Virus record (IMG/VR): IMGVR_UViG_3300029911_000018 | Source of the DNA: an uncultured virus (IMG/VR IMGVR_UViG_3300029911_000018) | Lineage: Duplodnaviria; Heunggongvirae; Uroviricota; Caudoviricetes | Length of the DNA stretch: 64,000 nt | Direction: 5' to 3' (one strand) | In this document: piece by piece, positions 1 to 64,000 of the stretch | How the letters are laid out: each line of letters opens with the position of its first letter | Numbering within the stretch: position 1 is the stretch's first letter | Program-made: the position numbers and the translations under genes | The notes under the pieces: generated by a model | Seen by the model: the letters and a program-made list of their open reading frames with translations, nothing else | Told to the model about the DNA's origin: nothing | Database searches by the model: none

Positions 1-270
1 GTCTGCCGTGGATTTGCACCCTTGGCGAAAACGTAGCTGTCAATCTTCTCAACGACTCGCGTAACCAAATCCTTTTCTTCCATGGGGTTCTCCAAAACCT
101 ATGGCGGTTTACGGACTCCGCCAAACGACCTGACTTATAGCTCAGGCAGCGTTCCGGCAGCTAACGGGTCGCCGAACGGACTCGGCCAGTTTAACCACAC
201 TGGCATGGAGTGCTGAGTTCCCACATCCAAACAACGGGGCATTTGGTACCCCATGTGGTTCATCAGCAAT

Positions 271-347
271 TGGTTGCGGAACTCGGCCCCGACCCGAGCG
301 GTTTCTAGCTTATGAGGCTAGTGAGACTCCCTTTCTCCATTTCCGCG
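271..347 (-). tRNA. tRNA-Met(CAT), initiator-like, atypical T-loop
   Basis: Cloverleaf CGCGGAA...TTCCGCA-A-CCA with C1:A72 mismatch; anticodon arm CTAGC-CTCATAA-GCTAG; T-loop GTCGGGG is non-canonical. Confidence 0.75.
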
Positions 348-471
348 TCTTGTTGTGTGGACTTTGCCTACCACACAGATTTCATTTCCTCTGCTCACAA
401 TACATCGAACAGAAGTGGCGTTCATCAAACGCCGTACTCGTTGTGAAGGGCTGCTTGCAGGTCAGGCTCAG

Positions 472-684
472 CTATTCCCGCAACCTCACAAGGCGCGGAT
501 CATCTTCTGCATTATCAACCAGCTTTGCGCGAGTCTGCGGTCCGTCCTCCACATTCTGCATCCTTCTTCCATGCATCCCGCTCGCAATCAGAAGCCGCCT
601 AAGCTCCCTCCATTGCTCAAGCTCTTGGAGGTCTATTCTTGGGTTCTTCCGGACAATTTCTTCGAGATCAATCTTTGACGGCAT
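472..684 (-). CDS. hypothetical protein (start MPSKIDLEE)
   Basis: AGGAG RBS before ATG at 684; the longer ORF start overlaps a tRNA-like element. Confidence 0.6.
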   Translation of the reverse strand: MPSKIDLEEIVRKNPRIDLQELEQWRELRRLLIASGMHGRRMQNVEDGPQTRAKLVDNAEDDPRLVRLRE

Positions 685-716
685 AACGTTGCTCCTGTCG
701 TTACATAAAGGGTCAT

Positions 717-791
717 CGACCGCGTGACGGACTTGAGCCGCCATATCCTACCTCTCAGCGAGATAGTCGCTTTAATTAAGCTACCACGGTC
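717..791 (-). tRNA. atypical tRNA-like RNA with 9-nt anticodon loop
   Basis: Acceptor GACCGTG/CGCGGTC, D arm GCTT..AAGC, stem CTATC/GGTAG closing TCGCTGAGA, T arm GGCGG-CTCAAGT-CCGTC. Confidence 0.55.
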
Positions 792-875
792 AAACTTTGA
801 AGGCCGTCTGATGGATTACTCTACCATCAACCATCGCATTACCGACGCGGCGGGTAGGTGCGCTGAACAACGGCC

Positions 876-959
876 TTACTTGGTACAATCCTTCGCGTGT
901 TGAGTACGCTTCCTCTTAGAGGGTACTTTCTTTCCGCAAAAACCGCAAGTGTACTTCAT
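876..959 (-). CDS. 27-aa putative zinc-finger microprotein
   Basis: MKYTCGFCGKKVPSKRKRTQHAKDCTK (CxxC..H..C), AAGGA RBS. Confidence 0.55.
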   Translation of the reverse strand: MKYTCGFCGKKVPSKRKRTQHAKDCTK

Positions 960-983
960 CACGCTTCCTTCTCAAATCAAACT

Positions 984-1060
984 TGGGCGCGGGGGCTGGA
1001 TTCGAACCAGCGACCTGAAGGTTATGGGCCTTCCGAGCTACCAGACTGCTCCACCCCGCA
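984..1060 (-). tRNA. tRNA-Met(CAT), fMet-like body
   Basis: TGCGGGGTGGAGCAGTCTGGTAGCTCG..GAAGG-CCCATAA-CCTTC..GTTCGAATC..CCA. Confidence 0.9.
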
Positions 1061-1220
1061 TATCCGGGTTCGACATTAGTCTACCCGGCTCAGAGACTTG
1101 CCTCGAATACCGCTACTTGATTTAGCTACACACAGGCCACTAACCCAAGACAGTCGATTTGATACTTCATTCAGAGGGTCGCTCTACACACATAATACTC
1201 AAAGTCAGCTAAGTTGGCTA

Positions 1221-1727
1221 CTAAATTTTTTCGCCCTTAGCTTTCTCTTCTTCTGCTACTTCCTCATTATACTTCAAACGCTGGGCAAGTTCCTTATCCA
1301 CCCACGCAATTTCCTGTGGAAATTCTTTAAATTGTTTACGAGCCTCAGCGAGTGTCATCTTCCAAATCGGTTGAACCGTACCAACCCCACCGACATCCTT
1401 GTTCTTCCAAACCCACTGGCAGAAGGGGCTTTCTACCCAACAATGCCAATAGGTTCCTAAATCGTCACCCCAGTAGTCTTCCAACTTACAGGGCTCATCA
1501 TCCGGTTCGTCTCCCCACTTGCGTTCCCAATTACAAATGAACTTGGGAAGCTTCACATGTGAGAGCCATTCGCATATGTGGGTGCAACAATCCCACGCAA
1601 AAAATTCAAGTGCAAGCCAGTACCAAGCACACTCTTCCAAATGGATAGAGATTTCAGTGTCTTCGCCTGTGCCCCCGCCGAGCCAGAGACCTGACCAGCG
1701 ACGTACTCTCCAGTTGAACAACTTCAT
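1221..1727 (-). CDS. hypothetical protein
   Basis: 168-aa ORF in the minus-strand gene run. Confidence 0.6.
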   Translation of the reverse strand: MKLFNWRVRRWSGLWLGGGTGEDTEISIHLEECAWYWLALEFFAWDCCTHICEWLSHVKLPKFICNWERKWGDEPDDEPCKLEDYWGDDLGTYWHCWVESPFCQWVWKNKDVGGVGTVQPIWKMTLAEARKQFKEFPQEIAWVDKELAQRLKYNEEVAEEEKAKGEKI

Positions 1728-1832
1728 GGTTGGTTATTCCTTTCGGGGTACATCTTCTTCTCGGCGACTTGAAAGTTGAAAACCTTCCTTCCGATTTTCA
1801 CCGTCCCGAACGGTACGCTCTGCCAGACTGAG

Positions 1833-2051
1833 CTACACCCCGATTAACCTCTTCGCATCTTCCGCCGCGTCGATGTCCTCCCAAGCCTTCGCTTGAAAGC
1901 AGTCGTCGCAGTCCACCTTCGTCTCCACAGTGTCAATCTCATGCGTGGTCACCCCTGTGCGGCCACAGTAGGTGACATGCAGCGTGGTGGGCATCCTGTA
2001 CAGACCCTCGGTCGCCATCCCTGTGTAACGTTTGCGTGATAGATGCATCAT
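1833..2051 (-). CDS. hypothetical protein
   Basis: Abuts the stop codon of the release-factor gene. Confidence 0.55.
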   Translation of the reverse strand: MMHLSRKRYTGMATEGLYRMPTTLHVTYCGRTGVTTHEIDTVETKVDCDDCFQAKAWEDIDAAEDAKRLIGV

Positions 2052-2712
2052 TTACCAAATCCCCCGTACGTAGTTTGAGTACGTCCAAACCTGTCCAGTC
2101 ACGTGGTCTGTGACCTTCCCATCCTGCTCCCGGATAGTGCGGCGTTTATCCCCCCGCTGGCCGGTGCCTATCTGCTGGCGACGGTCGGCTACTTCCTTGC
2201 CTACCTTTGCCTCTCGCTCCAACGCTTCCAGCTTAGCACTCAGGATGATGAGAGCCAACTCTTTATTACGATACTGACTGCGTTCCGCCTCACAGCGCAC
2301 CATCAACCCGCTTGGAAGATGATGAACCCGAACTGCGGTTTCAACCTTATTGACGTTCTGCCCACCCTTACCACCACTTCGCATTGTGTCCCATTCAAGG
2401 TCTTTGGGGTCGATGCTGAATGTTGTGGTTACCCTCTCTTCAAAGACGGCTACAGTGATTGTTGATGTCTGGCGTCGGCCTCGTCTTTCGGTCGGCGGGA
2501 CTCGTTGCCACCGATGACCTCCAGACTCATTAGCAAAGACCTGCTCAACGTCTTTCCCCGTTACGCGGAATACTGCAATACCGGGTCGCGTCTCAAGAAT
2601 CTCAACGCTAAAGACCCCTCCGCTGACCCAGCCTTGCATAAATAGCCAACTGGTCAGCCACTAGAAGCTTGGCGTCATCGCCACCTTCTGCTGCTCGAAT
2701 TTCAACAATCAT
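2052..2712 (-). CDS. class I peptide chain release factor (RF1-like, lacking domain 1) with programmed +1 frameshift at 2608-2613
   Basis: Frame 0 MIVEIRAAEGGDDA..RRGL then CTT-TAG-C preceded by GGAGGGGT; +1 frame has E.G.HR.QRVPPTE.RGR.QTST and GGQNVNK. Confidence 0.9.
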
Positions 2713-2725
2713 ACTGCCTCCAAAG

Positions 2726-2802
2726 TGGTTCAGGGAGGTGGACTCGAACCACGCTATTCGTTCGACCTTATGAGGGTGAACGCCATACCATCGGACCCCT
2801 GT
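2726..2802 (-). tRNA. degenerate tRNA(CAT)
   Basis: CTCATAA loop, GTTCGAGTC T-arm, CCA end; D arm poorly formed. Confidence 0.55.
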
Positions 2803-2981
2803 GTAATCTGCATGGCCCCTTGGCGGGGCCATAAGCGCCCTAGACTTTCGTCCTCGGCACCGTTCGTCGCAACACTCAATAGCGTCCAACTATTGAGCAC
2901 GGTATCAGCATGACTTAAATCCAACGCCCTCTGGATGAAGGCTGCACGAATTCAGCGGTCGGTTGCTGGCCTACGTTAAAT

Positions 2982-3059
2982 TGGTCGGGGTGGAGGGATT
3001 TGAACCCCCGATACCTTGCTCCCAAAGCAAGTGCGTTAGCCAGACTACGCTACACCCCG
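2982..3059 (-). tRNA. tRNA-Pro(TGG)
   Basis: CGGGGTG..CTTGC-TTTGGGA-GCAAG..ACCA. Confidence 0.92.
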
Positions 3060-3176
3060 TTGAATTGCTGTGGGACTCAGACTCTAGGTGGGAACGACCC
3101 ACCGCACTGTACCCCGCTTGATAAGCAGTTGGCCGTTACCCTACTGAACCAGCACGCTCAGGCCACACAGCAAACT

Positions 3177-3252
3177 TGGCCCCCATGGTAGGAGTTGAAC
3201 CTACATCCCTCGGCCTCAACATGCCGGTGCTCTACCGTTGAGCTACATCGGG
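3177..3252 (-). tRNA. tRNA-Asn-like (GTT) with 8-nt anticodon loop
   Basis: Canonical D/T arms, G73-CCA, CGGC-ATGTTGAG-GCCG. Confidence 0.6.
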
Positions 3253-3266
3253 GATAAATCTAAACT

Positions 3267-3343
3267 TGGTCAGCCCGGAGAGATTCGAACTCTCGACCCC
3301 ACCCACCCCAAGGGTGTGCGCTACCAGACTGCGCTACGGGCTG
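3267..3343 (-). tRNA. tRNA-Pro(GGG)
   Basis: CACCC-TTGGGGT-GGGTG anticodon arm, CCA. Confidence 0.92.
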
Positions 3344-3366
3344 AAACTCTACAATACTACAAAACT

Positions 3367-3443
3367 TGGTCAGGGTGAGAGGATTTGAACCTCCGACTTC
3401 TCGTATCCGAAACGAGGACTCTACCAGACTGAGCTACACCCTG
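3367..3443 (-). tRNA. tRNA-Pro(CGG)
   Basis: CTCGT-TTCGGAT-ACGAG anticodon arm, CCA. Confidence 0.92.
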
Positions 3444-3455
3444 ATGGTAAAAACT

Positions 3456-3543
3456 TGGTCGGGGTGAAGGGACTCGAACCCTCAGTGCGCTTAAGCTCCT
3501 GTTTCCAAAACAGGTCGGCTACCATCTACCGATTTACACCCCG
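3456..3543 (-). tRNA. tRNA-Pro(TGG) with long variable arm
   Basis: CCTGT-TTTGGAA-ACAGG, extra arm GCTTAAGC, CCA. Confidence 0.85.
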
Positions 3544-3645
3544 ATACGACAACATGAACACCGGGGATGAGAAAGTGGAAATTAGGGAAGTTGGAAATCA
3601 ACCCTTCATCACATCCCGGCGTGGCCGCACGGGATGCTGAGGTCT

Positions 3646-3714
3646 CTAGTGGACTTCAGTCCCGTGCAACATAGGGCACGGTCGAAACGAACGGGTTGGT
3701 CGTGTGAAACTCAT
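3646..3714 (-). promoter_or_regulatory. leader peptide upstream of the tRNA-Pro array (probably leaderless mRNA)
   Basis: MSFTRPTRSFRPCPMLHGTEVH (CCA, CCG, CCT); ATG is 6 nt after TATTAT; alternative pairings and a C-rich tract downstream. Confidence 0.65.
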
Positions 3715-3850
3715 ATATACATAATACACAGAAAGTCGGTAAGTTCAAACACTATTTTTGAATATTCTCTATTTTCTTTTTCCACAGGTCGGGAGTATAC
3801 TCTGAACAGCAGGGTCATACCGACCCTCTGGATACCCATGGGAGGATAGT

Positions 3851-4111
3851 ATGAATCTTGAAGACTTCAAAAATCAACTGAGGATGGACATCCGGCGTAT
3901 GCAAGCCGCGTTGGCCGCACTCGAAGGATCAGCAATGGCGGAAACCCCGAAACTATCAGCAAAGACCAAAGAGAAGATTTCCAATAGCATGAAGGCAAAC
4001 TGGGCAGGTGGGCGGAAACGTACCTTATCCAAGGCTGTGAAGATCAAGATCGCGGCCTCACAACGTGCCCGTTGGGCGAAGCAGAAGGAAGCAGCAGCAG
4101 CGGCGGCGTAA
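3851..4111 (+). CDS. small basic protein with repeated KIS..K/R.RW motifs
   Basis: GGAGG RBS; paralog of 4282-4608. Confidence 0.75.
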   Translation: MNLEDFKNQLRMDIRRMQAALAALEGSAMAETPKLSAKTKEKISNSMKANWAGGRKRTLSKAVKIKIAASQRARWAKQKEAAAAAA

Positions 4112-4132
4112 CTTCTCTTAGGTCTTCTTACC

Positions 4133-4165
4133 ACCCCCACAGAGAGTACCTGTGGGGGTTATTTT
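4133..4165 (+). terminator. intrinsic terminator
   Basis: CCCCCACAG..CTGTGGGGG followed by TTATTTT. Confidence 0.75.
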
Positions 4166-4281
4166 ATCCCGTGTCCCTTTTTGACCATACGCCTCACCAA
4201 GCATTAAGTAGACTCCGAAATAACCCGTCGTACAACCTTAACTAGGGGGTTGCATCTGATGGGATTGTAAGAGGAGGATAC

Positions 4282-4608
4282 ATGGATTTTGACGACATTG
4301 TTAACGAACTCAGGGTTCAGCAGCGCCGGATCAATGCGGCTCTTGTTGCTCTTGTGGGGACGGCTCAGGCCGACGCTCCGGTAACACAACCTGCACCAAA
4401 GATCACTGCAACCCCCAACCACCGTACAACCCGTCGTTCTTCAATGTCTTCAGGAGTGAAGCGGAAGATTTCGCTTGCCATGAAGCAGAACTGGGCAAGC
4501 CGGAAGCCTAAGCTCAAGTTGTCGCCGGAAATCAAGAGCAAGATTTCTTCCTCACAGAAGGCACGCTGGGCGTCGATCAAGGCAGCGGCTCAACAGATGG
4601 CAGCTTAG
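4282..4608 (+). CDS. small basic protein, paralog of 3851-4111
   Basis: GAGGAGG RBS; shared AAL.AL.G and Q.ARWA motifs. Confidence 0.75.
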   Translation: MDFDDIVNELRVQQRRINAALVALVGTAQADAPVTQPAPKITATPNHRTTRRSSMSSGVKRKISLAMKQNWASRKPKLKLSPEIKSKISSSQKARWASIKAAAQQMAA

Positions 4609-4697
4609 CTGCTCATTCCACCAAAGTGGACTCTGACCTCCATGAGCAGCTTGCCGAGGATGTTCTCGCCTCGTGGCTCATGGGGGCCTTGCTTACA
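4605..4697 (-). pseudogene. duplicated 3' end of the NADAR gene
   Basis: CKQGPHEPRGENILGKLLMEVR vs CRQGPHEPEGLNHLGRILMEVR in 5212-5709. Confidence 0.8.
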
Positions 4698-4702
4698 TTA
4701 CA

Positions 4703-5164
4703 TTACAGAAACCGCGTCCACTCCCTCGACTTAAGCTGCCAACCCCTGTATGCCTTAATTTTCCCACTCGTAAGTTTGTGAAACTGACGGTAGCTGCTGC
4801 TGTTGATTCGACAAAATTCTTTCAAATTACTCATCTGCACTTCTATTCCATCTGGATTAGTCAAAGTGTAGGTAACTCGATGTTTGGCGTTATGTCTAGC
4901 CTTGTCACTAAGCTGAGTCCCCTTAGCGGGGCGATTTGCTTGCAGAGCTACAAGTGTGACGGCGGGGACGGGGAGCCCTTTGTGTGACTGAGAAAGACGT
5001 TTCTTTCGAGCACCTGAAATCTTTCGCCCCTTAAGGGCTAAGCTAATTTTCTTCCCCACTTCGGGGGAGCACGAACCGGGAGCAGATTCCGTGCGCTTGG
5101 GAGGAAGCGGGATGGATGCGGTCGCGGGAGTGATTTTTGTCCACTGATACATAACTAGCTCCAA
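4703..5164 (-). CDS. NUMOD3-motif protein (homing endonuclease DNA-binding part)
   Basis: KKISLALKGRKIS..KKRLSQSHKG; C-terminal YTLTNPDG..NLKEFCR..YRGW. Confidence 0.7.
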   Translation of the reverse strand: MELVMYQWTKITPATASIPLPPKRTESAPGSCSPEVGKKISLALKGRKISGARKKRLSQSHKGLPVPAVTLVALQANRPAKGTQLSDKARHNAKHRVTYTLTNPDGIEVQMSNLKEFCRINSSSYRQFHKLTSGKIKAYRGWQLKSREWTRFL

Positions 5165-5211
5165 GTATACAGGATGTATCCACCCCTACAATAAGGTGGA
5201 TAGTCGAGTTA

Positions 5212-5709
5212 TTATGCCTGTAATTCCCTTTTACTGTATGTAGAGTAGTATTCGCGAACCTCCATGAGAATCCGACCAAGGTGGTTCAATCCCTCCGGTT
5301 CATGTGGCCCTTGTCTACAAGTCCCATCACACACCCCGAAGAATAGGTCATGCCAATTATTTCCTTCCACCAACTCCGCTGTGAAGGTTGAGATGAGTTT
5401 CCGACGAAGAATAGTTGGGTAGAATTTCTGCATCAGCAAATCCCGCATGATGCCTATGTTCACTTCCTTCCAATCTGGCCGGAGCTTGCCACTGTCTGAA
5501 ATGGCCTTACCCATGCGCTTAGCCCGACCCGCCGTTACCCCGGCGTAGAGAAACTTCTCCCGCTCTTTCAAGTTGAGTGTTTTAGCGGCCTGATACGCAT
5601 GTTCGACTGAAGGATAGGTCACTTCATCCAACACCACACTGCATGGGTAAAAGTTGGAGAGAAACCCCCACGGGTCTTTAAAACGGTCAATCAAAACGGG
5701 CAGGTCCAT
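5212..5709 (-). CDS. NADAR (YbiA-like) family protein
   Basis: FLSNFYP..YPSVEHAYQAAK..LVEGN.W.D.FFG..N.LG.ILMEVR. Confidence 0.92.
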   Translation of the reverse strand: MDLPVLIDRFKDPWGFLSNFYPCSVVLDEVTYPSVEHAYQAAKTLNLKEREKFLYAGVTAGRAKRMGKAISDSGKLRPDWKEVNIGIMRDLLMQKFYPTILRRKLISTFTAELVEGNNWHDLFFGVCDGTCRQGPHEPEGLNHLGRILMEVREYYSTYSKRELQA

Positions 5710-6119
5710 TAGTTCTTCTTTCCTGCAAGGAGCCGGTCAATCTCTCCTGCGTCATCCACATCTTTTACAATACTATGAAACACACATAGTGCATCAGTGG
5801 CTGCTGTAAAAATTCTACATATCTGTGGTCGGTCATCATAAATAGTGCAACGACCGTTCGTCCCGAGCTTTGGACAAGTGAACCATACATGAGCCCGTGT
5901 CCCCTTATGTGTGTGCCCACCAACCTCCAAGGGAATGTAGGGTAGTTTCTCCCTACGCATTGCAGCCTCGGCGTCTTTACGCCAACTATCCACCTTCCAT
6001 GAGCGGTATCGACCAACAGGTGTGGTAAGCATGAACCTCTTGCAACAATGCCCCGGCTCCGGGCATACGCCACAGAGCCGATTAGCTTGATGGTCAATGA
6101 TTGGGAATAGGCTACTCAA
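5709..6119 (-). CDS. YkgJ-like cysteine-cluster protein
   Basis: CxxC..GHCC and CP.L...GRCTIYDDRPQICRIF. Confidence 0.8.
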   Translation of the reverse strand: MSSLFPIIDHQANRLCGVCPEPGHCCKRFMLTTPVGRYRSWKVDSWRKDAEAAMRREKLPYIPLEVGGHTHKGTRAHVWFTCPKLGTNGRCTIYDDRPQICRIFTAATDALCVFHSIVKDVDDAGEIDRLLAGKKN

Positions 6120-6489
6120 GGGCAGTGGCGACCTCGCTAAGGAATTCTTTTGAATCGATGGCCTTGTCCAGCACCTTCACGAGGTTCAGGGGCGGGTAGT
6201 TCTTCAAAACGTTACGTACAAACGAAGGGTCTGAAGAAAACATCAACACCCGCTGTTTGTCATTATTACGGAGCACTCGTCGCATCAACTCGGCTCCATC
6301 CATGTGAGGCATAGACCAATCGCTTAGGACGAGGGTGAAGCCGTCGTTTGACCCACGGTAGGTTGCAAGCCCCTCAACCCCGTCCTGAGCCTCTACAACG
6401 TCAAAACCAGCCCCTTTAAGGATGGTTCCGAAATACTCCCGGCAGTTCTTGTCGTCATCCACTAAAAGTACACGAGTTGATAGATTCAT
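6112..6489 (-). CDS. single-domain response regulator receiver (CheY-like)
   Basis: VLLVDDD..A.DG.EGL..LVLSDWSMPHMDG. Confidence 0.9.
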   Translation of the reverse strand: MNLSTRVLLVDDDKNCREYFGTILKGAGFDVVEAQDGVEGLATYRGSNDGFTLVLSDWSMPHMDGAELMRRVLRNNDKQRVLMFSSDPSFVRNVLKNYPPLNLVKVLDKAIDSKEFLSEVATALE

Positions 6490-6638
6490 ATCCTCGGCCT
6501 CTTCAAAATAGCTTCACGCTGCTCCAGCGTCCAATACCCCAAGTCAAACTCTGCCTTCGTAATAGAGATGAATTTTGGTTGTTCATGTGCGTAGTTAAGT
6601 GAATAGCCTTCCCGGTCTTCTGTCACCCCCACGATGAA

Positions 6639-6857
6639 TCAACCCTTTCCTGTAGCCTTGACTCCCCGTGAACGGAGAGATGAATCCAGAGACTGTTCCT
6701 TAATAGCCGCGTCGGAGAACACCAGACCATACCTATCCCCAAAGATGGCGGTAGCAAGACGTACAGCCTTGTACATATCCCGGAGGTATACCATCTCTTC
6801 GTCAGTGAGGTGGTCACCCATGGCGAACGCTTGAATAAGAGCACGAGGTTCTTTCAT
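6639..6857 (-). CDS. hypothetical protein
   Basis: ATGA overlap with the upstream ORF. Confidence 0.55.
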   Translation of the reverse strand: MKEPRALIQAFAMGDHLTDEEMVYLRDMYKAVRLATAIFGDRYGLVFSDAAIKEQSLDSSLRSRGVKATGKG

Positions 6858-7197
6858 GCTCCATCCCGCTTCCCAGACTTTCCATCCGCAATACCGCGCT
6901 CGTAGGAGATTCGCATGGTTTGCTGAAGCACCATGTTAACGGCATCCCGAAGGCTCCGGCCAGCACCAAGCTCCATGAGAATGTAGCCGGTCCAATAGTT
7001 GAGCAACTCGACAAAAGACATCTCTTCCAGAGTCTTTTCGTGAGACGACTTACTTGCCTTTGGCATGGGTTCCCTTCTTGGCCTCGTTGACGGCCTTGGC
7101 GACAACACGAGTCGCCTTGGTGGTGTCACGACGGGCGTGCCCCTTGATGGGAGTGTTGCACTCAGCGCAGCGGGTGGATTTGGGCATCGTAAGTCTC

Positions 7198-7431
7198 CTA
7201 GTAGTTTTTGTGGGCGTCCCAGCCGCCACCTTCGTAGTCAATCTCTTCCTCGCGGTGTGAGAAACTACCCCGCAGGAGAGCCGCGTACTGCCCTGTTCGT
7301 TGTTCCTGCTTGACTGCCTTGCAGGATTTAGAGCAAAACCGAGCCCATCCGCGTTTGACATCAGCGAAACGAGCAGTGAAAGACTTACCACACTGCTTGT
7401 TCTCGCATTTACGCTCAACTCGCGTTGGCAT
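7198..7431 (-). CDS. small Cys-rich phage protein
   Basis: C...CGK.F..R.AD.KRGW.RFCSKSCK; GAGG RBS; promoter TATACT upstream. Confidence 0.7.
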   Translation of the reverse strand: MPTRVERKCENKQCGKSFTARFADVKRGWARFCSKSCKAVKQEQRTGQYAALLRGSFSHREEEIDYEGGGWDAHKNY

Positions 7432-7529
7432 CTATTACCTCACACACTCAGTATACCGGGAGTATAGAGGTTTTGGATAGTATTTTAGGGAATTTTTTTA
7501 TGGGTAGGTAGCAAAGCAAAGTCGCACCC

Positions 7530-7943
7530 TTATTTCAGCTTATCTCGTACAACCTTATCAGGTGACAACCCATCTTGCCGGTAGTCCTCTAATAGAGCCA
7601 GAGAGTAATCGGCGATAGTAGTGTTAGAGCAATCACCCCAAACCTCAATAATCAATTCGGCGACTCTTTTATACCACGCTATCTTATCCATCTCATTCCT
7701 GACTTCACGAAGCCTATGAATGAAGGAGCGTTTGTCCAGTTCAATAGCCCCAAGCATTACAGCAACGGCACGCCTTGGTCTGAGCAAATCGTAGTGAGGG
7801 AACGATGTCGGCTGGAACCATTGCCTCTTCATACCGATAGCATCCGCCATGGCGTGAAGCTCATCTATAGTATCCGCAATCATGTGGCAAGCATACTTCC
7901 ATCGGCCATACTGTACTTAACGGATTGGATCGACATAAACCAT
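7530..7943 (-). pseudogene. DUF4031 family gene with in-frame TAA at codon 9
   Basis: MVYVDPIR*VQYGRWKYACHMIADTIDELHAMA..IGMKRQWFQ..HYDL. Confidence 0.7.
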
Positions 7944-8362
7944 TAAGCAGGTATAAACGGCTGGTTCTTTTGTTCCCAGCCGTAGCAAAGATCACATTCG
8001 CAACAGAAGCCCTCTTCATCGTGCTCCTCGGCCAAATGTCCACATCTACAGACACGCCTGACGTATCGGGAGCATCCTGTGTCGTGTCCTCCCCGTAAAT
8101 CGCGTTCACATTCTCCGCACTCAAGCCCCACGTGTTCTCCGAAGATGGTTCACCCACACTTGTTTCGCAGCATCCCTCATCGCGTTACGAGTGTCAATGC
8201 AGCTATCGCAACCATAGCTTTTAGGCCCACCACCACATTCAGGACAACAGTCACAAGAGGGAATATCATCCTCAAAAGGGTCTCTGCAAAACTGACAAGC
8301 ACGTCTAATGGTCACCGGCATTTTTCTTATCCCTCACACTGTAAAATTCATTACCATGCATG

Positions 8363-8698
8363 TTAATACCCTAAATCCTCACCTCTCCAAGCATACAAAT
8401 CATCAATAGCCAACTCATCCAGTCGGCCTATATTCTTGGCTCCGAAGTTTGGGGTTTGGGCATGACAGTTGGGACACAGAAAACGGATGTTATCCGGTTC
8501 ATTGTTCAGCCAGTCGCCATCAATGTGGTCGATTTGAAGAACAATCGGTCGGCCTATCCATTCAGGGTTTTTGTGTAAGGGACATCTAGGATCAGAGCAC
8601 CGATAGGGGACACCTGATTCCAACATAGCCCGTCGCAAGCGAGTCACATGCTCTCGATGTTTCTTGCGATTCCTAACTAGAATCTGGCTCCAGTGCAT
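8363..8698 (-). CDS. HNH endonuclease
   Basis: LQIDHIDGDWLNN...NIRFLCPNCHAQT. Confidence 0.85.
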   Translation of the reverse strand: MHWSQILVRNRKKHREHVTRLRRAMLESGVPYRCSDPRCPLHKNPEWIGRPIVLQIDHIDGDWLNNEPDNIRFLCPNCHAQTPNFGAKNIGRLDELAIDDLYAWRGEDLGY

Positions 8699-8710
8699 TC
8701 ATTGTAATAC

Positions 8711-8798
8711 TGGTACCCGACCCCGGACTCGAACCGGGAACCGCATTTCGCTTCTCGGGAGTTTAAGCCCCGCGCCTTTGCCATTTGACCAGTCGGGC
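8711..8798 (-). tRNA. tRNA-Leu(TAA)
   Basis: CGGGG-CTTAAAC-TCCCG, long variable arm, CCA. Confidence 0.9.
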
Positions 8799-8805
8799 AT
8801 AACTT

Positions 8806-8894
8806 TGGTCGGGAAGGTGGGACTTGAACCCACAACCGTTTCACACTTATCGAGTGTTTGAGACTCGCGCCTTTGCCAATTTGACCACATCCCG
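8806..8894 (-). tRNA. tRNA-Leu(CAA)
   Basis: CGAGT-CTCAAAC-ACTCG, long variable arm. Confidence 0.9.
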
Positions 8895-9010
8895 ATTTGA
8901 AACTATTGGAGACCAGTTACTCAATCGCCTTGGCGTGTATCTCGCCTACCACAGCTTTCGCCAGTCATACGGGGATCAGCGTACGTCCGTTTCACAGACT
9001 TATCCAAATT

Positions 9011-9097
9011 TGGTGCGCCCGAAGGGACTCGAACCCATACCCCCTTGCGGGGATTAGCACCTCAAGCTAACGCGGCTACCAATTACGCCACGGGCGC
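9011..9097 (-). tRNA. tRNA-Leu(GAG)
   Basis: TTAGC-TTGAGGT-GCTAA. Confidence 0.92.
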
Positions 9098-9158
9098 AAA
9101 CTTCTACTACAACAAAACTTGGTGCTTCACATTCTTACCACAAGTGCCTGTGCCAGAA

Positions 9159-9236
9159 TGGTAGCCGAGGTGGGATTCGAACCCACACTGTACGGATTTT
9201 GAGACCGTTGCCTCCTGCCAGTTGCGCTACTCGGCC
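9159..9236 (-). tRNA. tRNA-Leu(CAA), short variable loop
   Basis: ACGGT-CTCAAAA-TCCGT, CCA. Confidence 0.85.
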
Positions 9237-9251
9237 ATTACATCAAAACTT

Positions 9252-9335
9252 TGGTAGCCCCACTCGGACTCGAACCGAGACGCCTTTCGACATTAGTTCC
9301 TAAGACTAACGTGTCTGCCATTCCACCATGGGGCC
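9252..9335 (-). tRNA. tRNA-Leu(TAG)
   Basis: TTAGT-CTTAGGA-ACTAA. Confidence 0.92.
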
Positions 9336-9343
9336 GTTAAAAC

Positions 9344-9574
9344 CTATCGCTCCGTACGCTGCGTCTTCGGAAGGTCGAGACCCCAGCCACGCTGGATATT
9401 CTCGGAGTCCTGACGCATGTACACAGCCGCAACTTTCCATTCACCACTCTCGGGCTCATCCTTCAGGGTGATAACAGAGCCGCGCTTCACACCTCGGTTA
9501 GCGGGAACCCACGCCACCTTACAGTGAATACCGCGTTCTGACTCTTGCTGCAACATTGTTTGAACTAATTCCAT
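9344..9574 (-). CDS. hypothetical protein
   Basis: 76-aa ORF (MELVQ..) between tRNAs. Confidence 0.55.
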   Translation of the reverse strand: MELVQTMLQQESERGIHCKVAWVPANRGVKRGSVITLKDEPESGEWKVAAVYMRQDSENIQRGWGLDLPKTQRTER

Positions 9575-9591
9575 TTCTTTCTCTTTCTTTA

Positions 9592-9679
9592 TGGTGCCCG
9601 GAGAGGGATTCGAACCCCCACGAGAATTAACCCACTGGCTTCTAAGACCAGCGCGTCTCGCCAATTTCGCCATCCGGGC
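9592..9679 (-). tRNA. tRNA-Leu(TAG)
   Basis: CTGGT-CTTAGAA-GCCAG. Confidence 0.92.
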
Positions 9680-9684
9680 ACATC

Positions 9685-10323
9685 TTAAATTCGACCCCTT
9701 CTCCATCCAATCAAAACGTAAGAGGTCAAATCGTTTTGCTTAATCTTGATGGCTCTTTCACCGTCCGTTACCCAACGAGTACCGAACTGTGAATTCTTAT
9801 CCCCCGCTCTATTCACCAATGCCATCTTTGCTTTGGTGTCCGCCCTGTGCTTCCGACCAGTCCAAGTGCGTTTACTCGCCGCTGAAATCTTAGCTGACAC
9901 ATCCGGTTCAACACCATGTTCCCTAATCTGGTTGGCCCGAGCCTCACTCATCATCTTGTAATGCTGTGGGTCTCGATGACTCTGAGAACTGTGTGACACT
10001 CTGGCGGCATTGGCGTAGTCGGCCAACCCTTCTCGATTGATATAGTCAAACCCACCAGAGCCCCCTTTTCTCAAATTCATACAGAGAGGGTTACCCCGCC
10101 AACATTGAATCAACTCATCCTCTTTGCCAAATGCTGATTCAACATCGAGGTAGATGAACAGGACTTCCTTATGGAAGTTTTGTTCCCCATATTTTGCAAC
10201 GGCTCGTTTGATGTATGTACCGGAACCGAGGTACGCATCATCAGGGTCTTTCGTTTTGTGAACCCCGAAGTAGAACTTGCCGTTGAGCAGGTTGACGGTT
10301 TTGTAAACCGTGTAGTATGTCAT
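9685..10323 (-). CDS. GIY-YIG (Seg-like) homing endonuclease with NUMOD3
   Basis: VYKTVNLLNGKFYFGVH..YLGSG..KYGEQNF.KE..MNL..GG.GG. Confidence 0.9.
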   Translation of the reverse strand: MTYYTVYKTVNLLNGKFYFGVHKTKDPDDAYLGSGTYIKRAVAKYGEQNFHKEVLFIYLDVESAFGKEDELIQCWRGNPLCMNLRKGGSGGFDYINREGLADYANAARVSHSSQSHRDPQHYKMMSEARANQIREHGVEPDVSAKISAASKRTWTGRKHRADTKAKMALVNRAGDKNSQFGTRWVTDGERAIKIKQNDLTSYVLIGWRRGRI

Positions 10324-10368
10324 GAACCTATCAGTGCCCTCTACATAAGATACTGATAATCACGAATG

Positions 10369-10453
10369 TGCATGGAGTAGGATTTGAACCTACGTAGCCC
10401 CAAGGGGCGGGTGTTTTACAGACACCTAGTTTTAACCACTCACTCATCCATGC
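10369..10453 (-). tRNA. tRNA-Tyr(GTA), no encoded CCA
   Basis: GGTGT-CTGTAAA-ACACC, long variable arm. Confidence 0.9.
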
Positions 10454-10460
10454 AAACTTT

Positions 10461-10553
10461 TGGTGCGTCCGACAGGATTTGAACCTGTTGTGTTTACCGC
10501 TTGGGTGCCGAGTTTACAGCCCGGTGCCACTCCCCCGTCGTGACCGCGAACGC
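10461..10553 (-). tRNA. tRNA-Tyr(GTA), unusual D arm
   Basis: CCGGG-CTGTAAA-CTCGG, CCA. Confidence 0.82.
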
Positions 10554-10554
10554 A

Positions 10555-10716
10555 TTACTGCTTCGGAACATGTTGAAGATGAAGTGTACGCACAGCCTCA
10601 AGGTTACGCTGTGCTGCTTCTCTCGTAGTTCCCGAGGTCACCAGACCCCAAGTTCTATCTTCAGCCACCCAACGCTTTGTTTCCGCGTCGAGCCAAAATT
10701 GTTCCGTTTCAAACAT
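10555..10716 (-). CDS. orphan HicB-like antitoxin domain (53 aa)
   Basis: MFETEQFWLDAETKRWVAEDRTWGLVTSGTTREAAQRNLEAVRTLHL; GGAG RBS. Confidence 0.6.
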   Translation of the reverse strand: MFETEQFWLDAETKRWVAEDRTWGLVTSGTTREAAQRNLEAVRTLHLQHVPKQ

Positions 10717-10724
10717 CTTTCTCC

Positions 10725-10754
10725 AAAAACAAAAGCCGCCCCAATCGGGGCGGC
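10725..10754 (-). terminator. attenuator terminator
   Basis: GCCGCCCC-GATT-GGGGCGGC-TTTTGTTTTT. Confidence 0.9.
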
Positions 10755-10780
10755 TTCGTGATTCATCTGAACTTTGGGGT

Positions 10781-10873
10781 TTAGATTGAGCCCCCTTCAG
10801 ACGACACGAAGCCGTTGCTAAGCAGGTAATACAAGCTTAGGCTAAGGTTCGAGTTGACTGATAAGCGGTTCAT
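10781..10873 (-). promoter_or_regulatory. Leu/Tyr leader peptide with antiterminator
   Basis: MNRLSVNSNLSLSLYYLLSNGFVSSEGGSI; 10790-10814 is complementary to 10751-10779. Confidence 0.85.
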
Positions 10874-11012
10874 ATTCTTCCTCTCGGGCAGTGCCCGTTT
10901 CACATCTGTATACATAATACCGCGAAAGTTGAGGTTTTCAACACTGTTTTTGAATTTATTTTCATAGCTTATGGATTTTTCACTTTCCACCTCCTCTGTA
11001 GGAGGGTTTGAC

Positions 11013-11756
11013 ATGCCAAATCCAAATGTGAAACTCGGTCGCAAAGCCGTTAAGACCGACTCAAGAACTTTGAAGCTTTCCCCTTATATGAAGATGTTAC
11101 CCCCGCCCCCGGCCTCTGTGGACTGGACGAAGGGGAACACCTCGTGGGGGATGATGCTGAATGACACCCTTGGTTGCTGCACCATTGCCGGAGCCGCGCA
11201 CGCTATTCAAGTGTGGAGCACTGAAACCGGCAGTGAAGTTACCGTACCTGATTCTACTGTACTTCAATATTATGAGCAGTGGGATGGGTATGTAAACGGC
11301 AACCCGTCAACCGACAACGGGGGTGTCGAACTCGATGTTCTCAATAAATGGAAGTCACAGGGGCTCCTCGGTCACAAGTTAGTGGCCTTTGCTGATCCAC
11401 AGGTTCGCAACCACACAGAGATTATGCAAGCAATCAACCTCTTCGGTGGTGTTTACATCGGGATGCAAGTTCCCAACTACATCATCAACAACATCCCGGC
11501 TCTGTGGCAGATTGCGACCGCAGGACAGGACACTGGCATTGATGGTGGGCACTGTGTGTTTGTCTGTGGTTATGATGCAGTGGGGGTATCCTTCATCTCG
11601 TGGGGACAGGTCTACAAGATGACATGGGCCTACTGGGATGTGTATGTGGATGAGGCACACGCCCTACTCTCGCAGGACTGGATAAACTCCAAGGGAGTTG
11701 ATGTCCAAGGCTTCGACCTTGCACAACTGCAAACTGACTTATCTCAAATCAGCTAA
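11013..11756 (+). CDS. papain-like (C1) cysteine peptidase
   Basis: PASVDW..LGCCTIA..GGHCVFVCGYD..SWG; AGGAGG RBS. Confidence 0.85.
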   Translation: MPNPNVKLGRKAVKTDSRTLKLSPYMKMLPPPPASVDWTKGNTSWGMMLNDTLGCCTIAGAAHAIQVWSTETGSEVTVPDSTVLQYYEQWDGYVNGNPSTDNGGVELDVLNKWKSQGLLGHKLVAFADPQVRNHTEIMQAINLFGGVYIGMQVPNYIINNIPALWQIATAGQDTGIDGGHCVFVCGYDAVGVSFISWGQVYKMTWAYWDVYVDEAHALLSQDWINSKGVDVQGFDLAQLQTDLSQIS

Positions 11757-11757
11757 C

Positions 11758-11785
11758 AAAAAGCCACCCAGTTGGGTGGCTTTTC
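11758..11785. terminator. bidirectional terminator
   Basis: AAAAAGCCACCCA-GT-TGGGTGGCTTTT between convergent genes. Confidence 0.8.
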
Positions 11786-12104
11786 TCTTGCTCTCAAGAG
11801 TAGGGGTTGTGGTGATGCTTGTGGTGGTGCTTGTGATACCATTCGCTGGCATGAATACGACGCCAGAAATCCTCACAGATTTCCGCTGCGTGTTCAGGAT
11901 AAGCTTGAACGAATCGTGCCCATGCACGCTCTCTGGCTTCGACACCTTCAGCATCACAAATCCAACCGTAAGCGATGGTCTCCCAATACTGGACATCGTC
12001 TACACCGCTTGGGGTCGCTGGCTGCTTTGAAGCTACCGGCTTTTTCTTTTTACCAAAAATACCCATATGATTATCCATCCTCATATAAGAACTGAGTAAT
12101 CGTT

Positions 12105-12431
12105 TTAGTGACCGTACCAAATCTTGGTCAGATAGATACCCATAATGGAACCTAAAGCACCCCCGATGGTGTACCCAATACCGCCCCACAAGCCGCGAGA
12201 ATCATCCTTAATAGCCAACCGGGATATTACCATTGCCATCATGAATGCCTGAGCCCCATACACAGAGTCCACAATAACCGTCCAGACGTAGTTACCCTGT
12301 GCTGTAGCCCGGATGCTGGCTACGAAGAGGAAATACGAGGAGAACTGAGTAATGGCAAAAAATAGGCACTGCCCCAAGGGTGTCTTGGGAGCATGAAGGT
12401 TACTCAACCACCTGTTGATGCGGTTCCACAC
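12105..12431 (-). CDS. small membrane protein
   Basis: Several hydrophobic segments. Confidence 0.6.
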   Translation of the reverse strand: MWNRINRWLSNLHAPKTPLGQCLFFAITQFSSYFLFVASIRATAQGNYVWTVIVDSVYGAQAFMMAMVISRLAIKDDSRGLWGGIGYTIGGALGSIMGIYLTKIWYGH

Positions 12432-12452
12432 TATTTACGTGTCTCCTCAACT

Positions 12453-12863
12453 TTAAGCATACCTCACCCTCTCTACCCCGGCTCTGCGGCGTCTATAACT
12501 CCAATCAACGGTTACGTGGTAACTGGCGTAAAACCAATCCATCTTCTCCGCACCACCACATTCCGATGCTCCTGATTCAAACCCCAACGCTTCGTACTCT
12601 TGCAACAAACCCTCCAAGTCAGGTTGAATGAATTGCCGCCATACATCTACCTCTTGGTTAGTTCTATATTTGGGGGAATGAATTTGGACTGCGGCCTGAT
12701 AATCCCCTTTACCAACCGCCTCAAGCTGCGCCATGGTCATATAATCCCTAAACTCTTGAGTCCAAGGTTCACCCATCACTATGACCCATTTACTTAGTAG
12801 TTTTTCGTTCTTCAATTCATAGGCTTCATCAGACCACTTACGAGCAGTTTGAACCGAAATCAT
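12453..12863 (-). CDS. hypothetical protein
   Basis: ATGA-coupled ORF. Confidence 0.6.
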   Translation of the reverse strand: MISVQTARKWSDEAYELKNEKLLSKWVIVMGEPWTQEFRDYMTMAQLEAVGKGDYQAAVQIHSPKYRTNQEVDVWRQFIQPDLEGLLQEYEALGFESGASECGGAEKMDWFYASYHVTVDWSYRRRRAGVERVRYA

Positions 12864-13819
12864 CCGCGTACTCCCTCAGTCAGTTCCAACATTGAATACT
12901 GCGCCTTCAGCTTTTCAAACGCCTTCTTAAGGTGTGTGCCATATTGGTCGGTAACAATAAGCACTGAATTCATACGGGGGATCATGATACACATCTCCGA
13001 GGTGATGTCGTGGGCAGCGAAGACCTCATCCATAATCTTTCGGGCGAACAGAACCTCTTGTAGAATTTCACCGCCAGATTTCGAGAAGAATGGGTATGGA
13101 ATCCCTTCGGCCATAAATCCAGTTGTGGCGAAGCTACCACCGGGAGAGCCGAAAGTGGCCTTTGCCATGGTCGGACCTGAGTCTGGAGCCCAGTGGATAT
13201 AGAAGGGTTTAAGGTTTGGTAGCGTTTTGAGGTACTTGTCACCGCCGACGCCGAGCATGGATATGTTACGACTGTCGGAGAAGGCTGGTGTGGTACCAAT
13301 GGGAGAGAGGCGGTAGCTTACCTGAGGAGTGAACTGTGCGAGAATCTTCAACGACTTGAGCGTACTCAACACATTATTGTGTTGCTTCTCCTCATCGGTC
13401 GATGCATTCTTCACCATTTTTGCCTTAGGCTCAAAAGGATTGAGCTTAGCGTCCTTCGGCCATGTAGCCTTCAACTTGTCCACCTCCGCTTGAGCATCCG
13501 ATGTCAGATAAGCCATGCCGGTATATGACTGAAGGTTTAACAGCACCTGAGTGAAGAGAGCGTAATCAAGTTGATTGTAGAGACAACGAAGGACAGCCAG
13601 CTTGTCATAGCCGGTTGGCTCTGACTTAATTTCTGGACCTGAGGCAATCCAACAATCACGAAACATCTTGTTAAGAAGCGTGCTGCCGTGGTCGGTGCGG
13701 CTGAATTCAAGATGCTCAAAAGTCTTCTTGAATTCAGCTTGCATGGCTTCTTCAGACAAAAATACTTCATGGATTCGAGCGGCGAATGTGTCAGCGACAC
13801 GTTGGTAAATCTCTTGCAT
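12860..13819 (-). CDS. hypothetical protein
   Basis: 319-aa ORF with GGAG RBS. Confidence 0.75.
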   Translation of the reverse strand: MQEIYQRVADTFAARIHEVFLSEEAMQAEFKKTFEHLEFSRTDHGSTLLNKMFRDCWIASGPEIKSEPTGYDKLAVLRCLYNQLDYALFTQVLLNLQSYTGMAYLTSDAQAEVDKLKATWPKDAKLNPFEPKAKMVKNASTDEEKQHNNVLSTLKSLKILAQFTPQVSYRLSPIGTTPAFSDSRNISMLGVGGDKYLKTLPNLKPFYIHWAPDSGPTMAKATFGSPGGSFATTGFMAEGIPYPFFSKSGGEILQEVLFARKIMDEVFAAHDITSEMCIMIPRMNSVLIVTDQYGTHLKKAFEKLKAQYSMLELTEGVRG

Positions 13820-14061
13820 AATTTAACTCCCTAATTTTCTTTTCAGGTAAGCTATGCGCTTCTCCCTACGTTCTTGCTTACCCATAAGCTCCGAGTAATC
13901 GGGACATCCACAGGAAGGGCAACAGACACCACCGTCTGCCCAAAACTCAACCCCCATGCGGTCGAGATAGCGTTCTGTACGTTCCACACTTCGCACAAGG
14001 TTGTTCAACTCAACCCGTAACGGGCTCAGTTTCTCTCTGCGGAACAAACGTGAGAACCAAC

Positions 14062-14823
14062 TCATCCCCCAACTTCCGGCTCTTCTTCATACTCTTCGTA
14101 TAACCGGCAGATTTCCTGCACAAGTGGGTGACGAACAATATCCTCATCCTCTAAATCCTGAAAATGGATATTGTCGGTTTTGTCTCTTAGAACGTCCTCA
14201 GCATGAAGCAACCCCGACTTACTTTTCACAGGTAGATCAATCTGCGTCACGTCGCCAGTGATGACAACCTTAGAGCCCTCCCCCATACGAGTGAGCAACA
14301 TCTTCATCTGGTCTTGTGTGGTGTTCTGCGCTTCATCGAGAATGACAAACGCATGGTTCAATGTACGGCCTCGCATGAAGGCCAAGGCAGCTACTTCAAT
14401 GCGGCCTTCATCAAGATACTGGTCAACCTGTTGTGGGGGCATCATAGCGTACAGAGCGTCATAAAGAGGACGAAGGTATGGATCAACCTTCTCTTGCATA
14501 GAGCCGGGGAGGAACCCAATCTTCTCACCAGCTTCAACCGCAGGACGGACGAGAATGAGACGGTTGTCCTTCTTTGCCAACCATTGAACAGCCTTGGCGA
14601 CCGCCAGCCATGTCTTGCCTGTACCGGCTGGGCCGATAGCAAATACCATGTCCTTGGAATCAATCGCGTCAAGGTATGCCTTCTGATTAACTGTCTTGGG
14701 AGACACCTTCATAACACCTAACCTAGCAGAGGGGTGGTGAGGCGACTTAGGTGCCCCCTCTTCCTCTTCCCATGCTGCTGGTTTCTTTCTCGCCGCGACC
14801 TTCTTCTTATATGAGTTGCCCAC
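14062..14823 (-). CDS. phoH: PhoH family ATPase
   Basis: [51 protein letters not shown]. Confidence 0.97.
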
Positions 14824-15042
14824 TAAGGTACGCTCCTCTTTCCTTTAGTTGCGTGGATATACTACCCTCCAGTTCAGAGAAAGGAATGACGATGACCGTA
14901 TCAGGGTCTTGACGAGTTATCTCTGCACGGAACTTGATAATCTCATCCTTGGAATGAGGGTCATCTGCGTTTGGAACAAACACCATCTTGAAATCGCCCC
15001 TGAGATTGTCGGGCGATGGGTCACCGGGTAAACGCATTGTCA

Positions 15043-16029
15043 TTAGTTATACCTTCCTTTTCTATATCCTTGACATTTAATACAAAGTTTTTGCCCCCTA
15101 ATGGCATCTCTTTTTACACAATTAAAGCAGGGGCTTCGACCCACCTGTACAGCTTCTTCTAATCGTTGTTTCTTGCGAAGCTTACTTTTCTGTTTGTGAA
15201 TCCTGACTCGACAACTCAGACAGTACACAGCGTGTTCACGACCTTCAATTACCTCATTGCATTCATCACAACGATGCTCGTACCGCTGAATGCTATCGGC
15301 GAGGGTTTTCTTCCTATCTAAGAATAAAGAGGCACCATTATACAACCGCCTTGCGAGTAATGCTGCATTGTAAGAGTAGTACACCAATGTGCTTATTTTA
15401 TACTGTGTTCCGATTGTGCCTTCAATCCCACAAAATTCCTTGAAGGAGTTAATCACATCTCTTGTGCCTACCAGCCCCAAGTGAGGGCAGTTGTTCCCTT
15501 TGTTGTACCCTAAGTAACCGTCACCATCTACCACGCCTCGCCAAAAATCACGGTTGTGTCGTAATTCTGGGGCGACGGTTGCGGTGAGGCTCTTGCGTTC
15601 GGTGATACCATAAAATTTGAGAGCATTGACAATGTGCTCACTGGTCACCTCTAATCGTGCAGCAGCCCCGAGATGACTAGGAGCTACTTTGGTGTCTGTC
15701 TGGATGAATTGACGAAATTTCTCAACGTGTGCCCAATCCTCAACACCAAGCTCCAACACCACCTTCGGGTACTTCCCCCGCAGGTAGTGTATACACCCAT
15801 CTGCAAGTAAAAACCCCATCCAATAGGCTGACTCAGGAGTTATCTGGTCAAATGCGCCTTCATTGTGAATCGGTATCCTAAAATCCGACTTAGCCGCAAC
15901 TCCACTCCTTGCCAGAACATTACATACAGTCTGGGCACAAACGGCGAACTGCGCCCCGACTGACTTACAGGTGCCCCCTGATAAGTAGGCTTCAACTATT
16001 TCATCGTCATTTCGTTTTAAGGATTTCAT
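15043..16029 (-). CDS. free-standing LAGLIDADG homing endonuclease
   Basis: AYWMGFLLADGCI and FWRGVVDGDG. Confidence 0.9.
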   Translation of the reverse strand: MKSLKRNDDEIVEAYLSGGTCKSVGAQFAVCAQTVCNVLARSGVAAKSDFRIPIHNEGAFDQITPESAYWMGFLLADGCIHYLRGKYPKVVLELGVEDWAHVEKFRQFIQTDTKVAPSHLGAAARLEVTSEHIVNALKFYGITERKSLTATVAPELRHNRDFWRGVVDGDGYLGYNKGNNCPHLGLVGTRDVINSFKEFCGIEGTIGTQYKISTLVYYSYNAALLARRLYNGASLFLDRKKTLADSIQRYEHRCDECNEVIEGREHAVYCLSCRVRIHKQKSKLRKKQRLEEAVQVGRSPCFNCVKRDAIRGQKLCIKCQGYRKGRYN

Positions 16030-16417
16030 CTATAGACCTCAGTAACGAGGTCCATAGTTCTTTTTCTTGATAGCTATCCAAGGATTTCCATCGCTTTTCA
16101 ACAAGAACAGTGACAGCCACGATTAGCTTGAACAAGGAACCGTCATCTTTTCCCTCTAGTTGTGCTTGTTTGGCGTAGTTAATGGCGTCAAGCATTTCCT
16201 GCCCGAGGTCAGTAAAAACATCACGACCGTTGAACGCCCTCAAGCGAGAGCCGTACTTTTTCTCCCCCATACGAATTCGCGCTTCAATATCGTCAGCAAG
16301 GGAATCAAGCTGCATTGAGCGCAGGGCGAGGGCGGCTTCAACAGCGATATCTACGCCATTTCCAGTGGGGTTGGGTTGTATCTTAGTGGCTAAGTCAACA
16401 GTAGGGTCTAGGGGCAT
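16007..16417 (-). CDS. conserved phage protein (G.KKYG..E.LDA..Y motif)
   Basis: R..MGEKKYG..QEMLDAINY. Confidence 0.6.
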   Translation of the reverse strand: MPLDPTVDLATKIQPNPTGNGVDIAVEAALALRSMQLDSLADDIEARIRMGEKKYGSRLRAFNGRDVFTDLGQEMLDAINYAKQAQLEGKDDGSLFKLIVAVTVLVEKRWKSLDSYQEKELWTSLLRSIDEILKTK

Positions 16418-16682
16418 GTACTCCTCCAGCCCTCTAATACCGTAGATTAGGCGTTCTTATACCACTCAGGGTCAACCTTTTCAAGTGCCTTACCTAATTT
16501 ACTGGGGTAGACAACTGCCGACTCCTCTTCGTTACCATCCTCGGCTGTACCAAAGTAGATAACATCGTGGTCGAAAGTTAGCTGGGCAACTTCCTTGTAG
16601 AACGTCTCCAGTTTTTGAAGACGTTCACGAAGGTGGTAATCCGCTGTTGGGTTTGAATCGTCACTCAAGCGAATGAAAGACA

Positions 16683-17405
16683 TTACTCTACTCTCCCGGA
16701 GTCCTTCAAAGACTCTTTATACTCTAAGTACGCTGGCATCTTGAGAGCCATCTTAGCCTTGATTTCTTCGATGCTCACTGGGTAGAAATCCCAACAGTCC
16801 ACACCCACGTCGAACGACAGGGAGTGTGGAATCTCAGGAAGCATTCCGTGACTGTGCCCATACAAATGCCATGAAGCATGGAATGAATTTCTCCACACTC
16901 GCATCGCGTAATGACAGAGAGCGATAAGCTGCTTGTCACCGTCGAAGTAGGGGGCTCCGAGATTGATTTCTTCAAGTGAACGGTACCACACATACAGCCG
17001 TTCCTGCACCAACCGCTGAGCGCACCAGTCCGGGTCGATTGCGAAGTGGTTAGGAGCATACGCCCCATCCTGCTTCGCTACCCTCTCCAGAATTTCATCA
17101 TGATTTCCCTTGATGGCGAAAGTCTGGCCGTTCATACGACGACGGTAACCTATTGCCTTTTCGACGGTGGTCTTGAGGAAGATATCCCCAAGGTCGTACA
17201 CAAGGTCACCCTTCCGCACACGCTCGTTGTGGCGGGAGATAATCGTCTCGGTCATCTCCTCAGTGGAGGAGAACTGAGGACGAGGCACCTTAGCGCCGGG
17301 AAGCAATATCCCATCGGCGTCAACCATCCCCTTAATCATGAAAGGGTGGTCAAGGTGGTCGTCTGACCGGAAGAAAATGTTTGGGTATCCCTTTAGTACG
17401 TTCAT
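16683..17405 (-). CDS. calcineurin-like metallophosphoesterase
   Basis: SDDH, DLGD, GNHD, CHY, GHSH, DVGVD. Confidence 0.85.
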   Translation of the reverse strand: MNVLKGYPNIFFRSDDHLDHPFMIKGMVDADGILLPGAKVPRPQFSSTEEMTETIISRHNERVRKGDLVYDLGDIFLKTTVEKAIGYRRRMNGQTFAIKGNHDEILERVAKQDGAYAPNHFAIDPDWCAQRLVQERLYVWYRSLEEINLGAPYFDGDKQLIALCHYAMRVWRNSFHASWHLYGHSHGMLPEIPHSLSFDVGVDCWDFYPVSIEEIKAKMALKMPAYLEYKESLKDSGRVE

Positions 17406-17881
17406 TCTTCTATAGTACAGGAAAGCTGGGTCAAGAACAAGATTTAAGGTTTTTGGGGTCGGTAAACCGACCATCCGCATATGGTGCTTTCCACCCACAG
17501 TAGGAGCACACCTTACCCGTGTTCCAGTGTTGTTGACCATACCCGCTGTCCCACTCCCACCGATAGTCGCTGGTCTCTGAGTGGTCACAACCATTCTTGA
17601 TTATCTCAGCAATAAGAGCGGTGGTTTCAGCGTGATACTTATTGGATAACCTACTCCATGCTGCTCTCTTTCGAGCTAATAGGCTCTTTGCTTGTTTTAC
17701 AGTTCGCATGTATTGTCCCCCTCCACTATGCCGCTGGCAACTTCCTCGTACTGACAACCATCGCATTGGATGATGTCAGGCTTATTATTGAACATGCAGC
17801 GATACTTGCTACCGCACTTAGGACAGGGCTCACAGCCATACATGTTCGCCGTCTTTGAATCGTAGTCAACAACACTACTAT

Positions 17882-18892
17882 TCATAGTTCACACAACTCC
17901 TTCACAAGGTTCAAAAGTGATTGCTCATCCGGGGGGCAGATGAGCTTGAGCACTTCACTCGGGTCCGTAGCTTCAATGTCGCTCACCTGTTCATCCATCG
18001 CAATGAAAAATTCTTTTATCTCATCTGACTTGGCAACATCTTGCACCGGCTTGTCTACCGCCTTGAACGCAATGTTCAATGGACTTACTGGAACTTCCTT
18101 TTCTTTGTAGCGAACGCCATCAGTAGCAAATGAAAGTATGGTAGCGACCACAGAACGGTCCAACTCGTCATAGTCATAAGCAGCACGAGCAAGTGAACCG
18201 AGATTGACGTGCGTGATGTTACCTACCTCAACGGTTTCATGTCGAGAGTGGTCGTGGCCCCACAACATGTAGTCGTAATCAAGGTGCTTAATTTGGTTAT
18301 ATCCGATGGCTTCACCAAACATTCCACCACCATTTCCCGGTTCTCCATAAGCATGAACAATGGCAATCCTATAAGTGGCCTCTGAAGGGCGCGGACCAGA
18401 CGCTAGAAGTCGCTGTAGGGCTCCCTCTCCGCTGTGTTCATACGGGAAGGTCTCTACCAACACCCTCACTGTCTCATCCTCGTTAACAAACAGTACCGGC
18501 TCATCGTTGAGGTTGTGATAGGCTCCGGCAGCAACAAGGATACCTAACGGTTGATGGGGGAGAGAGTCCATACGGTCGTACAAAATGTCATGATTGCCGA
18601 TAGCCCCATATACTTGTCTCGTTGGAAACTGGCGAAGCTGACGCAGCAGGGCGAAGAGCAGGGGCAATCCATTGGCAGGGGATTTGGGGTTCTTAACGTG
18701 GAATACGTCGCCGCCGCAAAGTCCGATGCCATGTATCTTATGCGTCAAATCGCAAATGAATTTAACCTTGTTGAGGATGGCGCTTTGATAGTCGTCTTGA
18801 CGACGACCGGGAGGTCTAGTGGATGTGTGCCAGTCGGTGCTGTACACAAAGTTCACCTTATCGTGATGTAGTTTTACAGTCTTCACTCGCAA
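17882..18892 (-). CDS. SbcD/Mre11-like nuclease
   Basis: TDWH, GGDVF, GNHD, GHDH, N.GSL.R. Confidence 0.88.
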   Translation of the reverse strand: MRVKTVKLHHDKVNFVYSTDWHTSTRPPGRRQDDYQSAILNKVKFICDLTHKIHGIGLCGGDVFHVKNPKSPANGLPLLFALLRQLRQFPTRQVYGAIGNHDILYDRMDSLPHQPLGILVAAGAYHNLNDEPVLFVNEDETVRVLVETFPYEHSGEGALQRLLASGPRPSEATYRIAIVHAYGEPGNGGGMFGEAIGYNQIKHLDYDYMLWGHDHSRHETVEVGNITHVNLGSLARAAYDYDELDRSVVATILSFATDGVRYKEKEVPVSPLNIAFKAVDKPVQDVAKSDEIKEFFIAMDEQVSDIEATDPSEVLKLICPPDEQSLLNLVKELCEL

Positions 18893-19390
18893 CCTTCAAT
18901 TTCAGTAAATCTTCAAGCAGGGCTCTACGTGCAGCGGTGGCGACCAATTGAATAGCATCGTTCCGAGCTTTCGTATCATGCCCGGTGTTGTTATCTAAAT
19001 AACTCCAGTAGAAAGCGACCACCTGACCCCGAATGTCGAAGCGTACTGCTGAACTACCATAGGTGTATTCATAGTAGTAGCACTTATTCGGGCAATCCTC
19101 AGACTCCTCGGATAGATAGCAATCTTCATAACCACGGAAATCGTTGGTCTTTGAATAACAAACTGGACATTCACTCATTGCTTGAATCCAATCTGTTTAA
19201 GTCTTCGCTGGGCCAGTTCAACCCGTGCCCAAAGCTCTTGTCCCACCGGGCAGATTCCACTCTCATCATCACAAACAGCACAAGAGTCCAAATGGACTTT
19301 CATATCCTCGTAGAGTGATAGAGAATGCTCAACCACCTCTATCTGTCGAGAGGCGGTCATTCTAATGCGGTGGCTCAAGGTGCTCTCCAG

Positions 19391-19807
19391 TTAATCCATG
19401 TCGTACGGCACTGCGTACTCCCCACCTGTCATTGGGTAGATATACTTCAAAGGAAGTTCCAGTTCTTTGGCGAAAGCTATTTCAGCGGTTACACCTTTAG
19501 ACTTATCCCAGCCATCTAGGCACAACACCCAAATTCCATCACAACGAGAAAGCATCGCCTCATCATATTGTTTCCAATACTCCCAATGTCCGGGAAGTTT
19601 ACACAAAGATGCAATCGGGTGCGTGTGACAGATAGGTGAGAAGAAAGACAAATTAGGAAACTTGTTCATCAAATAACCCATGGCCGCAGCAACGTGGATG
19701 TTGCGAATCTCTTCAACAGACCGATCAGGGCTGGAGTAAGGACTGGCGACGTAGATTAGTTTACCCAGTGGTTGTGACAAGTGCCCTCTCCCATTCTCCT
19801 GCTTCAT
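19391..19807 (-). CDS. DUF1937-like protein
   Basis: IYVASPYS..SPI.H.H..DGWDKSKGV.AEI. Confidence 0.8.
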   Translation of the reverse strand: MKQENGRGHLSQPLGKLIYVASPYSSPDRSVEEIRNIHVAAAMGYLMNKFPNLSFFSPICHTHPIASLCKLPGHWEYWKQYDEAMLSRCDGIWVLCLDGWDKSKGVTAEIAFAKELELPLKYIYPMTGGEYAVPYDMD

Positions 19808-20720
19808 TCTTGCGGAACTCGGCTACAAAAGCATCCCCATTTGAACCGTAAAGGCCGATGAGACTTTCACCTTTGTTGTAGTCACAACTGCCACATTGAT
19901 GTTCCAACCTAATGAACAGTTTATGGCCTTGACTGCAACTCATTGTTGACCAAGATGCGTTTGGGTCATGATCGTGATATTTACCTTGCTCATCGTAGTA
20001 ACTCTCATGGCACATACTGTGCATCCCCCAAGAGGAAGGCCAATCCAATCGGCTGACTTTACCCTCTTCAACACAAGCAGGACACCTCATGCTTCAACCT
20101 CCACTGGGTCATAAACCAGCTTGAAGATGCGAGATTTGCAAGTGGTTATCGTACCCTTGTCTTCGTCATAGATGAGGTAGTCATCAGGTTCGGCTGTGTG
20201 CTCAAACCCATCCTTATCTCTGACTTTCCAAAGAGCGTAGTCACGGTCGTCACCAAAGGGGTACTCTGAGCAACGCTTCTTGAAGCCATTCAGGAGTTTC
20301 AGTGAAAGGAGGGCCATCAAAGCCGGACGGACCCCAGTCGGGAGCAAGTATCTGAACTGCATCAACGACTATGTTCCTTTTCTTGTACTTCATCAGTCAT
20401 CCTTCCACTTAGGTACGCTCTGGCTCTCAAGTACAGCCGGTGACTCATCTGTCCATTTAATACCACGCATTCGGAGAACCTTAGCTCTGAATGCATCTCG
20501 TTCTTCTACGCTTTGAAACCAGAGGTGGAGTCCGGGTTGGCCTCCGCCAATTGTGCCTCGACCATTACATGTGCGGCAGGTTTGTTTGGCGAAGGTTCTA
20601 TCCCACCCATCTTCATAGGTTTCGTAGGTGGCAGTGCCACGGCCTCCACACTCTGTGCATCCCTGCTTAGTGCGACGACGGATGTTCTTCACCGCTTGTT
20701 CCAGTGTGTTTCTTAATCCA

Positions 20721-20930
20721 CTACCCTTGATTATTTCCAACGACATGTGTGAACCTCGGTACTTTCACACCATCCCCCACTTCCTCAAGAAAAACAGAAA
20801 GGGGACGGACCCAAATACTTCCGTGTTCGGTGTACACTACAACCTTTTCTCCGGTCTCGGTGTGTTCTCCCACACCGAGTACCGAACAGACCTTACCTTT
20901 GTAATGCAGGTATACTCCGGGCTCTACCAT
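20721..20930 (-). CDS. DUF1653-like protein
   Basis: G.YLHYKG..HTETGE..VVY..WVRP...F.E....RF. Confidence 0.85.
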   Translation of the reverse strand: MVEPGVYLHYKGKVCSVLGVGEHTETGEKVVVYTEHGSIWVRPLSVFLEEVGDGVKVPRFTHVVGNNQG

Positions 20931-21397
20931 TACTCAGACGCTGCAATCTTGACCTTGGCCGATTCCTGCCAACCTTCGTCAGATGACTTAGCGGCTTTAG
21001 CCGACGTGTCGATGACCTTATTCTCATCGCCACTAACCTTGGCCGAAACGTCGATGCCCTTGGCCTTTTCGACCTTGTTCTTCACATTGGCAACGAACGT
21101 CTCAATCTTCGACTCGACCGCAGCCTCCGTCTTTTCAATAGTGGTCTTGATTTCGGTAGTTGTCGCCTTGATCGTGGGCACTGCCTGAGCCTCAGCCTTC
21201 AATAAATTGGCGGTAACCTCGGCGATGAGAGCAGCAGCGTGGGACTTCAATTGCTGTTTGATGTCCACATACTCTCTCGCCAATTCCTCGTACTCAAAAT
21301 TGATGGTTGTGAGCACGACGTTGTTGTGGATGAGGGTGACATCAAACTTACCCTCTACGGTTTTTACATACTTAATTTCTGTGAATTCCACTGCCAT
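20930..21397 (-). CDS. hypothetical protein
   Basis: Coupled ORF with GGAG RBS. Confidence 0.65.
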   Translation of the reverse strand: MAVEFTEIKYVKTVEGKFDVTLIHNNVVLTTINFEYEELAREYVDIKQQLKSHAAALIAEVTANLLKAEAQAVPTIKATTTEIKTTIEKTEAAVESKIETFVANVKNKVEKAKGIDVSAKVSGDENKVIDTSAKAAKSSDEGWQESAKVKIAASE

Positions 21398-21697
21398 TTA
21401 GTTCTCCTGTAATTCGTTGTATTTCTTCATTAGGTCTTCACCCTCCACCAACTTACCTTCAATGGCGGTGAGTTCTTTTTCGAGTTGAGCCTTGAAGGAT
21501 GACTCCAACGTCCTCAACTCTTTGACAGTCATACCCTCCGGGTTTTCAACCCCGGACTCTTTGAGATTGCTATACGCTTGTTTGAGCCTTTGCTCTTCTA
21601 CACGAGCGTCACCGATGATCTTTTCGCGGTTAACACTCAAGGTCTTTACCTTGGCCTGTGCCGCACGCAGCCTATCTTGAACAGATTGTTCTGACAT
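21398..21697 (-). CDS. coiled-coil protein
   Basis: Heptad-rich 99-aa ORF. Confidence 0.65.
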   Translation of the reverse strand: MSEQSVQDRLRAAQAKVKTLSVNREKIIGDARVEEQRLKQAYSNLKESGVENPEGMTVKELRTLESSFKAQLEKELTAIEGKLVEGEDLMKKYNELQEN

Positions 21698-21872
21698 CTT
21701 TACTCCCTTATCTCAGCGTAATCAACACGGTGCCATGGAATAAACACTATGCCGTTTTCAGTCCAATACCCTCCAGCCTTCCTGAAGCCTTCTATCACAA
21801 ACTGGGCGTGCTGCTTACTGGGCTCTTCTGACTCATAGTTATAATCGCCGTCCCGCGTTCTGATGAAAACTG

Positions 21873-23102
21873 TTACTGACATACATGCTCCAATCCCTTG
21901 CCACATTTAGGACAAGTACCCGGCTTAACCTTTGGTAGCTTTCTCTCCGCTTCTTCCACTGCGAAAGCCTGTCGTAAAGTATCTAACTCGGCTTCCGCGA
22001 TTTCAAGCTGAGAATCGTAATCCTTGAGTTGATCAGCAAGTTCCTGATGAGCCTGATAAGCTTCAATGGCGACCGCTAAATATGAAATACTGCCATTCAA
22101 GGTTTTTACTTCGGTCAATTGTGAGTCAGTTTGTTCAATGATCGAAGTCAGTCGGTCGGAGTATTCTGTGCGCTGGAAACCGAACTTATCCAGAAGAGTG
22201 AGCAGTTCACACACTCCTTTATCCCTCTTGTAGATAATCAACACTTCTGCCCATGAAGCAGCCGTGGCATCAATAGCAGCTTCAAGCTTACGGAGGAATC
22301 GAGATACCGATAAGGATTGGCTGGCGGTCTCCAGATTTTCGGCGACCTGAAGTAAAGTATCCGCTTTAGTTAGGTTGGGTAAGGTAAGGGTATTCAGGAT
22401 CGTCTGTAGAGGCTGTAGACGCGCCTGATGGTAAAGAACCGACCCCAACTGCCCTACAAGCACCTCACGGGCTCTGATGTCCCTTTCCAAGGCAAGAACC
22501 GCGTCTGCAATAACTGTCGCACTGCCTGTGATTTCGAGTAAGGAGGCGCTTCGCTCCTCAGCTAAACGAATCTCAGAGGCCAGTGTGTTAGCCTCACTCT
22601 TCCGTTGAGTGATACGGAGGTTGGCTTCCTTCTTCCCGGCGTCCAACTTTTCCGTGCTGGAGAAGGCCCCAAGGACGGCGTTTATTTCTTGTGGTTTCCA
22701 ACGGTCAGAGTCGATCAGAAATTGGGCTTTGTTTTGATGAGCAAAAATAGGATCAATGCTATAGTCCCCTATCTTCATCTCACCGAACTTCAGCTTTTCA
22801 ATCTCCTCCGGTACCTTACCCCCAAGACTACTGTAGGTTTTTCCATCGAGGATGTATTTAGTCGAACCCTTTCGTTTACGGGACGCCTTGATGTTATGCC
22901 CGTCAACCTCAAGTTCTATTTCAAGTGGTTCTTCCTGATTGTTCCGTATAAAATCCTCAGGGATGTCATTACGAAGAACCCCCTTGAGGGCACGAAACAA
23001 AGAAGACTTGCCCCTGTTTGAGGGGCCGACCAAGACAGTCAGCCCCTCAATGTTCAAAGTCGCATCCGCCCACGGTTGAAAATTCTTGACACTAAGTCGC
23101 AT
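21873..23102 (-). CDS. SbcC/Rad50-like ATPase, N-terminal half
   Basis: KNFQ..GPSNRGKSS, coiled coil, terminal CPKCG zinc hook. Confidence 0.85.
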   Translation of the reverse strand: MRLSVKNFQPWADATLNIEGLTVLVGPSNRGKSSLFRALKGVLRNDIPEDFIRNNQEEPLEIELEVDGHNIKASRKRKGSTKYILDGKTYSSLGGKVPEEIEKLKFGEMKIGDYSIDPIFAHQNKAQFLIDSDRWKPQEINAVLGAFSSTEKLDAGKKEANLRITQRKSEANTLASEIRLAEERSASLLEITGSATVIADAVLALERDIRAREVLVGQLGSVLYHQARLQPLQTILNTLTLPNLTKADTLLQVAENLETASQSLSVSRFLRKLEAAIDATAASWAEVLIIYKRDKGVCELLTLLDKFGFQRTEYSDRLTSIIEQTDSQLTEVKTLNGSISYLAVAIEAYQAHQELADQLKDYDSQLEIAEAELDTLRQAFAVEEAERKLPKVKPGTCPKCGKGLEHVCQ

Positions 23103-24367
23103 CAGGCCAACTCATCATCTTCTTCCGGGTTGAAGCTGATTGTTTGCTTGCTCTCATCAAGGAAGTCCATCTCCTCAGAAGAGACCTCAGCAACAAACAT
23201 ATCCAGCTTGTCATCCACCGATTCATAAACCAGTGACCGCAGCTTGGCAATGACATCCGGGTCACGCTTCACAACGAGGGCTTCGAGGGCTTCCGCCTTG
23301 TTGGCGTATTGAGCGAAAGAGTCTTCCTTCGACTTACCAACATACCAACGCGCTCCCGAGTTTGTGATGTAACCGAATTGACGAGAGAGTTCAAGAATGT
23401 TGACACTCTCATCAATACCCTTGCCGGGTCGGATGTAAATGTTGCCCTTACGGAATCCAGCACCTGTAACCTTGTTTTTCAAAGTACGGACACGCACCTT
23501 GTTGATGGTTGGATCAGGCTTAGTTCCGGGGGCAGCAAGGTCAACGATGAAAAGGTCATCCGTTTCCATCTTCGCCATTTCCATTGGAGCCATGGCCTTC
23601 TCCAAAGTGAGTTCCAACATAACCGAAGGCATAAAGCGGCACATACGACCACCGGGCAGTGTGTAGATGCGATTCACGTAGTCATACTTGGTCGCATACT
23701 GGGCCTCACGGCTATTGTCGATACGGTCGCGTGTCTGGTTGACCATGAGAAGCGCGGCATCGTATTCCTGCAAGTAAGGGCGGAGAGTTTTATAGAAAAG
23801 ACTCATTGCCTTGGCATTTCCGCCGTAGTTGGCCTTGGCGAACTTACCGCTCTTGATGTCCTTCTCTTCAATCTTGGTATCCATGAAAGGGATGGAGTCA
23901 TTGACGAACAGCCTAACACCCATCTTCATGAGGCGGATGTGCTCCCACACGGCAGTCTGAACACTGCTGGGGTACATCAGGAAGCAGAAGTCCATGTCAA
24001 CGCCGAGCTTGCGGAGGTAGTCAGGAGTTGTGGTTGGCTCATAAGCAAAAAACCCAACCGGCTCACTCGTCTGCTTCTGATATTCAGCGACCATTGAGAT
24101 TGTGGTGGTTGACTTGCCAGCGCCTTCATCACCATGAATCTGCGTAACAGTTCCGTGGTGAGCCATCCCCTTCAGGCCAAGCACCCGGTCGAAGGTGATG
24201 TGGTTATAGGGTACGAGAGCCTCTTGAAAATCTGATTCGATAATTTGATAGTTTGCTGCGGTGTCCTTGCGACCTATGGAGAAGGCAGCACGGCGTTGTT
24301 CAGGTGTCCAGTCACGGGCGTGTCCGCTGGGCGCAGACGTAGATGATACTTGCTTTTTGGGCGGCAT
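23102..24367 (-). CDS. recA: RecA/UvsX-like recombinase
   Basis: GDEGAGKST, VNQTRD, PGG, KNKV, GARWY. Confidence 0.9.
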   Translation of the reverse strand: MPPKKQVSSTSAPSGHARDWTPEQRRAAFSIGRKDTAANYQIIESDFQEALVPYNHITFDRVLGLKGMAHHGTVTQIHGDEGAGKSTTTISMVAEYQKQTSEPVGFFAYEPTTTPDYLRKLGVDMDFCFLMYPSSVQTAVWEHIRLMKMGVRLFVNDSIPFMDTKIEEKDIKSGKFAKANYGGNAKAMSLFYKTLRPYLQEYDAALLMVNQTRDRIDNSREAQYATKYDYVNRIYTLPGGRMCRFMPSVMLELTLEKAMAPMEMAKMETDDLFIVDLAAPGTKPDPTINKVRVRTLKNKVTGAGFRKGNIYIRPGKGIDESVNILELSRQFGYITNSGARWYVGKSKEDSFAQYANKAEALEALVVKRDPDVIAKLRSLVYESVDDKLDMFVAEVSSEEMDFLDESKQTISFNPEEDDELA

Positions 24368-24380
24368 TTGTTTCCTCCGG

Positions 24381-25310
24381 TTAAATCGAGTACCCGATTC
24401 GCTCCAATTTGTTAGTATGACGCGATGCGTCGTTAACGATGAGCGTGTAGGTTTTTCGTGTATACGAGTAGAAATACTCTCGCCTATGTAGGAGTCCTTT
24501 AGTGATGATTTTGGCGTTCCTGCCCTTACCCTTCATCTCCTGATTGGCGTTACATAGAGACACCAAAAACTTCTCTGGTACCTCCTCAGGATGACCTAAA
24601 AGAATTGAGGTTGTATGCCGAGCCATCATAGAGAGAAGAACAGCATCGCAAGCGTCAGTATCCAATTTTGGGTATGTTGCCTTGTCAATGTATTCATACG
24701 CCTTATTGATGTTCTCAGCTTTGTTCTTCGCGCCGGTTTTAGTAAGGTTCATTAAAGACCGGAGCGTGGCTGCATTAGTGGTTAATACTCTAACTGTAGT
24801 GAACCTCGCCCACAGATTTGTCTCGAAAAACACCAAGTGCAGGATGCGGTTCAACGCCACTAGAAAGTCGTTCATGGGCGTTGGGTACTCCATGCTGATG
24901 ATGAGCCCTAAAGCTGGCGTTCTATTAACATAGCTGACACCGTTTTTTTCAACAACCCCCTGATTCCACGCTGTGGGGTCATTACCCATGATGTCTGTTG
25001 AAGCTTTGTCAATTAGGTCTCTAAGGTAGAGAGACATCATCTTCCCTCGAAGCCAGATAGGATCAGCGGAGGACTCAGGCTTGACGGAGCCAGCCAGCCT
25101 CCAAACAGCATGAGTCGTACCGTCTGCGCTTGGCTTAACTTGCATCAAAGCAAACCCGGTACGACTCATGGATGGATCAAGGCCGAGCACTAACCATTGT
25201 TGTACTTCTGGTAATGGGTCGGGGAGGGTGATTGGTGGTGCATTTTTAGCTTTTGTTGTCACACTACTTAATACTTGCTTTTGGCTCTTTCTTGTTCGCA
25301 GTATCATCAA
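24381..25310 (-). CDS. RuvC-like Holliday junction resolvase
   Basis: LGLDPSMSRTGFA..E..D.CDAV; next to recA. Confidence 0.75.
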   Translation of the reverse strand: MMILRTRKSQKQVLSSVTTKAKNAPPITLPDPLPEVQQWLVLGLDPSMSRTGFALMQVKPSADGTTHAVWRLAGSVKPESSADPIWLRGKMMSLYLRDLIDKASTDIMGNDPTAWNQGVVEKNGVSYVNRTPALGLIISMEYPTPMNDFLVALNRILHLVFFETNLWARFTTVRVLTTNAATLRSLMNLTKTGAKNKAENINKAYEYIDKATYPKLDTDACDAVLLSMMARHTTSILLGHPEEVPEKFLVSLCNANQEMKGKGRNAKIITKGLLHRREYFYSYTRKTYTLIVNDASRHTNKLERIGYSI

Positions 25311-26016
25311 GTAGTTTCTTTAACCGACTAACTGGAACGGCTACCTGCATCTGCCCTAAATCACCCGCATACACACCTACTGTAAAGGCACATATTTTCT
25401 GAGATGACTCACATATAACAGAAGCGCCTGAAGAGCCCCCGAGGACACCGGGAAGTTGAAGGATAACATCTCCTGTCCAATCTAGCTTACTTTCTTTATC
25501 GTGAATGGTGCGGTCAAGTTTACTCAAAGCGACGTATCCATGGAGTATCTGTTTACCCATACCTGCCGGGGACTCCACACTGACAATGGGTTCTCCACTA
25601 AGTGGATCATCCCCTAAATCTACAATTTCGAAGTGCGTCTTTGTTCTTACAAAAAGCAAGCACACGTCATCCCCCATTTCCTCTGAACCGCAACTAGAAC
25701 TCAAGGAACGAACGAACACCTTGTCTGTTCCAACCTCATCCAGAGATATAAAGGGTTGATGTTTATCATTGATGCAATGAGCCGCCGTGGCAAATATGTA
25801 AGCTTCCTGCTTGGGGTTGTAACCAATTGAGGTCGCTGTACAGGCAAACCTCATGCTGCCGTCGTCTTCTTGATGGAAAAGCAGCACAGTGGCTGGGTAT
25901 AGGGTGTTTTTAACGTAGTCTAACGTGGATGGTTTAGGTGTCGGAGATTGGGCGTACGTAAGTTGTCCCAACAACAAGGTTCCGAGCACAGAGACAGCGA
26001 TAGTCAGGGTTCTCAT
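25264..26016 (-). CDS. secreted trypsin-like serine protease
   Basis: Signal peptide, TAAHC, D, GGSSGA. Confidence 0.85.
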   Translation of the reverse strand: MRTLTIAVSVLGTLLLGQLTYAQSPTPKPSTLDYVKNTLYPATVLLFHQEDDGSMRFACTATSIGYNPKQEAYIFATAAHCINDKHQPFISLDEVGTDKVFVRSLSSSCGSEEMGDDVCLLFVRTKTHFEIVDLGDDPLSGEPIVSVESPAGMGKQILHGYVALSKLDRTIHDKESKLDWTGDVILQLPGVLGGSSGASVICESSQKICAFTVGVYAGDLGQMQVAVPVSRLKKLLDDTANKKEPKASIK

Positions 26017-26094
26017 ATAAGACCTCGGGGCATAGATTAGACTTTCACCCTTTGACTATGCGGTACCAAGTGTTAATTTTCGTTGACTTACAGT

Positions 26095-26874
26095 TTAGTA
26101 AACCCCAGCAGGAATCTCGATTTGAGTTATAGAGAACCCAGCTTCCTTAACCAGAGCTTCTTCCTCTTCAAGCCGGTTTGCCTTTATCTTCTTCATCCAG
26201 AACTTGATGCTACTGTTTTCCTTATCCTTGTACCAGAAATACCCGTTGTCCTTACCCCATTGATTCTTTTCAAATGGAATGGTCAGGCGGATACCTATTG
26301 TGGGGGTCTTAGCATAAGCGAGGACTTCCTCAATCGGGTACTTATCAAGTATGGTGAGCGTGGTCATAACATCGGCGAGAGCCTGATGAGGGAATGGATT
26401 GAGGAACCCATGATACGCCGCGAGACAGGTAAGTTGACGACTCCATCTCTTGTTGGGATACTCAATGTCGGTCAGAGTATCAATCCAGAACTTATCTTCA
26501 TCGAAATCTAAGCCACAGGATTTTATCCATGCAAGCAGGAAGGGCCGGTCGCATGTATTTCCATTATGAGCCACAATAACATCGGCCTGTTCATACATGT
26601 AAAGAAGCTGACGAAGTGCCTTGGTTGATTCCTTACCATACTTGGCAATTAACTCCAAAGGCAGCTTGGTGGCCTTCATCGCCTCTTCTTCAAAGGGAGC
26701 GCCCTCGGGGACTTGCACAAGGTATCCCATGGACAAAACGGCACGGTGGTTGTCGGTGTCCCAAAGCTGAGCACCAACCTCGCAGATGGCATGAACCTTT
26801 GGGTCCAATCCAAGGGTTTCAAAATCTAACCCCAAAACAAGCATACTCATTCTCCAACATTTCAGTCGTCTCAT
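26095..26874 (-). CDS. DnaQ-like DEDDh 3'-5' exonuclease
   Basis: DFET.G, AHN...D, HQALAD. Confidence 0.9.
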   Translation of the reverse strand: MRRLKCWRMSMLVLGLDFETLGLDPKVHAICEVGAQLWDTDNHRAVLSMGYLVQVPEGAPFEEEAMKATKLPLELIAKYGKESTKALRQLLYMYEQADVIVAHNGNTCDRPFLLAWIKSCGLDFDEDKFWIDTLTDIEYPNKRWSRQLTCLAAYHGFLNPFPHQALADVMTTLTILDKYPIEEVLAYAKTPTIGIRLTIPFEKNQWGKDNGYFWYKDKENSSIKFWMKKIKANRLEEEEALVKEAGFSITQIEIPAGVY

Positions 26875-26970
26875 TGCTAATACACCGTTTTAATTACAAT
26901 TGGAACCTGATGGCATAAATAAAGCCCCCTTGGTAGGGGGCTCATAGGGTTGTGTGTTTCAACATTTAGT

Positions 26971-27681
26971 TCAAATATCAATACCGGGCATTTTAGACTG
27001 AGCGTTCGAGCCCGGTTTAAACACCGCTTTGATGACTTCAGCGGTGTGCATCCAAACACCCTCTGGAAGTTCGGACTGACTGAACCACAACCACTCATCG
27101 AACTTTTCTTTCTCGCTCTCCGGGACATGCAAGTCTTCAGGGTTCACAGCAGTTCCGACATAGAACAGATTGATAAAATGCTTACCTTGCTCCGGGAACC
27201 AGTCGTTTGAAACTTTACCTGTGAACCACACATCCCTGAGTTGTAGGAAAGTCTCCTCCGCAACCTCACGCATGGCGGCGATAAGAGGAGCCTCACCAAA
27301 GTCTACCTTACCTCCGGGAAGGGAGTATTGCCCTGTGCCGAGAGGCCCTTTGCGCTTACCGAGAAGGACACGCTCCTCCTTGTCGAAGATGATGACACTA
27401 ACGGCCACACCGGGGTAAGCCATGGGACGGACGGGGTGGTACTCGGACATCAACTCTTTCAAATCTACTTTGCAGTCAGGGCAGTAGTAGTCGATGCCGG
27501 GTGCCAGCACTTCAACCTGACCACACTTTGGGCACCGGGGGGCTATTTCGCACCCGTTGAGACAGAAGGGCTCAAGGTTTGCGTAGCTTAGCACGCTTCC
27601 GCACTTCTCGCACGGGTACAGGTGCAGCAAGGGTAACACTGACCTGTGAACTAGGCTCAATTTTTGGCTGTTCGGCTTCAC
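26971..27681 (-). CDS. Nudix hydrolase (possible N-terminal Zn ribbon)
   Basis: PGGKVDFGE....AAMREVAEET. Confidence 0.9.
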   Translation of the reverse strand: MKPNSQKLSLVHRSVLPLLHLYPCEKCGSVLSYANLEPFCLNGCEIAPRCPKCGQVEVLAPGIDYYCPDCKVDLKELMSEYHPVRPMAYPGVAVSVIIFDKEERVLLGKRKGPLGTGQYSLPGGKVDFGEAPLIAAMREVAEETFLQLRDVWFTGKVSNDWFPEQGKHFINLFYVGTAVNPEDLHVPESEKEKFDEWLWFSQSELPEGVWMHTAEVIKAVFKPGSNAQSKMPGIDI

Positions 27682-28006
27682 GTTTCTTTTCCTCCCGCTC
27701 TCGTTGCTGCCGCTCCTGTTTTAGTGTCCTACCCTTCTCGGTTAGAAGTGGAAGAGGCCCTTTTCCGGTCTCTGTACTACCAGCGGCTATATCTACTATA
27801 TCACAGGCATCCAAAGTATCCATCAGGCGCACCGCGTCCACGTATCTGATGTGGAACTCCTTCTGCAACTCAAAGCACGAGGCGTGCTTCTGTTTCCTCA
27901 CAAACGCGAGTACCTGAGCGTAGTGTTGTTCGAACTGTAAGTCGTCCATTTTGAGTACCTGAGCGTAGTGTTGTTCGAACTGTAAGTCGTCCATTTTTAC
28001 ATCCAC
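27572..28006 (-). CDS. FtsK gamma-domain-like protein
   Basis: Y.QVLAFV...AS..LQ..F.I.Y..A.RLMD.L...IV. Confidence 0.65.
   Translation of the reverse strand: MDVKMDDLQFEQHYAQVLKMDDLQFEQHYAQVLAFVRKQKHASCFELQKEFHIRYVDAVRLMDTLDACDIVDIAAGSTETGKGPLPLLTEKGRTLKQERQQREREEKKREAEQPKIEPSSQVSVTLAAPVPVREVRKRAKLRKP
27908..27997. repeat. perfect 45-bp tandem duplication
   Basis: GAGTACCTGAGCG..GTCCATTTT x2. Confidence 0.97.
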
Positions 28007-28244
28007 ATCCTTTAGTGTTACCGCTCCGTAGGTTGTCTCCAGATGCTATAAACTGATTCCCGCAATGGCATTGACACTCTTTATAGTTTGGATACTTCCT
28101 CATCGCATTGAACAAGTAGGATGAACCAGTTTTTTGAGTGCGAGAATAGTAAAACTTCTTCTGAAGATATTGCTGAAGGTTGACCCCTTTGTGCTGACCG
28201 ATGTAAATCTTTCCTGTGACCTTGTTTGTTATGACATAAAAAAT
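27998..28244 (-). pseudogene. degenerate GIY-YIG homing endonuclease
   Basis: IFYVITNKVTGKIYIGQ..LFNAMRKY fused to C.CG..NLRSGNTKGCGC; ATT start in an RBS hairpin. Confidence 0.75.
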
Positions 28245-28288
28245 GGACTCCTTATTTTAAGGAGTCCATGAGTTGTGAAATTTTCTGA

Positions 28289-29143
28289 CTATGAAAGGTC
28301 TTCGATGTCTTCGAGGCTCGCTTCCTTGCCAGAACCTGCTTGATGACCAGACAACAGGGCACGCCACTCGATAAGGCTCAACTTACGTCCCAGCTTGCTG
28401 TTGAGCTTCTTACCCCCATCCTTGATGAACTGCTGAGCCTCAGCCTCAACTTCTGCTGCTAGTTCAGGGTTCAAAGACCACTTTGCCTTGGTGGAACGGA
28501 GTACAAACTCATACCCAATCCCACTGGTCTTCTTTGACATCACGATGTCAATGTCATACACCGAGGAGTCCTCAGGAGCAAGGCCGGATACCGAACGGAA
28601 GTTTGACCGAGACAGATCAACATATCCAATCTGCCATTCAACCGGAACCCCTTTTTCATAGCTGCCGGTCTTTGCGTCGGCGTTCGTATAGTGGATGGCA
28701 AGGGCAACGACGTGAATCATCCCTGCTTGATCGAGCTTAGCGCAGCAGAATGGTGTTTCATTGTCCTTGGCAGGAGCGCAACGGTAGGTACCCTTCTTCT
28801 CCACCTTATCGAGAAAGTGGGACTTACCAATCAGGGCGAGGGGCTTGCCGTCCTTACCCTTCAGAAAGGGCAGGAGAGCGAAACGAACAACCTTATCCTT
28901 ATCCGGGCGGATTCGGTCAAGGCCGTCACTACGTGAAATCAGCTTTTGGTCGCCGAATTCAACGCTTTCAAAAACCTCTTCTTCGTCAGCCGGTGCCACC
29001 GAAGTTTTTGTGGAAGACTTTACTGGTACTTCATCGTCTTCCAACTCAGCCTTAGCTGCTGAAACAGGGGTTGTGGTTGTGGGCGTTGGCTTGCTGGAAG
29101 CCACAGGGAGTTCATCCAATTCATCATTAGCGAATTGTTTCAT
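28289..29143 (-). CDS. putative single-stranded DNA-binding protein
   Basis: Recombination context, acidic C-terminal tail. Confidence 0.6.
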   Translation of the reverse strand: MKQFANDELDELPVASSKPTPTTTTPVSAAKAELEDDEVPVKSSTKTSVAPADEEEVFESVEFGDQKLISRSDGLDRIRPDKDKVVRFALLPFLKGKDGKPLALIGKSHFLDKVEKKGTYRCAPAKDNETPFCCAKLDQAGMIHVVALAIHYTNADAKTGSYEKGVPVEWQIGYVDLSRSNFRSVSGLAPEDSSVYDIDIVMSKKTSGIGYEFVLRSTKAKWSLNPELAAEVEAEAQQFIKDGGKKLNSKLGRKLSLIEWRALLSGHQAGSGKEASLEDIEDLS

Positions 29144-29214
29144 ATATCCTCTTTTTGTTTCGGTGTCTTGTTTCGGTTTCGAGTGTCTTTACTGCTTTTG
29201 TGTAGTGTTGCGTG

Positions 29215-29553
29215 CTATAAGGAAGCCTTACTCAAGTCTTCCTTATCTGCGACTTCAAGTTGCCTAAGCTTCCCGAGAGCCACAAACTTTACCTTACGTT
29301 TGGCGTTGGTCATCTTAGTCTCACCAGTGAAAGGTATCTTTCTATAAATACCCGGTTTGTGATGAATACTGAACTTACCAAAGCTATTTAATTTCATTGA
29401 AAAACTGTCAGAGCCAAGATTGTCAATTAGGGTATCTTCGATGCACTTAATGACCTTAGTGACAAGTTCCTCAGCTTCCTTCTTAGTGGATAAGTTGAGA
29501 ACTTGTTGAACTCGACCTATCAGCAGTTCCCGGCCTATGCGTGAATTTGCCAT
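29215..29553 (-). CDS. HU/IHF-like DNA-binding protein
   Basis: KKEA..FGKFSI..R..P.TGE....AKRKVKF...K.L. Confidence 0.9.
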   Translation of the reverse strand: MANSRIGRELLIGRVQQVLNLSTKKEAEELVTKVIKCIEDTLIDNLGSDSFSMKLNSFGKFSIHHKPGIYRKIPFTGETKMTNAKRKVKFVALGKLRQLEVADKEDLSKASL

Positions 29554-29649
29554 TATGACTAACCTCAAACCTTATGGTGTGCAGCTTGCGCTATATACCA
29601 TCTAATACTGAACTCTATAGTTGAATTTCCACAGTATTTACGGCAAAAC

Positions 29650-29678
29650 AAAAGACCCACCCCAATGGGGTGGGTCTA
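29650..29678 (-). terminator. intrinsic terminator
   Basis: AGACCCACCCC-ATT-GGGGTGGGTCT-TTT. Confidence 0.85.
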
Positions 29679-29695
29679 TGTTAGATACATTACAC

Positions 29696-30325
29696 TTAAT
29701 TCGACTTCACAGCGGCAGCGGCGGCGTCTTCTGCGACCTTATAGTTCTTTCTGACAGTCGCCCGTACCAACATTCTCTTAACCGCCAGATTCTGACTTAC
29801 TGTTGGGTTGAAGTAATACACCAAACCTGTGGATGCTGTGTAGAAATCCTGAGAACCAAGATGCCCCCAACGGAAATCCACCGTTGACCATGAGATGCTG
29901 GGGGTCACTCGATACTGAGTCCCGCCACCAATCAAGTAGGTAAACTGGTTAGGTGTAGTGTTGCTGAACGTGGAGTTACCAGCAGCAAAATCCGCAAACA
30001 CCCCAAACTGGTCAGAAGGGATATTTGTATGCTTCACGATACTGGAAACATCAGGTATAACATGGACCCCACCAAGATAGCTGTTGAATCCACCCGTGGA
30101 AGCAAGCACGGTATATTCACCGGCAGAAAGGCTGTTCCCTTTTTGTGCTCCCCAGTCAAACACGTCCAACAGCATCGTAGTTACATTACCGGCCCCCCAT
30201 TGGTTGTTGTAATGGATACCAACAGCCTCGGTTGCGGTCGAAACTACGAGACCATTTGTTTGTGCAGATAGGGCACCGGCCAAAGAAAGAACCCCTGCAA
30301 GGAGTAGGACGAAATACTTCTTCAT
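29696..30325 (-). CDS. exported, probable outer-membrane beta-barrel protein
   Basis: Signal peptide, alternating beta strands ending GLVYYF. Confidence 0.65.
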   Translation of the reverse strand: MKKYFVLLLAGVLSLAGALSAQTNGLVVSTATEAVGIHYNNQWGAGNVTTMLLDVFDWGAQKGNSLSAGEYTVLASTGGFNSYLGGVHVIPDVSSIVKHTNIPSDQFGVFADFAAGNSTFSNTTPNQFTYLIGGGTQYRVTPSISWSTVDFRWGHLGSQDFYTASTGLVYYFNPTVSQNLAVKRMLVRATVRKNYKVAEDAAAAAVKSN

Positions 30326-30360
30326 TTAGTTAATCTCCAAAGAGCCAATAGGCTCTCTCA

Positions 30361-31170
30361 CTAATACTCCGATTTCCAGATGTTTGAAATACGAAAGGCG
30401 CAGATGTAAGGATCGGTTCGCTTAGTTCGCCATAGGTCGAGTAGTTTGATAGTGTCATGCACCTTCGTGTAGTCCAGTTTCAACGTCTTAAAAAATTTGA
30501 CCTTTGATGGAGACGGATGAGGGTTGAACCTTGCCTTGCTCAATGTCGAATCATCATCCTTTTGAACCAACGTATAGACCGATAAGTCAATGTAGAGGCT
30601 GTGCAACCGTCTCTCTGGGGCTACTCCGGGAACCGAGAACCAGAGCTTATTCTCCCATGGCTGCGGCCATCGCTTACTCTCTGGTGGCATAGTGCCCGTT
30701 AAAAGCCACACAGCCGTCCATAGTGCCACGACTATGTCCTCGATGGTTCCTGACGACGCCAACTGGTCTGCCAGCCGGTCTACAAGGTCTTTATCGGGTT
30801 TATCCATATCCAGAAGAGTAGCGGCGTACCTCACAATAGCATTCGCTCCGGCTGAGCCTCTCGTAATTGGGTCCAGCGACCAAAATGCTGTATTGTCTCT
30901 GGCCTGAGGGGATAGAGTAGTGGTGGATTTGGAGGATAGAACACGAAACAGTTTAGGCGTATCATCTACTAACATGTCAGCATCTGTGACAACCTCGGTG
31001 AACACGCAAGAAACACCAAGGATTTTCTCTGCAAGCTTCTGCTGAACGTAATCCTCACCGACAAGAATGTTAAACCGTTTATGTACCTTGGAAGCTAACA
31101 TGACAGGTGCTGGATTGAACTCAGACACCCGCCTACCGGGTCTAAACTTTGGTTGGACTTTATCTGCCAC
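30361..31170 (-). CDS. hypothetical protein
   Basis: 269-aa ORF. Confidence 0.7.
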   Translation of the reverse strand: MADKVQPKFRPGRRVSEFNPAPVMLASKVHKRFNILVGEDYVQQKLAEKILGVSCVFTEVVTDADMLVDDTPKLFRVLSSKSTTTLSPQARDNTAFWSLDPITRGSAGANAIVRYAATLLDMDKPDKDLVDRLADQLASSGTIEDIVVALWTAVWLLTGTMPPESKRWPQPWENKLWFSVPGVAPERRLHSLYIDLSVYTLVQKDDDSTLSKARFNPHPSPSKVKFFKTLKLDYTKVHDTIKLLDLWRTKRTDPYICAFRISNIWKSEY

Positions 31171-31648
31171 ACAAGCTAATACCTAACTAACCCTAGAAAC
31201 CCGGAGTAGAATCTCAACCTCTTGTTCATTTATCTCTCCGGCGTGATACCACTTCATAACTCGCTCACGACTGAATATCATAGCCTCTGATTTACCCCAA
31301 TCGGAGGTGCAGTATTTTTCAAATGCGTGAGGAATGTAAGGTTCGTCGTCTCTCATATTTGTTTCTTCTTCCTTATGTAGAAGCGAAGCGTGGTCAAATC
31401 ATATCCTCGCTTTTCCAACTCATCCCACAGTGAGGGCTCATATGTTACCCAATCATGACGCTTGGCATCAATAGGCGCATCCCAGTTTAGATGTGCTCTT
31501 TCACTCCCCAATACGCTGTGCAGAAGGCGTGGGTCGGCACGTTGTGTTCCCGATCCGTTGTGATACACCACATCCTCGGAGCTATGCCGGTCGGCTTTGC
31601 CCCAGTAAATATGGAGTTCACCTTCTCGGACTATGGGTCTGCGTCTCA

Positions 31649-32338
31649 TTAAGTCATACTCAATTTAGGTTTGGCTGTTTGAAACTTGGCATGGGCTGTA
31701 GTCATATCCTCCACGAACTTTGAAGCGTCCAAAAGGTGGAGTAACACTCGCTTCCCATTTGGAGTTATAGCTACTCCTCCCTTTTTCACCTTTACAATAC
31801 CAAAGCTAGTACAGACGACTACCATAGTCTCAGCCAACTGGCTAACAAGGTCGCGTACAAACTCCTTCTGCTTTTCCTCCGACACAGCAACTCCAGTCTC
31901 ATCGGTGACTTTAAAACGAAGGTGCTTTTCTAAGGGCTCGATCAAATACTCGTGTTGTGGATTATCGAGTTCATTCAGAAAAATGACGAACAAAGGCCGC
32001 ATGACCTTTCCGAAGTGAGGATGAGCGCCATTCAATTGTTCGAAAATCAACTCACCTACAAGTAAGGTAACGCCAAATGTAGCCCCCCATTTATAGCCAT
32101 CATACGAGCTAGGCATCAATTGAAATTCAGTCAATGTGGGGTACTTGGCATACTTCTCTAATAACTTTTTCTGCTCAACTAAAAACGTGTTGGCCTGTAG
32201 CCGGGGGTTTTCTTCGAGAGAGTTATCACTTATAAGAGCCATCAACTCATTCTTGGCCTGAGTTATGATGGTTTTCTGAAGGAAAAGAACCTTCTTAAGA
32301 TCATCCACGTTTTTAAGCTGTACTATAGAATCATTCAC
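31649..32338 (-). CDS. hypothetical protein
   Basis: 229-aa ORF. Confidence 0.7.
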   Translation of the reverse strand: MNDSIVQLKNVDDLKKVLFLQKTIITQAKNELMALISDNSLEENPRLQANTFLVEQKKLLEKYAKYPTLTEFQLMPSSYDGYKWGATFGVTLLVGELIFEQLNGAHPHFGKVMRPLFVIFLNELDNPQHEYLIEPLEKHLRFKVTDETGVAVSEEKQKEFVRDLVSQLAETMVVVCTSFGIVKVKKGGVAITPNGKRVLLHLLDASKFVEDMTTAHAKFQTAKPKLSMT

Positions 32339-33368
32339 CTATTTGCCACCCGTCCGCCCCTTTTACGTCCACCCTTTTTACCCTGAGGTCGAAATAACCG
32401 TGCCCCTAACAGCAATGTGCTATCCACCGTTGACACCATTCTTGAACTGGTTGCTTGCGCTTCGAGATACTCCCGAACATACCCGTTCGCACCGCCGCGA
32501 TAATACAATGCAATGGATAGTTTTTCGAAAAAGGTCAGGTCTCTCCAAGATTTCATCATATCTATCTATTACGGAGTTTTCAGTAGTTTTGAAACTTCAT
32601 CCAATGGAATGACTGACTTTTTCAGTCGTCGGATACCAAGGCGGAAGCAGTGAATACTCAGCCACAAAGAGGGTCTACGCCACAGCAGGATGGACATGCT
32701 GTAGGAAGTCTGTTCATTGATGTCAGAGAGCACCTTGCGGTCGCGAAGGCCCGTGGCGGCAAGGTGGTCATAATATCCCCTATAGGCGCGGAGCACAAAC
32801 TGTGTGTGAAAGTCCAGTTCGACCGGGCTTGCCTGATAAGGGAGCAGCAAGGTTAGCAACGTATACAACATGTGTGCCTCCTTGGCTACACGCTATCTCG
32901 CTGCTGACCCCGGTTATTTAATCCCAAGCCTCAGCCAAAGGTAGCTCACCAAATTTGGAATAGTCCTGCATATTTCTGTAGAGCCACCCACCGTCACATG
33001 GTAGAAGTGGCCTCTATAAATATCAACGCACCATTCAATTTCATTGGTTTGTGATTTTAGCCGGAAATTGGGTGCCTGTTTGGTAAGAGAGAACCTCCGC
33101 TCACATACCAAAGCAACATCCATGGGGATGTGTGTTTGAACCGCAGTGATAACGGGGGCGACATCACGAGGTTGAGGGAATTTGGGGGTGCCTTTACGCA
33201 ATTAGCCCTCAAACTCATCGAAGTTGGGATTGTCATTGGGTGGCCGGGTTAAAGACATGGAAACCCGTTCGTACTCCCGCGCCGCGTGAGGCCGACGCCG
33301 AACGTAAGCGATATTGGGACCGGGAGAGTTGCGTCCAGAATTTCATCAAGCGTTTTCATGAGCCTCCT

Positions 33369-35219
33369 TTAGTTAGGCCATACCACGGCGTCCATCCACC
33401 ACTTTGGAAACAGTTTACCATTACGACCGAGGAAAGCGATGATAGCCGCATCCAGAATGAAGTGCTTCGCCTTATCCTCCTTGTGACGGTTGGAGCGGCC
33501 TGTAGCCTGTACCAGAGCCAAAGCAACGCGGCTGGCATACCATTCAGGGTCACGCTGCATACGAGCCTTGACATAAGGGTCGAGGCAGGGGAATGGTACC
33601 TTGACGATAACCGAGAACCGCGACAGGTCGTCCTTCAGGTCGAGCCCTTCCGTCATGCTTGGGGAGAAGAGAACGGTAGGGTTCTCAGACTCAATATGAC
33701 GACCAATTGCGATGTCGCGGTCACCGCTCGTGTGGGTAAGCACACGGTTGCGAGAACCCATACTGTCGGCCATGAACTTATTCACCTTATAACTATGGGT
33801 GTGAACGATGCCCTTATGAGCGGCGAACTTATCCATAATCTTACCAAGGAACTCAGCCACTTTTGGCATAGCAACATCAATCGAAGGTACCTGACCAGAC
33901 TGCCAGCACTTGCGGCACCCAGCACCCTTACGGTTCTCACGGCCAGCATCCTCAGGGTTGGAGCACTCCGGGCAAGCAACTTTGGTGCTGGACATGTTCG
34001 CAATCGGCTTGATGAATACAGGACGATTTTCAATCGGAAAGTCACAGTCAATGCGGCAGGTTACGGCATCATTGGCGTCGATGCCAAGGTTACGCATAAA
34101 GAACTTGAAATCACCAATGGTGGCCGACATAATGATGACCTTTTCGGCCTTGCTAAACAGAATCTCATCAGCGAACAGAGTGGCCGTCAAGGGCTTGATG
34201 ATGAGGCAACCAAACTCACTGCTGCCCTTGGTCTCATCAGTATAGGTAATCCAGTCGATGATGTTTTCAGCGGCGGAGTTTAGGAAGAGTACAAGCTTGC
34301 TTGTGAATCGGCGAAGGCTGTTCAACTTCTTACCCAACTTGGTAGCGGCTCCGGTACTCTTGTCTTCCTTGAGGTCTTCCAGTTCCGATGTCCACGTCAT
34401 GATGAGAGCCTGTGCAGCAGGAACAAAGGTCTCTGCCACCCACTCCACACCTTTGGTGGTCTGTCCCGGCTTCACAACGGGCATGGACAAAAAGTCGATA
34501 CCCACCTCCTCGCAACGAAAACGGTTAATGACAGTGTCGGCTTGCGAGAGAATCTGTCCTTCGGTGTTGTGCCCTTCATCAAGAATGAGCATTTTACGAG
34601 GTGAAAGCTGACCGGCGTGGGTGGTCTCACCCAAGTAGTAGGCGAAGTTAGTTACGCCGAGGGGGTTTTTCACAAACAACTTCTTGGCCTCTTTATATGG
34701 GCAGAAGGAGCACCCCTTCTTCCCCTCTTCATCCTCAGACTTTTCGGTACGGCAGAGCATCCCACCCGTTTCACAATCCACAAACTTTCCGGTCTCATCA
34801 TCTACAAACTCAGTGCAGGTATAATTCGAACGACCCTTGAGTTCCTTGAGACCGATGGACTCAAAATCACCCATGTACTGAGCAGTCAAACTTTTCTGCG
34901 GGGAGAGGATGTAGGCACCGGCTTCAAAACCGGGGCGAACGGGTTGAGTCTTGGCGTGAGAGCCAGCAGCGATGGCGATACCGGACTTACCAGAGCCTGT
35001 CGGGGCTTCGATGATAATGAACTTCTTGTTCTCGCGGTATGCCTGTTCAATGGCCTGAAATGCCTGTTCCTGAGCGGGACGGACCACAGGGAACGGAAAG
35101 TGATCGCGGATGTCGGAGGATGAAGCTAGATTGAGGTTCTTAAGGCTTCTCAGAGTCTCAGCTTGCGCCGAGGGGAAGTCAACCTTATTCGGAAAACCAA
35201 TTTGAACTAGCTCAGTCAT
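33369..35219 (-). CDS. DinG/XPD-family helicase
   Basis: EAPTGSGKS, Fe-S cysteines, DEGH, EGLDL, KVPFP, QATGR..R. Confidence 0.93.
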   Translation of the reverse strand: MTELVQIGFPNKVDFPSAQAETLRSLKNLNLASSSDIRDHFPFPVVRPAQEQAFQAIEQAYRENKKFIIIEAPTGSGKSGIAIAAGSHAKTQPVRPGFEAGAYILSPQKSLTAQYMGDFESIGLKELKGRSNYTCTEFVDDETGKFVDCETGGMLCRTEKSEDEEGKKGCSFCPYKEAKKLFVKNPLGVTNFAYYLGETTHAGQLSPRKMLILDEGHNTEGQILSQADTVINRFRCEEVGIDFLSMPVVKPGQTTKGVEWVAETFVPAAQALIMTWTSELEDLKEDKSTGAATKLGKKLNSLRRFTSKLVLFLNSAAENIIDWITYTDETKGSSEFGCLIIKPLTATLFADEILFSKAEKVIIMSATIGDFKFFMRNLGIDANDAVTCRIDCDFPIENRPVFIKPIANMSSTKVACPECSNPEDAGRENRKGAGCRKCWQSGQVPSIDVAMPKVAEFLGKIMDKFAAHKGIVHTHSYKVNKFMADSMGSRNRVLTHTSGDRDIAIGRHIESENPTVLFSPSMTEGLDLKDDLSRFSVIVKVPFPCLDPYVKARMQRDPEWYASRVALALVQATGRSNRHKEDKAKHFILDAAIIAFLGRNGKLFPKWWMDAVVWPN

Positions 35220-35282
35220 TTCTTCTCTCCACCATTAGTATACCGAAAACTCCACAGTTTTAGCTAGTTTTTAGGAAAAATT

Positions 35283-35951
35283 TTACACAATCACACAGAA
35301 GCAATCGGATGTGCAAGAGAACCCTTGAAGTTGTTCTTTTTCCAACAGTTGCCTGTGTTCCACTGACATGAATTCAGACACAGTCTCGGCCATCTCCGCT
35401 ACCTTAGCACGGAACACATCGTCAGACACCCGTCCGGGGTAGACCGATGACAAACCACGCAATTTGCTGGCATAGACAGTGCAGACATCGGTAGGGAGCC
35501 CACTGGAGGCGTTGTTAGAGCACTGAGCGAACAAGGCAACGGTTTCTTGTATACGCTGGAGGGGGTTGTCTACATGGTTGTAAAGACAAGTTAATCTCAC
35601 CCACAACTTCTGACAATCACTTAGACTATCCCATTGAAACGCAGAGCGAGATGTGAGAATAAACATCACGTCATCATACATTCGTTCGATTTTGAGGAAG
35701 TGTTCGGCTTTCCTAAACTCTTCAGGCTCCATACACAAGAACCTTTCACGGCGAGATGCTTTCTCCCGTTGCACAAGGAAAAGAGAACAGGCCGCTGAAC
35801 CAGCATTGCCAATGCAGCAAAGATGAAGTTGAGCATAGGGTACAGCCGCAAGAGTCCGCTCTGTGAACCTTTTCCCTTGCTCGATCAATTCGCGGCGAAG
35901 GTCTGTGAAGTCACGCTGGGGCGTGTCCAATGATTCAATTTCAATCCTCAT
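35283..35951 (-). CDS. hypothetical protein
   Basis: 222-aa ORF. Confidence 0.6.
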   Translation of the reverse strand: MRIEIESLDTPQRDFTDLRRELIEQGKRFTERTLAAVPYAQLHLCCIGNAGSAACSLFLVQREKASRRERFLCMEPEEFRKAEHFLKIERMYDDVMFILTSRSAFQWDSLSDCQKLWVRLTCLYNHVDNPLQRIQETVALFAQCSNNASSGLPTDVCTVYASKLRGLSSVYPGRVSDDVFRAKVAEMAETVSEFMSVEHRQLLEKEQLQGFSCTSDCFCVIV

Positions 35952-35973
35952 AGTCCTATAATACTAGGTTAAT

Positions 35974-36708
35974 TTACTGATAAACCCACGTACTACCATT
36001 AAACAACACCATCAGGGTTGTAGAACTTGCCGGTGTTCCAGAACCAGCCGCTGTGCCACCCCAAGCAGGGCTACCTGAAGCATCTGAGATAACAGCCAAT
36101 TGTCCTGCAACAGGCGAGACCGGGAGTGCCGAGTATAGCACAGGAGTTAAAACGACCTGATTAACTACCCTAGAGAGAGGGTAGGAGATGAAAGAGAATT
36201 GAACATAACTATTCGATGTCCCACCAACTTGATAGATAAAACCAAGCGGTTGAATCAAATTAGGGATAGTGGGTACAGCTAACTGAACTGAGCCGGGTTG
36301 TGTAGTGCTCAAATAAACGGTGGCTCCAACGTTGGCCGGAGCAAACCCAGTTGTAAACGGACAGCTAACGATCCCCTCAGTGGTGATAATGACTGTAGCA
36401 TTCATAGCCGCACCTACTGACACAAACCCCATAGCGGGGGCATTATCTGTGGACAAAGCCGAAGCTAGTTTGGCGTATATAGTGGAGCCTGAATAATACA
36501 GACTTACCAATTGTCCCACTTGTAGAGCGACCGCAGCTTGAGCGATTACAGGAGTTGAACTGGTAAAAAAACTACCATCCAATGCCCCTTCAGCGTTAAG
36601 CAAAACAGGGGCGAAGGCATCCGCTGAACTCCCAGTGTATACGGAGACACCGGGGGTGATGTCAATCAGATTCGTGGTTTGATTAAAGATGCATAGCTTT
36701 GTAGACAT
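35974..36708 (-). CDS. probable virion decoration/fibre protein
   Basis: Ser/Thr/Gly-rich beta content, G..VYLS...PG motif. Confidence 0.6.
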   Translation of the reverse strand: MSTKLCIFNQTTNLIDITPGVSVYTGSSADAFAPVLLNAEGALDGSFFTSSTPVIAQAAVALQVGQLVSLYYSGSTIYAKLASALSTDNAPAMGFVSVGAAMNATVIITTEGIVSCPFTTGFAPANVGATVYLSTTQPGSVQLAVPTIPNLIQPLGFIYQVGGTSNSYVQFSFISYPLSRVVNQVVLTPVLYSALPVSPVAGQLAVISDASGSPAWGGTAAGSGTPASSTTLMVLFNGSTWVYQ

Positions 36709-37392
36709 TTATCGCGTCCTCGGGGGCCAGTGAACTCTTTTATTTTTCCATTCGGCTAACTCAGGAAACTGTTTGTCGGCATCAGTGTCATGCATCAAAT
36801 TAGCCGGATTTGGAGGTGTCTCGTGATGGTCTCCGGGTTGAGCCGTGTCATCAATGTTCTTCTGATTCTCACGATTGGCAAGCTCTCCTGAACCCTCAAA
36901 AACCTCTCCGCTGATGTCATACCCATAGGCCGTTTTTCCTGTTAAACTGGAAAACCTGTTCTTAGAAGGACTACTCGCTGCACGTGTCAGGCTTTCTAAA
37001 ACCCCATGAACCTTTGCCAAAGAATAGGACTGGAACAAAACGGCGGAGGAGAAATTTTCCGAGTTAGCGTACATTACAGAGATTTCGAAGTCATGACGTG
37101 CATTTTGCATATACCGCTTAACCATCGGCATCCAAGAAACTTGAGGGATAACATCCAACAGACTCAACACAAGTTCGCGGAGTTTAGGCTCTGTTTGTTT
37201 GAACAGAATAGAATCATGTTCTGGTGCCTTTAAACCCTCCCAAATCATGACGATGTCATTGTAAGTATCCCGAAGCCAATTAACATCCTGCGGCCATGTC
37301 TGTCCATCCTGAAGCAATTCATTACGAAACCTTGGCTTACTCTCCAGCGGGTGGACAGGCGAGGCGGCTAGTTTGGCAGGTTTCAATCTCAT
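36709..37392 (-). CDS. hypothetical protein
   Basis: ORF coupled to 35974-36708. Confidence 0.6.
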   Translation of the reverse strand: MRLKPAKLAASPVHPLESKPRFRNELLQDGQTWPQDVNWLRDTYNDIVMIWEGLKAPEHDSILFKQTEPKLRELVLSLLDVIPQVSWMPMVKRYMQNARHDFEISVMYANSENFSSAVLFQSYSLAKVHGVLESLTRAASSPSKNRFSSLTGKTAYGYDISGEVFEGSGELANRENQKNIDDTAQPGDHHETPPNPANLMHDTDADKQFPELAEWKNKRVHWPPRTR

Positions 37393-37548
37393 CGTAGGTT
37401 CCCTACAAGAGGAAATGAAAAGCCAAAATTTCACAGCTACCGGGTTTATAGTAGAGGCTGCTTGCTGATGAAGGTGTTTATCGAGTAGTTAATGTAGTAA
37501 TTTTGTGCCCTTACTCGTGTGAGGGTGACCTTCCACAGGATGGAAGGC

Positions 37549-37586
37549 AGAGAGGCTGGGAAGCTCTGTTCCCAGCCTCTTTTTAT
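37549..37586 (+). terminator. strong terminator
   Basis: AGAGGCTGGGAA..TTCCCAGCCTCT-TTTTAT. Confidence 0.85.
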
Positions 37587-38356
37587 ATTTCAAATTCCGC
37601 GACCGCATACCTCGTCCACTTACGTTCCTTAGGGTACCCATGAGGGTTACACACTACTCGGGTTTCACCCAGCATGTAATCGCAAGTCAAGTGCGTATGA
37701 CCATGCACCCACAGACGAGGCTTCTTATCCAAAATAAGCGGTGTCTCATCGGAAACAAAGAACCGATTGATGGGACTCTCGGCGTACATCCTGTTGGTAC
37801 TCAAGTTTGAGGGAAGGTGATGAGACAACACAACTGTATCCGGGCGAATCAGTTTATTGCCGTTCTCACGAAACTCTGTGTTTTTCTGATACACCCAATC
37901 GTGAATATCCTCAATATACTTGAAGTCGTTCAATTGGTGCTCGTATATCTGGTTCAGCGGGTCGAATGGAAACCACATGGCTCCGCCGTAGAAATGAACA
38001 CCATCAATCGTAGCTTCACTATTCTCCAACACAATGTAGTTATCCGGCAGAAGGTCGCGGATGAATTTCTCAACATCGGCACCCACCTTTGAACTGTAAT
38101 ATTCGTGGTTGCCAAAAGTGTAGAGCACCCATTTAGCTTTCTCGCCCAAGAAATCGAACACACGGCGGCACTCATTCCGCGTCTGATGAGCGGGGACTAC
38201 GATGTCTCCGGGGAGGAAGAGGACATCCAAATCTGGAACGAAGGGGATGCGACCCAAGGCATCGAAAGGATTACCATAGTAGAACTCGGTGTGGCAATCC
38301 GAAATTAACTGGGCTTTCACTGTATACACTCCCGTTCCATATACTCGCCGTAGCAC
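37583..38356 (-). CDS. metallophosphoesterase
   Basis: ISDCH.E, GDI, GNHEYY, SHH.PS, HGHTH, CNP.GY. Confidence 0.9.
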   Translation of the reverse strand: MLRRVYGTGVYTVKAQLISDCHTEFYYGNPFDALGRIPFVPDLDVLFLPGDIVVPAHQTRNECRRVFDFLGEKAKWVLYTFGNHEYYSSKVGADVEKFIRDLLPDNYIVLENSEATIDGVHFYGGAMWFPFDPLNQIYEHQLNDFKYIEDIHDWVYQKNTEFRENGNKLIRPDTVVLSHHLPSNLSTNRMYAESPINRFFVSDETPLILDKKPRLWVHGHTHLTCDYMLGETRVVCNPHGYPKERKWTRYAVAEFEI

Positions 38357-38751
38357 TCACCGCCCGGTTGATAGAGTGGAATCTCTGGCAGTAGCTTTGT
38401 GGGAGCCGACTTCACCTTCTTGACCGCTGCTTTCTTAGGGGATTTCGGCGGAGCCGCAGGAATTGGTGCAGCCCACAACTTCTCAAGAAGGGGTGTTGCC
38501 CGACGAATGAACTTCGCCCGGATACGCTTGCGGTGCTCTCTCCACTTCTTGAGACCGGCTTCGTTGTCTTTCCTGAGATAAGGTGCCCCGTACTTCGCCA
38601 CATTCTTGTGGTGTTTTTCCAATATTTGTGAGGCTACTTGGTCGCCCAACTTCATGGCGAATCCTTTGGGAGTTGTATACTTCGTGCCATAATAGGTGAC
38701 GGTCGTAAGTTTTTCGATTTTGATGTTCGACCACTCGTTGAAGAAGGCCAT
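38317..38751 (-). CDS. hypothetical basic protein
   Basis: Coupled ORF. Confidence 0.6.
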   Translation of the reverse strand: MAFFNEWSNIKIEKLTTVTYYGTKYTTPKGFAMKLGDQVASQILEKHHKNVAKYGAPYLRKDNEAGLKKWREHRKRIRAKFIRRATPLLEKLWAAPIPAAPPKSPKKAAVKKVKSAPTKLLPEIPLYQPGGECYGEYMERECIQ

Positions 38752-39167
38752 TAGCTCACCACCAGCTTACGGGACGGTATCACCATAGGAAGGGCACCTT
38801 CAAATAGCCGCAACGCCTCCTTGGTGCCTTCAGGGCTCCGGGGGATGAAGTGCTCGTACGTACCCCAACCGTTGGGAGCATTGAACGCTTCGAACCGGGG
38901 ACGGTCACCCTTCATCAAGGCAAGTCCGGTGGTGAGCGGCTCGATTAGTTCCTTAGCCTTGGTGATGCCAAGCCGCTCTGGACGCCATAGGTGCTGGTAG
39001 ATGCCAGCTTCCATCGCCATCTTGTTCAAGTTGTGGGTGATGTTCTGGTCGAAGACTACATCGGTTTCGGCGGACTTGCCGGTGCCGTCGCAATCGGGGC
39101 AGTTCTTGCAACGTTCGCAGGGAACCTCACGAGGCTCACCCTGTACTAGCCCCACATCTAGGCTCAT
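38751..39167 (-). CDS. conserved phage hypothetical protein
   Basis: MSLDV..NITHNL..MA..AGIY..LWRPE..NGWG.Y. Confidence 0.7.
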   Translation of the reverse strand: MSLDVGLVQGEPREVPCERCKNCPDCDGTGKSAETDVVFDQNITHNLNKMAMEAGIYQHLWRPERLGITKAKELIEPLTTGLALMKGDRPRFEAFNAPNGWGTYEHFIPRSPEGTKEALRLFEGALPMVIPSRKLVVS

Positions 39168-39314
39168 GTCGTACCTTCTTTCTTCAATACTCGTAATCCG
39201 CCGCCACATAACAACTCTTCTGATTGTTACCCCCGTCCACGCGGTTCACTCTTGAAAGGATAGCTGCCTTTAGGCCAACCTCCCCAATCAGGTACTCTTC
39301 TAATACTCAGAATT

Positions 39315-39390
39315 TGGTGTCGCCGATGGGAATCGAACCCACCATCATCTGATTGAAAGTCAGAGGTCCAGACCGATAGACGGCGGCGAC
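39315..39390 (-). tRNA. tRNA-Glu(TTC)
   Basis: TCTGA-CTTTCAA-TCAGA, CCA. Confidence 0.88.
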
Positions 39391-39444
39391 AAACTTAAAT
39401 CCGGGTGCCTTACGTTGACTCCTCGATACACGAAACTCATAACT

Positions 39445-39559
39445 TGGTGCCGGGGTAGGTATCGAAGCCTACAAACTCACAAAACCCGTTCGCATAAACG
39501 GGCATACTTTGTGATGCCTATGGATGCCTCCAGCGAATCTACCAATTCTTCCACCCGGC
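39445..39559 (-). ncRNA. tRNA-Leu-like RNA with no normal anticodon and a giant variable arm
   Basis: GCCGGG/CCCGGC-A-CCA, GAATTGGTAGA D loop, ~40-nt extra hairpin. Confidence 0.65.
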
Positions 39560-39565
39560 GTAGCT

Positions 39566-39641
39566 TGGTGCCCTCGGTAGGAATCGAACCTACGACTTCT
39601 TCCGTGTGAAGGAAGCACTCGTACCGCTGAGTTACGAGGGC
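39566..39641 (-). tRNA. tRNA-Val(CAC)
   Basis: CTTCC-TTCACAC-GGAAG. Confidence 0.92.
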
Positions 39642-39650
39642 GAAACTTAT

Positions 39651-39835
39651 TCTCAAGGAGGGGCATCGAACCCCCATCTCCGCCACGAACGGGCGGTGTC
39701 CTTACCGCTTGTCACTCCGACATCAGAGGCTATTACTAGCTTGGTGCTGACGGAACCCAGTTACATGCTGCTCAGTATATCGACAGCGGAGCAACATTTA
39801 CCCGTCATTGCTCTGCCATGTTAGACGACCTTGAA
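39651..39835 (-). tRNA. tRNA-Glu(TTC)-like gene interrupted by a ~110-nt insertion in the D loop
   Basis: TTCAAGG/CCTTGAG acceptor; GTCT..GGAC D stem; CCGCC-CGTTCGT-GGCGG. Confidence 0.65.
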
Positions 39836-39838
39836 ACT

Positions 39839-39913
39839 TGGTAGCCCTAGAGGGAGTCGAACCCTCATTCTCACCTTGAAAGGGTGCCTTCCTAGCCGTT
39901 AGAAGATAGGGCC
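39839..39913 (-). tRNA. tRNA-Glu(TTC)
   Basis: CACC-CTTTCAA-GGTG. Confidence 0.9.
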
Positions 39914-39933
39914 ATAAACTACCACCGATTACT

Positions 39934-40009
39934 TGGACGCGGAGACGAGGATTTAACTCGTGTCTCAACCTTTGCAGGGTCGCGCCTGATTCGCCTCGGC
40001 CACTCCGCA
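39934..40009 (-). tRNA. tRNA-Cys(GCA)
   Basis: CGACC-CTGCAAA-GGTTG, U73. Confidence 0.82.
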
Positions 40010-40346
40010 TTAAAAACTCTTGCTTCTGCTGGCACACAGGCCGCACAAAGGTGCTTTGCCTCGTGCTTGAAACTCTGTCCCGACCCCGTCTCGAAAACTA
40101 CAGTGAAGCCAATATCATCGAAGTGTGGGCACTCTGGTATACCTTCCAACTTGCAGAACTCCGATAGTTCATAAGCCATCACCATCGTGATCCTCAGGGT
40201 GGTAAGCATCCCACACTTTCAATACCGCAATCAAAACAAAAATACCAATCAAAACGAAAAAAGTTCCAACATCAACGTGCCCGGTGAAACCATACTCGGG
40301 AGTCCATGGTGCTTGCATAGTAGACCTCTACTATGCTTCTCATATT

Positions 40347-40421
40347 TGGTAGCCCTACGGGGTGTCGAACCCCGGTTGTCAGGTTGAGAACCTGCTTTCC
40401 TAACCGCTAGAAGATAGGGCC
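40347..40421 (-). tRNA. tRNA-Glu(CTC)
   Basis: CAGG-TTCTCAA-CCTG. Confidence 0.9.
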
Positions 40422-40432
40422 AAACTACAAAC

Positions 40433-40519
40433 TAGTGACGAGTGAAGGATTCGAACCTTCGTTCCCGCCCTTCGCATAAAGCTACTAAGCGAGTTTTTAG
40501 GCCACTAAAGTAACCCGTC
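40433..40519 (-). ncRNA. tRNA-like RNA with ~13-nt anticodon loop
   Basis: GACGGGT/ACTCGTC acceptor, GAAGG-TTCGAAT-CCTTC T arm. Confidence 0.6.
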
Positions 40520-40827
40520 AAACTGGAGCCGAGGGGGCGTGGTTATCCGCCACGGGATTTCCCTTACTCGGCATAAACTCGATTAACTGCGTCCGTCTTC
40601 ACTTTACTAGCCACCCGCCAAGGTCATGGTTGGGGAAGCAACTTTCGCTAGAGCTATCTTGGTGACCCCTACTCTTCCTTTCGGTACCATGGGTATGGGT
40701 CAGAGCCCATAAATCACCGCAGCCTTCACAGCGTGACAAAGCGACTTGCCACTTACGCACTAAGATACACCGTGTTCTGTAATCACACTATGCACTGTGA
40801 AACTTGGTGGATGTGACAGGAGTCGAG

Positions 40828-41040
40828 CTACACACCCAAAACCTCTTCTACCGCTTCATCAACGGTGGCGATGGCAATCACTTTGCCAGTTTCTGTCGTT
40901 CTCGGCCACCGTAGTTTACCTATGCATTCATCACCCTTATACACGCAGATACTGTACTTCCCGCTTCTCTCACCATCGTTCTCACATAGTGATAAAGTCG
41001 GGTCTTTCGAAATTGCAATTACTGCGTCAATAAAAGTCAT
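40828..41040 (-). CDS. hypothetical protein
   Basis: ATGA-coupled small ORF inside the tRNA array. Confidence 0.55.
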   Translation of the reverse strand: MTFIDAVIAISKDPTLSLCENDGERSGKYSICVYKGDECIGKLRWPRTTETGKVIAIATVDEAVEEVLGV

Positions 41041-41219
41041 TCACCCTCATCCACCAACTCAACCAAGAGTTGTATAGCTTCAATCTCGCGGTCTCCAACC
41101 TGTGAGACCTTACCTGTTACTGTGTCCGTGACCTTGAGCGGCCATTGCTTTGCCTTGATGTCGGCGATGCTGACAGTCGGACAGCTTACTAACGTGAACT
41201 CAGGTACACTATACTTCAT
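41037..41219 (-). CDS. hypothetical protein
   Basis: Small coupled ORF. Confidence 0.5.
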   Translation of the reverse strand: MKYSVPEFTLVSCPTVSIADIKAKQWPLKVTDTVTGKVSQVGDREIEAIQLLVELVDEGE

Positions 41220-41402
41220 TCAATCCACACTTCTCACAAAGGTCAGGGTCGTCTTCATCGCTGAGTGGTGCCTTACAACTCAAGCACCGCTTGTATGTGT
41301 CGGGCTCTTCCAACCCCGCGTACCACGGACTGCAAATACATTCACCCACACAAACATCGTTTTCGCAAACCGCGTTGAACTTCATCTCTTCCTAACTATT
41401 CA

Positions 41403-41506
41403 TGCAACAGGTGGGATTCGAACCCACGGCGTCCATAACAATCCGCCAGCGATATAGGCCCTTAACCATGAGACGTGGAATGCTCTACCAACTGAGCTAC
41501 CATTGC
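41403..41506 (-). ncRNA. tRNA with ~40-nt anticodon-loop region (intron-like insertion)
   Basis: Perfect D arm TAGCTCAGTTGGTAGAGC and T arm GTGGGTTCGAATCCCAC. Confidence 0.7.
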
Positions 41507-41606
41507 ACAAACTTGGTGGACGCAGGGGACTTGGCACCCCATCGCTCGGCGTTACCACTATGGACGCCCACATTTCAATTCCTTAAGCCGAGTTCCGGAC
41601 TTAACT

Positions 41607-41685
41607 TGGTGGAGCTATGGGGACTCGAACCCCACTGGATTCCTCATTGCGAATGAGGTGAACACCCCCGGCATTCCCTAGCCCC
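41607..41685 (-). tRNA. tRNA-Ala(CGC)
   Basis: G3:U70, CCTCA-TTCGCAA-TGAGG. Confidence 0.88.
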
Positions 41686-41769
41686 AAACTTTCGGGAGGA
41701 GAGGTTCTACGCATCTCACACGTTGAGAGCAAATCCCCTCTATCTCCCTGCATCTGTCAGACTGTCGTG

Positions 41770-41837
41770 TAGACACGGAGAGATTCGAACTCTCATTTCC
41801 CCTCGATAGGGGCGTCCTACCATTAGACGACGAGCCT
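41770..41837 (-). pseudogene. degenerate tRNA (Glu-like body, 6-nt loop)
   Basis: TCGTCTAATGGTAGGAC D arm; CCCC-TATCGA-GGGG; normal T arm. Confidence 0.55.
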
Positions 41838-42445
41838 CAGCCCGACAAACCCTTAACCCAAACACTTACCGAACTCTTTGCAACCCCGAGTAAAGCTGCG
41901 ATTTGGGCTTTACAAATTCCTTGTTCAAACAACTCCTGCGCTTTCATTCGTTCAACCGCTTTTATATTTCTCAACCTTGCGGCGGCGGAGCCTATCGCTG
42001 ATAATCCTCTTTGCTTTGCCATCTCCGATGACCCACGAGCGCCACTACGATTGAAATTGTTGCGAATCATATCCCGATAGTTAGCGTCTGTCTTCCAACG
42101 CTCCGCGCTGTTAGTCCTATTGGCCGCTCGAACCCTCCACCCTTGGTTGGGTTGCTGATTTATCCAGTCGAAGCCACCACTCCCACCTTGTCTCAGGTTG
42201 TAGCACAAAGGGTCGGCTCGATACGTTTCAATCAGTTCGTATTCTTTAGCAAATGCCTCCCCTGAGTTGTCGAAGATGAAGCACACGTTCTTTATGAACG
42301 ACTGCTCACCGTGCTTACGAATCGCCGCCTTCAGAACCTTACCTGACCCAAGGTACCCGTCGTACGGGTTCTTGGTTTTGTGGACGCCGAAGTAATACTT
42401 TCCGTTCACCAAATTCTGTGTTCGATACACTGTGTAAAATATCAT
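41837..42445 (-). CDS. GIY-YIG (Seg-like) homing endonuclease, C-terminal HTH
   Basis: Nuclease domain paralogous to 9685-10323; AQIAALLGVAKSSVSVW. Confidence 0.9.
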   Translation of the reverse strand: MIFYTVYRTQNLVNGKYYFGVHKTKNPYDGYLGSGKVLKAAIRKHGEQSFIKNVCFIFDNSGEAFAKEYELIETYRADPLCYNLRQGGSGGFDWINQQPNQGWRVRAANRTNSAERWKTDANYRDMIRNNFNRSGARGSSEMAKQRGLSAIGSAAARLRNIKAVERMKAQELFEQGICKAQIAALLGVAKSSVSVWVKGLSG

Positions 42446-42511
42446 GAACCTATCAGCCTCTCAGGTTTCTGAGGACTTAACCTCTACTAAAGAGGTTGAT
42501 AGTCACGAATG

Positions 42512-42584
42512 TGCGCCTTGTAGGAATCGAACCTACGGTCCCTTCCATGTCAAGGAAGTGCTCTAGCCGCTGAGCCAAAGGCGC
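42512..42584 (-). tRNA. tRNA-Val(GAC), no encoded CCA
   Basis: CTTCC-TTGACAT-GGAAG. Confidence 0.9.
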
Positions 42585-42658
42585 AAAACTAGTTAGCGGC
42601 TGCAAGCGCGTCCGTCCTGCATTTAATCCCTAAACCTGAGGGAACCACACTTTAAAGT

Positions 42659-42735
42659 TGGCGGGGACGACGGGGCTCGAACCCGCGACCTCTACCGTGA
42701 CAGGGTAGCGTTCTAACCAACTGAACTACATCCCC
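42659..42735 (-). tRNA. tRNA-Asp(GTC)
   Basis: CTACC-CTGTCAC-GGTAG, G73. Confidence 0.93.
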
Positions 42736-42745
42736 AACTTCAAAC

Positions 42746-42820
42746 TGGCGGAGACGGCGAGGGTTGAACTCGTATATTCTTCCGTGACAGGGAAGCCCAT
42801 TGCCATTATGGTACGTCTCC
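42746..42820 (-). tRNA. tRNA-Asp(GTC)
   Basis: CTTCC-CTGTCAC-GGAAG, G73. Confidence 0.85.
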
Positions 42821-42914
42821 TCAAGGGTGTGTTCCGCAGCTTTTAGTTCTCACTGCAAGCCCTAAGCCCGTGCGCCTTTGTGCGGTACGACGTTAGGTGC
42901 TACCCTTTGAAACT

Positions 42915-42990
42915 TGGCGGGGCTGATGGGACTCTAACCCACGATAGACGGCTCGACAAGCCGCTGCATTAGACGCTATGCTACAACCCC
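42915..42990 (-). tRNA. tRNA-Asp(GTC)
   Basis: GCGGC-TTGTCGA-GCCGT, G73. Confidence 0.82.
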
Positions 42991-42991
42991 T

Positions 42992-43172
42992 TGGTGGACG
43001 TGTCGTGCCGCTTACGCTGTCATTTAACGACCGGGTACCTCATCTCTCTAATTACGAGTGTGCTGTTCAACTGCACACACCCATACGATTTGAGCTACCA
43101 CAACAGTGTCGTTCAGTAGAGCCATTTGGCTGGATTGTTCATACCCGAAGGGAACTCTCCGGCATCACATCC
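42992..43172 (-). ncRNA. ~180-nt structured RNA ending in ACCA
   Basis: GGATGTG/CACGTCC and TGCCG/CGGCA closing stems; CGGGTAT/GTACCCG inner stem. Confidence 0.5.
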
Positions 43173-43184
43173 TCTACTAAAATT

Positions 43185-43260
43185 TGGTGGACCTAGAGGG
43201 GATTGAACCCTCGACTTCTTCCATGCCATGGAAGCACTCTCCCACTGAGTTACAGGCCCC
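43185..43260 (-). tRNA. tRNA-Ala(GGC)
   Basis: CTTCC-ATGGCAT-GGAAG, G3:U70. Confidence 0.93.
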
Positions 43261-43267
43261 TAAAACA

Positions 43268-43477
43268 TCAAAACCTTTTGCCACTGTTCAGCATATTTAT
43301 CCTTTCTAATACCGAGGGCTCCGTCAACAGCAGACGTAAATTCTCATTCGGCTGTGTTGGCCTTTCCAACATTGCAACAAACTCTTGCCACTGCTCAGGA
43401 CTGAGGCGAATGTTGTTCTCTTCACCAGCCAGTCGGGTATGAACGCTTCTCATGTCGGCATCGAAGTTAATCTTCAT
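43268..43477 (-). CDS. orphan DUF1778/TacA-like antitoxin C-terminal domain
   Basis: IRLSPEQWQEFVAMLERPTQPNENLRLLL; AGGAG RBS. Confidence 0.7.
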   Translation of the reverse strand: MKINFDADMRSVHTRLAGEENNIRLSPEQWQEFVAMLERPTQPNENLRLLLTEPSVLERINMLNSGKRF

Positions 43478-43493
43478 CGCTCTCCTTTCAAAT

Positions 43494-43569
43494 TGGAGGC
43501 GATGATGGGATTCGAACCCATGCATAACGGTTTTGCAGACCGCCGCGTTAACCACTTCGCCACATCGCC
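43494..43569 (-). tRNA. tRNA-Cys(GCA)
   Basis: GCGGT-CTGCAAA-ACCGT, U73. Confidence 0.93.
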
Positions 43570-43587
43570 TATAACACCAACAAAACT

Positions 43588-43661
43588 TGGAGCGGATAGT
43601 CAGATTTGAACTGACGGTGACAGGGTGGAAGCCTGTTGCCTTACCGCTTGGCTATACCCGC
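43588..43661 (-). tRNA. tRNA-Gly(TCC)
   Basis: ACAGG-CTTCCAC-CCTGT, U73. Confidence 0.9.
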
Positions 43662-43667
43662 TTTGAA

Positions 43668-43802
43668 TCAGAGATATTTTCGTACCTCCAGTGGTCCGAA
43701 TCGGTAGCTCTCATATGAGCTACATCCCCACATAAGAGAACTGTTCAATCGGAAGGTCTTTCCAAAAGACCAACTCCGCCACCAGAAATAGTACCTCCAC
43801 AT
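43668..43802 (-). CDS. 44-aa aromatic-rich microprotein
   Basis: GAGGAG RBS; MWRYYFWWRSWSFGK.. Confidence 0.45.
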   Translation of the reverse strand: MWRYYFWWRSWSFGKTFRLNSSLMWGCSSYESYRFGPLEVRKYL

Positions 43803-43887
43803 ATCTCCTCAATTTCTCGACGCCTCTCCGCCGTGCCACACCACTTTAGTCCGCAGGACTCGGTAGGTGTCACCCCGCTTAAAACTC

Positions 43888-44283
43888 TGCACTAGACTTA
43901 TAGCCGGAGTTCTGTCCAGAGGGTTACCCCTCCTGTACAATCATTCGTCTCGGCCAGCCGTTACCGTCTGGCTCTAGCCCCCAACCCGCCGATTCATAAC
44001 GGTACGAGCAGTACCTGTCGGCCTATTTGAGGTTGCACCGCGTAGAGATTGCCCGTTTCACCCGAATTTAATCGGCTCGTCTCTGTTGCTCTAATCGTCA
44101 CACTCAACATCGGACGGGTTGTTCCCATAGGGTTGGTGGAAATCAACCAGACGTATAGCTGCGTCCCCTTACGCTACGTCCCCGAACAAGTGTGCTAGGG
44201 TGTTACCCTATACGCTGCTCTGTGGTGCTCCGAACTTCCTCGAAGTGGTATTGCGCCACGTCGCGATTGTCCAGTCTAGTGCA
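43888..44283 (-). ncRNA. rnpB: RNase P RNA
   Basis: P1 TGCACTAGACT/AGTCTAGTGCA; P4 halves GAGGAAGTTCGGAGC and ACAGAACTCCGGCTATA; GCAACAGA, GGGTGAAACGG, GGTAAC loop. Confidence 0.92.
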
Positions 44284-44310
44284 TACTTAATGAAACCGAG
44301 GCCGAAGCTG

Positions 44311-44655
44311 TTACTGTACTGCCGACGTGCGCTGTACTGCCACGCTACGAAGGTAAGCACGCATCTCGTCCGAGAACTCATTGAACATCTCACCCTTATC
44401 CAACCAGTGCAAAATGGTCTCCCAGTTCTCTTCCTCAGGCGTCCACTGACCCTCCAAGCCGTAGCAAGAGCAGTGACCGCCACTTACTGAGAACAGCTTC
44501 CCGTCCTTCTCGAACAGAACGAATGCCGAACCCGAATAGTCCTCGTAGCTATACACCGCTGCGTAGACCAACGCATCCTTCAATTCATCCTGACCAATAT
44601 TGAACTGGTCGCATACATCCTCAACGCTGCCGAACCTATCTACAAATACTTCCAT
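44311..44655 (-). CDS. conserved phage hypothetical protein
   Basis: Y..EDYSG.A.VLF..DGKL..V.G.HCSCYGLEGQW. Confidence 0.7.
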   Translation of the reverse strand: MEVFVDRFGSVEDVCDQFNIGQDELKDALVYAAVYSYEDYSGSAFVLFEKDGKLFSVSGGHCSCYGLEGQWTPEEENWETILHWLDKGEMFNEFSDEMRAYLRSVAVQRTSAVQ

Positions 44656-44724
44656 CGTTTTCTCCTTGTGGTACAAACCATCGAGAGAAACGGTGAGGTA
44701 ATTGTTCGACCTCGGTTTCAAATT

Positions 44725-44803
44725 TGGTGGACCGTCAGAGATTTGAACTCTGCTGATATTCTGTGTGCAAGACAGATAAACACTCCTAGCATTTCCACGG
44801 CCC
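44725..44803 (-). tRNA. tRNA-Ala(TGC)
   Basis: TCTGT-CTTGCAC-ACAGA, G3:U70. Confidence 0.85.
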
Positions 44804-44940
44804 AATATTGTCAAACATCATGTAATCACCGGCTGGCCGGGATTAAAAATCTTGGTGGCTTTGGCTCACGCCGGGGCACCACCCGCGCCCCTCGAAGTAA
44901 ACTTACCCAGTCTTGTGGACTGGAGTCTTGCTCCAGAGCT

Positions 44941-45015
44941 TGGAGCGGCTGGTGGGATTCGAACCCACGACCTCTTCCTTGGCAAGGAAGCGTTCTACCA
45001 CTGAACTACAGCCGC
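44941..45015 (-). tRNA. tRNA-Gly(GCC)
   Basis: CTTCC-TTGCCAA-GGAAG. Confidence 0.93.
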
Positions 45016-45045
45016 ATATACTTCAATACTGCAAAAACCAAAACT

Positions 45046-45121
45046 TGGTGCTCCAAGTGGGACTCGAACCCACGATAGTCTGCTTGTAGGGCAGATGATT
45101 TAGCCGCTAATCTACCGGAGC
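45046..45121 (-). tRNA. tRNA-Val(TAC)
   Basis: TCTGC-CCTACAA-GCAGA. Confidence 0.9.
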
Positions 45122-45133
45122 AATCTTTACTGC

Positions 45134-45165
45134 AAAAACGAAAGGCCAGCCTTTTCGGCTGGCCT
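45134..45165 (-). terminator. attenuator terminator
   Basis: AGGCCAGCC-GAAAA-GGCTGGCCT-TTCGTTTTT. Confidence 0.9.
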
Positions 45166-45185
45166 CGGTTTCGATTTCAGACTGG

Positions 45186-45329
45186 TTAGTTAGTCTTAAT
45201 CTCTCCCGAGGCCATGGTATCCTCTCCCGCGCAACCGGCTTCAGCGGCTGCGACAGCTACGACTACGCCCACGACGCCAGTGTTCGGTGCGTCCATGGTG
45301 TTAATCGAAATGTTGGTACGGATAGTCAT
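45186..45329 (-). promoter_or_regulatory. Val/Ala/Gly/Glu/Asp/Cys leader peptide with antiterminator
   Basis: MTIRTNISINTMDAPNTGVVGVVVAVAAAEAGCAGEDTMASGEIKTN; TGGCCTCGG (45206-45214) pairs with the terminator 5' arm. Confidence 0.88.
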
Positions 45330-45897
45330 GGTGTTTGTCCTTCTGTTACATAATACGCAGAAAGTTGAAATTTGTGCAAGCTGTTTTTCATTTATTTTCA
45401 CAGCTTATGTTTCAACCCACGCACCTGTACAAGGTGAAATTCCTCGGTGTGCTGCCTGTGTTGCACCACCCAAACTCGGCTTGACGTTAGTCTGGAACCG
45501 GACCATCGAACCCGGTATCTCCGAGGAACCCATAAACTGAGAGTACCACCACCCCGTTGTGGAAATCAACCCCCATGTGCCTTACGATAACCATCGGCTA
45601 TCGAATTCAACAATGAAATGGATTGGCCTTTTGTCTCCACTTTCACTTTCCGGGTTCGAGGTTCCCGCCTGCAAACGATACTTCACCCTCGAATACCCCG
45701 CCAGTTGCTTCCCAAGAAGTATCACCTCATTCATAATACACAATTCAGAGGTGCTAACACAACCAAATTTGAAAACTCCCGAGGGAGGGACGGTTCAGTC
45801 AGGTTTATCTGTGCCGTCCAATCCTTCCCGAAACCCTTGCGGGTTTGCGTACCTGACGAATTAAATCCATAGTACACCAACGAGGAAGAAACCGCAA

Positions 45898-46221
45898 CTA
45901 CCTGCCATTTTTGATGACGTTTATCCATCCCTGTGTTTGCTCACTTACAGTAGGTGTGGGTTTTACCGTCTTGCGGGTTCGAGGCTTGGAAGTCTCGAAC
46001 CGCTCGGTCTCCGCAGCGTACCGCACTAGAGCTTGCCGCAGATTCATAGCAGCCTCGTAACCCTCCAGTGCAGACTCACAGCCTTGGCACCGCCCTATAA
46101 TGGCACCACGGCCATGTGCAGGGTTGTAGCGTGGGTGCTTGGGACACCGCAGTGTCAGTTTGCTCTTGGATACAGTCTTCAGCCGCAGCTTGGTGGCGTC
46201 GTCAAAGCAGAACTTCAACAT
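45898..46221 (-). CDS. hypothetical Zn-binding protein
   Basis: CPKH..CQGC; AGGAG RBS. Confidence 0.6.
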   Translation of the reverse strand: MLKFCFDDATKLRLKTVSKSKLTLRCPKHPRYNPAHGRGAIIGRCQGCESALEGYEAAMNLRQALVRYAAETERFETSKPRTRKTVKPTPTVSEQTQGWINVIKNGR

Positions 46222-46222
46222 G

Positions 46223-46867
46223 TCATCTCTCCTGTTGTTTGCAGTCGCAGTCTTCTTCGCAGGGTTCCATACTCAGTTGATACGCATCAATGGACTCCCG
46301 CACATCTTGTGTTCCCCAACAAATGTAGCTATGGGCTCCATTACCCAAGTGATGCCCCTCTTTGGCGAATAGCTCATACTCACCAGCACCAAGGTCCACC
46401 AGCGTGAACCCATACTTCATCGCCAGTTCAATAATCGTCAACTCGACCGGCGGACGCTTTGTGGTCGTCTTGGGTGTTGTCGGCTCCAGTGGAAAGTCAG
46501 CACCCCAAGCGAAAATCTGCTTGTACTTGCCGGGGTAGCGGCGATAGCGGGGGTGGTTCCGCATCTTGTCGTGGTCTACCCCACGAGTGTGGGCTAATTC
46601 GTGAGCAATGACAAAAGCAAAGTCCACCTTATCCGGGTTGTGTTTGCTTACCCGAACACACATGGAGTTTGACCGAAGCGTGGCGTACCCTGAGCTACTA
46701 CCAGTACTATTGCGGGTGTATACTACCCGCACATGAAGAGCCGGGGCTCCCCGTTTACACAAGTCAGGCCGCTCATCCTTTGCCACATGTGCGATGAAGG
46801 CTTTGATATGGTCTGACCGCCAATGCGTTTTGTTGTTCAGTTCGATTCGCATGTCTTTATTATACAC
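46223..46867 (-). CDS. zincin-like metallopeptidase
   Basis: VIAHELAHTRGVDH. Confidence 0.7.
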   Translation of the reverse strand: MYNKDMRIELNNKTHWRSDHIKAFIAHVAKDERPDLCKRGAPALHVRVVYTRNSTGSSSGYATLRSNSMCVRVSKHNPDKVDFAFVIAHELAHTRGVDHDKMRNHPRYRRYPGKYKQIFAWGADFPLEPTTPKTTTKRPPVELTIIELAMKYGFTLVDLGAGEYELFAKEGHHLGNGAHSYICWGTQDVRESIDAYQLSMEPCEEDCDCKQQER

Positions 46868-47012
46868 CCACAGGTGCCTTAAACCTCTGATTATACACGT
46901 TTTAAGGTAATGTTTATCGAACTCACCAACGTAAACCCTTTATTTTCAACAAAAAATTTTATCAAATTTTCCTCTTGACACGCTATTTTCCATTTTCGGT
47001 TATTATGACTGT

Positions 47013-47402
47013 ATGAACACTAAATCGTCCCGCGAAGAGCGGTTTGCAGCTTGGACAGAGGAAATGATGAAGGCCGAGGCAACTGTCACGGCTGTGGTCA
47101 AAACGGTTGTAGACAAATACGACCCAGAACAGCTTTTGAAGATCGGTTGTCCTTCGGACGAGTATGATTCGGTATGTTCCATCATCGCGGGTGCGATTGT
47201 GCGGGAGGGGATGCATCAAATAACAAAGCAGGAGTTGGGAAACCTTATTGCCTTTGCATGGCAATATGAGTTCGGTCCATGGACAACACCTGTTCGTTAT
47301 TACTCCGTGTTTTACACGATAGCCGAGGAGATTCACCCGTTGATTCCAGAGTATGACCTAAGAATCAACTCTCAGGTTCAGACTCTTCCATCTCCAGAAT
47401 AA
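47013..47402 (+). CDS. DUF1871-like protein
   Basis: YDP..L...GCP.DEYD; own TTGACA..TATTAT promoter. Confidence 0.65.
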   Translation: MNTKSSREERFAAWTEEMMKAEATVTAVVKTVVDKYDPEQLLKIGCPSDEYDSVCSIIAGAIVREGMHQITKQELGNLIAFAWQYEFGPWTTPVRYYSVFYTIAEEIHPLIPEYDLRINSQVQTLPSPE

Positions 47403-47952
47403 TCTCAGTTTCATCCAAGCGGAGTCTTAGATAATCCTCATTGCATTGTTTTGCAAGGACACCAACACCCTCCACCATACCAAATTCGTGTGCTGAGATA
47501 AGAACTTCTCCACCAAATCGGTGAACAAAAACTGCGAGAAGTTGAAGTAATACCTCTTCTCGCAGTTCCTGTGGATTGACAATCTCAAAGCCGGGGTCAC
47601 TCATCACGTAAACCTCTTGATGCTAAAGGGTCAGAAAGTTCAAGCGATGATTTTCTTAAGGCTACCTGCCGCCTGAGCTACACGGGCTGTCTCGCTTGGT
47701 GAAGCAACGATAAGGGGAGATATTTCAACCTCAACAAGAGCAATCTGATTACGTGGAAGAAGGGTGAATTTACCCCCCTCCTTCTTCAACATACCCACTT
47801 GAGAATATTGACCCATCATCTGATTGATGGCTGCTTCAGCCGCGTCAGCAGGACATTTAATGTCCTGCTCAACCACGGAGCCATCAAGTTTGGTTATAAC
47901 GAAGTGTAGATTAGTTTCCATTCAATCCTCACTGGTTAATACTGGTTTTTAG

Positions 47953-50202
47953 TTAAACCAGTTCGCAAAACCCACCGGCACAGGCCAACGTCTCCTGAAG
48001 CTTGGTGTTGTCTTCCTCTTCGATGAGTTCCTTGTAGTCCACATCGACATACTCACGTTGAAGGTCACACCAATACTTCCAGTTGTGAACCTCCTTCAGG
48101 CAGTAGGTCATCTGCTTCCTGTCTCCCTCGAAATAGCGGTCAGCAAACTGACGAGCCCGACGAACCCAATCAGCTTTAGCCAAGCATTCCAGATAAGCCC
48201 TGCGGTCTTCGATAGTTTCGAAGTCAACATTCTCATCTGAAGTGGTAGCGATAGAATCACAATCCAAGGTGTTGACACCAGTAACGTAGTCACAAGCCAA
48301 CCACAAGTTATCGTCAAACCGGGCAAGACCATCCACGATTAACCCTGATGCCATCAAAGAGCCGTCACCATACATCTTCACAATCTCAGCCGGGGTGTGA
48401 ATAGCCACAAACGGAGCTTGTGGATAGTCAAGGTCTCCTGTGTTAGATAACAATGAAATACCAGCGAAATCCTCGCGGTGTCCATAGATGTATGCTTCCA
48501 CCTCATCCCACTCGTTCGGCTTCACGTTGATCGTATTCGAAACGTTATGCCTCAAAAATGATTGAGCGCAGAGTTCATGATTACGCCCTGCGGCGACCCA
48601 GTTGTTTTGCGTCAAACTGACAAGCTCCAGTAACTTAAGCGCGGTTACATCCTTCTTCGTTCTTGCCCCCTCAGGGACTTCAATACAAAAGGAAATAATC
48701 TCGTCGGTACCATTTTTACTCCAGACACTTTTCTCAACCGCACGTGGGTTCCTCTGTTGAAAGAACTGAAGTGGGGCTTCAAGCATGTTGGCCTGTACAC
48801 GACGGATATAACGCTTCGAGTGGTGAGCGTGAATACCTGAAGAAGTCCCAAGGATGCAGGACGTGGTCCCGGCTGGCTTAACACATGTGCAACGGGCGGC
48901 TTGACGAATACCAATTTTGGCGGCTATCTCCTTGTTGACTGCGACCACAAGTGCTGCCATCTCCCGTTGAATCTCTGGATCAAACAAAACCTCAGGACTG
49001 TCCATCATCCCTGTGATGGAAACACCTAGAAGAGCCTCACGACGCACAATATTCTCGGTGGTCACCCCAAGATATGAGAAGTCTGTGTAACCGGCCTGTG
49101 CAGTACCTATAATGGCAGCAGCACGAGCAGCAATAGCAAAGTCTTCCTTCGTCTTGCACTTCTTACCGTTAATCTCGCAAAGGTTGCAAAATGCCCACCC
49201 CGACAGGCCAGTGGTAAGGTCAACTGGAAACATCCCAATCTCACCACACGGGTTGTACATTATCTCGGTGGAGTCCGACCAGACAAATCCCGGTTCACCA
49301 AACTGACGTACCGACTCCATCAAATCATGAAAACTCTCCGGATTAGTAACACCTCGAACGAGCACGACTGAGTTGTTCGACCGACCACGCTGGGGGTTGG
49401 TGTAGTACCAATCTCCTGTTTTGGCCTTAATCATCAAATCATCGTTGGGTGAAAACAAACAGATGGTGGCAGAGCGACGAACCCCGCCGCTGAGCACAGC
49501 ATCACTGGCGTGCATCATGATGTCATAAGCATCAATCGAACGAAGACGAGTCTGACCACTTGCTACACAGCGGTCAAGCAGTTCCCGAATAGCTTCAAGA
49601 GATTTCATCAACGGTTCGGAGCCGGGAGCCTTACCTACACCTGAGGATAGTTTCGAACCCTTTGAACGAATAAGGTCGAAGTTGAATTTCACTTCAAACC
49701 CCGCCCAGTCAGGAGAATCAGGATGAGGATGGTATGTGGCTAAGAGCACACCCAGAGCATCAGCCCAACCCTCAATGGAGTCAGGAATAACAAACTCACG
49801 AATAGGACGATTTACAAGGTTGGAATGGAAGTCAGGAAGTTTAGCGATATGGTGTTGCTGAACAGAGAAACCCACACCGGCTCCACAGAGAAGCAACCAA
49901 AAACCTTCTTGAAAAAACCGAAGCCGGTCACAATAAGAAACGGTGCAGTTATACACACGGGCGTGTTTACTGAGGGCTGGTGCTCCGGCGTATTGAAGTG
50001 CTCGTTGACTCCCAAGTACACGCTTTGCCTTGGATTGTTCAAAAGCCCAAGTTAGTTCATCAGTGATTTGGGGGTAGCGGGATAGGTGCATTTCTAGCAC
50101 CCGGTCGATGGCTTCATTCCATGTATCTCTACGCTTCAAGTCAGAGTTGTAACGAGCGTATTTGGAATGAAAAGTGTAAGACTGAAGAGCCTTGATAGAC
50201 AT
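47953..50202 (-). CDS. nrdJ: class II (B12-dependent) ribonucleotide reductase
   Basis: YNC, GGVRRSA, NPCGEI, CNL.EIN, KPAGT, C-terminal CAGGFC; no beta-subunit gene nearby. Confidence 0.92.
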   Translation of the reverse strand: MSIKALQSYTFHSKYARYNSDLKRRDTWNEAIDRVLEMHLSRYPQITDELTWAFEQSKAKRVLGSQRALQYAGAPALSKHARVYNCTVSYCDRLRFFQEGFWLLLCGAGVGFSVQQHHIAKLPDFHSNLVNRPIREFVIPDSIEGWADALGVLLATYHPHPDSPDWAGFEVKFNFDLIRSKGSKLSSGVGKAPGSEPLMKSLEAIRELLDRCVASGQTRLRSIDAYDIMMHASDAVLSGGVRRSATICLFSPNDDLMIKAKTGDWYYTNPQRGRSNNSVVLVRGVTNPESFHDLMESVRQFGEPGFVWSDSTEIMYNPCGEIGMFPVDLTTGLSGWAFCNLCEINGKKCKTKEDFAIAARAAAIIGTAQAGYTDFSYLGVTTENIVRREALLGVSITGMMDSPEVLFDPEIQREMAALVVAVNKEIAAKIGIRQAARCTCVKPAGTTSCILGTSSGIHAHHSKRYIRRVQANMLEAPLQFFQQRNPRAVEKSVWSKNGTDEIISFCIEVPEGARTKKDVTALKLLELVSLTQNNWVAAGRNHELCAQSFLRHNVSNTINVKPNEWDEVEAYIYGHREDFAGISLLSNTGDLDYPQAPFVAIHTPAEIVKMYGDGSLMASGLIVDGLARFDDNLWLACDYVTGVNTLDCDSIATTSDENVDFETIEDRRAYLECLAKADWVRRARQFADRYFEGDRKQMTYCLKEVHNWKYWCDLQREYVDVDYKELIEEEDNTKLQETLACAGGFCELV

Positions 50203-50422
50203 AGGTATGCGATGATTTCCTTAAAGGTTGAATGTCGGATTGTTTACCGCGACGTGGTGCGTAATTAGGGTTTGGAATTGAAGGACTCCACTTACTGGCG
50301 ATTTCCTCTCATTATCCGATTTCGCAGTAAGACTGGAGTTTTGTACTCTATGCTTCACGGCTTAAATGGCTACTTTTCTCAATACCACTGATGTTTCTAT
50401 TTTGTATAGAAAATCGAGGGTC

Positions 50423-51430
50423 TTACTCGATAGCTTTACAGTTGATACCCACACAGTTGTCCACAATTCGACGCCACACTGGCTCCCCCGTATTGTTGAT
50501 AGCTTGGTTGTCGGTTTTGCACAGCCACGCTTGAAAACTTTCCTTGCTGCGGTGGTTGGTAGTTATTACAATTTGACCCTCAGTTTCATCAATTGCACAA
50601 ATCAACTCAAACAGCTTGTTGGCTTTGAACTCTGTCAACCGGGATTTATCAATTTCCTCAATGACAACGCAAGAAGTTCGACCGAGTTGCTTGTTTTTCC
50701 GAATACGGTTGGGTGAAAGAGTGGGGGCATCTGCATCATCAGGGTGGTTCTGATAATCCAGCAGTGATTGAATGTATGTATCCCAGTTGATGTAATGAAT
50801 CCAGAATGAATCAACATAAGTGTTGAACCCATACCTATCTTCGAGATGGTCATTCCAAGTGCGCTCCAATGCACTTCTAACCAAGGCGGTAGCGTAGGTA
50901 GTCTTTCCCGTGCCGGGAGCACCATAGAAAAAGTAACCCTTGTTCTGGTTGTCCCTCAAAAAGCGAATGATCCTCACTTGACGTTCTCTACTCATTTTGG
51001 AGTTGGAAGATGGCAGCAGTGATAACACGTTGGATTGCTGATACCGGCTAGGCAGAAGCCGTTTCAGGTAGTCTCTCTTCTCCTTCATCTTGACTTCGAT
51101 AGGGCAGGGTTTATTTACAGTTTGGCGTCTTCCCGTGTCTTCTCCACCTTCAATCCATGTCTGAACCACAGGTATTTTACCCGTCCCTTTACAAAGGAAA
51201 CACGGTTCTATGCCGAACATGATAGCATCGTAAGTTTTAGCAGAGATAGGATTATCAGGGTGATAAGGGCTCTCTACAGTGCGCCAGTAGGGGGCAGGAG
51301 GGTTGGGCTTGAAAGTACCCTGCTCCATCTCTTCGCGGATGCGTTCCAGTTCATCCTCGGCGTCTATCTTATCCTCTCGAAAAACATCTTCAAAATCGAG
51401 ACCCTCATGGGGCTTAACTTCTTCAGTCAT
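50423..51430 (-). CDS. DnaC/IstB-like ATPase (helicase loader)
   Basis: YGAPGTGKT, IEEIDK, IVITTN. Confidence 0.8.
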   Translation of the reverse strand: MTEEVKPHEGLDFEDVFREDKIDAEDELERIREEMEQGTFKPNPPAPYWRTVESPYHPDNPISAKTYDAIMFGIEPCFLCKGTGKIPVVQTWIEGGEDTGRRQTVNKPCPIEVKMKEKRDYLKRLLPSRYQQSNVLSLLPSSNSKMSRERQVRIIRFLRDNQNKGYFFYGAPGTGKTTYATALVRSALERTWNDHLEDRYGFNTYVDSFWIHYINWDTYIQSLLDYQNHPDDADAPTLSPNRIRKNKQLGRTSCVVIEEIDKSRLTEFKANKLFELICAIDETEGQIVITTNHRSKESFQAWLCKTDNQAINNTGEPVWRRIVDNCVGINCKAIE

Positions 51431-51432
51431 GA

Positions 51433-51993
51433 CTAACCTTCCACCCTTTTTAATACCGCAGCGGCCTCAACATCTGAGGTAAATATGAAAAACTCGCAAT
51501 CCCAAACAACTCCGGTGGATGCATGAAAGTAAGCCCCAAAATCAGCATAAGCACACAACCCTTTTTCGAAAAGAGAAGACACTCGGGCCTGACACGCCTT
51601 GTAATCAGCAGAGCCCACCATAAAACCATCGGCCTTTGTGTTACACCAGACATTAGCCGGGATGGACGAAACCCTTGTGTGTTTTTTGCCTTTCTGGTTA
51701 ACCCTCCAAACTTTAATGAGACCAGAGGCGTGCTTAACTAAGGTCACCATCGGGTCATTGGCTTTCGCCAGATAATCCACGGAGGAGAATTTAGGATTAT
51801 CGGAGGTGTTCTCCGTTACAGCCCACGTCATGAACTCTTTGAGTTCAGTAGGAGTGAGGCTGTGCTCTTTAAGTAAAGGGCGGATATATTTCACCCAAGG
51901 CATTAGGTTTGTTACTCCCATTAGTTGCTTGAAGTGAACAACACAGTCGGTAGCTTCCGGGTCTTTAGGCAAGTTCGTCATCTTCTTCCTCAA
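51433..51993 (-). CDS. hypothetical replication-cluster protein
   Basis: Between initiator and loader. Confidence 0.6.
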   Translation of the reverse strand: MRKKMTNLPKDPEATDCVVHFKQLMGVTNLMPWVKYIRPLLKEHSLTPTELKEFMTWAVTENTSDNPKFSSVDYLAKANDPMVTLVKHASGLIKVWRVNQKGKKHTRVSSIPANVWCNTKADGFMVGSADYKACQARVSSLFEKGLCAYADFGAYFHASTGVVWDCEFFIFTSDVEAAAVLKRVEG

Positions 51994-52522
51994 TACTCAA
52001 ATTACCTACCCTTTCCTGCTCAGTTTCGGTGAAGTTAGAATGTGATTCTAACTGTATATGTGACTGTGTATGTGTATGTATATGTGAAGGCATGGCTGGA
52101 GCATATGCTTGGACGATGCTCGTAGCAATGCTTGGAGCATCACCTGTAGCATCCTTACCCCATCTTGCTTTAGCGGCGTTTGATGCCTTCTCCGACGCCT
52201 TCTTAGAGCGTACCTTCTCCTTATCCACTCGCTTCTGATGCCACATACCCTCCCCATCTTGTTGAAAATACTCATCAAGAATTGCACCAACCACTTTTTC
52301 GGCTCTATCATTCCACAGTTTAGCAATCCTAATCAGGGTTGAAATGTTGTTGGGTAAGCATCCTCTTTTCCAGCAGTGGAGCATAAGCAGTAGGTATGCT
52401 CCACTGCTCTCCGCATCAAGGTGCATTGTGTCGGCCAGAAAATCGCCAATGTAAAACGGCATCCAGAAGTCTGCTGACTTATGCTCAGTAGCATCCGATT
52501 CGTTGGTAGTTTTCTTGCTCAT
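51965..52522 (-). CDS. DUF1376/YdaU-like replication initiator
   Basis: WMPFYIGDFLADTMHL....GAYLLL...W..QKR...E. Confidence 0.85.
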   Translation of the reverse strand: MSKKTTNESDATEHKSADFWMPFYIGDFLADTMHLDAESSGAYLLLMLHCWKRGCLPNNISTLIRIAKLWNDRAEKVVGAILDEYFQQDGEGMWHQKRVDKEKVRSKKASEKASNAAKARWGKDATGDAPSIATSIVQAYAPAMPSHIHTHTQSHIQLESHSNFTETEQERVGNLSIEEEDDELA

Positions 52523-54063
52523 ATTCCAAGCTCTTCCTCAGTGAAATTCCCGAGTGTCTCGGGGGATTTATTGTCGCCAACCTGTTTAGTAACTCCGTCC
52601 TTCATATATTCAAACGCCCCGCTATTTGGGTTGAGCATCATTTTGATTGTGGGGGCGCGACGACCCTTACGTTGCTTAATCTGTTGAATTTCAATCTGGT
52701 CCCCCATTTTCATGTCGTCATCCGACCAGACAGAAAGACACAGGTCAAGATCATGTTGGAACTCAGAGACGGTAGAGATGGCATTCAAATCGTAACGAGC
52801 CTCCCCTTCCTCAGCCTTCTGAGCCTTCTTGTTGCCTTCACGGTTGACTTGAATAGGGGTAAGTACAACGAGCCCTTTGTTGCTATCAAACGAACGGGTA
52901 AGTCCTTGTACATCATGCACAAGCTTCTTTTGTGCTTGTTCACGGAATCGAGCATCACCCGGAGTATCCAAACGACCTATATAGTCAATGATGAGGATGT
53001 CATACTGGTTAGCTTTGTGGTTTTGATTGAGATGGTCAACAATACTATCCCAGTCGCGGAACTGCTGACAATCGAGGAGTCCCGGTAAATTCTTCCGAGT
53101 CTCAATGTCTTTCAATATCCGACTCAGGTTGGCTAAGTCTTGCGGTGTAATTTTGCTTTTTTCTCCATCCCAGTCATTTAGGGGTGGTAACTCAAAGTCA
53201 TAATCAGGATGCGATTGGTGAAGGAACGCCATGAACTCCCAAATTTCTTGGGGGTTATGCTCTGTCGAGCAGTAAAGAATGTGCGCTCCCTGCTTGAGCC
53301 AGTTGTAGCAGATGAAGTTTGTCAGTGTGGTTTTACCATCACCTGACATACCCAATGCGGCAAGGAACCTCAAATTCTGCTTGCCTACCTTAACGCACTC
53401 ATCTATATGTGGGAGGCCAATAGGGAATCGGTCACCTTTATTTTCCTTCAGCCGGTCAACCACTCCCTCGCGAATAGTTTGTGTCTTCTCATGGAGAATA
53501 CCTGCGGGTGCGGGTATCTCAGGGGTGAAGTCTTGGGCAAGCTGTCCACGCAGCCATGAGATGGCAGCATCTGGTCCTGACTCTTTTAACTTGTCAGGGG
53601 TCTCATTACCATTGGCAATCCCACCAGCCACTTTACATTGATTTGCAATCCATCTTTTTCGGGCGGTTGCAAGTAAGGTATCAAACAATAGGTTATTATC
53701 CAGAGTAAGGTCTTCACTCTCTGACGTATATTCGGCCAACTGGGTTATGTTATCGTTGAGCCCCTCAATTTGTTTGAACTCTTTTATCTGGTCTGTGTTG
53801 TGGGTTACGTAATAGAGTAGAGCGCCTACACTTCCCGGAGAACGTTGCCGCTTCTGATAGTGTAGTATAACTGCTCGAAATGTAGGAAGGTTTACAGTCT
53901 CATCCCTATCACCATCTACCCAACGTCGGGCTATCCATAGAAAGGCCGACTTATTTTGCAGGTAAAAGGAGTATAGGTCTTTGGTGCAGAGACGATACAC
54001 CATCTCAGTGAGGTAGGCTGGCATTGTTAATCCCCATTCATAGTCTCTCTTCCCCATCTTCAT
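52519..54063 (-). CDS. DnaB-like replicative helicase
   Basis: GMSGDGKTT, STE, IIDY, QVNR, KQR. Confidence 0.8.
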   Translation of the reverse strand: MKMGKRDYEWGLTMPAYLTEMVYRLCTKDLYSFYLQNKSAFLWIARRWVDGDRDETVNLPTFRAVILHYQKRQRSPGSVGALLYYVTHNTDQIKEFKQIEGLNDNITQLAEYTSESEDLTLDNNLLFDTLLATARKRWIANQCKVAGGIANGNETPDKLKESGPDAAISWLRGQLAQDFTPEIPAPAGILHEKTQTIREGVVDRLKENKGDRFPIGLPHIDECVKVGKQNLRFLAALGMSGDGKTTLTNFICYNWLKQGAHILYCSTEHNPQEIWEFMAFLHQSHPDYDFELPPLNDWDGEKSKITPQDLANLSRILKDIETRKNLPGLLDCQQFRDWDSIVDHLNQNHKANQYDILIIDYIGRLDTPGDARFREQAQKKLVHDVQGLTRSFDSNKGLVVLTPIQVNREGNKKAQKAEEGEARYDLNAISTVSEFQHDLDLCLSVWSDDDMKMGDQIEIQQIKQRKGRRAPTIKMMLNPNSGAFEYMKDGVTKQVGDNKSPETLGNFTEEELGI

Positions 54064-54202
54064 TGAAAAGAGAGGTAGGCAGTGATGGGGTAGCTGCCTA
54101 CCATAGTGTTACGTCGGGGTGTACGTGCCCGAATAACCCTTAATACTCGGTTCGTGCGGTGACAGCGATTTTAGAGAAAGCGGCTTTTCGTTCATTCGAT
54201 GT

Positions 54203-54706
54203 ATGGAACAGTTAGAACAGGTTGAAGTTAAGCTTCTAAACTATACCTTTCAGTTCAAAAAAATGAGATGGCGTGAGCACGCCGCCATTAAGTTTGAGAA
54301 GGGTAAAGACCCCCAGCGAATTCTGTTGGCTCACGCTTTGTTGACGGTCTCCGGGATTAAGCCTAGTTTTGAAGAAGCTATGCGTGTGATGGCAGCAATC
54401 CCGGCTCCTTACGTGGACCGAGTGTTCAAGGTTTGGCGGAGCTCTTTCCCTCCGGCCCGGAAGTTTACTACATCCATGTTGTATTGTGCCCCGGAGCCTG
54501 TTCAATATAGTAAACAGGTTGAATTGGATGAGGGTGAAGAGGATGTGGTTCATGATAGGTCGATGCAAGAGATGGAGTCTAAGTTTGGGTCTCAGGAGTT
54601 AGCTGAGACCCGTGAGTTAGAACAGAGAATCCTACTCGCCGCCCAACGTAAAGAGGGTGGTTACCGTGGGGCAGTTAGAGCCACCGAGGATAAGAATGGT
54701 AAGTAA
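54203..54706 (+). CDS. hypothetical protein (tail cluster)
   Basis: First plus-strand gene of the late block. Confidence 0.65.
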   Translation: MEQLEQVEVKLLNYTFQFKKMRWREHAAIKFEKGKDPQRILLAHALLTVSGIKPSFEEAMRVMAAIPAPYVDRVFKVWRSSFPPARKFTTSMLYCAPEPVQYSKQVELDEGEEDVVHDRSMQEMESKFGSQELAETRELEQRILLAAQRKEGGYRGAVRATEDKNGK

Positions 54707-55796
54707 AAACCAACTCAGGAATGCAGCTAAGCAAAACCCCAACATCCCATCGGGTGTAGACCTGATGCGGAAAATCAATGAGGGGGTGTCTCAGAAGACT
54801 CCTAGTGAATACATCCAGACCGTCCGCACCTCTATTGTTGATAACTGTGATGAGCTTCTTGAGGTAGGAGCCCGTATCCGGCCTATGTTGGTTGAAGGTA
54901 AGCAGATTGGGTGGGTAAGAGGTATTCATCATACAGAACGTCGTAGGTTGTCCCGATGGTTGTTCGATTCAAACGAGTATCTCGTGACAGTTCTTACTCT
55001 GGCTACAACTCTTACTCGACCAGAGATAGAGGATTTAAGCCCATTGGAGTTCCGCAATCTGATTATGTTAGTTCAGAAAATGTCTGATTACGACATTTCT
55101 CTTTTCCCCTATATATCAGCGTTCACCAGTACATTTGTCTCCGAGAACCTGTGGCATGGTCAAGGAACACGTCTTACATCGTTTGAGAATCGAGTTATTG
55201 ACCTCCCTGATGGGAACACTATGAAGATTCTAGTGCCTTCGGATCACGCTCGACTGTGGGCTTCTTTGTGTGTCTACCGGGAGCAAGCAAAGGTGCGATT
55301 GGATGCAAGCTGGAACGCCGTCTTGCAGGTTCGTCCTATGGCAGGAAAGAGTGTAGACCCCTTGGCGGCAGAGTTGAAAAAGACATCCCGGCAGCTTGCC
55401 GCGAATAGTATGGAACCATGGGAGAGCCTTGTCAAATCCCACGAGGCTACTGACCTCGATGATGGCTGGGCTCACGCGGAAAACTTGGAGACCCGTGAAG
55501 GTATGCTCAAGGAACTCCATGGTATGTTGGCGAACGACCGTCATGAGCAGCTTATGGCGAAGTTCGAGAAGCAGCAAATTGACGCAGCCGAGGAGCGTAG
55601 GAAGGCGATTGAAGCCATGTCTCGTCGTCGCGGTGGTCCGGGTATCAATGAAGAGACCATCCGGGTGGAGACAGATGCTGATGTACGTCAAAGGGAGAAA
55701 GACCTTAAAAAAGGTAGAATGGCTCCGGCTCCAATTGACCGCAGTAAGACGGAGACCACACCCAATCCGGTGGAGAGAATAAAGCGGTATCAGTGA
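54696..55796 (+). CDS. hypothetical protein (tail cluster)
   Basis: GAGGA RBS, long ORF. Confidence 0.7.
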   Translation: MVSKNQLRNAAKQNPNIPSGVDLMRKINEGVSQKTPSEYIQTVRTSIVDNCDELLEVGARIRPMLVEGKQIGWVRGIHHTERRRLSRWLFDSNEYLVTVLTLATTLTRPEIEDLSPLEFRNLIMLVQKMSDYDISLFPYISAFTSTFVSENLWHGQGTRLTSFENRVIDLPDGNTMKILVPSDHARLWASLCVYREQAKVRLDASWNAVLQVRPMAGKSVDPLAAELKKTSRQLAANSMEPWESLVKSHEATDLDDGWAHAENLETREGMLKELHGMLANDRHEQLMAKFEKQQIDAAEERRKAIEAMSRRRGGPGINEETIRVETDADVRQREKDLKKGRMAPAPIDRSKTETTPNPVERIKRYQ

Positions 55797-56008
55797 TTTT
55801 TATTTTAAGGACTTGAGGAACCTCAAGGTAGAGGAGTGATTTATGAAAATCAACACCACACGTTCGGTATCAAATGGCTTCGAGTTAGACCGGGACGACT
55901 CGATTCCCGGCCTACTCAAAGAACTTGATGCCTTCATTCATAATCCCGACGAGCATGAGCGGGTTATGGCCGCATTTGACCAACAACACTGCAAAAAGTA
56001 CAGCGAGA

Positions 56009-56587
56009 CTACAACCGCGACGGCCAAGGTCGAGGCCATTTGAGGTAATCATGACCATAACGTTCAATCATATAACCCCTCACGTCTCTATCCATCGTGT
56101 CATATTGATGGGTACAAACTTCAAGATTTGCTTGGTTGAATTGCTCTTGAATGCTTAATCGTTTTGGCTTGGGTTCCTTCGGTGGGTCAAATAAACGATG
56201 GCGGATATACCGTTGCAGGATGCCGACGATGAGGAAGGCGAAGAGCAGGGAGACATCCCCTTCCTTAGACATGTTCTTTATGATGAAATCGCCTTCGGCT
56301 GCGGCAATCACAATGGATATAATCCCACCGAAAACGGTGTACAAGGGAGCATAAAAGAAGGTGAAAATCGCGAGGACCGTAAAAGTCGGAACGAGGATTG
56401 AGGCCAGTGACAAGGGCTCCCCATTGCACAACTGGATTATTGGGTAGATAAGACCGAGGGTGACAACGAGGACAAGAAAAAGGACACCCTTAACACCATC
56501 AATAACAAATTGAACAGGGGTCAACACCGTGTTCATGGTTTCGTAGTACGCATTTTGTGGGTTTTGGTTTTCCATGGACTCCTCCAC
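56009..56587 (-). CDS. membrane protein
   Basis: Multiple TM segments; own TATACT promoter. Confidence 0.65.
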   Translation of the reverse strand: MEESMENQNPQNAYYETMNTVLTPVQFVIDGVKGVLFLVLVVTLGLIYPIIQLCNGEPLSLASILVPTFTVLAIFTFFYAPLYTVFGGIISIVIAAAEGDFIIKNMSKEGDVSLLFAFLIVGILQRYIRHRLFDPPKEPKPKRLSIQEQFNQANLEVCTHQYDTMDRDVRGYMIERYGHDYLKWPRPWPSRL

Positions 56588-56656
56588 TCACAGTATACCA
56601 ACAACACATAAGTTTTAGCTAGTTTTTAGGAACTATTTCATCTAATAGGAGCTTTT

Positions 56657-57289
56657 ATGGAAGACAACGTTTATGTATTACCCTCTGAGAAGATTGAGAC
56701 CGCTGTTCCAACAGCCACTCCAACAGCCACTATACCAGTTAACAAACCCACTTCTATCGAAGATATTATCGCCGGTCTAAGGGGGTTTGGGGTTGAGGAA
56801 AATGAAGAGATTTTGACTTTTACCAGTCGGACAGGTAGAAACGTTAGGCTTCGCATCACTAATATGCCTACCGATGAAGAACTTAACGCTCTCGTATCCG
56901 CTGAAGAATTTAAGGGATACGCATGGGTTCAACGCATTCGAGTGGAAATACTCTCTCGTTCCATATCTTGGATTGATGGGGTAGATATTCGAAGCCTTCG
57001 GGAGCAAAAGGCGGCTATTACCGACGTAGATGGTGTTAAGCGTGATGTTCAAATAGTTCTCCGCAATGTCATCTTAGGTTGGGGGCAAGAACTGGTGCAG
57101 ACTCTTTGGAAGATTGCCATGGTTCACTCTGACAAGATCGAAAAACGGTATCAGGCGGAATTCCCGGACTCTACCATTATGACTGAAGTTGAACGTCGAT
57201 TTATGGAGACAGTGATGCGGGAGATTGAAGATACCAGCAAGGAAATAATTGAAGATTCAGTAAAACAAATGTTTGAAAAGGAAGAGTAA
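56657..57289 (+). CDS. probable tail assembly chaperone
   Basis: Acidic ORF directly before the tape-measure-like gene. Confidence 0.55.
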   Translation: MEDNVYVLPSEKIETAVPTATPTATIPVNKPTSIEDIIAGLRGFGVEENEEILTFTSRTGRNVRLRITNMPTDEELNALVSAEEFKGYAWVQRIRVEILSRSISWIDGVDIRSLREQKAAITDVDGVKRDVQIVLRNVILGWGQELVQTLWKIAMVHSDKIEKRYQAEFPDSTIMTEVERRFMETVMREIEDTSKEIIEDSVKQMFEKEE

Positions 57290-57292
57290 CTA

Positions 57293-60200
57293 ATGCCCGA
57301 AGACCTACCTGCTGACGATACAACAAGCACAGGAAGTGCTGCCCCCGGCGAAGCTGCGAATATTGGACAAGCCACAGCTTCTGTGGATGTTTCTGTTGCT
57401 GCCCTTCGGATGGCACAATCAGTGGATAAACTGGTTAATAGACTGGAGGAATTCTTTGAGTTTCAAAAAAAGGCATTTGAAGCAACAGCAACTAGTGCCG
57501 AAGATTTGGTGAACCATACAGGGAGTGTGAGGGATAACCTCAAGTCTATCATTGCAGCTTCGAAGAAGCTAAGTCAGAATATAAGCTTTGGACAGGCTAC
57601 AAAAGAGGTTCAAAAGATGCGAAGCGAAGTTGAGCATCTTTTGAAGACCACTAAAGAAAATACGACAGAACACCGTAATCTTAGGCGTGTTCAAACTGAT
57701 TTGATAGAAGGGGAAAGGCTACTTGAGAAGCATAAAGGGGAGTCAAATAAGTCATTAAAATCCGATGTGGAACTCGCTAAGCAACTTAAAACCATTATGC
57801 ACTCGGTAGAAGATAGCACCGTTAAAATAACCAGCGCCTATAACACTGTAAAAACAGGAAAACTCAACCAAGCATTCATGAATATACATGATGTCATGGG
57901 TCGCGGTGGCGCTCGTGTTCATAATTTAAGGCGGACGGCACAACGAGCGCATGATGTGAAATTAGATCGAGAGGATAAGACTGCGGAGAAGAAAGCGCAG
58001 TGGGAGGATAACAAGAAAAACCTCATTAAAAAAATAAAGGAGAGACCTGACGCAGATGTCTTCTTCGATTGGGAGGGTAATTTTGATATGAAGAGGGCAT
58101 TTAACCATCCAGAGACTAAAAAACTGATGATGGACACTATGCTTAGCGGCGGCAGTGAGGGGAAAGGACCAAGTAATTGGATTGATCGTAAAATTGCAGC
58201 ACATGCAATGGGAGGTTTTGGGTTTACAAACCAAATGGCCGGTAAGTTAATGGAAGAGACCGGAGGTTCGGGTGCAGTGGGGGGTGTACTTGGGGGTGTA
58301 CTTGGGGGTGCTGAAAGTTTGGGCGCTGGAGCTTTGACCAAACTAGCTGGTCCTATTGGTCTTGGCATTGCTGGTACGCTTGCTGTTAAGGACACCTTTG
58401 ATGCGGTAGCTAAGCAGAGCCAAGAGATGGAGAAAAGTCTCGGTAAAGGGGGTATATTCACAGGTGAGCATGGTGGTCTTGAGGGGATGATGAATGCCAA
58501 AGACAACCTCAGGGCTTTTGGGTTAAACAGGTTTGGTGTCACTACAGAACGCAATATAGCCGTTGCTCAAGCTATGCAAGAGTCAGGAGTTAACATTTCC
58601 GGGCTTGCTAACAAAGGCACAGGTATGAGAGATAGCGGGGTGGGGGACATCGCAGAAATTGCTATGAAACAGGCTCGTGAACTGGGTTTGAGTGATGTTG
58701 AAGGAACGAAGCAGACTCTTAAAATGATGCAGAACTATAAGCTTACTTTGGATGGTACACAAACTTTTTTCAGGACTGTTGGAAAGGACATCACTGCTGC
58801 GGGGCTTTCAACAGGGAAATATCTGGAGTTACTTGATGATGTTACCGGGCAGTTCGATAGTATGGGTAAGTCTATTGAAACTGTAACAACTCTTTTACGT
58901 GCTATGGGCAACAGCGGGACTGAGGACGCCGATCAGTTGAAAGAGAACCTCACTTCGCTTATGGGTAAACCTCAGACTGATGAGCAGAGTCTATTTGGAA
59001 TGTTCTCAATGTCGAACCCGGCTTTTCAGAGGTATGCTAAGAGTCAGCAAGACAACGCTGCCACACAAATTAAAAAGTATAAAGACACCATCGACCAAGC
59101 GTTGACTCACATGAATGCCCCACAAGGTGCTTCTGAAGAGATTTGGAAGGGGTTGGATTTAACAAAGACCAAAGATTTAGACACCGCTAAGTCTAGGTTT
59201 GATGAAATTAAAGAGAAAGTAGGGGGGGTATCTAATCCATTCACAACTGCTGTAGGCCCCAATCTTCTAAATGCAAAAAATGCAATGGCGACTGCTGAGG
59301 CGTCGAAGATGGGAAGGTTAAACGCCGCCACTATAGGGGGGGTCACAGATGATAATGCTCTTTCAAGAATGAACTCAACAATGAATGATTTGAACAATGT
59401 ACTTGACACCGCAGGGACATCCACTGAAGAGCTTGTTACAAATTCTACAAAAGCATTAAACACAAATCCACTTCTACAAAAACAAGTGTCAGAGCCTTTA
59501 GGTTTAGACCCGCATAAGATGTTGCGGATAAGTGCGGCTGTGGGAGACATATCTGACTCTATCGTTAATGAGTTTTATAATGGGCTTTCGGCTTCCTCCA
59601 CAGCGGGAATGGGTAAGGAGGCTATTGATGCCGAGTATGGAAAACAACTTACAGCCCTTGGTATACAATACAAGCCCGGTGAAGCCCAAAAGACGTATCA
59701 ATCTATGGACAAAAATGTTTTGAAAGAGAAAAACCATGTGGCCTTGATGCAACGAGGGGCACTTACTGGAGCCGTCAGTGATTCAGTAATCACTAAAAGT
59801 CTTGACGATCATCATAAAGATTCAATAGAGACTGTGTTGAAGAACAACGCAGATTTGGCTATGGGGACAAGGACAACCAACGGGTACCTAGAGGGTATAG
59901 AAGATGCTTTAATCAATAAAGCAGGATGGCTACAAAAAATGTTCGACATCATGGATAGTCACTGGGGGTTAAAAGCGGATGTTAAAGGGACCGCTGCTGC
60001 AAAAGAGGCTGCGACCAGCAACCAAGCGATGTCGGATTCTGAGTTGTTAAATCAAATTGTCAATTCAATTAAGCCGGATGGATCAGGCACTAATTGGGAT
60101 TGGGTTGATCCCGCAGCTAAGGGGGCGGCTAAAGGTAAATCGGCTTCATTTATTCAGCAACGTCTACAAGAACTTGAGCCTCTTGCAGCAGCCGGAAATT

Positions 60201-60649
60201 TAGGGGATCGAAAAAAAGAATACGACGAGTTCTTCGCCGCAAGAGCGGAAATGATGAACGACTTCAAATTACAGATGACTGGTCGGGGGGCTTTTGCCGG
60301 ACTTTCGGCGGAACAAAGGGCTCAAGGAAACGCAGGGATCGGTTATGACAAAACCACAGGTAAGGTTATCTCTTTGGTAGGCCCTCCTGATGTGAAGCAA
60401 GCAGGAGACACTCCAGCAGCGACTAAAGTGAAATCACAAACCCCAACAGTTGGTAATGTCAACAGTGGCAACTCTACTACGACGACAAACAATACGCTTG
60501 TTGGTGGACAACAAGTTCAAGCGGCAACTCCCGGTGCAGGAAAAGCCAAAGAACAGAAAACTCAAACACCAGCACCGGCAGGGGCTCCTGTTCAGACTCC
60601 GCCACCTCATCTTTCTGGTAATTCAGGGGTCTCCGTTGGAGGTTGGTAA
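57293..60649 (+). CDS. tape-measure-like protein
   Basis: 1118 aa, helical, Ala/Gly-rich, tail context. Confidence 0.7.
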   Translation: MPEDLPADDTTSTGSAAPGEAANIGQATASVDVSVAALRMAQSVDKLVNRLEEFFEFQKKAFEATATSAEDLVNHTGSVRDNLKSIIAASKKLSQNISFGQATKEVQKMRSEVEHLLKTTKENTTEHRNLRRVQTDLIEGERLLEKHKGESNKSLKSDVELAKQLKTIMHSVEDSTVKITSAYNTVKTGKLNQAFMNIHDVMGRGGARVHNLRRTAQRAHDVKLDREDKTAEKKAQWEDNKKNLIKKIKERPDADVFFDWEGNFDMKRAFNHPETKKLMMDTMLSGGSEGKGPSNWIDRKIAAHAMGGFGFTNQMAGKLMEETGGSGAVGGVLGGVLGGAESLGAGALTKLAGPIGLGIAGTLAVKDTFDAVAKQSQEMEKSLGKGGIFTGEHGGLEGMMNAKDNLRAFGLNRFGVTTERNIAVAQAMQESGVNISGLANKGTGMRDSGVGDIAEIAMKQARELGLSDVEGTKQTLKMMQNYKLTLDGTQTFFRTVGKDITAAGLSTGKYLELLDDVTGQFDSMGKSIETVTTLLRAMGNSGTEDADQLKENLTSLMGKPQTDEQSLFGMFSMSNPAFQRYAKSQQDNAATQIKKYKDTIDQALTHMNAPQGASEEIWKGLDLTKTKDLDTAKSRFDEIKEKVGGVSNPFTTAVGPNLLNAKNAMATAEASKMGRLNAATIGGVTDDNALSRMNSTMNDLNNVLDTAGTSTEELVTNSTKALNTNPLLQKQVSEPLGLDPHKMLRISAAVGDISDSIVNEFYNGLSASSTAGMGKEAIDAEYGKQLTALGIQYKPGEAQKTYQSMDKNVLKEKNHVALMQRGALTGAVSDSVITKSLDDHHKDSIETVLKNNADLAMGTRTTNGYLEGIEDALINKAGWLQKMFDIMDSHWGLKADVKGTAAAKEAATSNQAMSDSELLNQIVNSIKPDGSGTNWDWVDPAAKGAAKGKSASFIQQRLQELEPLAAAGNLGDRKKEYDEFFAARAEMMNDFKLQMTGRGAFAGLSAEQRAQGNAGIGYDKTTGKVISLVGPPDVKQAGDTPAATKVKSQTPTVGNVNSGNSTTTTNNTLVGGQQVQAATPGAGKAKEQKTQTPAPAGAPVQTPPPHLSGNSGVSVGGW

Positions 60650-60652
60650 TCT

Positions 60653-62011
60653 ATGCCTAACTCATCAACAGTAACCAACTCGCAACAAACCGTGGTCTCC
60701 GCTGCGAATAACTGGAACGCGGCGAACCCCACCCGACCTCAAATCGACCCTAACATTTTGTTGGGGATCATGATGCAAGAGTCTGGAGGGAATCCAAATG
60801 CCATCAACTACAACTCTAATGGGAGTGTTGATTATGGTTTGATGCAGTTGAATACTGGCTCATTTCCTAACGCGGCGTCTTTAAGCCCCGGTGATAATGT
60901 CACCACAGGGACAGCTTATTTTGGGCAGTTGATGAATACCTTCAATGGAAATACCTATCAAGCCATCGCTGCATATAACTCAGGGGCGGGTAGCGTCATG
61001 AAGAACGGCATCACCAACCCTAAATATGTAGATGGAGTTCTTCAAAAGGCTGGAGGGGATTACAGCGGAGGCACTATTTATGATGGAACAAACTCCGGTG
61101 GCAACCCTTCGTGGGCCACACAACCAGTTACTGGTATGGCCGCTCAACCATTGAACAACAATACGCAGAATGTTGACCTAAATGCCTTGGTGCCACAGAT
61201 CGTAATCCAAGAAGGGCTGGACAACACACCGTGGTACGACGACTATGGTCTGATAACGGGAAATCCAAGGCTTCGCGCTGAAGTACAACCCGTAAGTTTT
61301 CAAGTCATACTGCATGACAACAAAAGCTTTCTACTCTCATCCAAAGGGGAAACAGGAAACCCAATTCAGATTCAGTTGAACGCTTCCATGAAGAGTGTTA
61401 ACTGGTCAATGAAACATATTTACCATCACCAACGCACTCGTACGGCTCACCATATTACGATGTGGGGTATGCAAGCTGACCTCATTGAGGGGCAATGCAC
61501 GACTGGAGTCTTTATGAACCAGTTTGGTTTAACCGACTACTACAGCACCCGCACTATCAATGATGGTTTGAAGAAGTTGATTACCAGTGGTCAAGCGTTC
61601 GATGATGTCATGAATAATGCAGCCAAAGGAAACCCCTTCTTCACTCAGACGGATGCTTTTCGTGTAGCGGCACAGGATGCCTTCATGGAGTTTTTAGCTC
61701 TTTTCAAAATGAATGGGTCGGTTTGGTTTTGGAATAATGTGTACACAGATGACTTAGGCAACTCACGCGATTGGACAGGAATACAGGCTTGGTCGCCCAC
61801 GCTTGGTATGAGTTCCGCCCAAAAAAATGGAAGGAACAATGACGTACTCACTCGCGGCGGTGTGCTCATGTCCTATCGCAACTTTGTGTATCAAGGTTAC
61901 TTTAAGACCCTTCAGTGGACGATAGACGCACGCAATCCTTTCAAATGGGACTTCTCATTTACATTTCAGGTGGAGAAAACGGTAGGTCAGCAATTCATTC
62001 CTGACAGGTAA
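60653..62011 (+). CDS. virion lytic transglycosylase fused to tail/baseplate domain
   Basis: QESGGNPNA..GLMQL..AAYNSG. Confidence 0.85.
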   Translation: MPNSSTVTNSQQTVVSAANNWNAANPTRPQIDPNILLGIMMQESGGNPNAINYNSNGSVDYGLMQLNTGSFPNAASLSPGDNVTTGTAYFGQLMNTFNGNTYQAIAAYNSGAGSVMKNGITNPKYVDGVLQKAGGDYSGGTIYDGTNSGGNPSWATQPVTGMAAQPLNNNTQNVDLNALVPQIVIQEGLDNTPWYDDYGLITGNPRLRAEVQPVSFQVILHDNKSFLLSSKGETGNPIQIQLNASMKSVNWSMKHIYHHQRTRTAHHITMWGMQADLIEGQCTTGVFMNQFGLTDYYSTRTINDGLKKLITSGQAFDDVMNNAAKGNPFFTQTDAFRVAAQDAFMEFLALFKMNGSVWFWNNVYTDDLGNSRDWTGIQAWSPTLGMSSAQKNGRNNDVLTRGGVLMSYRNFVYQGYFKTLQWTIDARNPFKWDFSFTFQVEKTVGQQFIPDR

Positions 62012-62014
62012 ATT

Positions 62015-63301
62015 ATGACAACATCTAACACAACCACGCCTATCGGACCTTTTTCGGAGAATAGCCCCTCTCCGACGATTACCCCCACTACGCCTGCCTC
62101 TCAAACGCCGGTAAATGCTACATCCACCAATCCGAATAGTCGTGGGGTCAATGACCTTAGTGACATCCGTCCAACGCCAAATCTTTCACCGCTACCAACT
62201 CGTGCGGAAAAGCGGTTAATCCCTACAATGGTGGATGCAACACAGATTCAACAGAATTTTTTCACCTCATCGGGAGGGCAACTTGCACAAGCTCTCGGAT
62301 TGCACCCACAGAATACAGTTCATGACACCGACTTTTACACCTACGCAAAGTCGGAAGCTCGACGGTTACAAAATGGTGTGGATTACATTAAGATTCGTAT
62401 CCCTCATCGTGGTGTTCTTTCTAGTTCTCAGCTACCAGACACTAGTCAAGCAGCGGAGTTTAGGTTCTTAACTAACCCCTCCACGCTGACGGTCAATCGT
62501 CAAACTGTGGACTCTCAGTCCATGACTCGTGGCGGCTGGCAGTTTGGTGTGTGGGGTGAGGATACTTTCTTGGTTTCGATGCAAGGCACATCGGCGGGTT
62601 CATATTTCTCTCTCGGTACGACTGACGAGTTCTCTTATTATGCTGTGTCATATCGTAATCTTATGCAGCTTCAAGAGGTTTTTGAGAATAATGGGTATTG
62701 GTTTGAGGGGGAGGAATACAACGAGGGGCCTTTGGCAGCGGACTATCTCCGTCGTCGCATTCGTATGCACCAAGATGTTGAGTTGTGGTGTGGGAATTTT
62801 ATATGGTCGGGGATGTTTGATAGCTTTACCATCTCACAAGACGCTACTCAACCTTTCATGTTGACTTTTTCATTGAGTTTTTTCGTTTGGAAAGAAAGGT
62901 ACCGCACTACATCCCCTTATCAAAACAGCATTGCGAACAACATAGAGCGTGGGCATAGCTATAGTGCAATAGAGGGTCAAACCGATACAACCCAAACCAA
63001 CAATGCCTTGGCTCAATTCTCTTCTCCATCAACAGCGACTCAGGCACAGCTTTCGAGCGGCCAGTCTGCTGGTGTTGGTCTTACGCTTGGAAGCGATGGA
63101 CGCTACTATCCTCCTTCAAGCATCGTAAACGGGAACATGGTCGGGCCACCAGCCACCAATCAACCCTATGGGGGTTCTCCAGCCATCGCTGCTTCTATCT
63201 CTGAAGACTTATCCCCAAACGTCCCAACTACTGTGACAGACATCATGGGTGTCGGACCAATGAATGATTTGATGTTTCCTCAGAAGAGCCCACTGTTTTA
63301 A
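62015..63301 (+). CDS. baseplate/tail-tube-initiator-like protein
   Basis: NP.TL..TRGGW..WGE..G.F.SF..PF...FS.SF; resembles the C-terminus of the previous gene. Confidence 0.6.
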   Translation: MTTSNTTTPIGPFSENSPSPTITPTTPASQTPVNATSTNPNSRGVNDLSDIRPTPNLSPLPTRAEKRLIPTMVDATQIQQNFFTSSGGQLAQALGLHPQNTVHDTDFYTYAKSEARRLQNGVDYIKIRIPHRGVLSSSQLPDTSQAAEFRFLTNPSTLTVNRQTVDSQSMTRGGWQFGVWGEDTFLVSMQGTSAGSYFSLGTTDEFSYYAVSYRNLMQLQEVFENNGYWFEGEEYNEGPLAADYLRRRIRMHQDVELWCGNFIWSGMFDSFTISQDATQPFMLTFSLSFFVWKERYRTTSPYQNSIANNIERGHSYSAIEGQTDTTQTNNALAQFSSPSTATQAQLSSGQSAGVGLTLGSDGRYYPPSSIVNGNMVGPPATNQPYGGSPAIAASISEDLSPNVPTTVTDIMGVGPMNDLMFPQKSPLF

Positions 63302-63313
63302 TAGGAAGAATCT

Positions 63314-64000
63314 ATGGCTAATCAACAGACGACAACTTCAAACTCTCCTTCCACTCAAGGGATGATTCGCAACATCAATCAGACCGTTCAAGAGCGGGAA
63401 ATAATTAAGACCTGCCCCGACCTTATTGTGTATTTGGATGGGAAGACATATCTGCTTAATCCATATATTACGAACACCACCGCGAACCAGCCATACACGT
63501 TCGTCAGCTTCAATGATTATGTACAGAATTTTTCTTCTTCTTACGACGTGGATAATCTAGTCCCTTCAGCGAATTTTACCTTGCAGGTACCAAACTTTTC
63601 GAAATACCTTTTTCAATCACCGGGGGGTAACAACCTCATCGACACCATGATGGAGGTTCAGGTGTTTGCTAAGGGCTACTTCCTGTCAGGTGATGGTGGG
63701 AATACCATTTACTACAGGGTATTCAAGGGAGTCACTTCCCATGTGTCACACACTGACAATGGTATGTTCTTGGAAATTTCAATTCAATGCTTGGGGGTTC
63801 TGCACCTACTGGAACACATGTATGTTGACCTCAATCCTTCTTTGATGTCTAACTCGGAACGTCCAGTCACACCGATGACAAGCAACCAATCTCACATGAA
63901 CCCATATGAGATGCTTGCCGCAGAATTCCAGCAAGATATTTCATTCGAAGGGTTTGAATTGAACTCTATCCAGCAGGGTATTACGACCGGGGGGAGTGAT
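63314..64000 (+). CDS. probable baseplate hub protein (partial)
   Basis: Open to the window end; tail context. Confidence 0.5.
   Translation, partial: MANQQTTTSNSPSTQGMIRNINQTVQEREIIKTCPDLIVYLDGKTYLLNPYITNTTANQPYTFVSFNDYVQNFSSSYDVDNLVPSANFTLQVPNFSKYLFQSPGGNNLIDTMMEVQVFAKGYFLSGDGGNTIYYRVFKGVTSHVSHTDNGMFLEISIQCLGVLHLLEHMYVDLNPSLMSNSERPVTPMTSNQSHMNPYEMLAAEFQQDISFEGFELNSIQQGITTGGSD

Follow-up and report, generated by a model that had tools for sequence, protein, structure and literature searches.

The window analysed in this study, a 64-kb stretch of DNA, is the start of a 75-kb linear virus record (IMGVR_UViG_3300029911_000018, estimated to be 24% complete), and the runs containing it are peat metagenomes. 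It carries 31 tRNA genes (ARAGORN, default settings) together with phage replication genes. On the minus strand, between positions 2712 and 2052, we identified a gene for a release factor, in which ATG 2712 and 34 sense codons with an internal Shine-Dalgarno-like (SD) sequence lead to CTT-TAG-C and a continuation in the +1 frame. The features of the locus are as follows:

2717..2721, minus strand: putative start-codon Shine-Dalgarno sequence GGAGG, 4 nt 5' of the ATG and just past the CCA end of the tRNA-like element
2608..2712, minus strand: ORF1, 34 codons and the gating TAG; start of release factor domain 2, including the tip of helix alpha5
2668..2691, minus strand: helix alpha5-tip motif AEGGDDAK, residues 8-15 (numbering of the alignment)
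2617..2621, minus strand: internal SD-like stimulator GGAGG, 3 nt 5' of the slippery codon, spaced as in Salmonella prfB
2607..2613, minus strand: shift site CTT TAG C, with CUU in the P site, UAG in the A site and a weak +4 C; predicted +1 re-pairing on UUU
2052..2609, minus strand: ORF2 in the +1 frame, 185 codons, TAA; remaining part of domain 2, domain 3 and a shortened domain 4
2490..2498, minus strand: PxT stop-recognition motif, residues 72-74 (RF1 188-190)
2358..2366, minus strand: GGQ catalytic motif, residues 116-118
2726..2802, minus strand: weak tRNA-like element with a CAT anticodon, directly upstream of ATG 2712 (ARAGORN at lowered threshold only; no Rfam match)
2982..3540, minus strand: tRNA-Pro gene array, four Pro genes plus a tRNA whose anticodon loop has 8 nt, on the same strand as the release factor
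9011..9097, minus strand: phage tRNA-Leu(GAG), the isoacceptor expected to decode CUU at the shift site (presumed role)

The frame opened by ATG 2712, which is preceded by GGAGG (2721-2717), runs out through GGAGG (2621-2617), GGT, CTT (2613-2611), TAG (2610-2608) and C (2607), while the +1 frame extends without a stop from 2609 as far as the TAA at 2054-2052 (185 codons); the +1-joined product has 219 aa. A preliminary description of the window had proposed a prfB-style layout (SD-CTT-TAG-C followed by a +1 frame) for this site, and verification of the coordinates bore this out. The junction is identical (0 differences, 0 gaps) in contigs from three of the four runs compared (X5, X6 and X10), and the relative L247 has the same junction at 82% DNA identity over the gene. 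The RNA run yielded one contig of 151 nt, lying inside ORF2 at a depth of 2.2 and without coverage of the junction. The cassette pattern occurs only once in the 75-kb record. Transcriptional slippage was considered and is unlikely, because the shift site has only three T; the counts obtained in a promoter and terminator scan were near those of shuffled sequence. The predicted junction peptide, GLSVEILETR, precedes a proline, and trypsin usually cuts at the next arginine instead.

The preliminary description had also linked the gene, as a sensor of the translation state, to the upstream Pro array. This link could not be upheld: the array consists of tRNA genes, and among 74 viral loci of the family described below a tRNA is found within 1.5 kb upstream in 27, and a tRNA-Pro in only five. 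The gene itself lies within a cluster of tRNA genes. The array member with the anticodon loop of 8 nt (3177-3252, minus strand; gttg according to ARAGORN, 49.9 bits in Rfam) is possibly a four-base decoder or a degenerate tRNA-Asn. At 1763-1836 (minus strand) there is a tRNA-Pro(CGG)-like 5' half whose T arm is seemingly replaced by a longer hairpin (lowered threshold only); the output of ARAGORN run with introns at low threshold was mostly noise. Two paralogous genes (3851-4111 and 4282-4608, plus strand), located on the strand opposite to the tRNA array, encode small Lys/Ala/Arg-rich proteins without a Pfam match, which give the impression of nucleic-acid-binding proteins. A NADAR-domain gene is present at 5212-5709 (minus strand), and apparent homologs of it neighbour the release factor in 8 of 87 loci.

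By its sequence matches, the product is an RF1-derived short release factor without domain 1. Pfam places PCRF at residues 2-87 (profile positions 103-194 of 194) and RF-1 at residues 97-203. In NCBIfam, prfA matches best (E = 3e-63, profile positions 107-317 of 347), whose 214 bits fall under the cut-off of 400 because the N-terminal part is missing; the prfH model scores 110.6 bits with the same 219-aa product. The best sequence match among solved structures is RF1 (E = 8e-48), with an alignment beginning at about RF1 residue 110, and the family groups with RF1 against RF2 and PrfH (FastTree support 0.986, with only three outgroup rows). These matches agree with the earlier assignment of the protein as an RF1-type factor with PxT and GGQ motifs that lacks the N-terminal domain 1. 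No match to domain 1 was found upstream, where the frame 5' of the ATG runs through the tRNA-like element, and the C-terminus is approximately 25-30 residues shorter than that of bacterial RF1. Domain 1 is dispensable for peptide release and required for RF3 (PMC1586002), and the product should therefore release peptides without RF3.

The roles of the RF1 stop-reading residues have been described (Q185 and T198 act on the third base; PMC3974865). The equivalents of RF1 G120, Q185, P188, T190 and T198 are kept in this copy, whereas E123 and H197 are not, being D13 and Q81. At the tip of helix alpha5 the family-specific residues E9, D13 and K15 replace RF1 T119, E123 and A125; in a sample chosen by an ORF2 motif, E9 is present in 90/90 homologs, D13 in 89/90 and K or R at position 15 in 87/90. 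T190 is kept in 102 of 146 family rows and is N in 37, while H197 is changed to Q in 45 of 146, this copy among them. The hairpin is shortened by about six residues, with loss of the positions of RF2 E170 and E172, and the position of RF2 E167 remains acidic. The mean net charge is +7.1 in the 146 family rows versus +2.9 in 12 RF1s, and none of the full-length rows of the family lacks GGQ.

When viral contigs were scanned at the protein level, 77 loci were confirmed in 90 stretches, and pattern scans added 64 viral, at least 120 metagenome and 100 genome loci. We left out 48 pattern matches without a release-factor match, 14 loci without an N-terminal match and three RF2- or PrfH-like loci, and reserved 79 further cellular loci as an RF1 outgroup pool. 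The resulting N-terminal-motif set comprises 298 loci, 205 of them distinct, and 187 of the 205 are gated by a stop codon: 142 in the +1 class (UGA 98, UAG 43, UAA 1) and the others by an in-frame UGA (44) or UAG (1); 12 are continuous and 6 broken or undetermined. Because this set was selected on an N-terminal motif, a second one, blind to the junction, was drawn by an ORF2 motif. It contained 101 viral loci (4 unscored, 7 duplicates), i.e. 90 distinct homologs, of which 88 are stop-gated, 69 by +1 frameshift (UGA 51, UAG 16, one of these with TTT, and UAA 2) and 19 by an in-frame stop (UGA 18, UAG 1). The homologs continuous in one frame that the preliminary description had named as grounds for suspecting a sequencing indel are confined in this set to the two remaining genes.

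The reading frame of each homolog was assigned by profile score, and the presence of CTT directly before the stop in 142/142 distinct +1 homologs, as against 10% of the Leu codons downstream, is therefore a result and not a filter; the conservation of the cassette envisaged earlier is borne out. The +4 base is C in 39/43 UAG and 73/98 UGA +1 homologs, and in the in-frame UGA versions it is A (29/44) or C (15/44). Of the 142 +1 homologs, 105 have an SD match of at least 5 nt, compared with roughly 9% of control windows. Arg residues beneath the SD are encoded by CGG in 101/111 cases (background 545/2831, 19%) and AGG in 77/82 (background 193/2831, 7%). The CUU and the SD codons are selected at the RNA level. 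Moreover, the break falls at the same codon in most of the 142 homologs. The signal is real, programmed and conserved, and not an error of assembly.

The 45 in-frame-gated genes contain 48 internal stops, all in codons 34-66, and 72 Trp codons after codon 70, all of them TGG. These phages are therefore not simply recoded, and genome-wide recoding was rejected as the reason for the stops of this class. The commonest in-frame UGA aligns with RF1 W144, which suggests that this type of gate may have originated by a TGG to TGA change. The in-frame-gated genes L006, L007, L008 and L249 are nested among frameshifting ones and have CTA, CTC or TAT in place of CTT; the sisters L006 and L007 differ at the gate (UGA versus UAG), and L008 has also lost the PxT loop. 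In the virus record studied here, gene ends use all three stops (TAA 36, TGA 13, TAG 10, according to a rough gene caller), and no credible suppressor tRNA was found in its 75 kb, which represent 24% of the genome by estimate. A suppressor tRNA lies within 10 kb of the release factor in 5/77 viral loci; three match the gate codon and two do not. Amber (CTA) tRNAs lie close to five copies, three gated by UAG and two by UGA (L454, 9365-9438, lowered threshold; L633, L654, L653 and L701), and two TCA tRNAs near the UGA-gated copy L655.

Cellular copies belong mainly to Myxococcota (51/75), and cultured carriers include Nannocystis exedens DSM 71, Minicystis rosea DSM 24000, Archangium gephyra and Pyxidicoccus fallax. 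The strict cassette pattern was found in 0/300 other genomes sampled from the phylum of genome G003, and the cellular copy is therefore sporadic. It is an extra gene, in contrast to bacterial prfA: among 14 genomes with a cellular copy, 12 have a further long RF1-type match and all 14 one of RF2 type, types being assigned from score and length alone. Genome G014 (L378) contains three ungated copies on different contigs, and in G012 (L413) an in-frame-UGA copy has two C-terminal fragments directly alongside. The Nannocystis loci L342, L372, L374 and L379 have constant chromosomal neighbours and lie about 1.3 kb from a gene which, from its motif, we take to be clpS-like; the constant neighbours suggest that these copies are domesticated.

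The distribution of UAG and UGA at the gate was examined in detail. On a 120-tip ORF2 tree, which is poorly resolved owing to the short protein, the two kinds of copies interleave, with 29 changes of codon compared with 29.3 for shuffled labels. The share of UAG at the gate is close to that at neighbouring gene ends (0.286 vs 0.288 in viral loci; 0.284 vs 0.327 in cellular ones), while UAA is depleted (2/58 vs 26%, p = 4e-6; 1/68 vs 11%, p = 0.004), the background stops having been counted with our own rough gene caller over at most 20 kb per locus. As the UAG:UGA ratio of the gate is that of ordinary gene ends, UAG is no specially selected mirror of prfB. A co-variation analysis of residues and gate codon (29 UAG vs 73 UGA proteins, 1614 tests) singled out nothing but the junction residue; T190N and H197Q occur evenly in UAG and UGA copies, and no decoding residue tracks the gate codon. 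UAG-gated cellular copies were found in UAG-richer neighbourhoods (0.445 vs 0.28, p = 0.007 uncorrected), but this trend is not significant in phages (p = 0.18) and is lost in independent pairs (median p = 0.375), and tuning of the gate to local stop usage was not adopted as an explanation.

According to the preliminary description, UAG as the stop would place the gene under autoregulation by RF1 activity. For this copy the proposal holds up: the equivalents of Q185, P188, T190 and T198 are kept, self-limitation is therefore plausible, and from our analysis its UAG gate should respond to RF1-type activity. It fails as a rule for the family, in which most homologs have UGA at the gate with the same decoding residues.

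We propose that the locus encodes a short RF1-derived factor behind an SD-CUU-UAG-C gate, which would be made when termination is short and whose product would shut its own synthesis down; we estimate the probability of this reading at roughly 0.65. With the stop in its A site and tRNA-Leu paired to CUU, a ribosome would either terminate after 34 residues or slip +1. By analogy with prfB, the internal SD would help tRNA-Leu to slip from CUU to UUU, a step that would compete with termination. Slow termination at the gate stop would thus permit synthesis of the full factor only when termination capacity is short. The product, presumably active and RF3-independent, would supplement the host factors during heavy phage translation and, once supplied, would close the gate, which would act as a feedback valve on an auxiliary release factor. 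Since UAG and UGA are interchangeable across the family, the loop would have to close on either codon. Closure may be direct, with the factor reading both codons, or indirect, with UAA and UAG work taken off the host RF2; we lean slightly towards the direct route. Twelve of the 205 homologs are ungated, which speaks against this reading.

A broader hypothesis is that the family represents a natural release factor of bacterial type reading all three stops: a minimal RF1 derivative, RF3-independent, spread by large phages, kept by some Myxococcota and provided with a self-closing gate in two builds, by +1 frameshift or by in-frame readthrough. In that case, termination by the product at both codons would leave the gate free to drift from UAG to UGA and back. 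The hypothesis is tentative, and we give it somewhat less than an even chance. It may be favoured by T119E, E123D and A125K, by the variability of T190 and H197, by the loss of the RF2 E170/E172 positions and by the higher positive charge; charge-reversing mutations at RF2 E170/E172 confer activity on UAG, with false stops at UGG as the price (PMC7530605). Against it would speak the core residues G120, Q185, P188, T190 and T198, which are as in a plain UAA/UAG reader, and the acidic E167 position.

Other explanations were weighed against the self-closing gate. An unlikely one is that the product is a rescue or counter-defence factor similar to PrfH, in which case the gate would sense the loss of host release-factor function, through host defence or damage, and the product would free stalled ribosomes instead of acting at normal stops. 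The domain-1-less build, the remodelled alpha5 tip and the positive charge (+7.1 vs +2.9) are compatible with such a role, as are the presence of an RNA-ligase-like ORF (the name is our own reading) within 10 kb in 12/77 viral loci and of at least three tRNA genes in 39/74. However, the motifs are PxT and GG, not SXY and GP, and the RF1 stop-reading residues are conserved. Neither RtcB nor a homolog of the ligase-like ORF was found in this record (24% complete), and a comparison of 87 loci showed no partner gene shared across the family. In PrfH loci rtcB lies directly upstream, whereas a tRNA-like element occupies this place in the present locus. In the closest large phages the ligase-like ORF is adjacent to the release factor (L001, 3661-4269).

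An improbable alternative is a strict mirror image of prfB, i.e. an RF1-specific factor with UAG selected for autoregulation by RF1 activity. It would account for the UAG gate together with the intact PxT, Q185 and T198 equivalents, and UAG is likewise present in L247, L005 and L002, which are among its five closest relatives on the tree. Yet the sister genes L001 and L003, 62-69% identical to this one, have a UGA gate with the same loop, and UGA predominates among the +1 homologs (51/69). Moreover, prfB wholly excludes the non-cognate stop (0/8,164 cassettes with TAG in the data of PMC12421855), and the present family does not exclude UGA.

Even less probable is a constitutive leak valve, in which the gate would do no more than hold a toxic factor at a fixed fraction of its expression, with no feedback. 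Any weak stop context would suffice for this purpose, consistent with the in-frame UGA versions with A or C at +4 (29 and 15 of 44) and with the apparent neutrality of UAG and UGA; a neutral ratio of the two is equally expected from a plain leak valve or a rescue factor. However, stop-dependent gates compete with release factors, which entails some feedback if the product reads the codon concerned, and a weak SD or start codon would be simpler, yet 88/90 homologs use a stop, by two mechanisms.

It is very improbable that the gene yields two separate polypeptides, with ORF1 as a peptide of its own and ORF2 self-starting at ATG 2639, which opens a 195-codon ORF (2639-2052) in the +1 frame: 57/142 homologs have no +1-frame start codon before the junction, no SD precedes ATG 2639, and the invariant CTT and selected SD codons would remain unexplained. 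A sequencing indel or pseudogene, suggested by the interruption of the gene, has a negligible probability in view of the three other assemblies identical at the junction, the shared break codon of most of the 142 homologs and the intact GGQ of the full-length rows.

The closest parallel to the signal is the +1 frameshift of prfB, the RF2 gene (PMC12421855, PMC5009743, PMC3711429), with which it shares the SD-N3-CUU-stop-C layout and spacing (compared with Salmonella prfB), the invariant CUU, the preferred +4 C and the rarity of UAA. It differs from prfB in that the product is of the RF1 type, the gate stop is UAG here and UGA, UAG or UAA across the family, and in-frame UGA versions occur. Furthermore, the shift site lies in domain 2, opposite RF1 W144 and RF2 F161, not at codon 25-26, and the signal therefore probably arose independently, by convergence. 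With bacterial RF1 (prfA) the factor shares the PxT, Q185, T198 and GGQ equivalents and the best family and structure match, but it has no domain 1, a length of 219 aa instead of about 360 aa, a remodelled alpha5 tip, a shortened hairpin and recoded expression.

A viral class-I release factor with a comparable gate is known from Mimivirus, as R726, and from Megavirus, as mg280, where UGA readthrough and a CUU UAG C / CUU UAA C frameshift are involved and the cassette switches between UAG and UAA (PMC3521657). That factor has an eRF1/aRF1 fold, serves in a eukaryotic host and combines both events in one gene, whereas members of the present family are of the bacterial RF1 type and usually have one gate, which may be of either kind. 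Since the Mimivirus eRF1 already uses CUU UAG C, the device itself is not new; what is new is its occurrence in an RF1-type factor. PrfH (RFH), at about 200 aa, likewise is a class-I factor that has GGQ and no domain 1, but it has SXY and GP motifs (PMC1586002, PMC6514570) where the present factor, in contrast to the PrfH-like L062, has PxT and GG; PMC6514570 nowhere mentions phages. Recoded phages (Lak, Agate and Jade; 10.1101/2021.08.26.457843) and huge phages (PMC7162821) likewise carry RF1/RF2 among their translation genes, which the accessible parts of both sources name without truncation or gating. Recoded phages show genome-wide stop reassignment, whereas in the present phage all three stops end genes. 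We found no published description of the family, and the supplements of PMC7162821 and 10.1101/2021.08.26.457843 may list its genes as RF1.

In the portions of the literature consulted, namely reviews and a survey of 12,000 genomes (PMC12421855, PMC5009743), recoding control is confined to RF2 and no UAG prfB cassette is recorded; the relevant part of PMC3711429 treats, among release factors, the RF2 cluster only. An early in-frame UGA in RF2 genes, or a UAG counterpart in RF1 genes, was called unknown in the 2016 review (PMC5009743, in the part seen). The family described here has recoding outside RF2, a UAG cassette and early in-frame stops, that is, all three features held to be absent. Gene callers are likely to annotate such gated genes as fragments.

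To conclude, the family offers naturally occurring sister genes, frameshifted at UAG, UGA or UAA, gated in frame or not gated at all, as material for studying the purpose of the prfB device, and the cultured Myxococcota carriers make the family testable without a phage. Should the factor turn out to read UAG as well as UGA, it would bear directly on the question of why bacteria keep two release factors, as well as on the toxicity trade-off of RF2 evolved toward omnipotence (PMC7530605).

Follow-up and report, generated by a model that had tools for sequence, protein, structure and literature searches.

Multivalent leader-peptide attenuators are known from enterobacteria, where the thr leader contains Thr and Ile codons and the ilvGMEDA and ilvBN leaders contain Ile, Leu and Val codons. 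The pheST attenuator, with its pheM leader, controls phenylalanyl-tRNA synthetase, a component of the translation apparatus. T-box riboswitches bind uncharged tRNA directly, using neither an ORF nor a ribosome, and control synthetases and transporters. Another line of work concerns the tRNA sets carried by phages, which, according to the available text of one account, counter tRNA-targeting defence such as PARIS AriB (PMC12409363). The anti-defence accounts, in the parts available, deal with which tRNAs are carried and with escape from cleavage, and none was found that describes a leader-peptide switch upstream. Likewise, the words "leader" and "attenuat" have 0 occurrences in the available text of the genome paper of Tunturi_5, a cultured Tunturiibacter phage considered below. 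It had been suspected that such a switch was undescribed for phage tRNA operons, and our literature searches indeed found no published account of one upstream of phage tRNA genes; the single tRNA gene checked in Escherichia coli, pheV, is preceded by a plain promoter without a leader.

The window analyzed here, a stretch of 64,000 nt, contains three tRNA arrays whose upstream regions resemble the thr and ilv attenuators: a promoter-proximal short ORF holds candidate regulatory codons for several amino acids, and an intrinsic terminator faces a competing antiterminator, so that ribosome position would decide the outcome. Differently from those systems, the phage units control tRNA genes instead of biosynthetic enzymes, and the product would be the sensed molecule; in the codon panel each isoacceptor is represented by roughly one codon, with a maximum of 13-15 kinds for 6-9 amino acids, instead of runs of a single codon; and the design has two hairpins, the antiterminator enclosing the stop codon, and folding predicts readthrough when translation does not occur. 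No Rfam leader family matches the phage leaders. As in pheST, leader-peptide attenuation would act on a component of the translation apparatus and not on amino-acid synthesis; however, the pheST attenuator belongs to a host gene, controls a synthetase and senses a single amino acid. The T-box comparison is similar in that a terminator/antiterminator switch would read the state of specific tRNAs and control translation-related genes, but the phage units have an ORF and a putative ribosome-based reading in place of direct binding of uncharged tRNA, and no T-box match was found within the window. With the anti-PARIS tRNA sets, as far as the available text describes them, the phage shares the possession of its own tRNAs and the stake, namely tRNA supply during infection.

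ARAGORN identified 31 tRNA genes in the window, all on the minus strand and in arrays sorted by amino acid, the sorting being as originally noted. A common layout is found in three arrays, for Pro, for Leu/Tyr and for Gly/Ala/Val/Asp/Glu/Cys (GAVDEC): a sigma70-type promoter is followed by a short ORF, by a hairpin around the stop codon of this ORF and by a next hairpin, whose 5' arm is overlapped by the stop-codon hairpin and which qualifies as a canonical terminator in two of these arrays. Each promoter-to-tRNA interval holds a single substantial ATG ORF. The GTATTATG motif occurs five times in the window (sites 1191, 3720, 10913, 45349 and 45732), on the minus strand only, against 1.12 copies expected, and none of 100 shuffles reaches five. 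The motif had been proposed to head each array; the three sites named for it are among these copies, at 3720-3727 and 10913-10920 exactly as given and at 45349-45356, where 45350-45357 had been stated, one base off. The promoters at 3720, 10913 and 45349 share a longer consensus, composed of an A-rich upstream part, TTGNAN, a spacer of 16-17 nt and TATTAT. Internal promoters are possible in the arrays, which reach lengths of 6 kb and have ORFs inside; promoter-like sites are not commoner than in shuffles. One extra copy of the -10 motif (45732..45739, minus strand) lies upstream of the GAVDEC promoter and is possibly a tandem promoter; it is followed by about 380 nt with no ORF, no Rfam match and a fold z of -1.39. 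The other (1191..1198, minus strand) lies upstream of the second of two tRNA-Met genes (271-347 and 984-1060, minus strand), and a Met-rich leader is absent between this motif and the gene at 984-1060.

The GAVDEC unit, on the minus strand, starts from a promoter at 45350..45378 (-35 TGCACA, 17 nt, -10 TATTAT), preceded by an A-rich stretch and present also in relatives. The leader ORF (45186..45329; 47 codons plus stop, MTIRTNISINTMDAPNTGVVGVVVAVAAAEAGCAGEDTMASGEIKTN) has an AAGGA Shine-Dalgarno sequence 9 nt upstream and contains about 22 consecutive GNN/TGC sensor codons; its peptide has no Pfam family. The antiterminator hairpin (45160..45214; -27.7 kcal/mol, z -6.64, 0/200 shuffles) has its 5' arm, UGGCCUCGG, within the final codons of the leader and the stop codon in its apical part. 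An intrinsic terminator (45133..45166), whose 5' arm is overlapped by the 3' arm of this hairpin, CCGAGGCCA, consists of a 10-bp stem, GAGGCCAGCC/GGCUGGCCUU, and a U-tract, with the canonical hairpin at 45166-45142, and the first tRNA begins 11 nt past it. The array (39315..45121) includes 17 ARAGORN tRNAs of 13 anticodon species and two further Rfam tRNA matches; an RNase P RNA (43885-44282) and an ORF for a GIY-YIG homing endonuclease (41837-42445) lie inside it.

The Leu/Tyr unit, also on the minus strand, has a promoter at 10914..10941 (TTGAAA, 16 nt, TATTAT) and a leader ORF at 10781..10873 (30 codons plus stop, MNRLSVNSNLSLSLYYLLSNGFVSSEGGSI) preceded by a GAGAGGAAG Shine-Dalgarno sequence; the leader has six Leu codons of five kinds and two Tyr codons, together with surplus Ser and Asn codons that are not matched by any tRNA of the arrays seen. 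The antiterminator (10751..10814; -35.0 kcal/mol, z -7.01, 0/200 shuffles) surrounds the stop codon, carries an internal mismatch in two of its three versions, and overlaps through its 3' arm, CACGAAGCC, the 5' arm of an intrinsic terminator (10723..10757), formed by an 11-bp stem, GAAGCCGCCCC/GGGGCGGCUUU, and a U-tract, with the canonical hairpin at 10757-10732. Mutually exclusive hairpins had been predicted for two arrays, and it is in these two units that the competing structure overlaps a canonical terminator. The regulated unit (8711..10716) begins with a 53-aa ORF with a weak DUF7387 match (10558-10716), followed by a degenerate tRNA-like stretch (10464-10554), tRNA-Tyr (10368-10453), a 212-aa ORF and six tRNA-Leu genes (8711-9679).

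In the Pro unit, again on the minus strand, the promoter (3721..3748; TTGAAC, 16 nt, TATTAT) is followed by a candidate leader ORF (3646..3714; 22 codons plus stop, MSFTRPTRSFRPCPMLHGTEVH), whose ATG lies 7 nt past the -10 hexamer and which has no Shine-Dalgarno sequence, so that the ORF is probably leaderless. Two overlapping hairpins (3612..3670; z -4.17 in the window and -3.07 in relative G006) follow. The first (3624-3670) surrounds the stop codon; the overlap is between its 3' arm, AUCCCGUGC, and the 5' arm of the second (3612-3636), which is read from the sequence in the window as CAUCCCG/CGGGAUG. No canonical U-tract follows this second hairpin, and the Pro leader lacks a canonical terminator; conservation of the region extends past the stop codon. 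The array (2982..3540) contains tRNAs with anticodons UGG (twice), GGG and CGG, and a further tRNA whose anticodon call is odd.

The match between leaders and arrays was evaluated as a joint P, combining the readable codons and the anticodon species covered, against 200,000 random ORF segments of the same length. The own array of the GAVDEC leader can read 25 of its 46 codons, and an exact-complement codon exists for all 13 anticodon species; 0/200,000 segments reach both values. The Leu/Tyr leader gave 0.0062, while the Pro leader, with three Pro codons (CCA, CCG and CCT) among 21 as its readable ones, gave 0.065, and its enrichment is not significant (P 0.065-0.09, random ORF segments). The original idea of leaders rich in the codons of their arrays is supported for the first two and statistically weak for Pro. 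In G006, six Pro codons occur in the homologous in-frame ORF. Further leaders extend the pattern: a Thr/Ile/Gln leader of G003 (MRLTNQTRITTTTQTSV...) has P 0.0009, with surplus Arg codons lacking a matching tRNA in the arrays seen, and the Tunturi_5 leaders A, B and C have P 0.00011, 0/200,000 and 9e-5, respectively. Each of the six independent leaders thus lies between 0.0062 and 0/200,000 draws. Altogether, in 15 leader/array pairs a readable codon is present in the own leader for 126 of 130 anticodon species, and the exact complement for 113; the GGG codon is absent from the leaders of G006 and G007, whose array ends carry Gly-CCC tRNAs. The own array is the best match of a leader among the arrays of the same genome, with the exception of the Pro leader. 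Leader content also follows the partition of the tRNAs, a covariation that had been proposed as a check in related phages: in the distant Tunturi_5, whose leader sequences are unrelated to those of the window, this partition differs, the Cys tRNA being in a Leu/Ser/Tyr array whose leader has two TGC codons, and Cys codons are found in whichever leader heads the array with the Cys tRNA. The lone tRNA-Phe of G006 does not fit the match: promoter, hairpin and a 16-codon ORF are all there, yet this ORF contains a single Phe codon. Across versions the leader ORFs are kept open, with in-frame indels, and nucleotide-identical sensor cores lie next to diverged flanks.

The structures are conserved as well. 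In nascent-transcript folds, a stop-codon hairpin sequestering the 5' arm of the terminator appears in all six GAVDEC versions and in six of eight other leaders; in a seventh, that of G003, it is seen when the segment is folded alone and is missing from the full-transcript MFE. For 13 of 14 segments the antiterminator z values lie between -3.07 and -7.01, and that of Tunturi_5 A is no better than shuffles (z -0.77). The base of the GAVDEC hairpin reads CCUCGG:CCGAGG in the window and in L020, against CCUCUGG:CCAGAGG in L019 and L021; sequence varies among versions in the inner stems too, with the pairing kept, and the terminator stem of L021 shows a compensatory change from G-C to A-U. In six cases (GAVDEC of the window, of G006 and of G007, L029, L030 and Tunturi_5 A) the first tRNA lies 0-12 nt past the U-tract, leaving no room for a separate promoter. 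Folds computed with no ribosome give the antiterminator as the default state; a thermodynamic calculation of ribosome masking gave noisy output, and the RNA-library data consist of contigs only, covering the array interior and not the leaders.

The layout conserved in diverged relatives, the compensating changes and the codon covariation support the predicted trp/thr/ilv-type attenuators with array-matched sensor codons, and we consider it likely that these elements are ribosome-mediated transcription attenuators gating the phage's own tRNA genes. From this anatomy we infer translation of the leader ORFs, a switch and its trigger. Each transcript, begun at a strong host-type promoter, would open with a short translated ORF, acting as a panel with about one codon per anticodon species encoded downstream. 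When the panel is read fast, the ribosome would cover the stop codon and the hairpin's 5' arm as the polymerase makes the terminator, which would then form and keep the array off; a slow panel codon, or failed translation, would leave the 5' arm free, allowing the antiterminator to form and transcription to read through into the array. Since the sensed tRNAs would be the products of the array itself, its output would exert a negative feedback, and the array would turn on as its tRNA supply drops, by rising phage demand, host shut-off or a tRNA-cleaving defence; the anti-defence purpose originally proposed is unsupported, and the trigger may be simple feedback on the supply of tRNA. Each array being one regulatory unit may also account for the sorting of the tRNAs.

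The elements might instead be genuine ribosome-dependent attenuators that report general translation status or amino-acid charging, as in starvation or translation shut-off, the codon match merely ensuring that the leader is read by the same tRNA pool. The default antiterminator agrees with this, because any translation failure would open the arrays; moreover, the sensor codons are present once or a few times each, with no runs like those of the his or pheA leaders, so that sensitivity to any one tRNA may be low and a summed signal is favored, and classical attenuators respond to charged tRNA and not to tRNA amount. However, such a sensor needs neither one codon per anticodon species, as found exactly for 13/13 in the window and in readable form for 126/130 overall, nor a panel that tracks the tRNA partition between arrays, and we regard it as unlikely. 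Less probable still is that promoter, short ORF and terminator make up a self-contained gene for a small peptide, such as a hydrophobic one rich in Gly/Ala/Val or in Leu/Ser, with the stop-codon hairpin only stabilizing a small mRNA and the arrays expressed constitutively through leaky readthrough or their own promoters. The GAVDEC and Leu/Tyr peptides do resemble hydrophobic segments, regulated termination is a prediction, and internal promoters could lie in arrays of such length with ORFs inside; but array matching is also found in leaders of polar or charged character, namely Thr/Ile/Gln and Tunturi_5 C, the leader peptides have no Pfam family, and a peptide function leaves unexplained the coverage of every isoacceptor at the codon level and the identical sensor cores beside diverged flanks, while the 3' arm of the hairpin overlaps the terminator 5' arm in every version and the first tRNA often follows the U-tract within 0-12 nt. 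Finally, a codon match arising by chance or from the local composition near tRNA genes, to which the Pro leader alone and the unmatched G006 mini-ORF would conform, is very hard to reconcile with six independent leaders at such joint P values, with the recurrence of the pattern in a distant cultured phage and with the conservation of ORFs, stop-codon position and pairing across versions.

As for the targets of the putative attenuators, the predicted anti-toxin cargo is not evident, the ORFs within the arrays being homing endonucleases; the genes beside the arrays include an RF-1-domain protein, NADAR, a receiver domain and DUF4031. If the attenuation proposed here is true, production of a tRNA set by the phage is probably restricted to times when the codons read by that set decode slowly.

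The 31 tRNA genes that ARAGORN calls in the window are all (31/31) on the minus strand and, as the original prediction had stated, are grouped in blocks by amino acid. They comprise two tRNA-Met genes (271-347 and 984-1060), a Pro array (2982-3540), an array of Leu tRNAs headed by a tRNA-Tyr (8711-10453) and a 17-gene Gly/Ala/Val/Asp/Glu/Cys block (39315-45121), which is termed GAVDEC together with its leader and regulated unit; inside this last array lies a full-length RNase P RNA of bacterial class A (43885-44282, minus strand; Rfam, 162.5 bits). Two additional Rfam tRNA matches on the same strand (41403-41506 and 41770-41837) are not called by ARAGORN; the first spans 104 nt and may contain an insertion or an intron. 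One tRNA of the Pro array (3177-3252, minus strand) was assigned the four-letter anticodon gttg by ARAGORN and has an Rfam tRNA score of 49.9 bits, while a degenerate tRNA-like stretch (10464-10554, minus strand; its match to the tRNA-Sec model, 18.5 bits, lies below the cut-off) stands where relatives carry a second tRNA-Tyr.

The proteins of the window are of the large tailed phage type, including a ribonucleotide reductase, a DnaB-like helicase, a UvsX-like recombinase and a lytic tail protein; the nearest record is a 67 kb virus fragment rated 21% complete. The ORFs found within the arrays resemble homing endonucleases, with a weak HNH_3 match at 8363-8698 and a GIY-YIG plus helix-turn-helix protein at 41837-42445 (both minus strand), and the anti-toxin cargo proposed earlier for the arrays is not evident. 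NADAR-domain (5212-5709), response-regulator receiver (6112-6489) and DUF4031 (7530-7883) proteins are encoded on the minus strand in the interval that separates the Pro array from the Leu array, and an RF-1-domain protein (2052-2639, minus strand) adjoins the arrays, just downstream of the Pro one. In relatives, a tRNA with the amber-reading CUA anticodon, labeled 'Pyl' by ARAGORN, and tmRNA are also present (stretches L022, 17917-17994; L035, 7324-7397 and 11375-11775; L023, 3021-3340); together with the RF-1-domain protein, they hint at a manipulation of stop-codon reading or at ribosome rescue.

The motif GTATTATG occurs five times in the window, where 1.12 copies are expected, and every copy is on the minus strand; five copies were reached in 0 of 100 shuffles. 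The copies at 3720, 10913 and 45349 belong to one common promoter type, in which an A-rich upstream part precedes TTGNAN and, after 16-17 nt, TATTAT; the three sites originally indicated are real, the last one starting at 45349 and not at 45350. The fourth copy (1191) is upstream of tRNA-Met, in a promoter region of the window that has no codon-matched leader. The fifth (45732) is upstream of an ORF-less stretch of about 380 nt, itself ahead of the GAVDEC promoter, whose fold is not notable (45385-45725, z -1.39); no Rfam matches were found at 45340-45760, and searches at permissive thresholds over this interval and over 10300-10950 returned nothing useful. Promoters may also be present inside the long arrays; the first GAVDEC tRNA starts 11 nt past the U-tract, too close for a separate promoter to fit between.

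Each of the three promoter-to-tRNA intervals contains one substantial ATG ORF, the leader. A Shine-Dalgarno sequence is present for the GAVDEC leader, the Leu/Tyr leader and most of the leaders of relatives; the Pro leader has none, and its translation would have to be leaderless. The GAVDEC leader (45186-45329) reads MTIRTNISINTMDAPNTGVVGVVVAVAAAEAGCAGEDTMASGEIKTN; in its core, about 22 successive codons specify precisely the six array amino acids, and the leader holds an exact-complement codon for 13 of the 13 anticodon species downstream. The Leu/Tyr leader (10781-10873, minus strand), which reads MNRLSVNSNLSLSLYYLLSNGFVSSEGGSI, contains both Tyr codons and, for Leu, six codons representing five kinds. 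None of the three peptides belongs to a Pfam family. Codon match was evaluated against 200,000 segments of equal length drawn at random from long ORFs of the same DNA, the joint P being the chance of reaching the observed values both for the number of codons that the array can read and for coverage by exact complements: it is 0 of 200,000 for GAVDEC, 0.0062 for Leu/Tyr and 0.065 for Pro, so that the Pro leader taken alone falls short of significance. The enrichment of leaders in the codons of their own arrays, claimed for all three units, holds for GAVDEC and Leu/Tyr and is not significant for Pro. In four leaders of relatives, Tunturi_5 included, joint P ranges from 0.0009 to 0 of 200,000. 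The pattern linking leader and array codons is real, and well beyond chance.

Other codons are in surplus in some leaders: those of the Leu/Tyr type are rich in Ser (8 of 30 in the window) and in Asn, with no Ser or Asn tRNA seen in their arrays, and the Thr/Ile/Gln leaders of L022 and L035 are rich in Arg, with no Arg tRNA seen there. In Tunturi_5, Ser tRNAs do belong to the Leu/Tyr array. These surplus codons may be relics, or may serve to read out host tRNAs.

Canonical intrinsic terminators follow the GAVDEC (45166-45142) and Leu/Tyr (10757-10732) leaders, as well as the leaders of relatives and of Tunturi_5. In the minimum-energy folds of the two window units, a hairpin is formed whose 5' arm corresponds to the last codons of the ORF, whose apical part contains the stop codon and whose 3' arm coincides with the outer part of the 5' arm of the terminator; the mutually exclusive antiterminator and terminator predicted for two arrays were in this way recovered for GAVDEC (antiterminator hairpin -27.7 kcal/mol, z -6.64) and Leu/Tyr (antiterminator hairpin -35.0 kcal/mol, z -7.01), with 0 of 200 shuffles folding as well in either case. 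The Pro unit has an equivalent overlapping pair, with the stop codon in the first hairpin (z -4.17), and lacks a canonical U-tract after the second one. Arm overlap with a stop codon inside the hairpin is found in all six versions of the GAVDEC leader and in 6 of 8 other leaders; a seventh, that of the relative G003, is seen only when the segment is folded alone. Antiterminator z-scores lie between -3.07 and -7.01 in 13 of the 14 segments, and the antiterminator of array A of Tunturi_5 is no better than shuffles (z -0.77).

The units are probably ribosome-mediated leader-peptide attenuators gating tRNA arrays, this being the best-supported explanation of their anatomy. In such a switch, a ribosome moving at full speed on the panel, namely the leader codons read by the tRNAs of the array, would reach the 5' arm of the antiterminator and the stop codon as the polymerase makes the terminator; the arm would be covered and the terminator would form. 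Conversely, a ribosome slowed on any panel codon would leave the arm free, the antiterminator would form and the array would be transcribed. Since the products of the array read the panel, it would be under negative feedback, and readthrough is predicted when translation is absent altogether. The dependence of antiterminator formation on ribosome position is inferred from geometry; a partition-function model with ribosome masking gave the expected trend in the two window leaders and in that of the relative L020, but it was noisy, its definition of terminator pairs took in extra pairs, and no weight is placed on it. The attenuator reading first proposed is sustained by anatomy, codon match and overlapping hairpins, and is weakened at the Pro unit by the joint P of 0.065 and the missing canonical terminator. 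Transcript data do not bear on termination: parts of 44000-46000 are present in 12 RNA-library runs, and the exact contigs, from four runs of four studies (peat metatranscriptomes), cover the RNase P RNA and the adjoining spacer to about 44709, short of the leader.

Further versions of the units were obtained by scanning viral contigs with leader parts and then examining the source records of the matches. Six distinct versions of the GAVDEC leader were found (the window, stretches L019, L020 and L021, and records G006 and G007). The Leu/Tyr leader is represented by three versions, the Pro leader by two, and a Thr/Ile/Gln leader, which lies beyond the range of the window, also by two. In four GAVDEC versions the sensor core is nucleotide-identical and the flanks are diverged; in G006 and G007 the core is rearranged and still lists the codons of the array, although the Gly-CCC tRNAs at their array ends have no GGG codon in the leader. 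At the base of the GAVDEC antiterminator, the window and L020 have CCUCGG:CCGAGG, whereas L019 and L021 have, with compensating changes, CCUCUGG:CCAGAGG; the inner stems vary in sequence and keep pairing, and the terminator stem of L021 carries a compensating change from G-C to A-U. The core identity among Leu/Tyr versions is due to the search design, because a 20-mer taken from the core served as the query, and their antiterminator is mismatched in two of the three. The Thr/Ile/Gln leaders, reading MRLTNQTRITTTTQTSVLRPRVFVRI and MRLSAQTRITTTTTQTSVCGFVCGGIED, contain all four Thr codons, CAA and ATT/ATC, ahead of arrays with tRNAs for Thr (UGU, CGU, GGU), Gln (UUG) and Ile (GAU); joint P is 0.0009 for the G003 leader. 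Their 5' UTRs (L022, about 16230-16400; L035, about 5480-5640; both minus strand) display three or four consecutive hairpins with GNRA-type loops (GAGG-GAAA-CCUU and like) between promoter and Shine-Dalgarno.

A scan of viral contigs with the promoter pattern returned 14 stretches, and promoter, leader and tRNA array occur together only in L011, which is the window, and L016; the others look like chance matches. The leader peptide retrieved from metagenomes only two loci, both identical to the window, a neighbouring-ORF search for further relatives of the Pro unit found none, and blastn of the leader regions against a cultured-phage collection matched only tRNA genes of unrelated phages. In G006, a lone tRNA-Phe (L037, 5600-5830, plus strand) lies behind a leader-like promoter and a 16-codon ORF (MNPIYPTPGARFTETL), together with a hairpin that carries the stop codon in its loop; this ORF shows no codon match, having one Phe codon only. 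Xanthomonas phage XbC2, considered as a comparison case, carries tRNAs scattered and unsorted among ORFs, and is therefore not comparable.

A distant, cultured counterpart was found through a tail protein of the window, which matches at 32% identity in Tunturi_5, a 308.7 kb phage of the Acidobacteriota host Tunturiibacter psychrotolerans. Its genome paper reports 43 tRNA genes, and the terms 'leader' and 'attenuat' are absent from the accessible part of that text. The tRNAs form three arrays, partitioned by amino acid otherwise than in the window, and a short ORF with a terminator stands ahead of each: A (Leu, Cys, Tyr, Ser; leader MKTLCLSSYCLSSSLSLS..., joint P 0.00011), B (tentatively Asn, with Gln, Gly, Thr, Pro, His, Ala and Phe; MQHVSTFRFAVPATAGNPAGQQGTNA..., 0 of 200,000) and C (Trp, Asp, Met, Lys, Val, Arg, Glu, Ile and Gly; MKQILKQLGHDFDIRGKRGVVVDTWDITIRGERKWSDVRDMR..., 9e-5), the last leader being the annotated hypothetical gp308. 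Cys codons follow the Cys tRNA, being found in the GAVDEC leader in the clade of the window and in leader A in Tunturi_5. Among the arrays of its own genome, each leader except the Pro one best matches its own. When the 15 leader/array pairs are taken together (ARAGORN anticodons), the leader of the same unit offers a readable codon to 126 of 130 anticodon species and an exact-complement one to 113 of 130, in line with the covariation of leader codons with array content that was expected in related phages.

Leader-peptide attenuation is a textbook mechanism, and the logic of the window units is closest to that of the multivalent thr and ilv leaders and of pheST. It differs from trp-type superattenuation in that the folds predict readthrough without translation. 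None of the Rfam leader families (Trp, His, Leu, Thr, Phe and others) and no T-box riboswitch is among the 30 gathering-level matches in the window; the best sub-threshold leader match, Phe_leader, reaches 24.5 bits against a cut-off of 55 and covers the terminator only. The E. coli tRNA-Phe gene pheV, considered as a possible precedent, has a plain promoter. Full-text searches, in which subscription journals were largely missing, returned no paper that describes tRNA genes, whether of phages or of cells, under the control of a leader peptide.

The mechanism would be a known one, applied to a new class of regulated genes, the tRNA genes, where the sensed molecule would also be the regulated product, giving a direct homeostat for tRNA supply. 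We propose that the sorting of tRNA genes by amino acid in some large phages arises from each array being a single regulatory unit. More tentatively, and with doubts that outweigh our confidence, each sorted array might be a single feedback regulon whose leader lists one codon per isoacceptor, so that any loss, including cleavage by a host anticodon nuclease, would stall the ribosome and open the whole set, acting as a codon-resolved sentinel of tRNA supply in distant phage lineages. As compact, natural and putatively codon-specific sensors, the leaders might be used to report how fast codons are decoded, and the equivalent design in the cultured pair of Tunturi_5 and Tunturiibacter psychrotolerans makes the switch directly testable. 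In the arms race over tRNA, these findings suggest that phage tRNAs are metered by demand, and not simply constitutive.

What the first reader, a model, noticed from the sequence alone, without database searches (positions are those of the whole stretch)
10725..10920. Leu/Tyr sensor leader upstream of 2 tRNA-Tyr and 6 tRNA-Leu genes
The leader uses TTA, CTT, CTA, TTG, CTG, CTT (five different Leu codons) and adjacent TAT TAC. Its 3' part CGGCTTCGTG-TCGTCTGAA-GGGG pairs extensively with CCCC..TTCAGATGA..CACGAAGCCG, which overlaps the terminator GCCGCCCC/GGGGCGGC-U tract. The leader is also Ser/Asn-rich although I see no such tRNAs in this array, so the match is not exclusive.
Basis: partly seen in the sequence, partly recalled or inferred. 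Interest (0 to 1): 0.9.

Follow-up and report, generated by a model that had tools for sequence, protein, structure and literature searches.

The report
Codon-matched leader switch before phage tRNAs
A tiny translated test gene, written in the codons that the downstream tRNA genes read, is wired to a switchable transcription stop, so this giant phage probably makes its spare leucine and tyrosine tRNAs only when ribosomes run short of them.

Summary
On the minus strand there is a sigma-70-like promoter (10941..10914), a Shine-Dalgarno site, a 30-codon ORF (10873..10781), a long hairpin (10814..10751) with the stop codon in its loop, and an intrinsic terminator (10757..10722) that shares 7 bases with the hairpin. 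Two tRNA-Tyr and six tRNA-Leu genes follow.

In fold modelling, a ribosome at codons 1-16 leaves the hairpin intact and the terminator disabled. From codon 17/18 to the stop codon the terminator forms. Six of the eight Leu/Tyr codons lie in that window.

The window is from a roughly 300-kb peat phage and holds two more such leaders. Each leader's codons cover every anticodon of its own tRNA block (A 5/5, B 13/13, C 4/4). A complete 463-kb relative has six leader/array pairs, and the true pairing beats all 719 other permutations. A close relative keeps the peptide through mostly synonymous changes.

The leader's Ser and Asn codons are not explained by this array. Function is inferred, not shown. 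Four literature searches found no description of leader-peptide control of tRNA genes. Earlier notes of this scan report the same design on other phage DNA.

The parts
10912..10941 (-). Promoter: -35 TTGAAA (10941-10936), 16-nt spacer, -10 TATTAT (10919-10914), inside an 18-nt motif shared by three tRNA blocks
   Evidence: 10 of 12 consensus matches; the motif occurs exactly 3 times in the window (3719-3736, 10912-10929, 45348-45365), all on the minus strand and each upstream of a tRNA block; 0 of 100 shuffles give any exact match.
10877..10897 (-). 5' untranslated region with a small 5-bp hairpin (10897-10885) and a Shine-Dalgarno site (10885-10877), 3 nt before the ATG
   Evidence: Read; folds. 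An RNA-library contig ends at 10897 next to adapter sequence, a weak hint that the transcript starts at or just upstream of this point.
10781..10873 (-). Leader ORF, 30 codons plus TAA: MNRLSVNSNLSLSLYYLLSNGFVSSEGGSI
   Evidence: The relative L003 keeps the peptide: 8 of the first 21 codons differ and 6 of those changes are synonymous. No Pfam or PHROG family matches the longest frame.
10823..10864 (-). Sensing window: codons 4-17 with L4, L10, L12, L14, Y15, Y16 (L17 borderline), interleaved with Ser and Asn codons
   Evidence: With the ribosome A site at codons 1-16 (1-17 with a 12-nt footprint) the three basal terminator pairs have probability 0.28 or less. From the next codon to the stop codon they have probability 1.00/1.00/0.98.
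10751..10814 (-). Antiterminator hairpin (10 + 9 + 4 pairs); the leader's stop codon lies in its apical loop
10722..10757 (-). Intrinsic terminator: 11-bp stem (8 G-C), 4-nt loop, U tract. Its 5' arm shares 10757-10751 with the antiterminator.
   Evidence: -18.3 kcal/mol. A 1-nt length variant of the C run occurs in metagenome and RNA-library contigs.
10555..10716 (-). 53-codon ORF with its own Shine-Dalgarno site just after the terminator. Present in this phage only.
   Evidence: weak DUF7387 match, E 3.5e-4, below Pfam's cut-off. Absent in L003.
10461..10553 (-). tRNA-Tyr-like gene (GTA anticodon, enlarged D arm), not called in the window
   Evidence: Read. Its ortholog is called tRNA-Tyr(gta) by ARAGORN in L003 and L095. 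Alignment.
10368..10453 (-). tRNA-Tyr (gta)
9685..10323 (-). GIY-YIG homing endonuclease gene inside the array
   Evidence: phrog_314, E 4.6e-37.
8711..9679 (-). Six tRNA-Leu genes (tag, tag, caa, gag, caa, taa)
45134..45365 (-). Paralogous unit B: promoter motif 45365-45348, 47-codon leader 45329..45186, antiterminator 45214..45160, terminator 45164..45144 plus U tract. It sits directly before the 17-gene Val/Gly/Ala/Cys/Asp/Glu array.
   Evidence: Four diverged versions plus G007. Antiterminator helix: 90% of cells paired, 2 pairs changed on both sides.
3646..3736 (-). Unit C: the same promoter motif and a 22-codon ORF with CCA, CCG, CCT and ATG codons before the Pro (and Met) tRNAs. Structured, but without a U-tract terminator.
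   Evidence: A homologous ORF stands before the Pro/Met/Phe array of G007.

Best explanation
This is a ribosome-mediated leader-peptide transcription attenuator that gates a phage tRNA-Tyr/tRNA-Leu gene array.

Transcription starts at a strong sigma-70-type promoter, and a ribosome loads on the 30-codon leader.

If Leu and Tyr codons (and, as built, also Ser and Asn codons) are decoded quickly, the ribosome runs into the 5' arm of the long hairpin and on to the stop codon in its loop. The 3' arm is then free, the terminator forms, and RNA polymerase stops at about 10727-10722, before the tRNA genes.

If the ribosome lingers at codons 4-16 for lack of a usable aminoacyl-tRNA, the hairpin forms first and takes 7 bases of the terminator stem. 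Polymerase then reads through into the two tRNA-Tyr and six tRNA-Leu genes. The products relieve the shortage, which gives negative feedback.

Shown by sequence and computation: the parts, their geometry, their conservation and the codon-anticodon match.

Inferred: stalling, the switch in vivo, and what depletes the tRNAs. Candidates are host tRNA-cleaving defence, loss of host tRNA during infection, or the phage's own codon demand.
For: 1. Anatomy. Promoter, Shine-Dalgarno site, 30-codon ORF, hairpin with the stop codon in its loop, and an overlapping terminator.

2. Switch geometry. The basal terminator pairs have probability 0.28 or less with a ribosome at codons 1-16, and 1.00/1.00/0.98 from codon 17/18 to the stop. 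L4, L10, L12, L14, Y15 and Y16 lie inside that window.

3. Codon match. The leader's codons cover 5 of 5 distinct anticodons of the array. The window's other leaders cover 13/13 and 4/4 of theirs.

4. Frequency by chance for leader A: 104 of 15045 windows of the phage's own long frames.

5. Complete 463-kb relative G007. It has six leader/array pairs: Ser+Leu(taa), Trp/His/Arg/Asn/Gln/Lys, Thr/Gln/Ile, Val/Gly/Ala/Asp/Cys/Glu, Tyr/Leu and Pro/Met/Phe. Coverage is 5/5, 10/12, 6/6, 11/12, 6/6 and 5/6. Of 720 leader-to-array assignments only the true one reaches the observed diagonal score.

6. Relative L003. It has the same peptide core, and 6 of 8 changed codons are synonymous, including AGC to TCC and TTA to CTG. 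Its terminator lies about 13 nt from the first tRNA, so the array can only be reached by read-through.

7. TTA tracks Leu(taa). The codon is in the window's Tyr/Leu leader, whose array holds Leu(taa). It is absent from the G007 Tyr/Leu leader, whose array lacks Leu(taa), and present in the G007 Ser leader, whose array holds it. L003's leader has no TTA and no Leu(taa) is seen in its array, but that contig ends 143 nt after the last tRNA.

8. Unbiased scan. There are 28 strong terminators on the tRNA strand of all fetched DNA. Twelve lie within 450 nt upstream of a tRNA. Eleven of those were flagged with a short ATG-ORF ending 21-35 nt before the stem. The twelfth is leader A itself, missed by my 70-codon filter.

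9. Spacing. The distance from the stop codon to the 3' end of the terminator stem is 45-51 nt in 10 of 11 leaders and 57 nt in one.

10. G007 leaders modelled the same way. The terminator is favoured with the ribosome at the stop codon (probability 0.97-1.00) and disfavoured with a stall at codon 9 or 13 (as low as 0.01-0.08 in the Ser and Tyr/Leu leaders).

11. No sigma-70-like site is reported between the terminator and the tRNAs.

12. RNA-library contigs from 4 peat or wetland metatranscriptome runs cover 10565-10897. None reaches past 10897 toward the promoter.
Against: No experiment exists; everything rests on sequence, folding and comparison.

The leader holds as many Ser (8) as Leu+Tyr (8) codons, plus 4 Asn, all partly inside the sensing window. 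No Ser or Asn tRNA is in this array. At amino-acid level the G007 Tyr/Leu leader matches the Ser array better (0.46) than its own (0.33). So the sensor is not specific for Leu and Tyr.

Only three versions of the Tyr/Leu leader were found (window type, L003 type, G007), too few for formal covariation.

In L003 the modelled antiterminator is weaker: terminator probability is 0.57-0.78 with a stall at codon 11.

In family B the two hairpins overlap by only a few bases, and the minimum-energy folds let both coexist with a shortened terminator.

Without any ribosome the window's leader A is predicted to read through (0.09-0.19), unlike most G007 leaders (0.77-1.00). It would therefore also respond to a general failure of translation initiation.

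The RNA contigs cross the terminator. They cannot show 3' ends or levels, and DNA carry-over in those libraries is not excluded.

Host and anti-Shine-Dalgarno sequence are unknown.
Confidence: 0.75

Rival explanations
1. General translation-capacity sensor. The unit measures whether ribosomes translate at all (initiation, elongation factors, global tRNA damage), not the supply of particular tRNAs. The codon match would only reflect shared ancestry or the composition of leaders and arrays.
For: With no ribosome the window's leader A is predicted to read through (terminator probability 0.09-0.19). Ser and Asn codons that do not match the array also lie in the sensing window.
Against: Each of nine leaders covers the anticodons of its own array better than other assignments do: only the true assignment of 720 (G007) and of 6 (window) reaches the observed score. 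TTA follows Leu(taa) between leaders. Most G007 leaders terminate in the no-ribosome fold.
Confidence: 0.1
2. An ordinary small-peptide gene with its own terminator. The peptide has a function of its own, the terminator is constitutive but leaky, and the tRNAs are made by basal read-through or from an unrecognised promoter.
For: The peptide sequence is conserved (MNR..LSLSL.Y.LLS.G) in three phages. RNA contigs cross the terminator.
Against: A strong terminator sits between a strong promoter and its only plausible products, and this arrangement repeats at 13 tRNA blocks. There is no room for a promoter in L003 or in family B, where the U tract lies 13-15 nt from the tRNA. The hairpin overlapping the terminator and the fixed stop-to-terminator spacing have no role in this reading. 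No family match was found.
Confidence: 0.08
3. An RNA-level element without a sensing role. It could be a 5' leader that stabilises or directs processing of the tRNA precursor (the phage carries its own RNase P RNA), or a short terminated transcript that acts as a small RNA.
For: The leader is strongly structured (z -4.65). An RNase P RNA gene lies in array B. Terminated attenuator RNAs acting in trans are described for a bacterial trp leader (PMC6614838; only the start of its abstract was seen, in the listing).
Against: The pattern of synonymous change and the codon-anticodon match point to selection on translation. No Rfam family matches the region at E of 1 or less.
Confidence: 0.05

Closest known systems
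Leader-peptide attenuators of enterobacterial amino-acid operons, above all leuL (leu operon) and the multivalent ilvL and thrL leaders (recalled from textbook knowledge; general mechanism as in the abstract of PMC1183508, seen in the listing)
   Same: A promoter-proximal short ORF with regulatory codons; mutually exclusive antiterminator and terminator hairpins; a stalled ribosome gives read-through and a ribosome reaching the stop codon gives termination; sensing of several amino acids at once, as in ilvL and thrL.
   Different: The regulated genes are tRNA genes, not biosynthetic enzymes, so the product is the sensed molecule itself. The regulatory codons are not a run of one codon but a sample of every isoacceptor class of the array (5/5, 13/13). 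There is no sequence or structure homology: no Rfam leader family matched. The element is carried by a phage.
pheM leader of the pheST (phenylalanyl-tRNA synthetase) operon of E. coli (recalled; not looked up here)
   Same: Leader-peptide attenuation applied to a gene of the translation apparatus, responding to charged tRNA.
   Different: It controls a synthetase rather than tRNA genes and has a single amino-acid specificity.
T-box riboswitches (Rfam RF00230)
   Same: Terminator/antiterminator control that reports the state of a particular tRNA.
   Different: T-boxes bind uncharged tRNA directly and need no translation. No T-box match was found in the window.
Strong constitutive promoters of phage tRNA genes that overcome tRNA-cleaving defence (T5 and SP15 tRNA-Tyr against retron-Eco7; PMC11555353, passages read)
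   Same: Phage tRNA-Tyr expressed from a strong promoter. Host tRNA-Tyr depletion is a documented defence outcome, so tRNA-Tyr supply is a plausible thing to sense.
   Different: That paper describes promoter strength only. The words for attenuation and leader peptide do not occur in it.
Codon-matched leader/terminator units before tRNA arrays of other phages, noted earlier in this scan (e1-2978539, e1-5886956, e1-5943215 and others; AI notes)
   Same: The same design: promoter, short ORF in the array's codons, switchable terminator.
   Different: Different phages and sequences. I did not examine that DNA.

Membership tests
Ribosome-mediated leader-peptide transcription attenuators (trpL/hisL/leuL/thrL/ilvL/pheL class) | Short ORF with a ribosome-binding site directly downstream of the promoter | tested here: met
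   Promoter 10941..10914; Shine-Dalgarno site 10885-10877; ATG 10873; 30 codons. Mostly synonymous change against L003.
Ribosome-mediated leader-peptide transcription attenuators (trpL/hisL/leuL/thrL/ilvL/pheL class) | Regulatory codons cognate to what the operon supplies | tested here: met
   8 of 29 codons are read by the array's tRNAs and all 5 distinct anticodons are covered. The frequency in the phage's own frames is 104/15045. Caveat: 8 Ser and 4 Asn codons are unmatched.
Ribosome-mediated leader-peptide transcription attenuators (trpL/hisL/leuL/thrL/ilvL/pheL class) | Intrinsic terminator between the leader ORF and the regulated genes | tested here: met
   Stem 10757..10732 plus U tract; -18.3 kcal/mol.
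Ribosome-mediated leader-peptide transcription attenuators (trpL/hisL/leuL/thrL/ilvL/pheL class) | Alternative antiterminator structure that shares bases with the terminator | tested here: met
   Hairpin 10814..10751 shares 10757-10751 with the terminator. In the full-length fold the terminator is cut to 5 pairs.
Ribosome-mediated leader-peptide transcription attenuators (trpL/hisL/leuL/thrL/ilvL/pheL class) | Geometry: a ribosome stalled at regulatory codons spares the antiterminator, and a ribosome at the stop codon prevents it | tested here: met
   In-silico scan of ribosome positions: the switch lies between codons 16 and 18.
Ribosome-mediated leader-peptide transcription attenuators (trpL/hisL/leuL/thrL/ilvL/pheL class) | Regulated genes encode amino-acid biosynthesis enzymes or synthetases | tested here: not met
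   The downstream genes are tRNA-Tyr and tRNA-Leu genes, a homing endonuclease gene and a 53-codon ORF.
Ribosome-mediated leader-peptide transcription attenuators (trpL/hisL/leuL/thrL/ilvL/pheL class) | Termination responds to leader translation and charged tRNA in vivo or in vitro | not testable with these tools
   Only contigs from RNA libraries were available. They cover 10565-10897 but show no 3' ends or levels.
Rfam leader families (Leu_leader and the other amino-acid operon leaders) | Match to the family's covariance model | tested here: not met
   No leader family is among the 30 gathering-level matches of the window, nor among the 18 matches at E of 1 or less in 1..11000.
T-box riboswitch (RF00230) | Match to the T-box model (specifier loop and T-box sequence) | tested here: not met
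   No match.
Codon-matched leader/terminator units of phage tRNA arrays (this scan's working class; unpublished as far as my searches show) | Shared promoter, a short ORF in the array's codons, and a terminator directly before the tRNA block, repeated at several blocks of one phage | tested here: met
   Three units in the window (two of them with a terminator), six in G007 (five with a terminator), and further versions in G002-G005.

The most novel reading that the evidence does not exclude
The leaders together form a codon-resolved tRNA supply circuit. The phage sorts its tRNA genes (about 70 in the complete relative) into blocks. Each block sits behind a test gene that samples every isoacceptor class of the block. 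Depletion of any one of them, for example by a host anticodon nuclease or by infection-induced tRNA decay, switches on exactly that block. A phage-encoded RNase P RNA lies inside one regulated block, where it could process the burst of precursors. This would be a built-in sensor and countermeasure against tRNA-targeting immunity, rather than a response to amino-acid starvation.
Probability: 0.4. Interest if true: 0.92.

Novelty: new variant of a known kind. Interest (0 to 1): 0.85.

Why it matters
Why phages carry tRNA genes is a decades-old question. Codon compensation and escape from tRNA-cleaving defences are the current ideas (PMC10264068 and PMC11555353; passages seen). How phage tRNA expression is controlled has hardly been asked.

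A leader ORF that samples each isoacceptor of its block would mean the phage measures decoding speed codon by codon and makes replacement tRNAs on demand. That makes the purpose of the tRNA sets directly testable: which depletion opens which block.

It would also extend classical attenuation from metabolic operons to the translation machinery's own RNAs. The leaders' codon lists give a simple sequence signature for finding regulated tRNA arrays. The unit is also a compact, modular part for sensing decoding capacity in synthetic circuits.

Tried and rejected
A longer protein instead of a leader. The frame is open for 87 codons from a TTG at 11044, but it has no Pfam or PHROG match. The upstream part overlaps the promoter and the divergent gene's start. 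In L003 and G007 the frame is only 33 and 25 codons long. Rejected.

More relatives of leader A. A back-translated peptide pattern, a tRNA-Tyr 3'-end pattern in viral contigs and the same in metagenome contigs (12 loci) returned only the window type (L092, L097) and the L003 type (L095, L071, L086). The other 9 metagenome loci were unrelated bacterial or phage tRNAs. The neighbouring protein gave 23 viral loci, and only 1 (L003) keeps the tRNA array beside it.

Promoter-motif scan of viral contigs. It gave 41 loci, of which 3 are relevant (L042 from the same phage, L057, L052). The rest look like chance matches without tRNAs.

GenBank phages. Only 2 records matched 10300-11300, both through the tRNA-Tyr gene alone. 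Xanthomonas phage XbC2 has a lone tRNA-Tyr among protein genes and no such unit.

Own-genome search. The assembly is not held, and L092's 162-kb record is not held either.

RNAalifold on family B returned the terminator, not the antiterminator. I then counted the antiterminator helix by hand-given structure.

The promoter-like site before the Met tRNAs (about 1198) has no matching leader or terminator.

RNA-library contigs. There is no cover over the tRNA genes 10368-10553 in runs X1-X3 and none upstream of 10897. A part without cover proves nothing.

The search for related loci cannot take peptides under 48 residues.
Full report
WHAT THE WINDOW IS

The 64-kb window is phage DNA. ARAGORN finds 31 tRNA genes, all on the minus strand and grouped by amino acid. 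Homing-endonuclease genes lie between them, and a neighbouring gene matches a phage-only family. Rfam adds a full-length bacterial-type RNase P RNA inside one array. The window's own assembly is not held. Overlapping IMG/VR fragments are rated 21-24% complete at 67-74 kb, which implies a genome of roughly 300 kb. Near-identical contigs come from peat metagenomes.

THE OBSERVATION

It is correct, on the minus strand.
- A sigma-70-like promoter (TTGAAA, 16 nt, TATTAT; 10941..10914) is the second-best such site in 1..14000.
- Next come a short 5' region with a small hairpin and a Shine-Dalgarno site (10885-10877).
- The ORF has 30 codons (10873..10781; MNRLSVNSNLSLSLYYLLSNGFVSSEGGSI). Its Leu codons are TTA, CTT, CTA, TTG, CTG and CTT, and TAT TAC are adjacent.
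- The 3' third of the ORF and the sequence after it form one long hairpin (10814..10751) with the TAA stop codon in its apical loop.
- The last 7 bases of the hairpin are the first 7 bases of the terminator stem (10757..10732, 11 pairs, followed by a U tract to 10722).
- The 211-nt region folds at -75 kcal/mol against -56.7 for shuffles (z -4.65; 0 of 200 shuffles as good).

Downstream lie, in order:
- a 53-codon ORF;
- a tRNA-Tyr-like gene with an enlarged D arm, which neither ARAGORN nor Rfam calls here but whose ortholog ARAGORN calls tRNA-Tyr in a relative;
- a canonical tRNA-Tyr;
- a GIY-YIG endonuclease gene;
- six tRNA-Leu genes.

No tRNA-Ser or tRNA-Asn is found in 1..11000, even at E of 1 or less.

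THE SAME DESIGN RECURS IN THE WINDOW

An 18-nt promoter motif with 15 specified bases occurs exactly three times in the window, always on the minus strand and always upstream of a tRNA block (3719-3736, 10912-10929, 45348-45365). No exact match occurs in 100 shuffles.

Behind the third copy lies a second leader, B (45329..45186; MTIRTNISINTMDAPNTGVVGVVVAVAAAEAGCAGEDTMASGEIKTN). Its stop codon again lies in a hairpin loop, the hairpin's 3' arm again overlaps a terminator, and the terminator stands 15 nt before the first of 17 tRNA genes for Val, Gly, Ala, Cys, Asp and Glu.

Behind the first copy lies a 22-codon ORF (C) with CCA, CCG, CCT and ATG codons, before the Pro and Met tRNAs. It is structured but has no U-tract terminator.

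Under standard wobble rules, each leader's codons cover every distinct anticodon of its own block: A 5/5, B 13/13, C 4/4. In windows of the phage's own long reading frames, coverage plus cognate-codon count as high as observed occurs in 104 of 15045 windows (A), 5 of 14008 (B) and 213 of 15533 (C).

RELATIVES

The promoter motif led to a complete (CheckV 100%) 463-kb phage record, G007, with 69 Rfam tRNA matches in arrays syntenic with the window's. Every array start I examined has a promoter of the same type and a short ORF, and five of the six have a terminator.

| G007 leader peptide | tRNA genes that follow |
|---|---|
| MNRVSLSLSLLYSLLSGVGGGVFNG | Tyr, Tyr, Leu x4 |
| MNRISSLSSSSSSFGGFGERVRWRGW (six different Ser codons plus TTA) | Ser x4 and Leu(taa) |
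| MTSMKHNTVARKQWRNRRHDGVGLSSDTEFGK | Trp, His, Arg x4, Asn, Gln, Lys and others |
| MKQTQTTRTTTTQRITITGGGSGVSDGVIVT | Ile, Thr, Gln |
| an Ala/Val/Gly/Glu/Cys/Asp-rich leader | the matching array |
| MNLMRPFTMFRPCMPTMRRETIL (no terminator) | Pro, Met, Phe |

Coverage of own-array anticodons is 6/6, 5/5, 10/12, 6/6, 11/12 and 5/6 in the order of the table. Of the 720 possible leader-to-array assignments, only the true one reaches the observed diagonal score, by amino acid, by codon and by anticodon coverage.

I also ran an unbiased scan of all fetched DNA for strong terminators on the tRNA strand. It found 28.
- Twelve lie within 450 nt upstream of a tRNA.
- Eleven of these were flagged with a short ATG-ORF ending 21-35 nt before the stem.
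- The twelfth is leader A itself. My filter missed it because the frame stays open upstream.
- A thirteenth unit (G003, MRLTNQTRITTTTQTSVLRPRVFVRI) stands 645 nt before an Ile/Thr/Gln array.
- Of the other 14 terminators, 4 have some ORF ending nearby.

LEADER A IN RELATIVES

Only two further versions of leader A were found, despite three pattern scans.

In L003/L095 (82% identity in the neighbouring protein) the peptide core is kept. Of the first 21 codons, 8 differ and 6 of these changes are synonymous, including multi-base changes (TTA to CTG, AGC to TCC). The 5' untranslated region and the peptide's tail diverge. The 53-codon ORF is absent there, and the U tract lies about 13 nt from the first tRNA-Tyr. 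That array can therefore only be transcribed through the terminator.

Leader codons also track the arrays.
- The window has TTA and a Leu(taa) gene in the array.
- G007's Tyr/Leu leader has no TTA and its array has no Leu(taa). G007's Ser leader has TTA and its array ends with Leu(taa).
- L003 has three CTG codons and a Leu(cag) gene. It has no TTA and no Leu(taa) in the part of the array the contig shows.

Family B has four diverged versions plus G007.
- The core of 18 codons is nearly identical at DNA level.
- The terminator stem shows a compensatory G-C to A-U change.
- The antiterminator helix keeps 90% of cells paired, with 2 pairs changed on both sides.
- Sliding the 3' partner gives 25-70% paired, and 9 of 500 shuffles reach the observed value. 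With five sequences this is only modest support.

HOW IT MOST LIKELY WORKS

I modelled the RNA available when polymerase reaches the U tract, with a ribosome placed at each codon.
- With the A site at codons 1-16 (1-17 with a 12-nt footprint), the three basal terminator pairs have probabilities of 0.03-0.28.
- From the next codon to the stop codon they are 1.00/1.00/0.98.
- L4, L10, L12, L14, Y15 and Y16 lie in the read-through window, and the Tyr pair sits at its very end.

The G007 leaders behave alike. The terminator is favoured with a ribosome at the stop codon (0.97-1.00) and disfavoured with a stall at codon 9 or 13 (down to 0.01 in the Ser leader and 0.08 in the Tyr/Leu leader). In most of them it is favoured again with no ribosome at all, which is the classical three-state logic.

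The stop codon lies 45-51 nt from the 3' end of the terminator stem in 10 of 11 leaders and 57 nt in one.

The inference is this. Fast decoding gives termination before the tRNA genes. A ribosome waiting for Leu- or Tyr-tRNA (and, as built, Ser- or Asn-tRNA) gives read-through and more tRNA, which is negative feedback.

What depletes the tRNAs is open. Host tRNA-cleaving defences are documented, including depletion of tRNA-Tyr by a retron effector that phage tRNA-Tyr from a strong promoter overcomes (PMC11555353, passages read). The idea that phage tRNAs replace cleaved host tRNAs is in print (PMC10264068).

WEAK POINTS

- No experiment exists.
- Ser (8) and Asn (4) codons are unexplained. The Tyr/Leu and Ser leaders share the N-terminus MNR-x-S, so they look like paralogs. 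Ser, Leu and Tyr tRNAs are the three long-variable-arm tRNAs (textbook knowledge). This is a lead, not an explanation.
- In L003 the modelled antiterminator is weaker.
- In family B the hairpins overlap by few bases and can coexist in minimum-energy folds.
- Leader A reads through in the no-ribosome fold, so it would also respond to a general loss of translation.

EXPRESSION

Contigs from four peat or wetland metatranscriptome runs cover 10565-10897. None extends beyond 10897 toward the promoter, and one ends at 10897 next to adapter sequence. The contigs cross the terminator. One run holds a 90-95% identical copy of exactly 10726-10873 (leader plus terminator) in a different downstream context. 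Contigs show presence only, not ends or levels, and DNA carry-over is not excluded.

COMPARISON WITH WHAT IS KNOWN

The unit works like the classical leader-peptide attenuators, and like the multivalent ilv and thr leaders in sensing several amino acids (recalled; general mechanism per the abstract of PMC1183508 in the listing). It meets five sequence-level criteria of that class. It fails the criterion that the regulated genes be biosynthetic or synthetase genes. It matches no Rfam leader or T-box model.

Four full-text searches for leader peptides or attenuation together with phage tRNA genes, tRNA arrays, tRNA operons or huge phages returned no paper describing such control. Two key papers on phage tRNA function do not contain those words. 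Subscription journals and supplements were not searched.

The scan's own earlier notes describe the same design in other, unrelated phages: 71 notes in at least 66 genomes hold the search words. I take them as agreement in kind, not as evidence.

VERDICT

A real, conserved, codon-matched leader/antiterminator/terminator unit gates the Tyr/Leu tRNA array. It is one of a family of such units in this phage clade. It is a new variant of a known mechanism applied to a new class of genes. Confidence in the mechanism is 0.75.

Noticed in passing
window 43885-44282 (-): A full-length bacterial class A RNase P RNA (162.5 bits, E 1.5e-50, model positions 1-367) lies inside the phage's Val/Gly/Ala/Asp/Glu/Cys tRNA array, downstream of leader B. 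The same family is found in 4 of 5 related phage records searched (G007, G003, G006, G005), at the same place in the array.
   Followed up: partly
window 3646-3736 (-): Unit C has the same promoter motif and a 22-codon ORF that starts about 6 nt after the -10 box, so it may be leaderless. It has CCA, CCG, CCT and ATG codons and stands before the Pro and Met tRNAs. Its stop codon lies in a hairpin, but there is no U-tract terminator. A homologous ORF stands before the Pro/Met/Phe array of G007. The mechanism, if any, must differ from that of units A and B.
   Followed up: partly
window 3177-3252 (-): ARAGORN gives this tRNA a 4-base anticodon (gttg), while Rfam scores it as a normal tRNA (49.9 bits). 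The syntenic gene in G007 is tRNA-Gln(ttg).
   Followed up: no
L101 (G007:234000-245000) and L104 (G003:9500-21000): The relatives carry tRNAs with a CTA anticodon, which would read the TAG stop codon (three in G007, one in G003). G007 also has a tmRNA behind the same promoter motif. This hints at stop-codon recoding in this phage clade. Leader C of the window ends in TAG.
   Followed up: no
window 8363-8698 (-) and 9685-10323 (-): HNH and GIY-YIG homing-endonuclease genes sit between the tRNA genes of the Tyr/Leu array.
   Followed up: partly
window 9344-9706 (-): A small ORF ends in ..QRGWGLDLPKTQRTER. A homolog with the same ending lies in G007 between the Tyr/Leu leader's terminator and the first tRNA-Tyr. 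It is a conserved small protein of unknown function inside the arrays. The frame as listed overlaps a tRNA-Leu gene, so its true start is uncertain.
   Followed up: no
window 41403-41506 (-) and 41770-41837 (-): Two Rfam tRNA matches (45.3 and 46.3 bits) are not called by ARAGORN. One is 104 nt long and may be interrupted.
   Followed up: no
window 10742-10747: A one-base length polymorphism occurs in the C run and loop of the terminator. It is seen in a 162-kb metagenome contig and in RNA-library contigs from three runs.
   Followed up: no
window 1190-1225 (-): A fourth, imperfect copy of the promoter motif stands before a tRNA-Met gene. No codon-matched ORF or terminator follows it.
   Followed up: partly

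Follow-up and report, generated by a model that had tools for sequence, protein, structure and literature searches.

A tRNA-Glu(UUC)-type gene of a large peat phage is split by 112-113 nt of additional DNA. The two pieces lie on the minus strand and form a real cloverleaf around the insert, which interrupts the D loop. The gene is a lineage-specific singleton, without conservation in the DNA that was searched, and its nucleotides suggest a spare copy that is probably not working as a decoding tRNA. Our best explanation, in which we place about even confidence, is that the locus is an insertion-bearing, redundant, lineage-specific and non-decoding tRNA-Glu paralogue in a fast-changing phage tRNA array.

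The window, meaning the whole stretch of 64,000 nucleotides that was analysed, comes from a large peat phage. It is 100% identical to an IMG/VR contig across 6,028 bases and to a JGI contig of 162,146 nt across 2,537 bases. All or part of the stretch was present in 22 DNA runs labelled peat metagenome, and small shares of it were found in 2 RNA runs, one from peat and one from wetland. A Pfam scan of the window ORFs identified proteins that include RecA-like, DnaB-like helicase, PhoH, ribonucleotide reductase and lytic transglycosylase matches. Two long tRNA arrays occupy the minus strand, for which the ARAGORN total was 31 genes. Rfam generated 29 tRNA matches in the window and, at 43885-44282, a type-A RNase P RNA of full length. 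The array of a relative, L038, has a true tmRNA, which lies away from the position of the split tRNA-Glu. The type-A RNase P RNA and the tmRNA of this relative place the phage in a bacterial setting. The phage-encoded RNase P RNA is also a counterpoint to regarding the split tRNA-Glu as a dead gene.

Table 1. Positions of the split tRNA-Glu, its insert and other features of the arrays, numbered from the first letter of the window
Feature	Position	Strand	Remarks
Intact tRNA-Glu(UUC), encoded CCA	39839..39913	-	directly upstream of split gene; ARAGORN, Rfam 53.9 bits
5' piece of tRNA-Glu-like gene	39821..39835	-	TTCAAGG, U8 C9, D-stem GTCT, A14 A15
Insert between D-loop positions 15 and 16	39709..39820	-	112 nt; 113 nt counting G39708
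Inner long hairpin	39742..39811	-	GC, AA bulge, TGACGGG x TTCCGTCA, GC; then ACCA, AGCT
Small hairpin GCTA-GTAA-TAGC	39729..39740	-	GNRA-type tetraloop; seen in all folds
Hairpin CTCTG-ATGT-CGGAG	39715..39728	-	whole-element and cloverleaf-constrained folds
3' piece, first part	39651..39708 (whole piece)	-	rest of D loop with G18 G19, GGAC, A26, anticodon arm
3' piece, second part	39651..39708 (whole piece)	-	4-nt variable region, T arm, acceptor 3' strand, A73
Intact tRNA-Val(CAC), encoded CCA	39566..39641	-	9 nt downstream of split gene; ARAGORN, Rfam
Second intact tRNA-Glu(UUC), encoded CCA	39315..39390	-	ARAGORN, Rfam
Aberrant tRNA-like gene	41770-41837		4-nt anticodon loop, no CCA
Aberrant tRNA-like gene	41403-41506		about 33 extra nt in anticodon arm, no CCA
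Aberrant tRNA-like gene	40436-40519		13 extra nt, no CCA
Homing-endonuclease genes in arrays	41837-42445, 9685-10323, 8363-8698		PHROG family 314 and HNH family matches

Two halves of one tRNA-Glu gene

The original prediction assigned two minus-strand pieces to one tRNA-Glu and proposed that they form a full cloverleaf. Its coordinates and strand were right when read against the sequence, and the cloverleaf was confirmed. The acceptor stem pairs TTCAAGG (39835-39829) with CCTTGAG (39658-39652) in 7/7 positions, including U1.G72, and A73 is position 39651. The D stem is formed by GTCT (39826-39823) and GGAC (39701-39698). The anticodon arm reads CCGCC-CGTTCGT-GGCGG, with a loop of 7 nt and the anticodon TTC, and the T arm reads GGGGG-TTCGATG-CCCCT. 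Once 112-113 nt are skipped the four stems (7, 4, 5 and 5 pairs) are perfectly paired at all 21 positions. The site of the insert was set with the D loops of the phage's three other Glu genes as reference, and its boundary slides by up to 2 nt because AA stands at both edges.

Neither tRNA program recognizes the gene in its genomic form. ARAGORN made no tRNA call on it, and Rfam did not match it either at the gathering score or with E relaxed to 1. Its highest-scoring contiguous alignment to the Rfam tRNA model broke the acceptor and D stems and reached 15.6 bits, short of the threshold of 29. When the insert was excised in silico, ARAGORN called tRNA-Glu(ttc) in 45/56 boundary combinations. 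Standard tRNA finders thus miss such interrupted copies.

The 3' piece might instead be a tRNA fragment that lost its 5' end, such as the remnant of an attachment site, and that finds a fortuitous match upstream. Acceptor matches of 7 nt that tolerate GU pairs are common when taken alone, and a second TTCAAGG occurs at 39880. However, only 125/20,000 shuffles produced, within 400 nt upstream, a 5' half able to pair with the acceptor as well as the D stem, and 13/20,000 did so when U8 and A14 were also demanded. The 5' piece also begins 3 nt past the CCA of the upstream tRNA-Glu, and the 3' body was found in none of the bacterial genomes of 185,579 species. These genomes were searched with a pattern for the odd anticodon arm (0 matches) and with one running from the anticodon stem to the T arm with a free loop (0 matches), in a collection that perhaps does not include the host. 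These searches thus revealed neither a donor tRNA nor evidence favoring an attachment-site origin. A strict scan for split tRNAs over 653,385 bases, comprising both strands of the window and its relatives, identified only the split tRNA-Glu and one spurious case, in which a normal tRNA-Val of the relatives L037 and L038 finds a match upstream. We consider a fortuitous pairing very improbable.

The conserved tertiary nucleotides of tRNA are U8, A14, R15-Y48, G18 G19, T54 T55 C56, A58 and G53-C61. All of these tertiary-contact bases are kept in the split tRNA-Glu, in which A15 stands with U48. PMC9976931 lists U34 U35 C36 A37, U11-A24, U13-G22 with A46, and the lack of position 47 as identity elements of E. 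coli tRNA-Glu, with G1-C72 and U2-A71 as weak elements. Measured against that list, the split gene has U34 U35 C36, U11-A24, U13-G22 with A46, no position 47 and U2-A71. A37 is replaced by G, and G1-C72 by U1.G72.

Other positions speak against decoding. Position 33 is G, as against the near-universal U33, and ATA follows A73 so that no CCA is encoded, though a host enzyme might add one. A spare, non-decoding copy is suggested by G33 and the missing CCA, by the lack of the gene in relatives, and by two intact tRNA-Glu(UUC) genes that make it redundant. The features that were looked for in a disrupted or spare tRNA gene are all present: redundancy, absence in close relatives, G33, G37, the lack of CCA and an insert of 112 nt.

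The perfect stems, the tertiary bases and the glutamate body determinants form a counterpoint to a dead gene. A gene that is only ~60% identical to its nearest relatives, yet this orderly, has more order than free decay predicts, unless its import and the insertion are both recent.

Fold and content of the insert

The insert was originally described as structured, with nested helices. While all four of these helices can be drawn in the sequence, the word structured has no statistical support. The fold of the insert alone has a stability z of -0.35, and 74/200 shuffles were equal or better. For the whole element z was -1.44, with 18/200 shuffles equal or better. The cloverleaf combined with the four helices gives -47.2 kcal/mol, as against -62.5 kcal/mol for the cloverleaf-constrained optimum, which uses other pairings and forms three consecutive hairpins in the insert. 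The unconstrained optimum is -64.7 kcal/mol. The pairings compete at CTCTG, which in the insert-alone fold pairs with CAGAG (39815-39811) and thereby excludes the hairpin that it forms with CGGAG in the other folds (Table 1).

The inner long hairpin (39811-39746) appears in the cloverleaf-constrained optimum and in the fold of the inner part. It runs into ACCA (39745-39742) and then AGCT, the type of ending found on the canonical tRNAs of the array, although this ending was spotted post hoc. An RNA library, X23, yielded one contig of 157 nt that is identical to 39746-39902 with no differences. The contig is unbroken from the upstream tRNA-Glu over the 5' junction into the insert, and is thus unspliced; it may come from DNA carried in the library. 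Its end at 39746 is the last paired base of the inner hairpin, though contigs are unreliable for RNA ends or splice products. Taken together, the ACCA-AGCT ending and the contig end are suggestive only. A hairpin with this ending resembles a processing signal rather than random DNA, a further counterpoint to a dead gene.

These features bear on a second reading, that the gene makes a functional, unspliced tRNA-like RNA in which the tRNA-Glu body would serve as a stable chassis, recognized by RNase P and perhaps by other tRNA-binding proteins, with a module in the D loop. In one version RNase P and 3' trimming would free the ACCA-ended hairpin, and the acceptor and D stems would keep the two remaining tRNA pieces together. 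In another the whole RNA would be a decoy for host nucleases that target tRNAs in defence. The site of the insert belongs to the stretch of the D loop whose length naturally varies, and an L-shaped fold could withstand an insertion there. This position, the intact stems, tertiary bases and glutamate body determinants, the tRNA-like ending of the inner hairpin, the end of the X23 contig on its last paired base and the RNase P RNA of the phage all favor a functional RNA. So do further CCA-ending non-tRNA units in the window array and the L038 array, and the T4 tRNA-cluster precursor is described as giving non-tRNA stable RNAs as well, species I and II (PMC2330249). Nevertheless, the element is a singleton without conservation and its fold, with competing pairings, is no stabler than those of shuffles. 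An 11-nt identity to the end of tRNA-Val is at shuffle level (22 against a null median of 22). The ACCA feature is post hoc, and a single contig end in one run is a weak hint at most. On balance a functional tRNA-like RNA is possible but doubtful. It seems improbable that the insert is a working module, processed by the RNase P RNA of the phage and by 3' trimming into a small RNA with a CCA tail and a tRNA-like RNA in two pieces.

Could the insert be removed from the transcript? The 206-nt stretch was compared with Rfam at E up to 10, and no intron, ribozyme, riboswitch or tmRNA was among the 6 matches. A script scan identified no bulge-helix-bulge (BHB) across the exon-insert junctions. The sole strict BHB-like motif lies inside the insert, has weak GU-rich helices, and cuts there would not restore the D loop or the tRNA. 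A Pfam scan of 61 window ORFs found no RNA ligase and no splicing endonuclease.

Published introns offer two comparisons. The group I introns of bacterial tRNA anticodon loops resemble this insert as intervening sequences whose removal restores the cloverleaf. According to PMC4033280, they sit at position 37/38, have about ten helices and a core of roughly 100 nt, and belong to RF00028. In contrast, this insert is in the D loop, has a total length of 112-113 nt and finds no match among intron families. The original judgement that it is too short for a normal group I intron holds. Protein-spliced tRNA introns of archaea and Cyanidioschyzon resemble it in location, as they occur at non-standard positions that include the D arm, and they need a BHB and a splicing endonuclease (PMC3241643 and PMC3728597). 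Here there is no BHB at the junctions and no such enzyme in the window, and the setting is bacterial.

A new small intervening sequence, removed by self-cleavage or by proteins and followed by ligation to give a working tRNA-Glu, is a reading with evidence on both sides. Removal of the 112-113 nt restores a cloverleaf with intact stems that ARAGORN accepts in most boundary variants, and in archaea and in a red alga the D loop is known to harbor introns spliced by proteins (PMC3241643, PMC3728597). Against it, the Rfam comparison at E up to 10 turned up neither group I nor group II introns, nor any self-cleaving ribozyme. A group I catalytic core is by itself about as large as 112 nt, and the only bacterial tRNA introns that the review PMC4033280 describes are those of group I and II at 37/38 (both points from that review). 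No joined form appeared in the two RNA runs, in which parts of the stretch lack RNA cover, but contigs would hardly reveal one and this weighs neither way. The lone BHB-like motif is misplaced, neither ligase nor splicing endonuclease was found among the 61 ORFs, and the spliced product would keep G33 and G37, have no CCA and be redundant with two intact genes. We regard an intron as unlikely.

A third reading sees the remnant of a mobile "tRNA-in-tRNA" cassette, a hairpin-flanked unit in the D loop of a resident tRNA with a degenerate inner unit. Possible bracketing arms are ACAT-GG-CAGAG and CTCTGATGT, and the inner unit ends tRNA-like in ACCA. However, the inner unit is no tRNA by ARAGORN or Rfam, no second copy was found in the window or relatives, the arms are unused in the best cloverleaf-constrained fold, and the working tRNA-Glu copy adjoins the split gene rather than lying inside it. 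The prospects of a cassette are slim.

Several other candidates were tried and rejected. The inner unit is not convincing as a decayed tRNA, which needs several indels and received no tool call. As an array-derived mosaic, the insert offers an 11-nt identity to the end of tRNA-Val and its trailer, with a score of 22 that equals the median best of 100 shuffles. A tmRNA-like reading was assessed by a tRNA-Ala-like acceptor with G3.U70, the lack of an anticodon arm, an internal tag frame and an RF00023 match. Pair 3:70 is C-G, an anticodon arm is present and RF00023 gave no match at the locus. On the plus strand, the ORFs 39606-39824 and 39415-39609 have no Pfam match.

The suggestions made for the insert at the outset, a novel intron, a small ribozyme or a tRNA-scaffolded RNA domain, thus gained no support: there is no Rfam family, no BHB at the junctions and no homologue in the collections searched, and the fold is at shuffle level.

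Relatives and array neighbours

The insert is unique in the window, where its best other match is 12 nt. A blastn search of 44 related loci returned only 4 self copies. A covariance model of the insert and its possible arms, run on 516,120 bases of related phage DNA, found only itself, the next best hit having an E of 0.97. Exact DNA patterns, and gapped ones that fix only the tRNA parts and leave the insert free, identified in IMG/VR only the contig that is 100% identical to the window, and a gapped pattern of the same kind identified in the JGI metagenomes only the identical contig of 162,146 nt. GenBank phages, searched with blastn in "distant" mode, yielded 4 records, all with tRNA-only matches. 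The homology search proposed as a check on the original prediction therefore produced no homologue, and the insert is unconserved, which was half of what had been named as counting against that prediction.

The closest relative found, L048, shares 14 blastn segments with the window at 74-98% identity and in the same gene order. Its locus contains Cys, one uninterrupted Glu(UUC) and then the adjoining Val, and the split gene is absent. The window tRNA-Val(CAC) is 97.5% identical to the tRNA-Val of this relative. The split gene is also absent from a relative's contig in run X24, which has 81 letters from Val to Cys as against 277 in the window. Compared with six other Glu genes, the exons of the split gene share only 56-63% identity with each, and hence no orthologue is evident.

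The array around the split gene holds other irregular members. An encoded CCA is found in 28/34 of the tRNA-type genes tabulated in the window. The 6 genes without it comprise two canonical genes and all four aberrant tRNA-like genes, the split tRNA-Glu included; beside the latter, the window has at least three more aberrant genes (Table 1). Each of the two canonical CCA-less genes lies directly upstream of a homing-endonuclease gene, and they have the common trailer CATTCGTGA. By blastn segments, neither the aberrant gene with 13 extra nt nor a 116-nt tRNA-like unit at 39560-39445 has a counterpart in L048. CCA-ending non-tRNA units with perfect stems were found at 40837-40805 and 39560-39445 in the window and at 9517-9604 in L038. 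Treating such CCA-ending hairpins as a family was abandoned when a scan allowing up to one mismatch proved too noisy.

Frequent indels and duplications, along with some pseudogenes, are described for long bacterial tRNA arrays (PMC8421152). The trn operon of PCC 7120 in particular is a long co-oriented tRNA array with embedded protein genes and frequent indels and duplications between relatives, and a minority of its members are undetected as tRNAs and regarded as pseudogenes (PMC8421152). The present array differs in that it is phage-borne and the defect is a D-loop insertion of 112-113 nt with all stems intact, a type of insertion that the available part of PMC8421152 was not found to describe for arrays of the PCC 7120 type.

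The T4 tRNA cluster is a likeness from another phage. It yields one precursor, gives non-tRNA stable RNAs too, and has a homing endonuclease that drives gene turnover between related phages; this enzyme, SegB, is encoded in the cluster, recognizes the T-loop motif and cuts inside tRNA genes (PMC2330249). In contrast, the window endonucleases match PHROG family 314 and HNH families and are not shown to be SegB relatives, and no interrupted T4 tRNA gene is reported there.

Origin and meaning of the split gene

In the explanation we favor, in which the split tRNA-Glu is a redundant, non-decoding paralogue, a redundant tRNA-Glu(UUC)-type gene would have taken up 112-113 nt at the variable site within its D loop. 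The insertion would be a DNA-level accident in a constantly rearranged array, plausibly by way of homing-endonuclease breaks, and the insert would not be a self-removing RNA element. The gene is probably transcribed together with its neighbours in an array precursor, because the flanking tRNAs are 3 nt and 9 nt away on the same strand and there is no internal promoter or terminator. The region 39200-40400 has 1 promoter-like and 2 terminator-like sites, none of them inside the element, and this number is within shuffle expectation. As the acceptor and T arms are intact, the ends could still be cut in the fashion of a tRNA, and the product would either stay at about 185 nt or be cleaved into fragments.

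According to a review (PMC4033280), bacterial-type tRNA genes are uniform in structure, and the one exception of significance is formed by group I and group II introns at 37/38. A phage tRNA gene interrupted in the D loop is therefore unusual as an object. In the open-access full-text literature we found no report of a bacterial or phage tRNA gene interrupted in this way, which is not proof of absence.

If the insert were a working module, this would be the first D-loop-embedded RNA released by RNase P, or the first natural split tRNA, in a bacterial virus. Release of the ACCA-ended hairpin by RNase P, or a stable RNA, would mean a new small-RNA packaging or a tRNA decoy in phages. The setting, with its phage-encoded RNase P RNA and many CCA-ending non-tRNA RNAs, may merit more attention than the insert itself. 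The locus mainly illustrates the rapid gain, breakage and loss of genes around homing endonucleases in the tRNA arrays of large phages.

RNase P RNA and tmRNA in the tRNA arrays

The phage tRNA array of the window contains an RNase P RNA of the bacterial type A, full-length and flanked by tRNA-Ala(tgc) and tRNA-Gly(tcc). The match (RF00010) covers model positions 1-367 and, at 162.5 bits, exceeds the gathering score of 100. Neither of the syntenic relatives L038 and L048 gave an RNase P RNA match, and a literature search found no report of a phage-encoded RNase P RNA. An adjoining ORF of 167 aa, whose 5' end overlaps tRNA-Ala(tgc), matched PHROG 8792, a family of unknown function, and PHROG 21421, which carries the label integrase, with E ~1e-28.

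The tRNA array of L038 includes a full tmRNA (RF00023, 124 bits) with the tag AEPLSMYAMA, located a short distance downstream of the Cys and Glu(UUC) genes. The same two genes precede the interrupted tRNA-Glu in the window.

Features in the window and in the related phage loci L038, L039 and L048
Feature	Locus	Position	Strand
Release-factor-like protein	window	2052-2639	-
tRNA, 4-base anticodon (gttg)	window	3177-3252	-
HNH homing endonuclease	window	8363-8698	-
PHROG 314 homing endonuclease	window	9685-10323	-
tRNA-Tyr	window	10369-10453	-
CCA-ending unit, 116 nt	window	39445-39560	-
tRNA-like, 13 extra nt in anticodon loop	window	40436-40519	-
CCA-ending unit, 33 nt	window	40805-40837	-
tRNA-like, ~33 extra nt in anticodon arm	window	41403-41506	-
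CCA-ending unit	window	41514-41600	-
tRNA-like, 4-nt anticodon loop	window	41770-41837	-
PHROG 314 homing endonuclease	window	41837-42445	-
tRNA-Val(gac)	window	42512-42584	-
RNase P RNA	window	43885-44282	-
167-aa ORF	window	44311-44814	-
CCA-ending unit	L038	9517-9604	+
CCA-ending unit	L038	9612-9666	+
CCA-ending unit	L038	9668-9749	+
CCA-ending unit	L038	11424-11508	+
tmRNA	L038	11645-12008	+
CUA-anticodon tRNA	L039	75-152	
UCA-anticodon tRNA	L048	2778-2850	

tRNA-like RNAs between the canonical genes

Structured units that end in CCA but were called by no tRNA finder lie between the canonical tRNAs, and similar units occur in the L038 array. The 116-nt unit is a tRNA-like RNA in which a tetraloop replaces the anticodon loop. 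The 33-nt unit is an acceptor-like minihelix lying directly 3' of the stop codon of an ORF. Besides the interrupted tRNA-Glu, three tRNA-like genes are aberrant, in the anticodon arm or loop. All have good acceptor, D and T arms, and none encodes CCA.

Homing endonucleases

Three homing-endonuclease genes are embedded within the tRNA arrays, two matching PHROG 314 (E 5e-37 for the gene downstream of tRNA-Tyr and 3e-30 for that downstream of tRNA-Val(gac)) and one, of the HNH type, matching PHROG 10822 (E 2e-25). The canonical tRNA directly upstream of each PHROG 314 gene lacks CCA, and both tRNAs carry the trailer CATTCGTGA. It looks as if the endonuclease cassette inserts immediately 3' of the discriminator base.

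Release-factor-like protein and unusual anticodons

Adjoining the first tRNA array is a gene for a short release-factor-like protein (195 aa) that has an RF-1 domain and a partial PCRF domain. ARAGORN called the tRNA with the gttg anticodon, along with a CUA-anticodon tRNA in L039 (printed as Pyl) and a UCA-anticodon tRNA in L048, the closest relative (printed as SeC). These three are possible frameshift or stop-suppressor tRNAs of the phage group.
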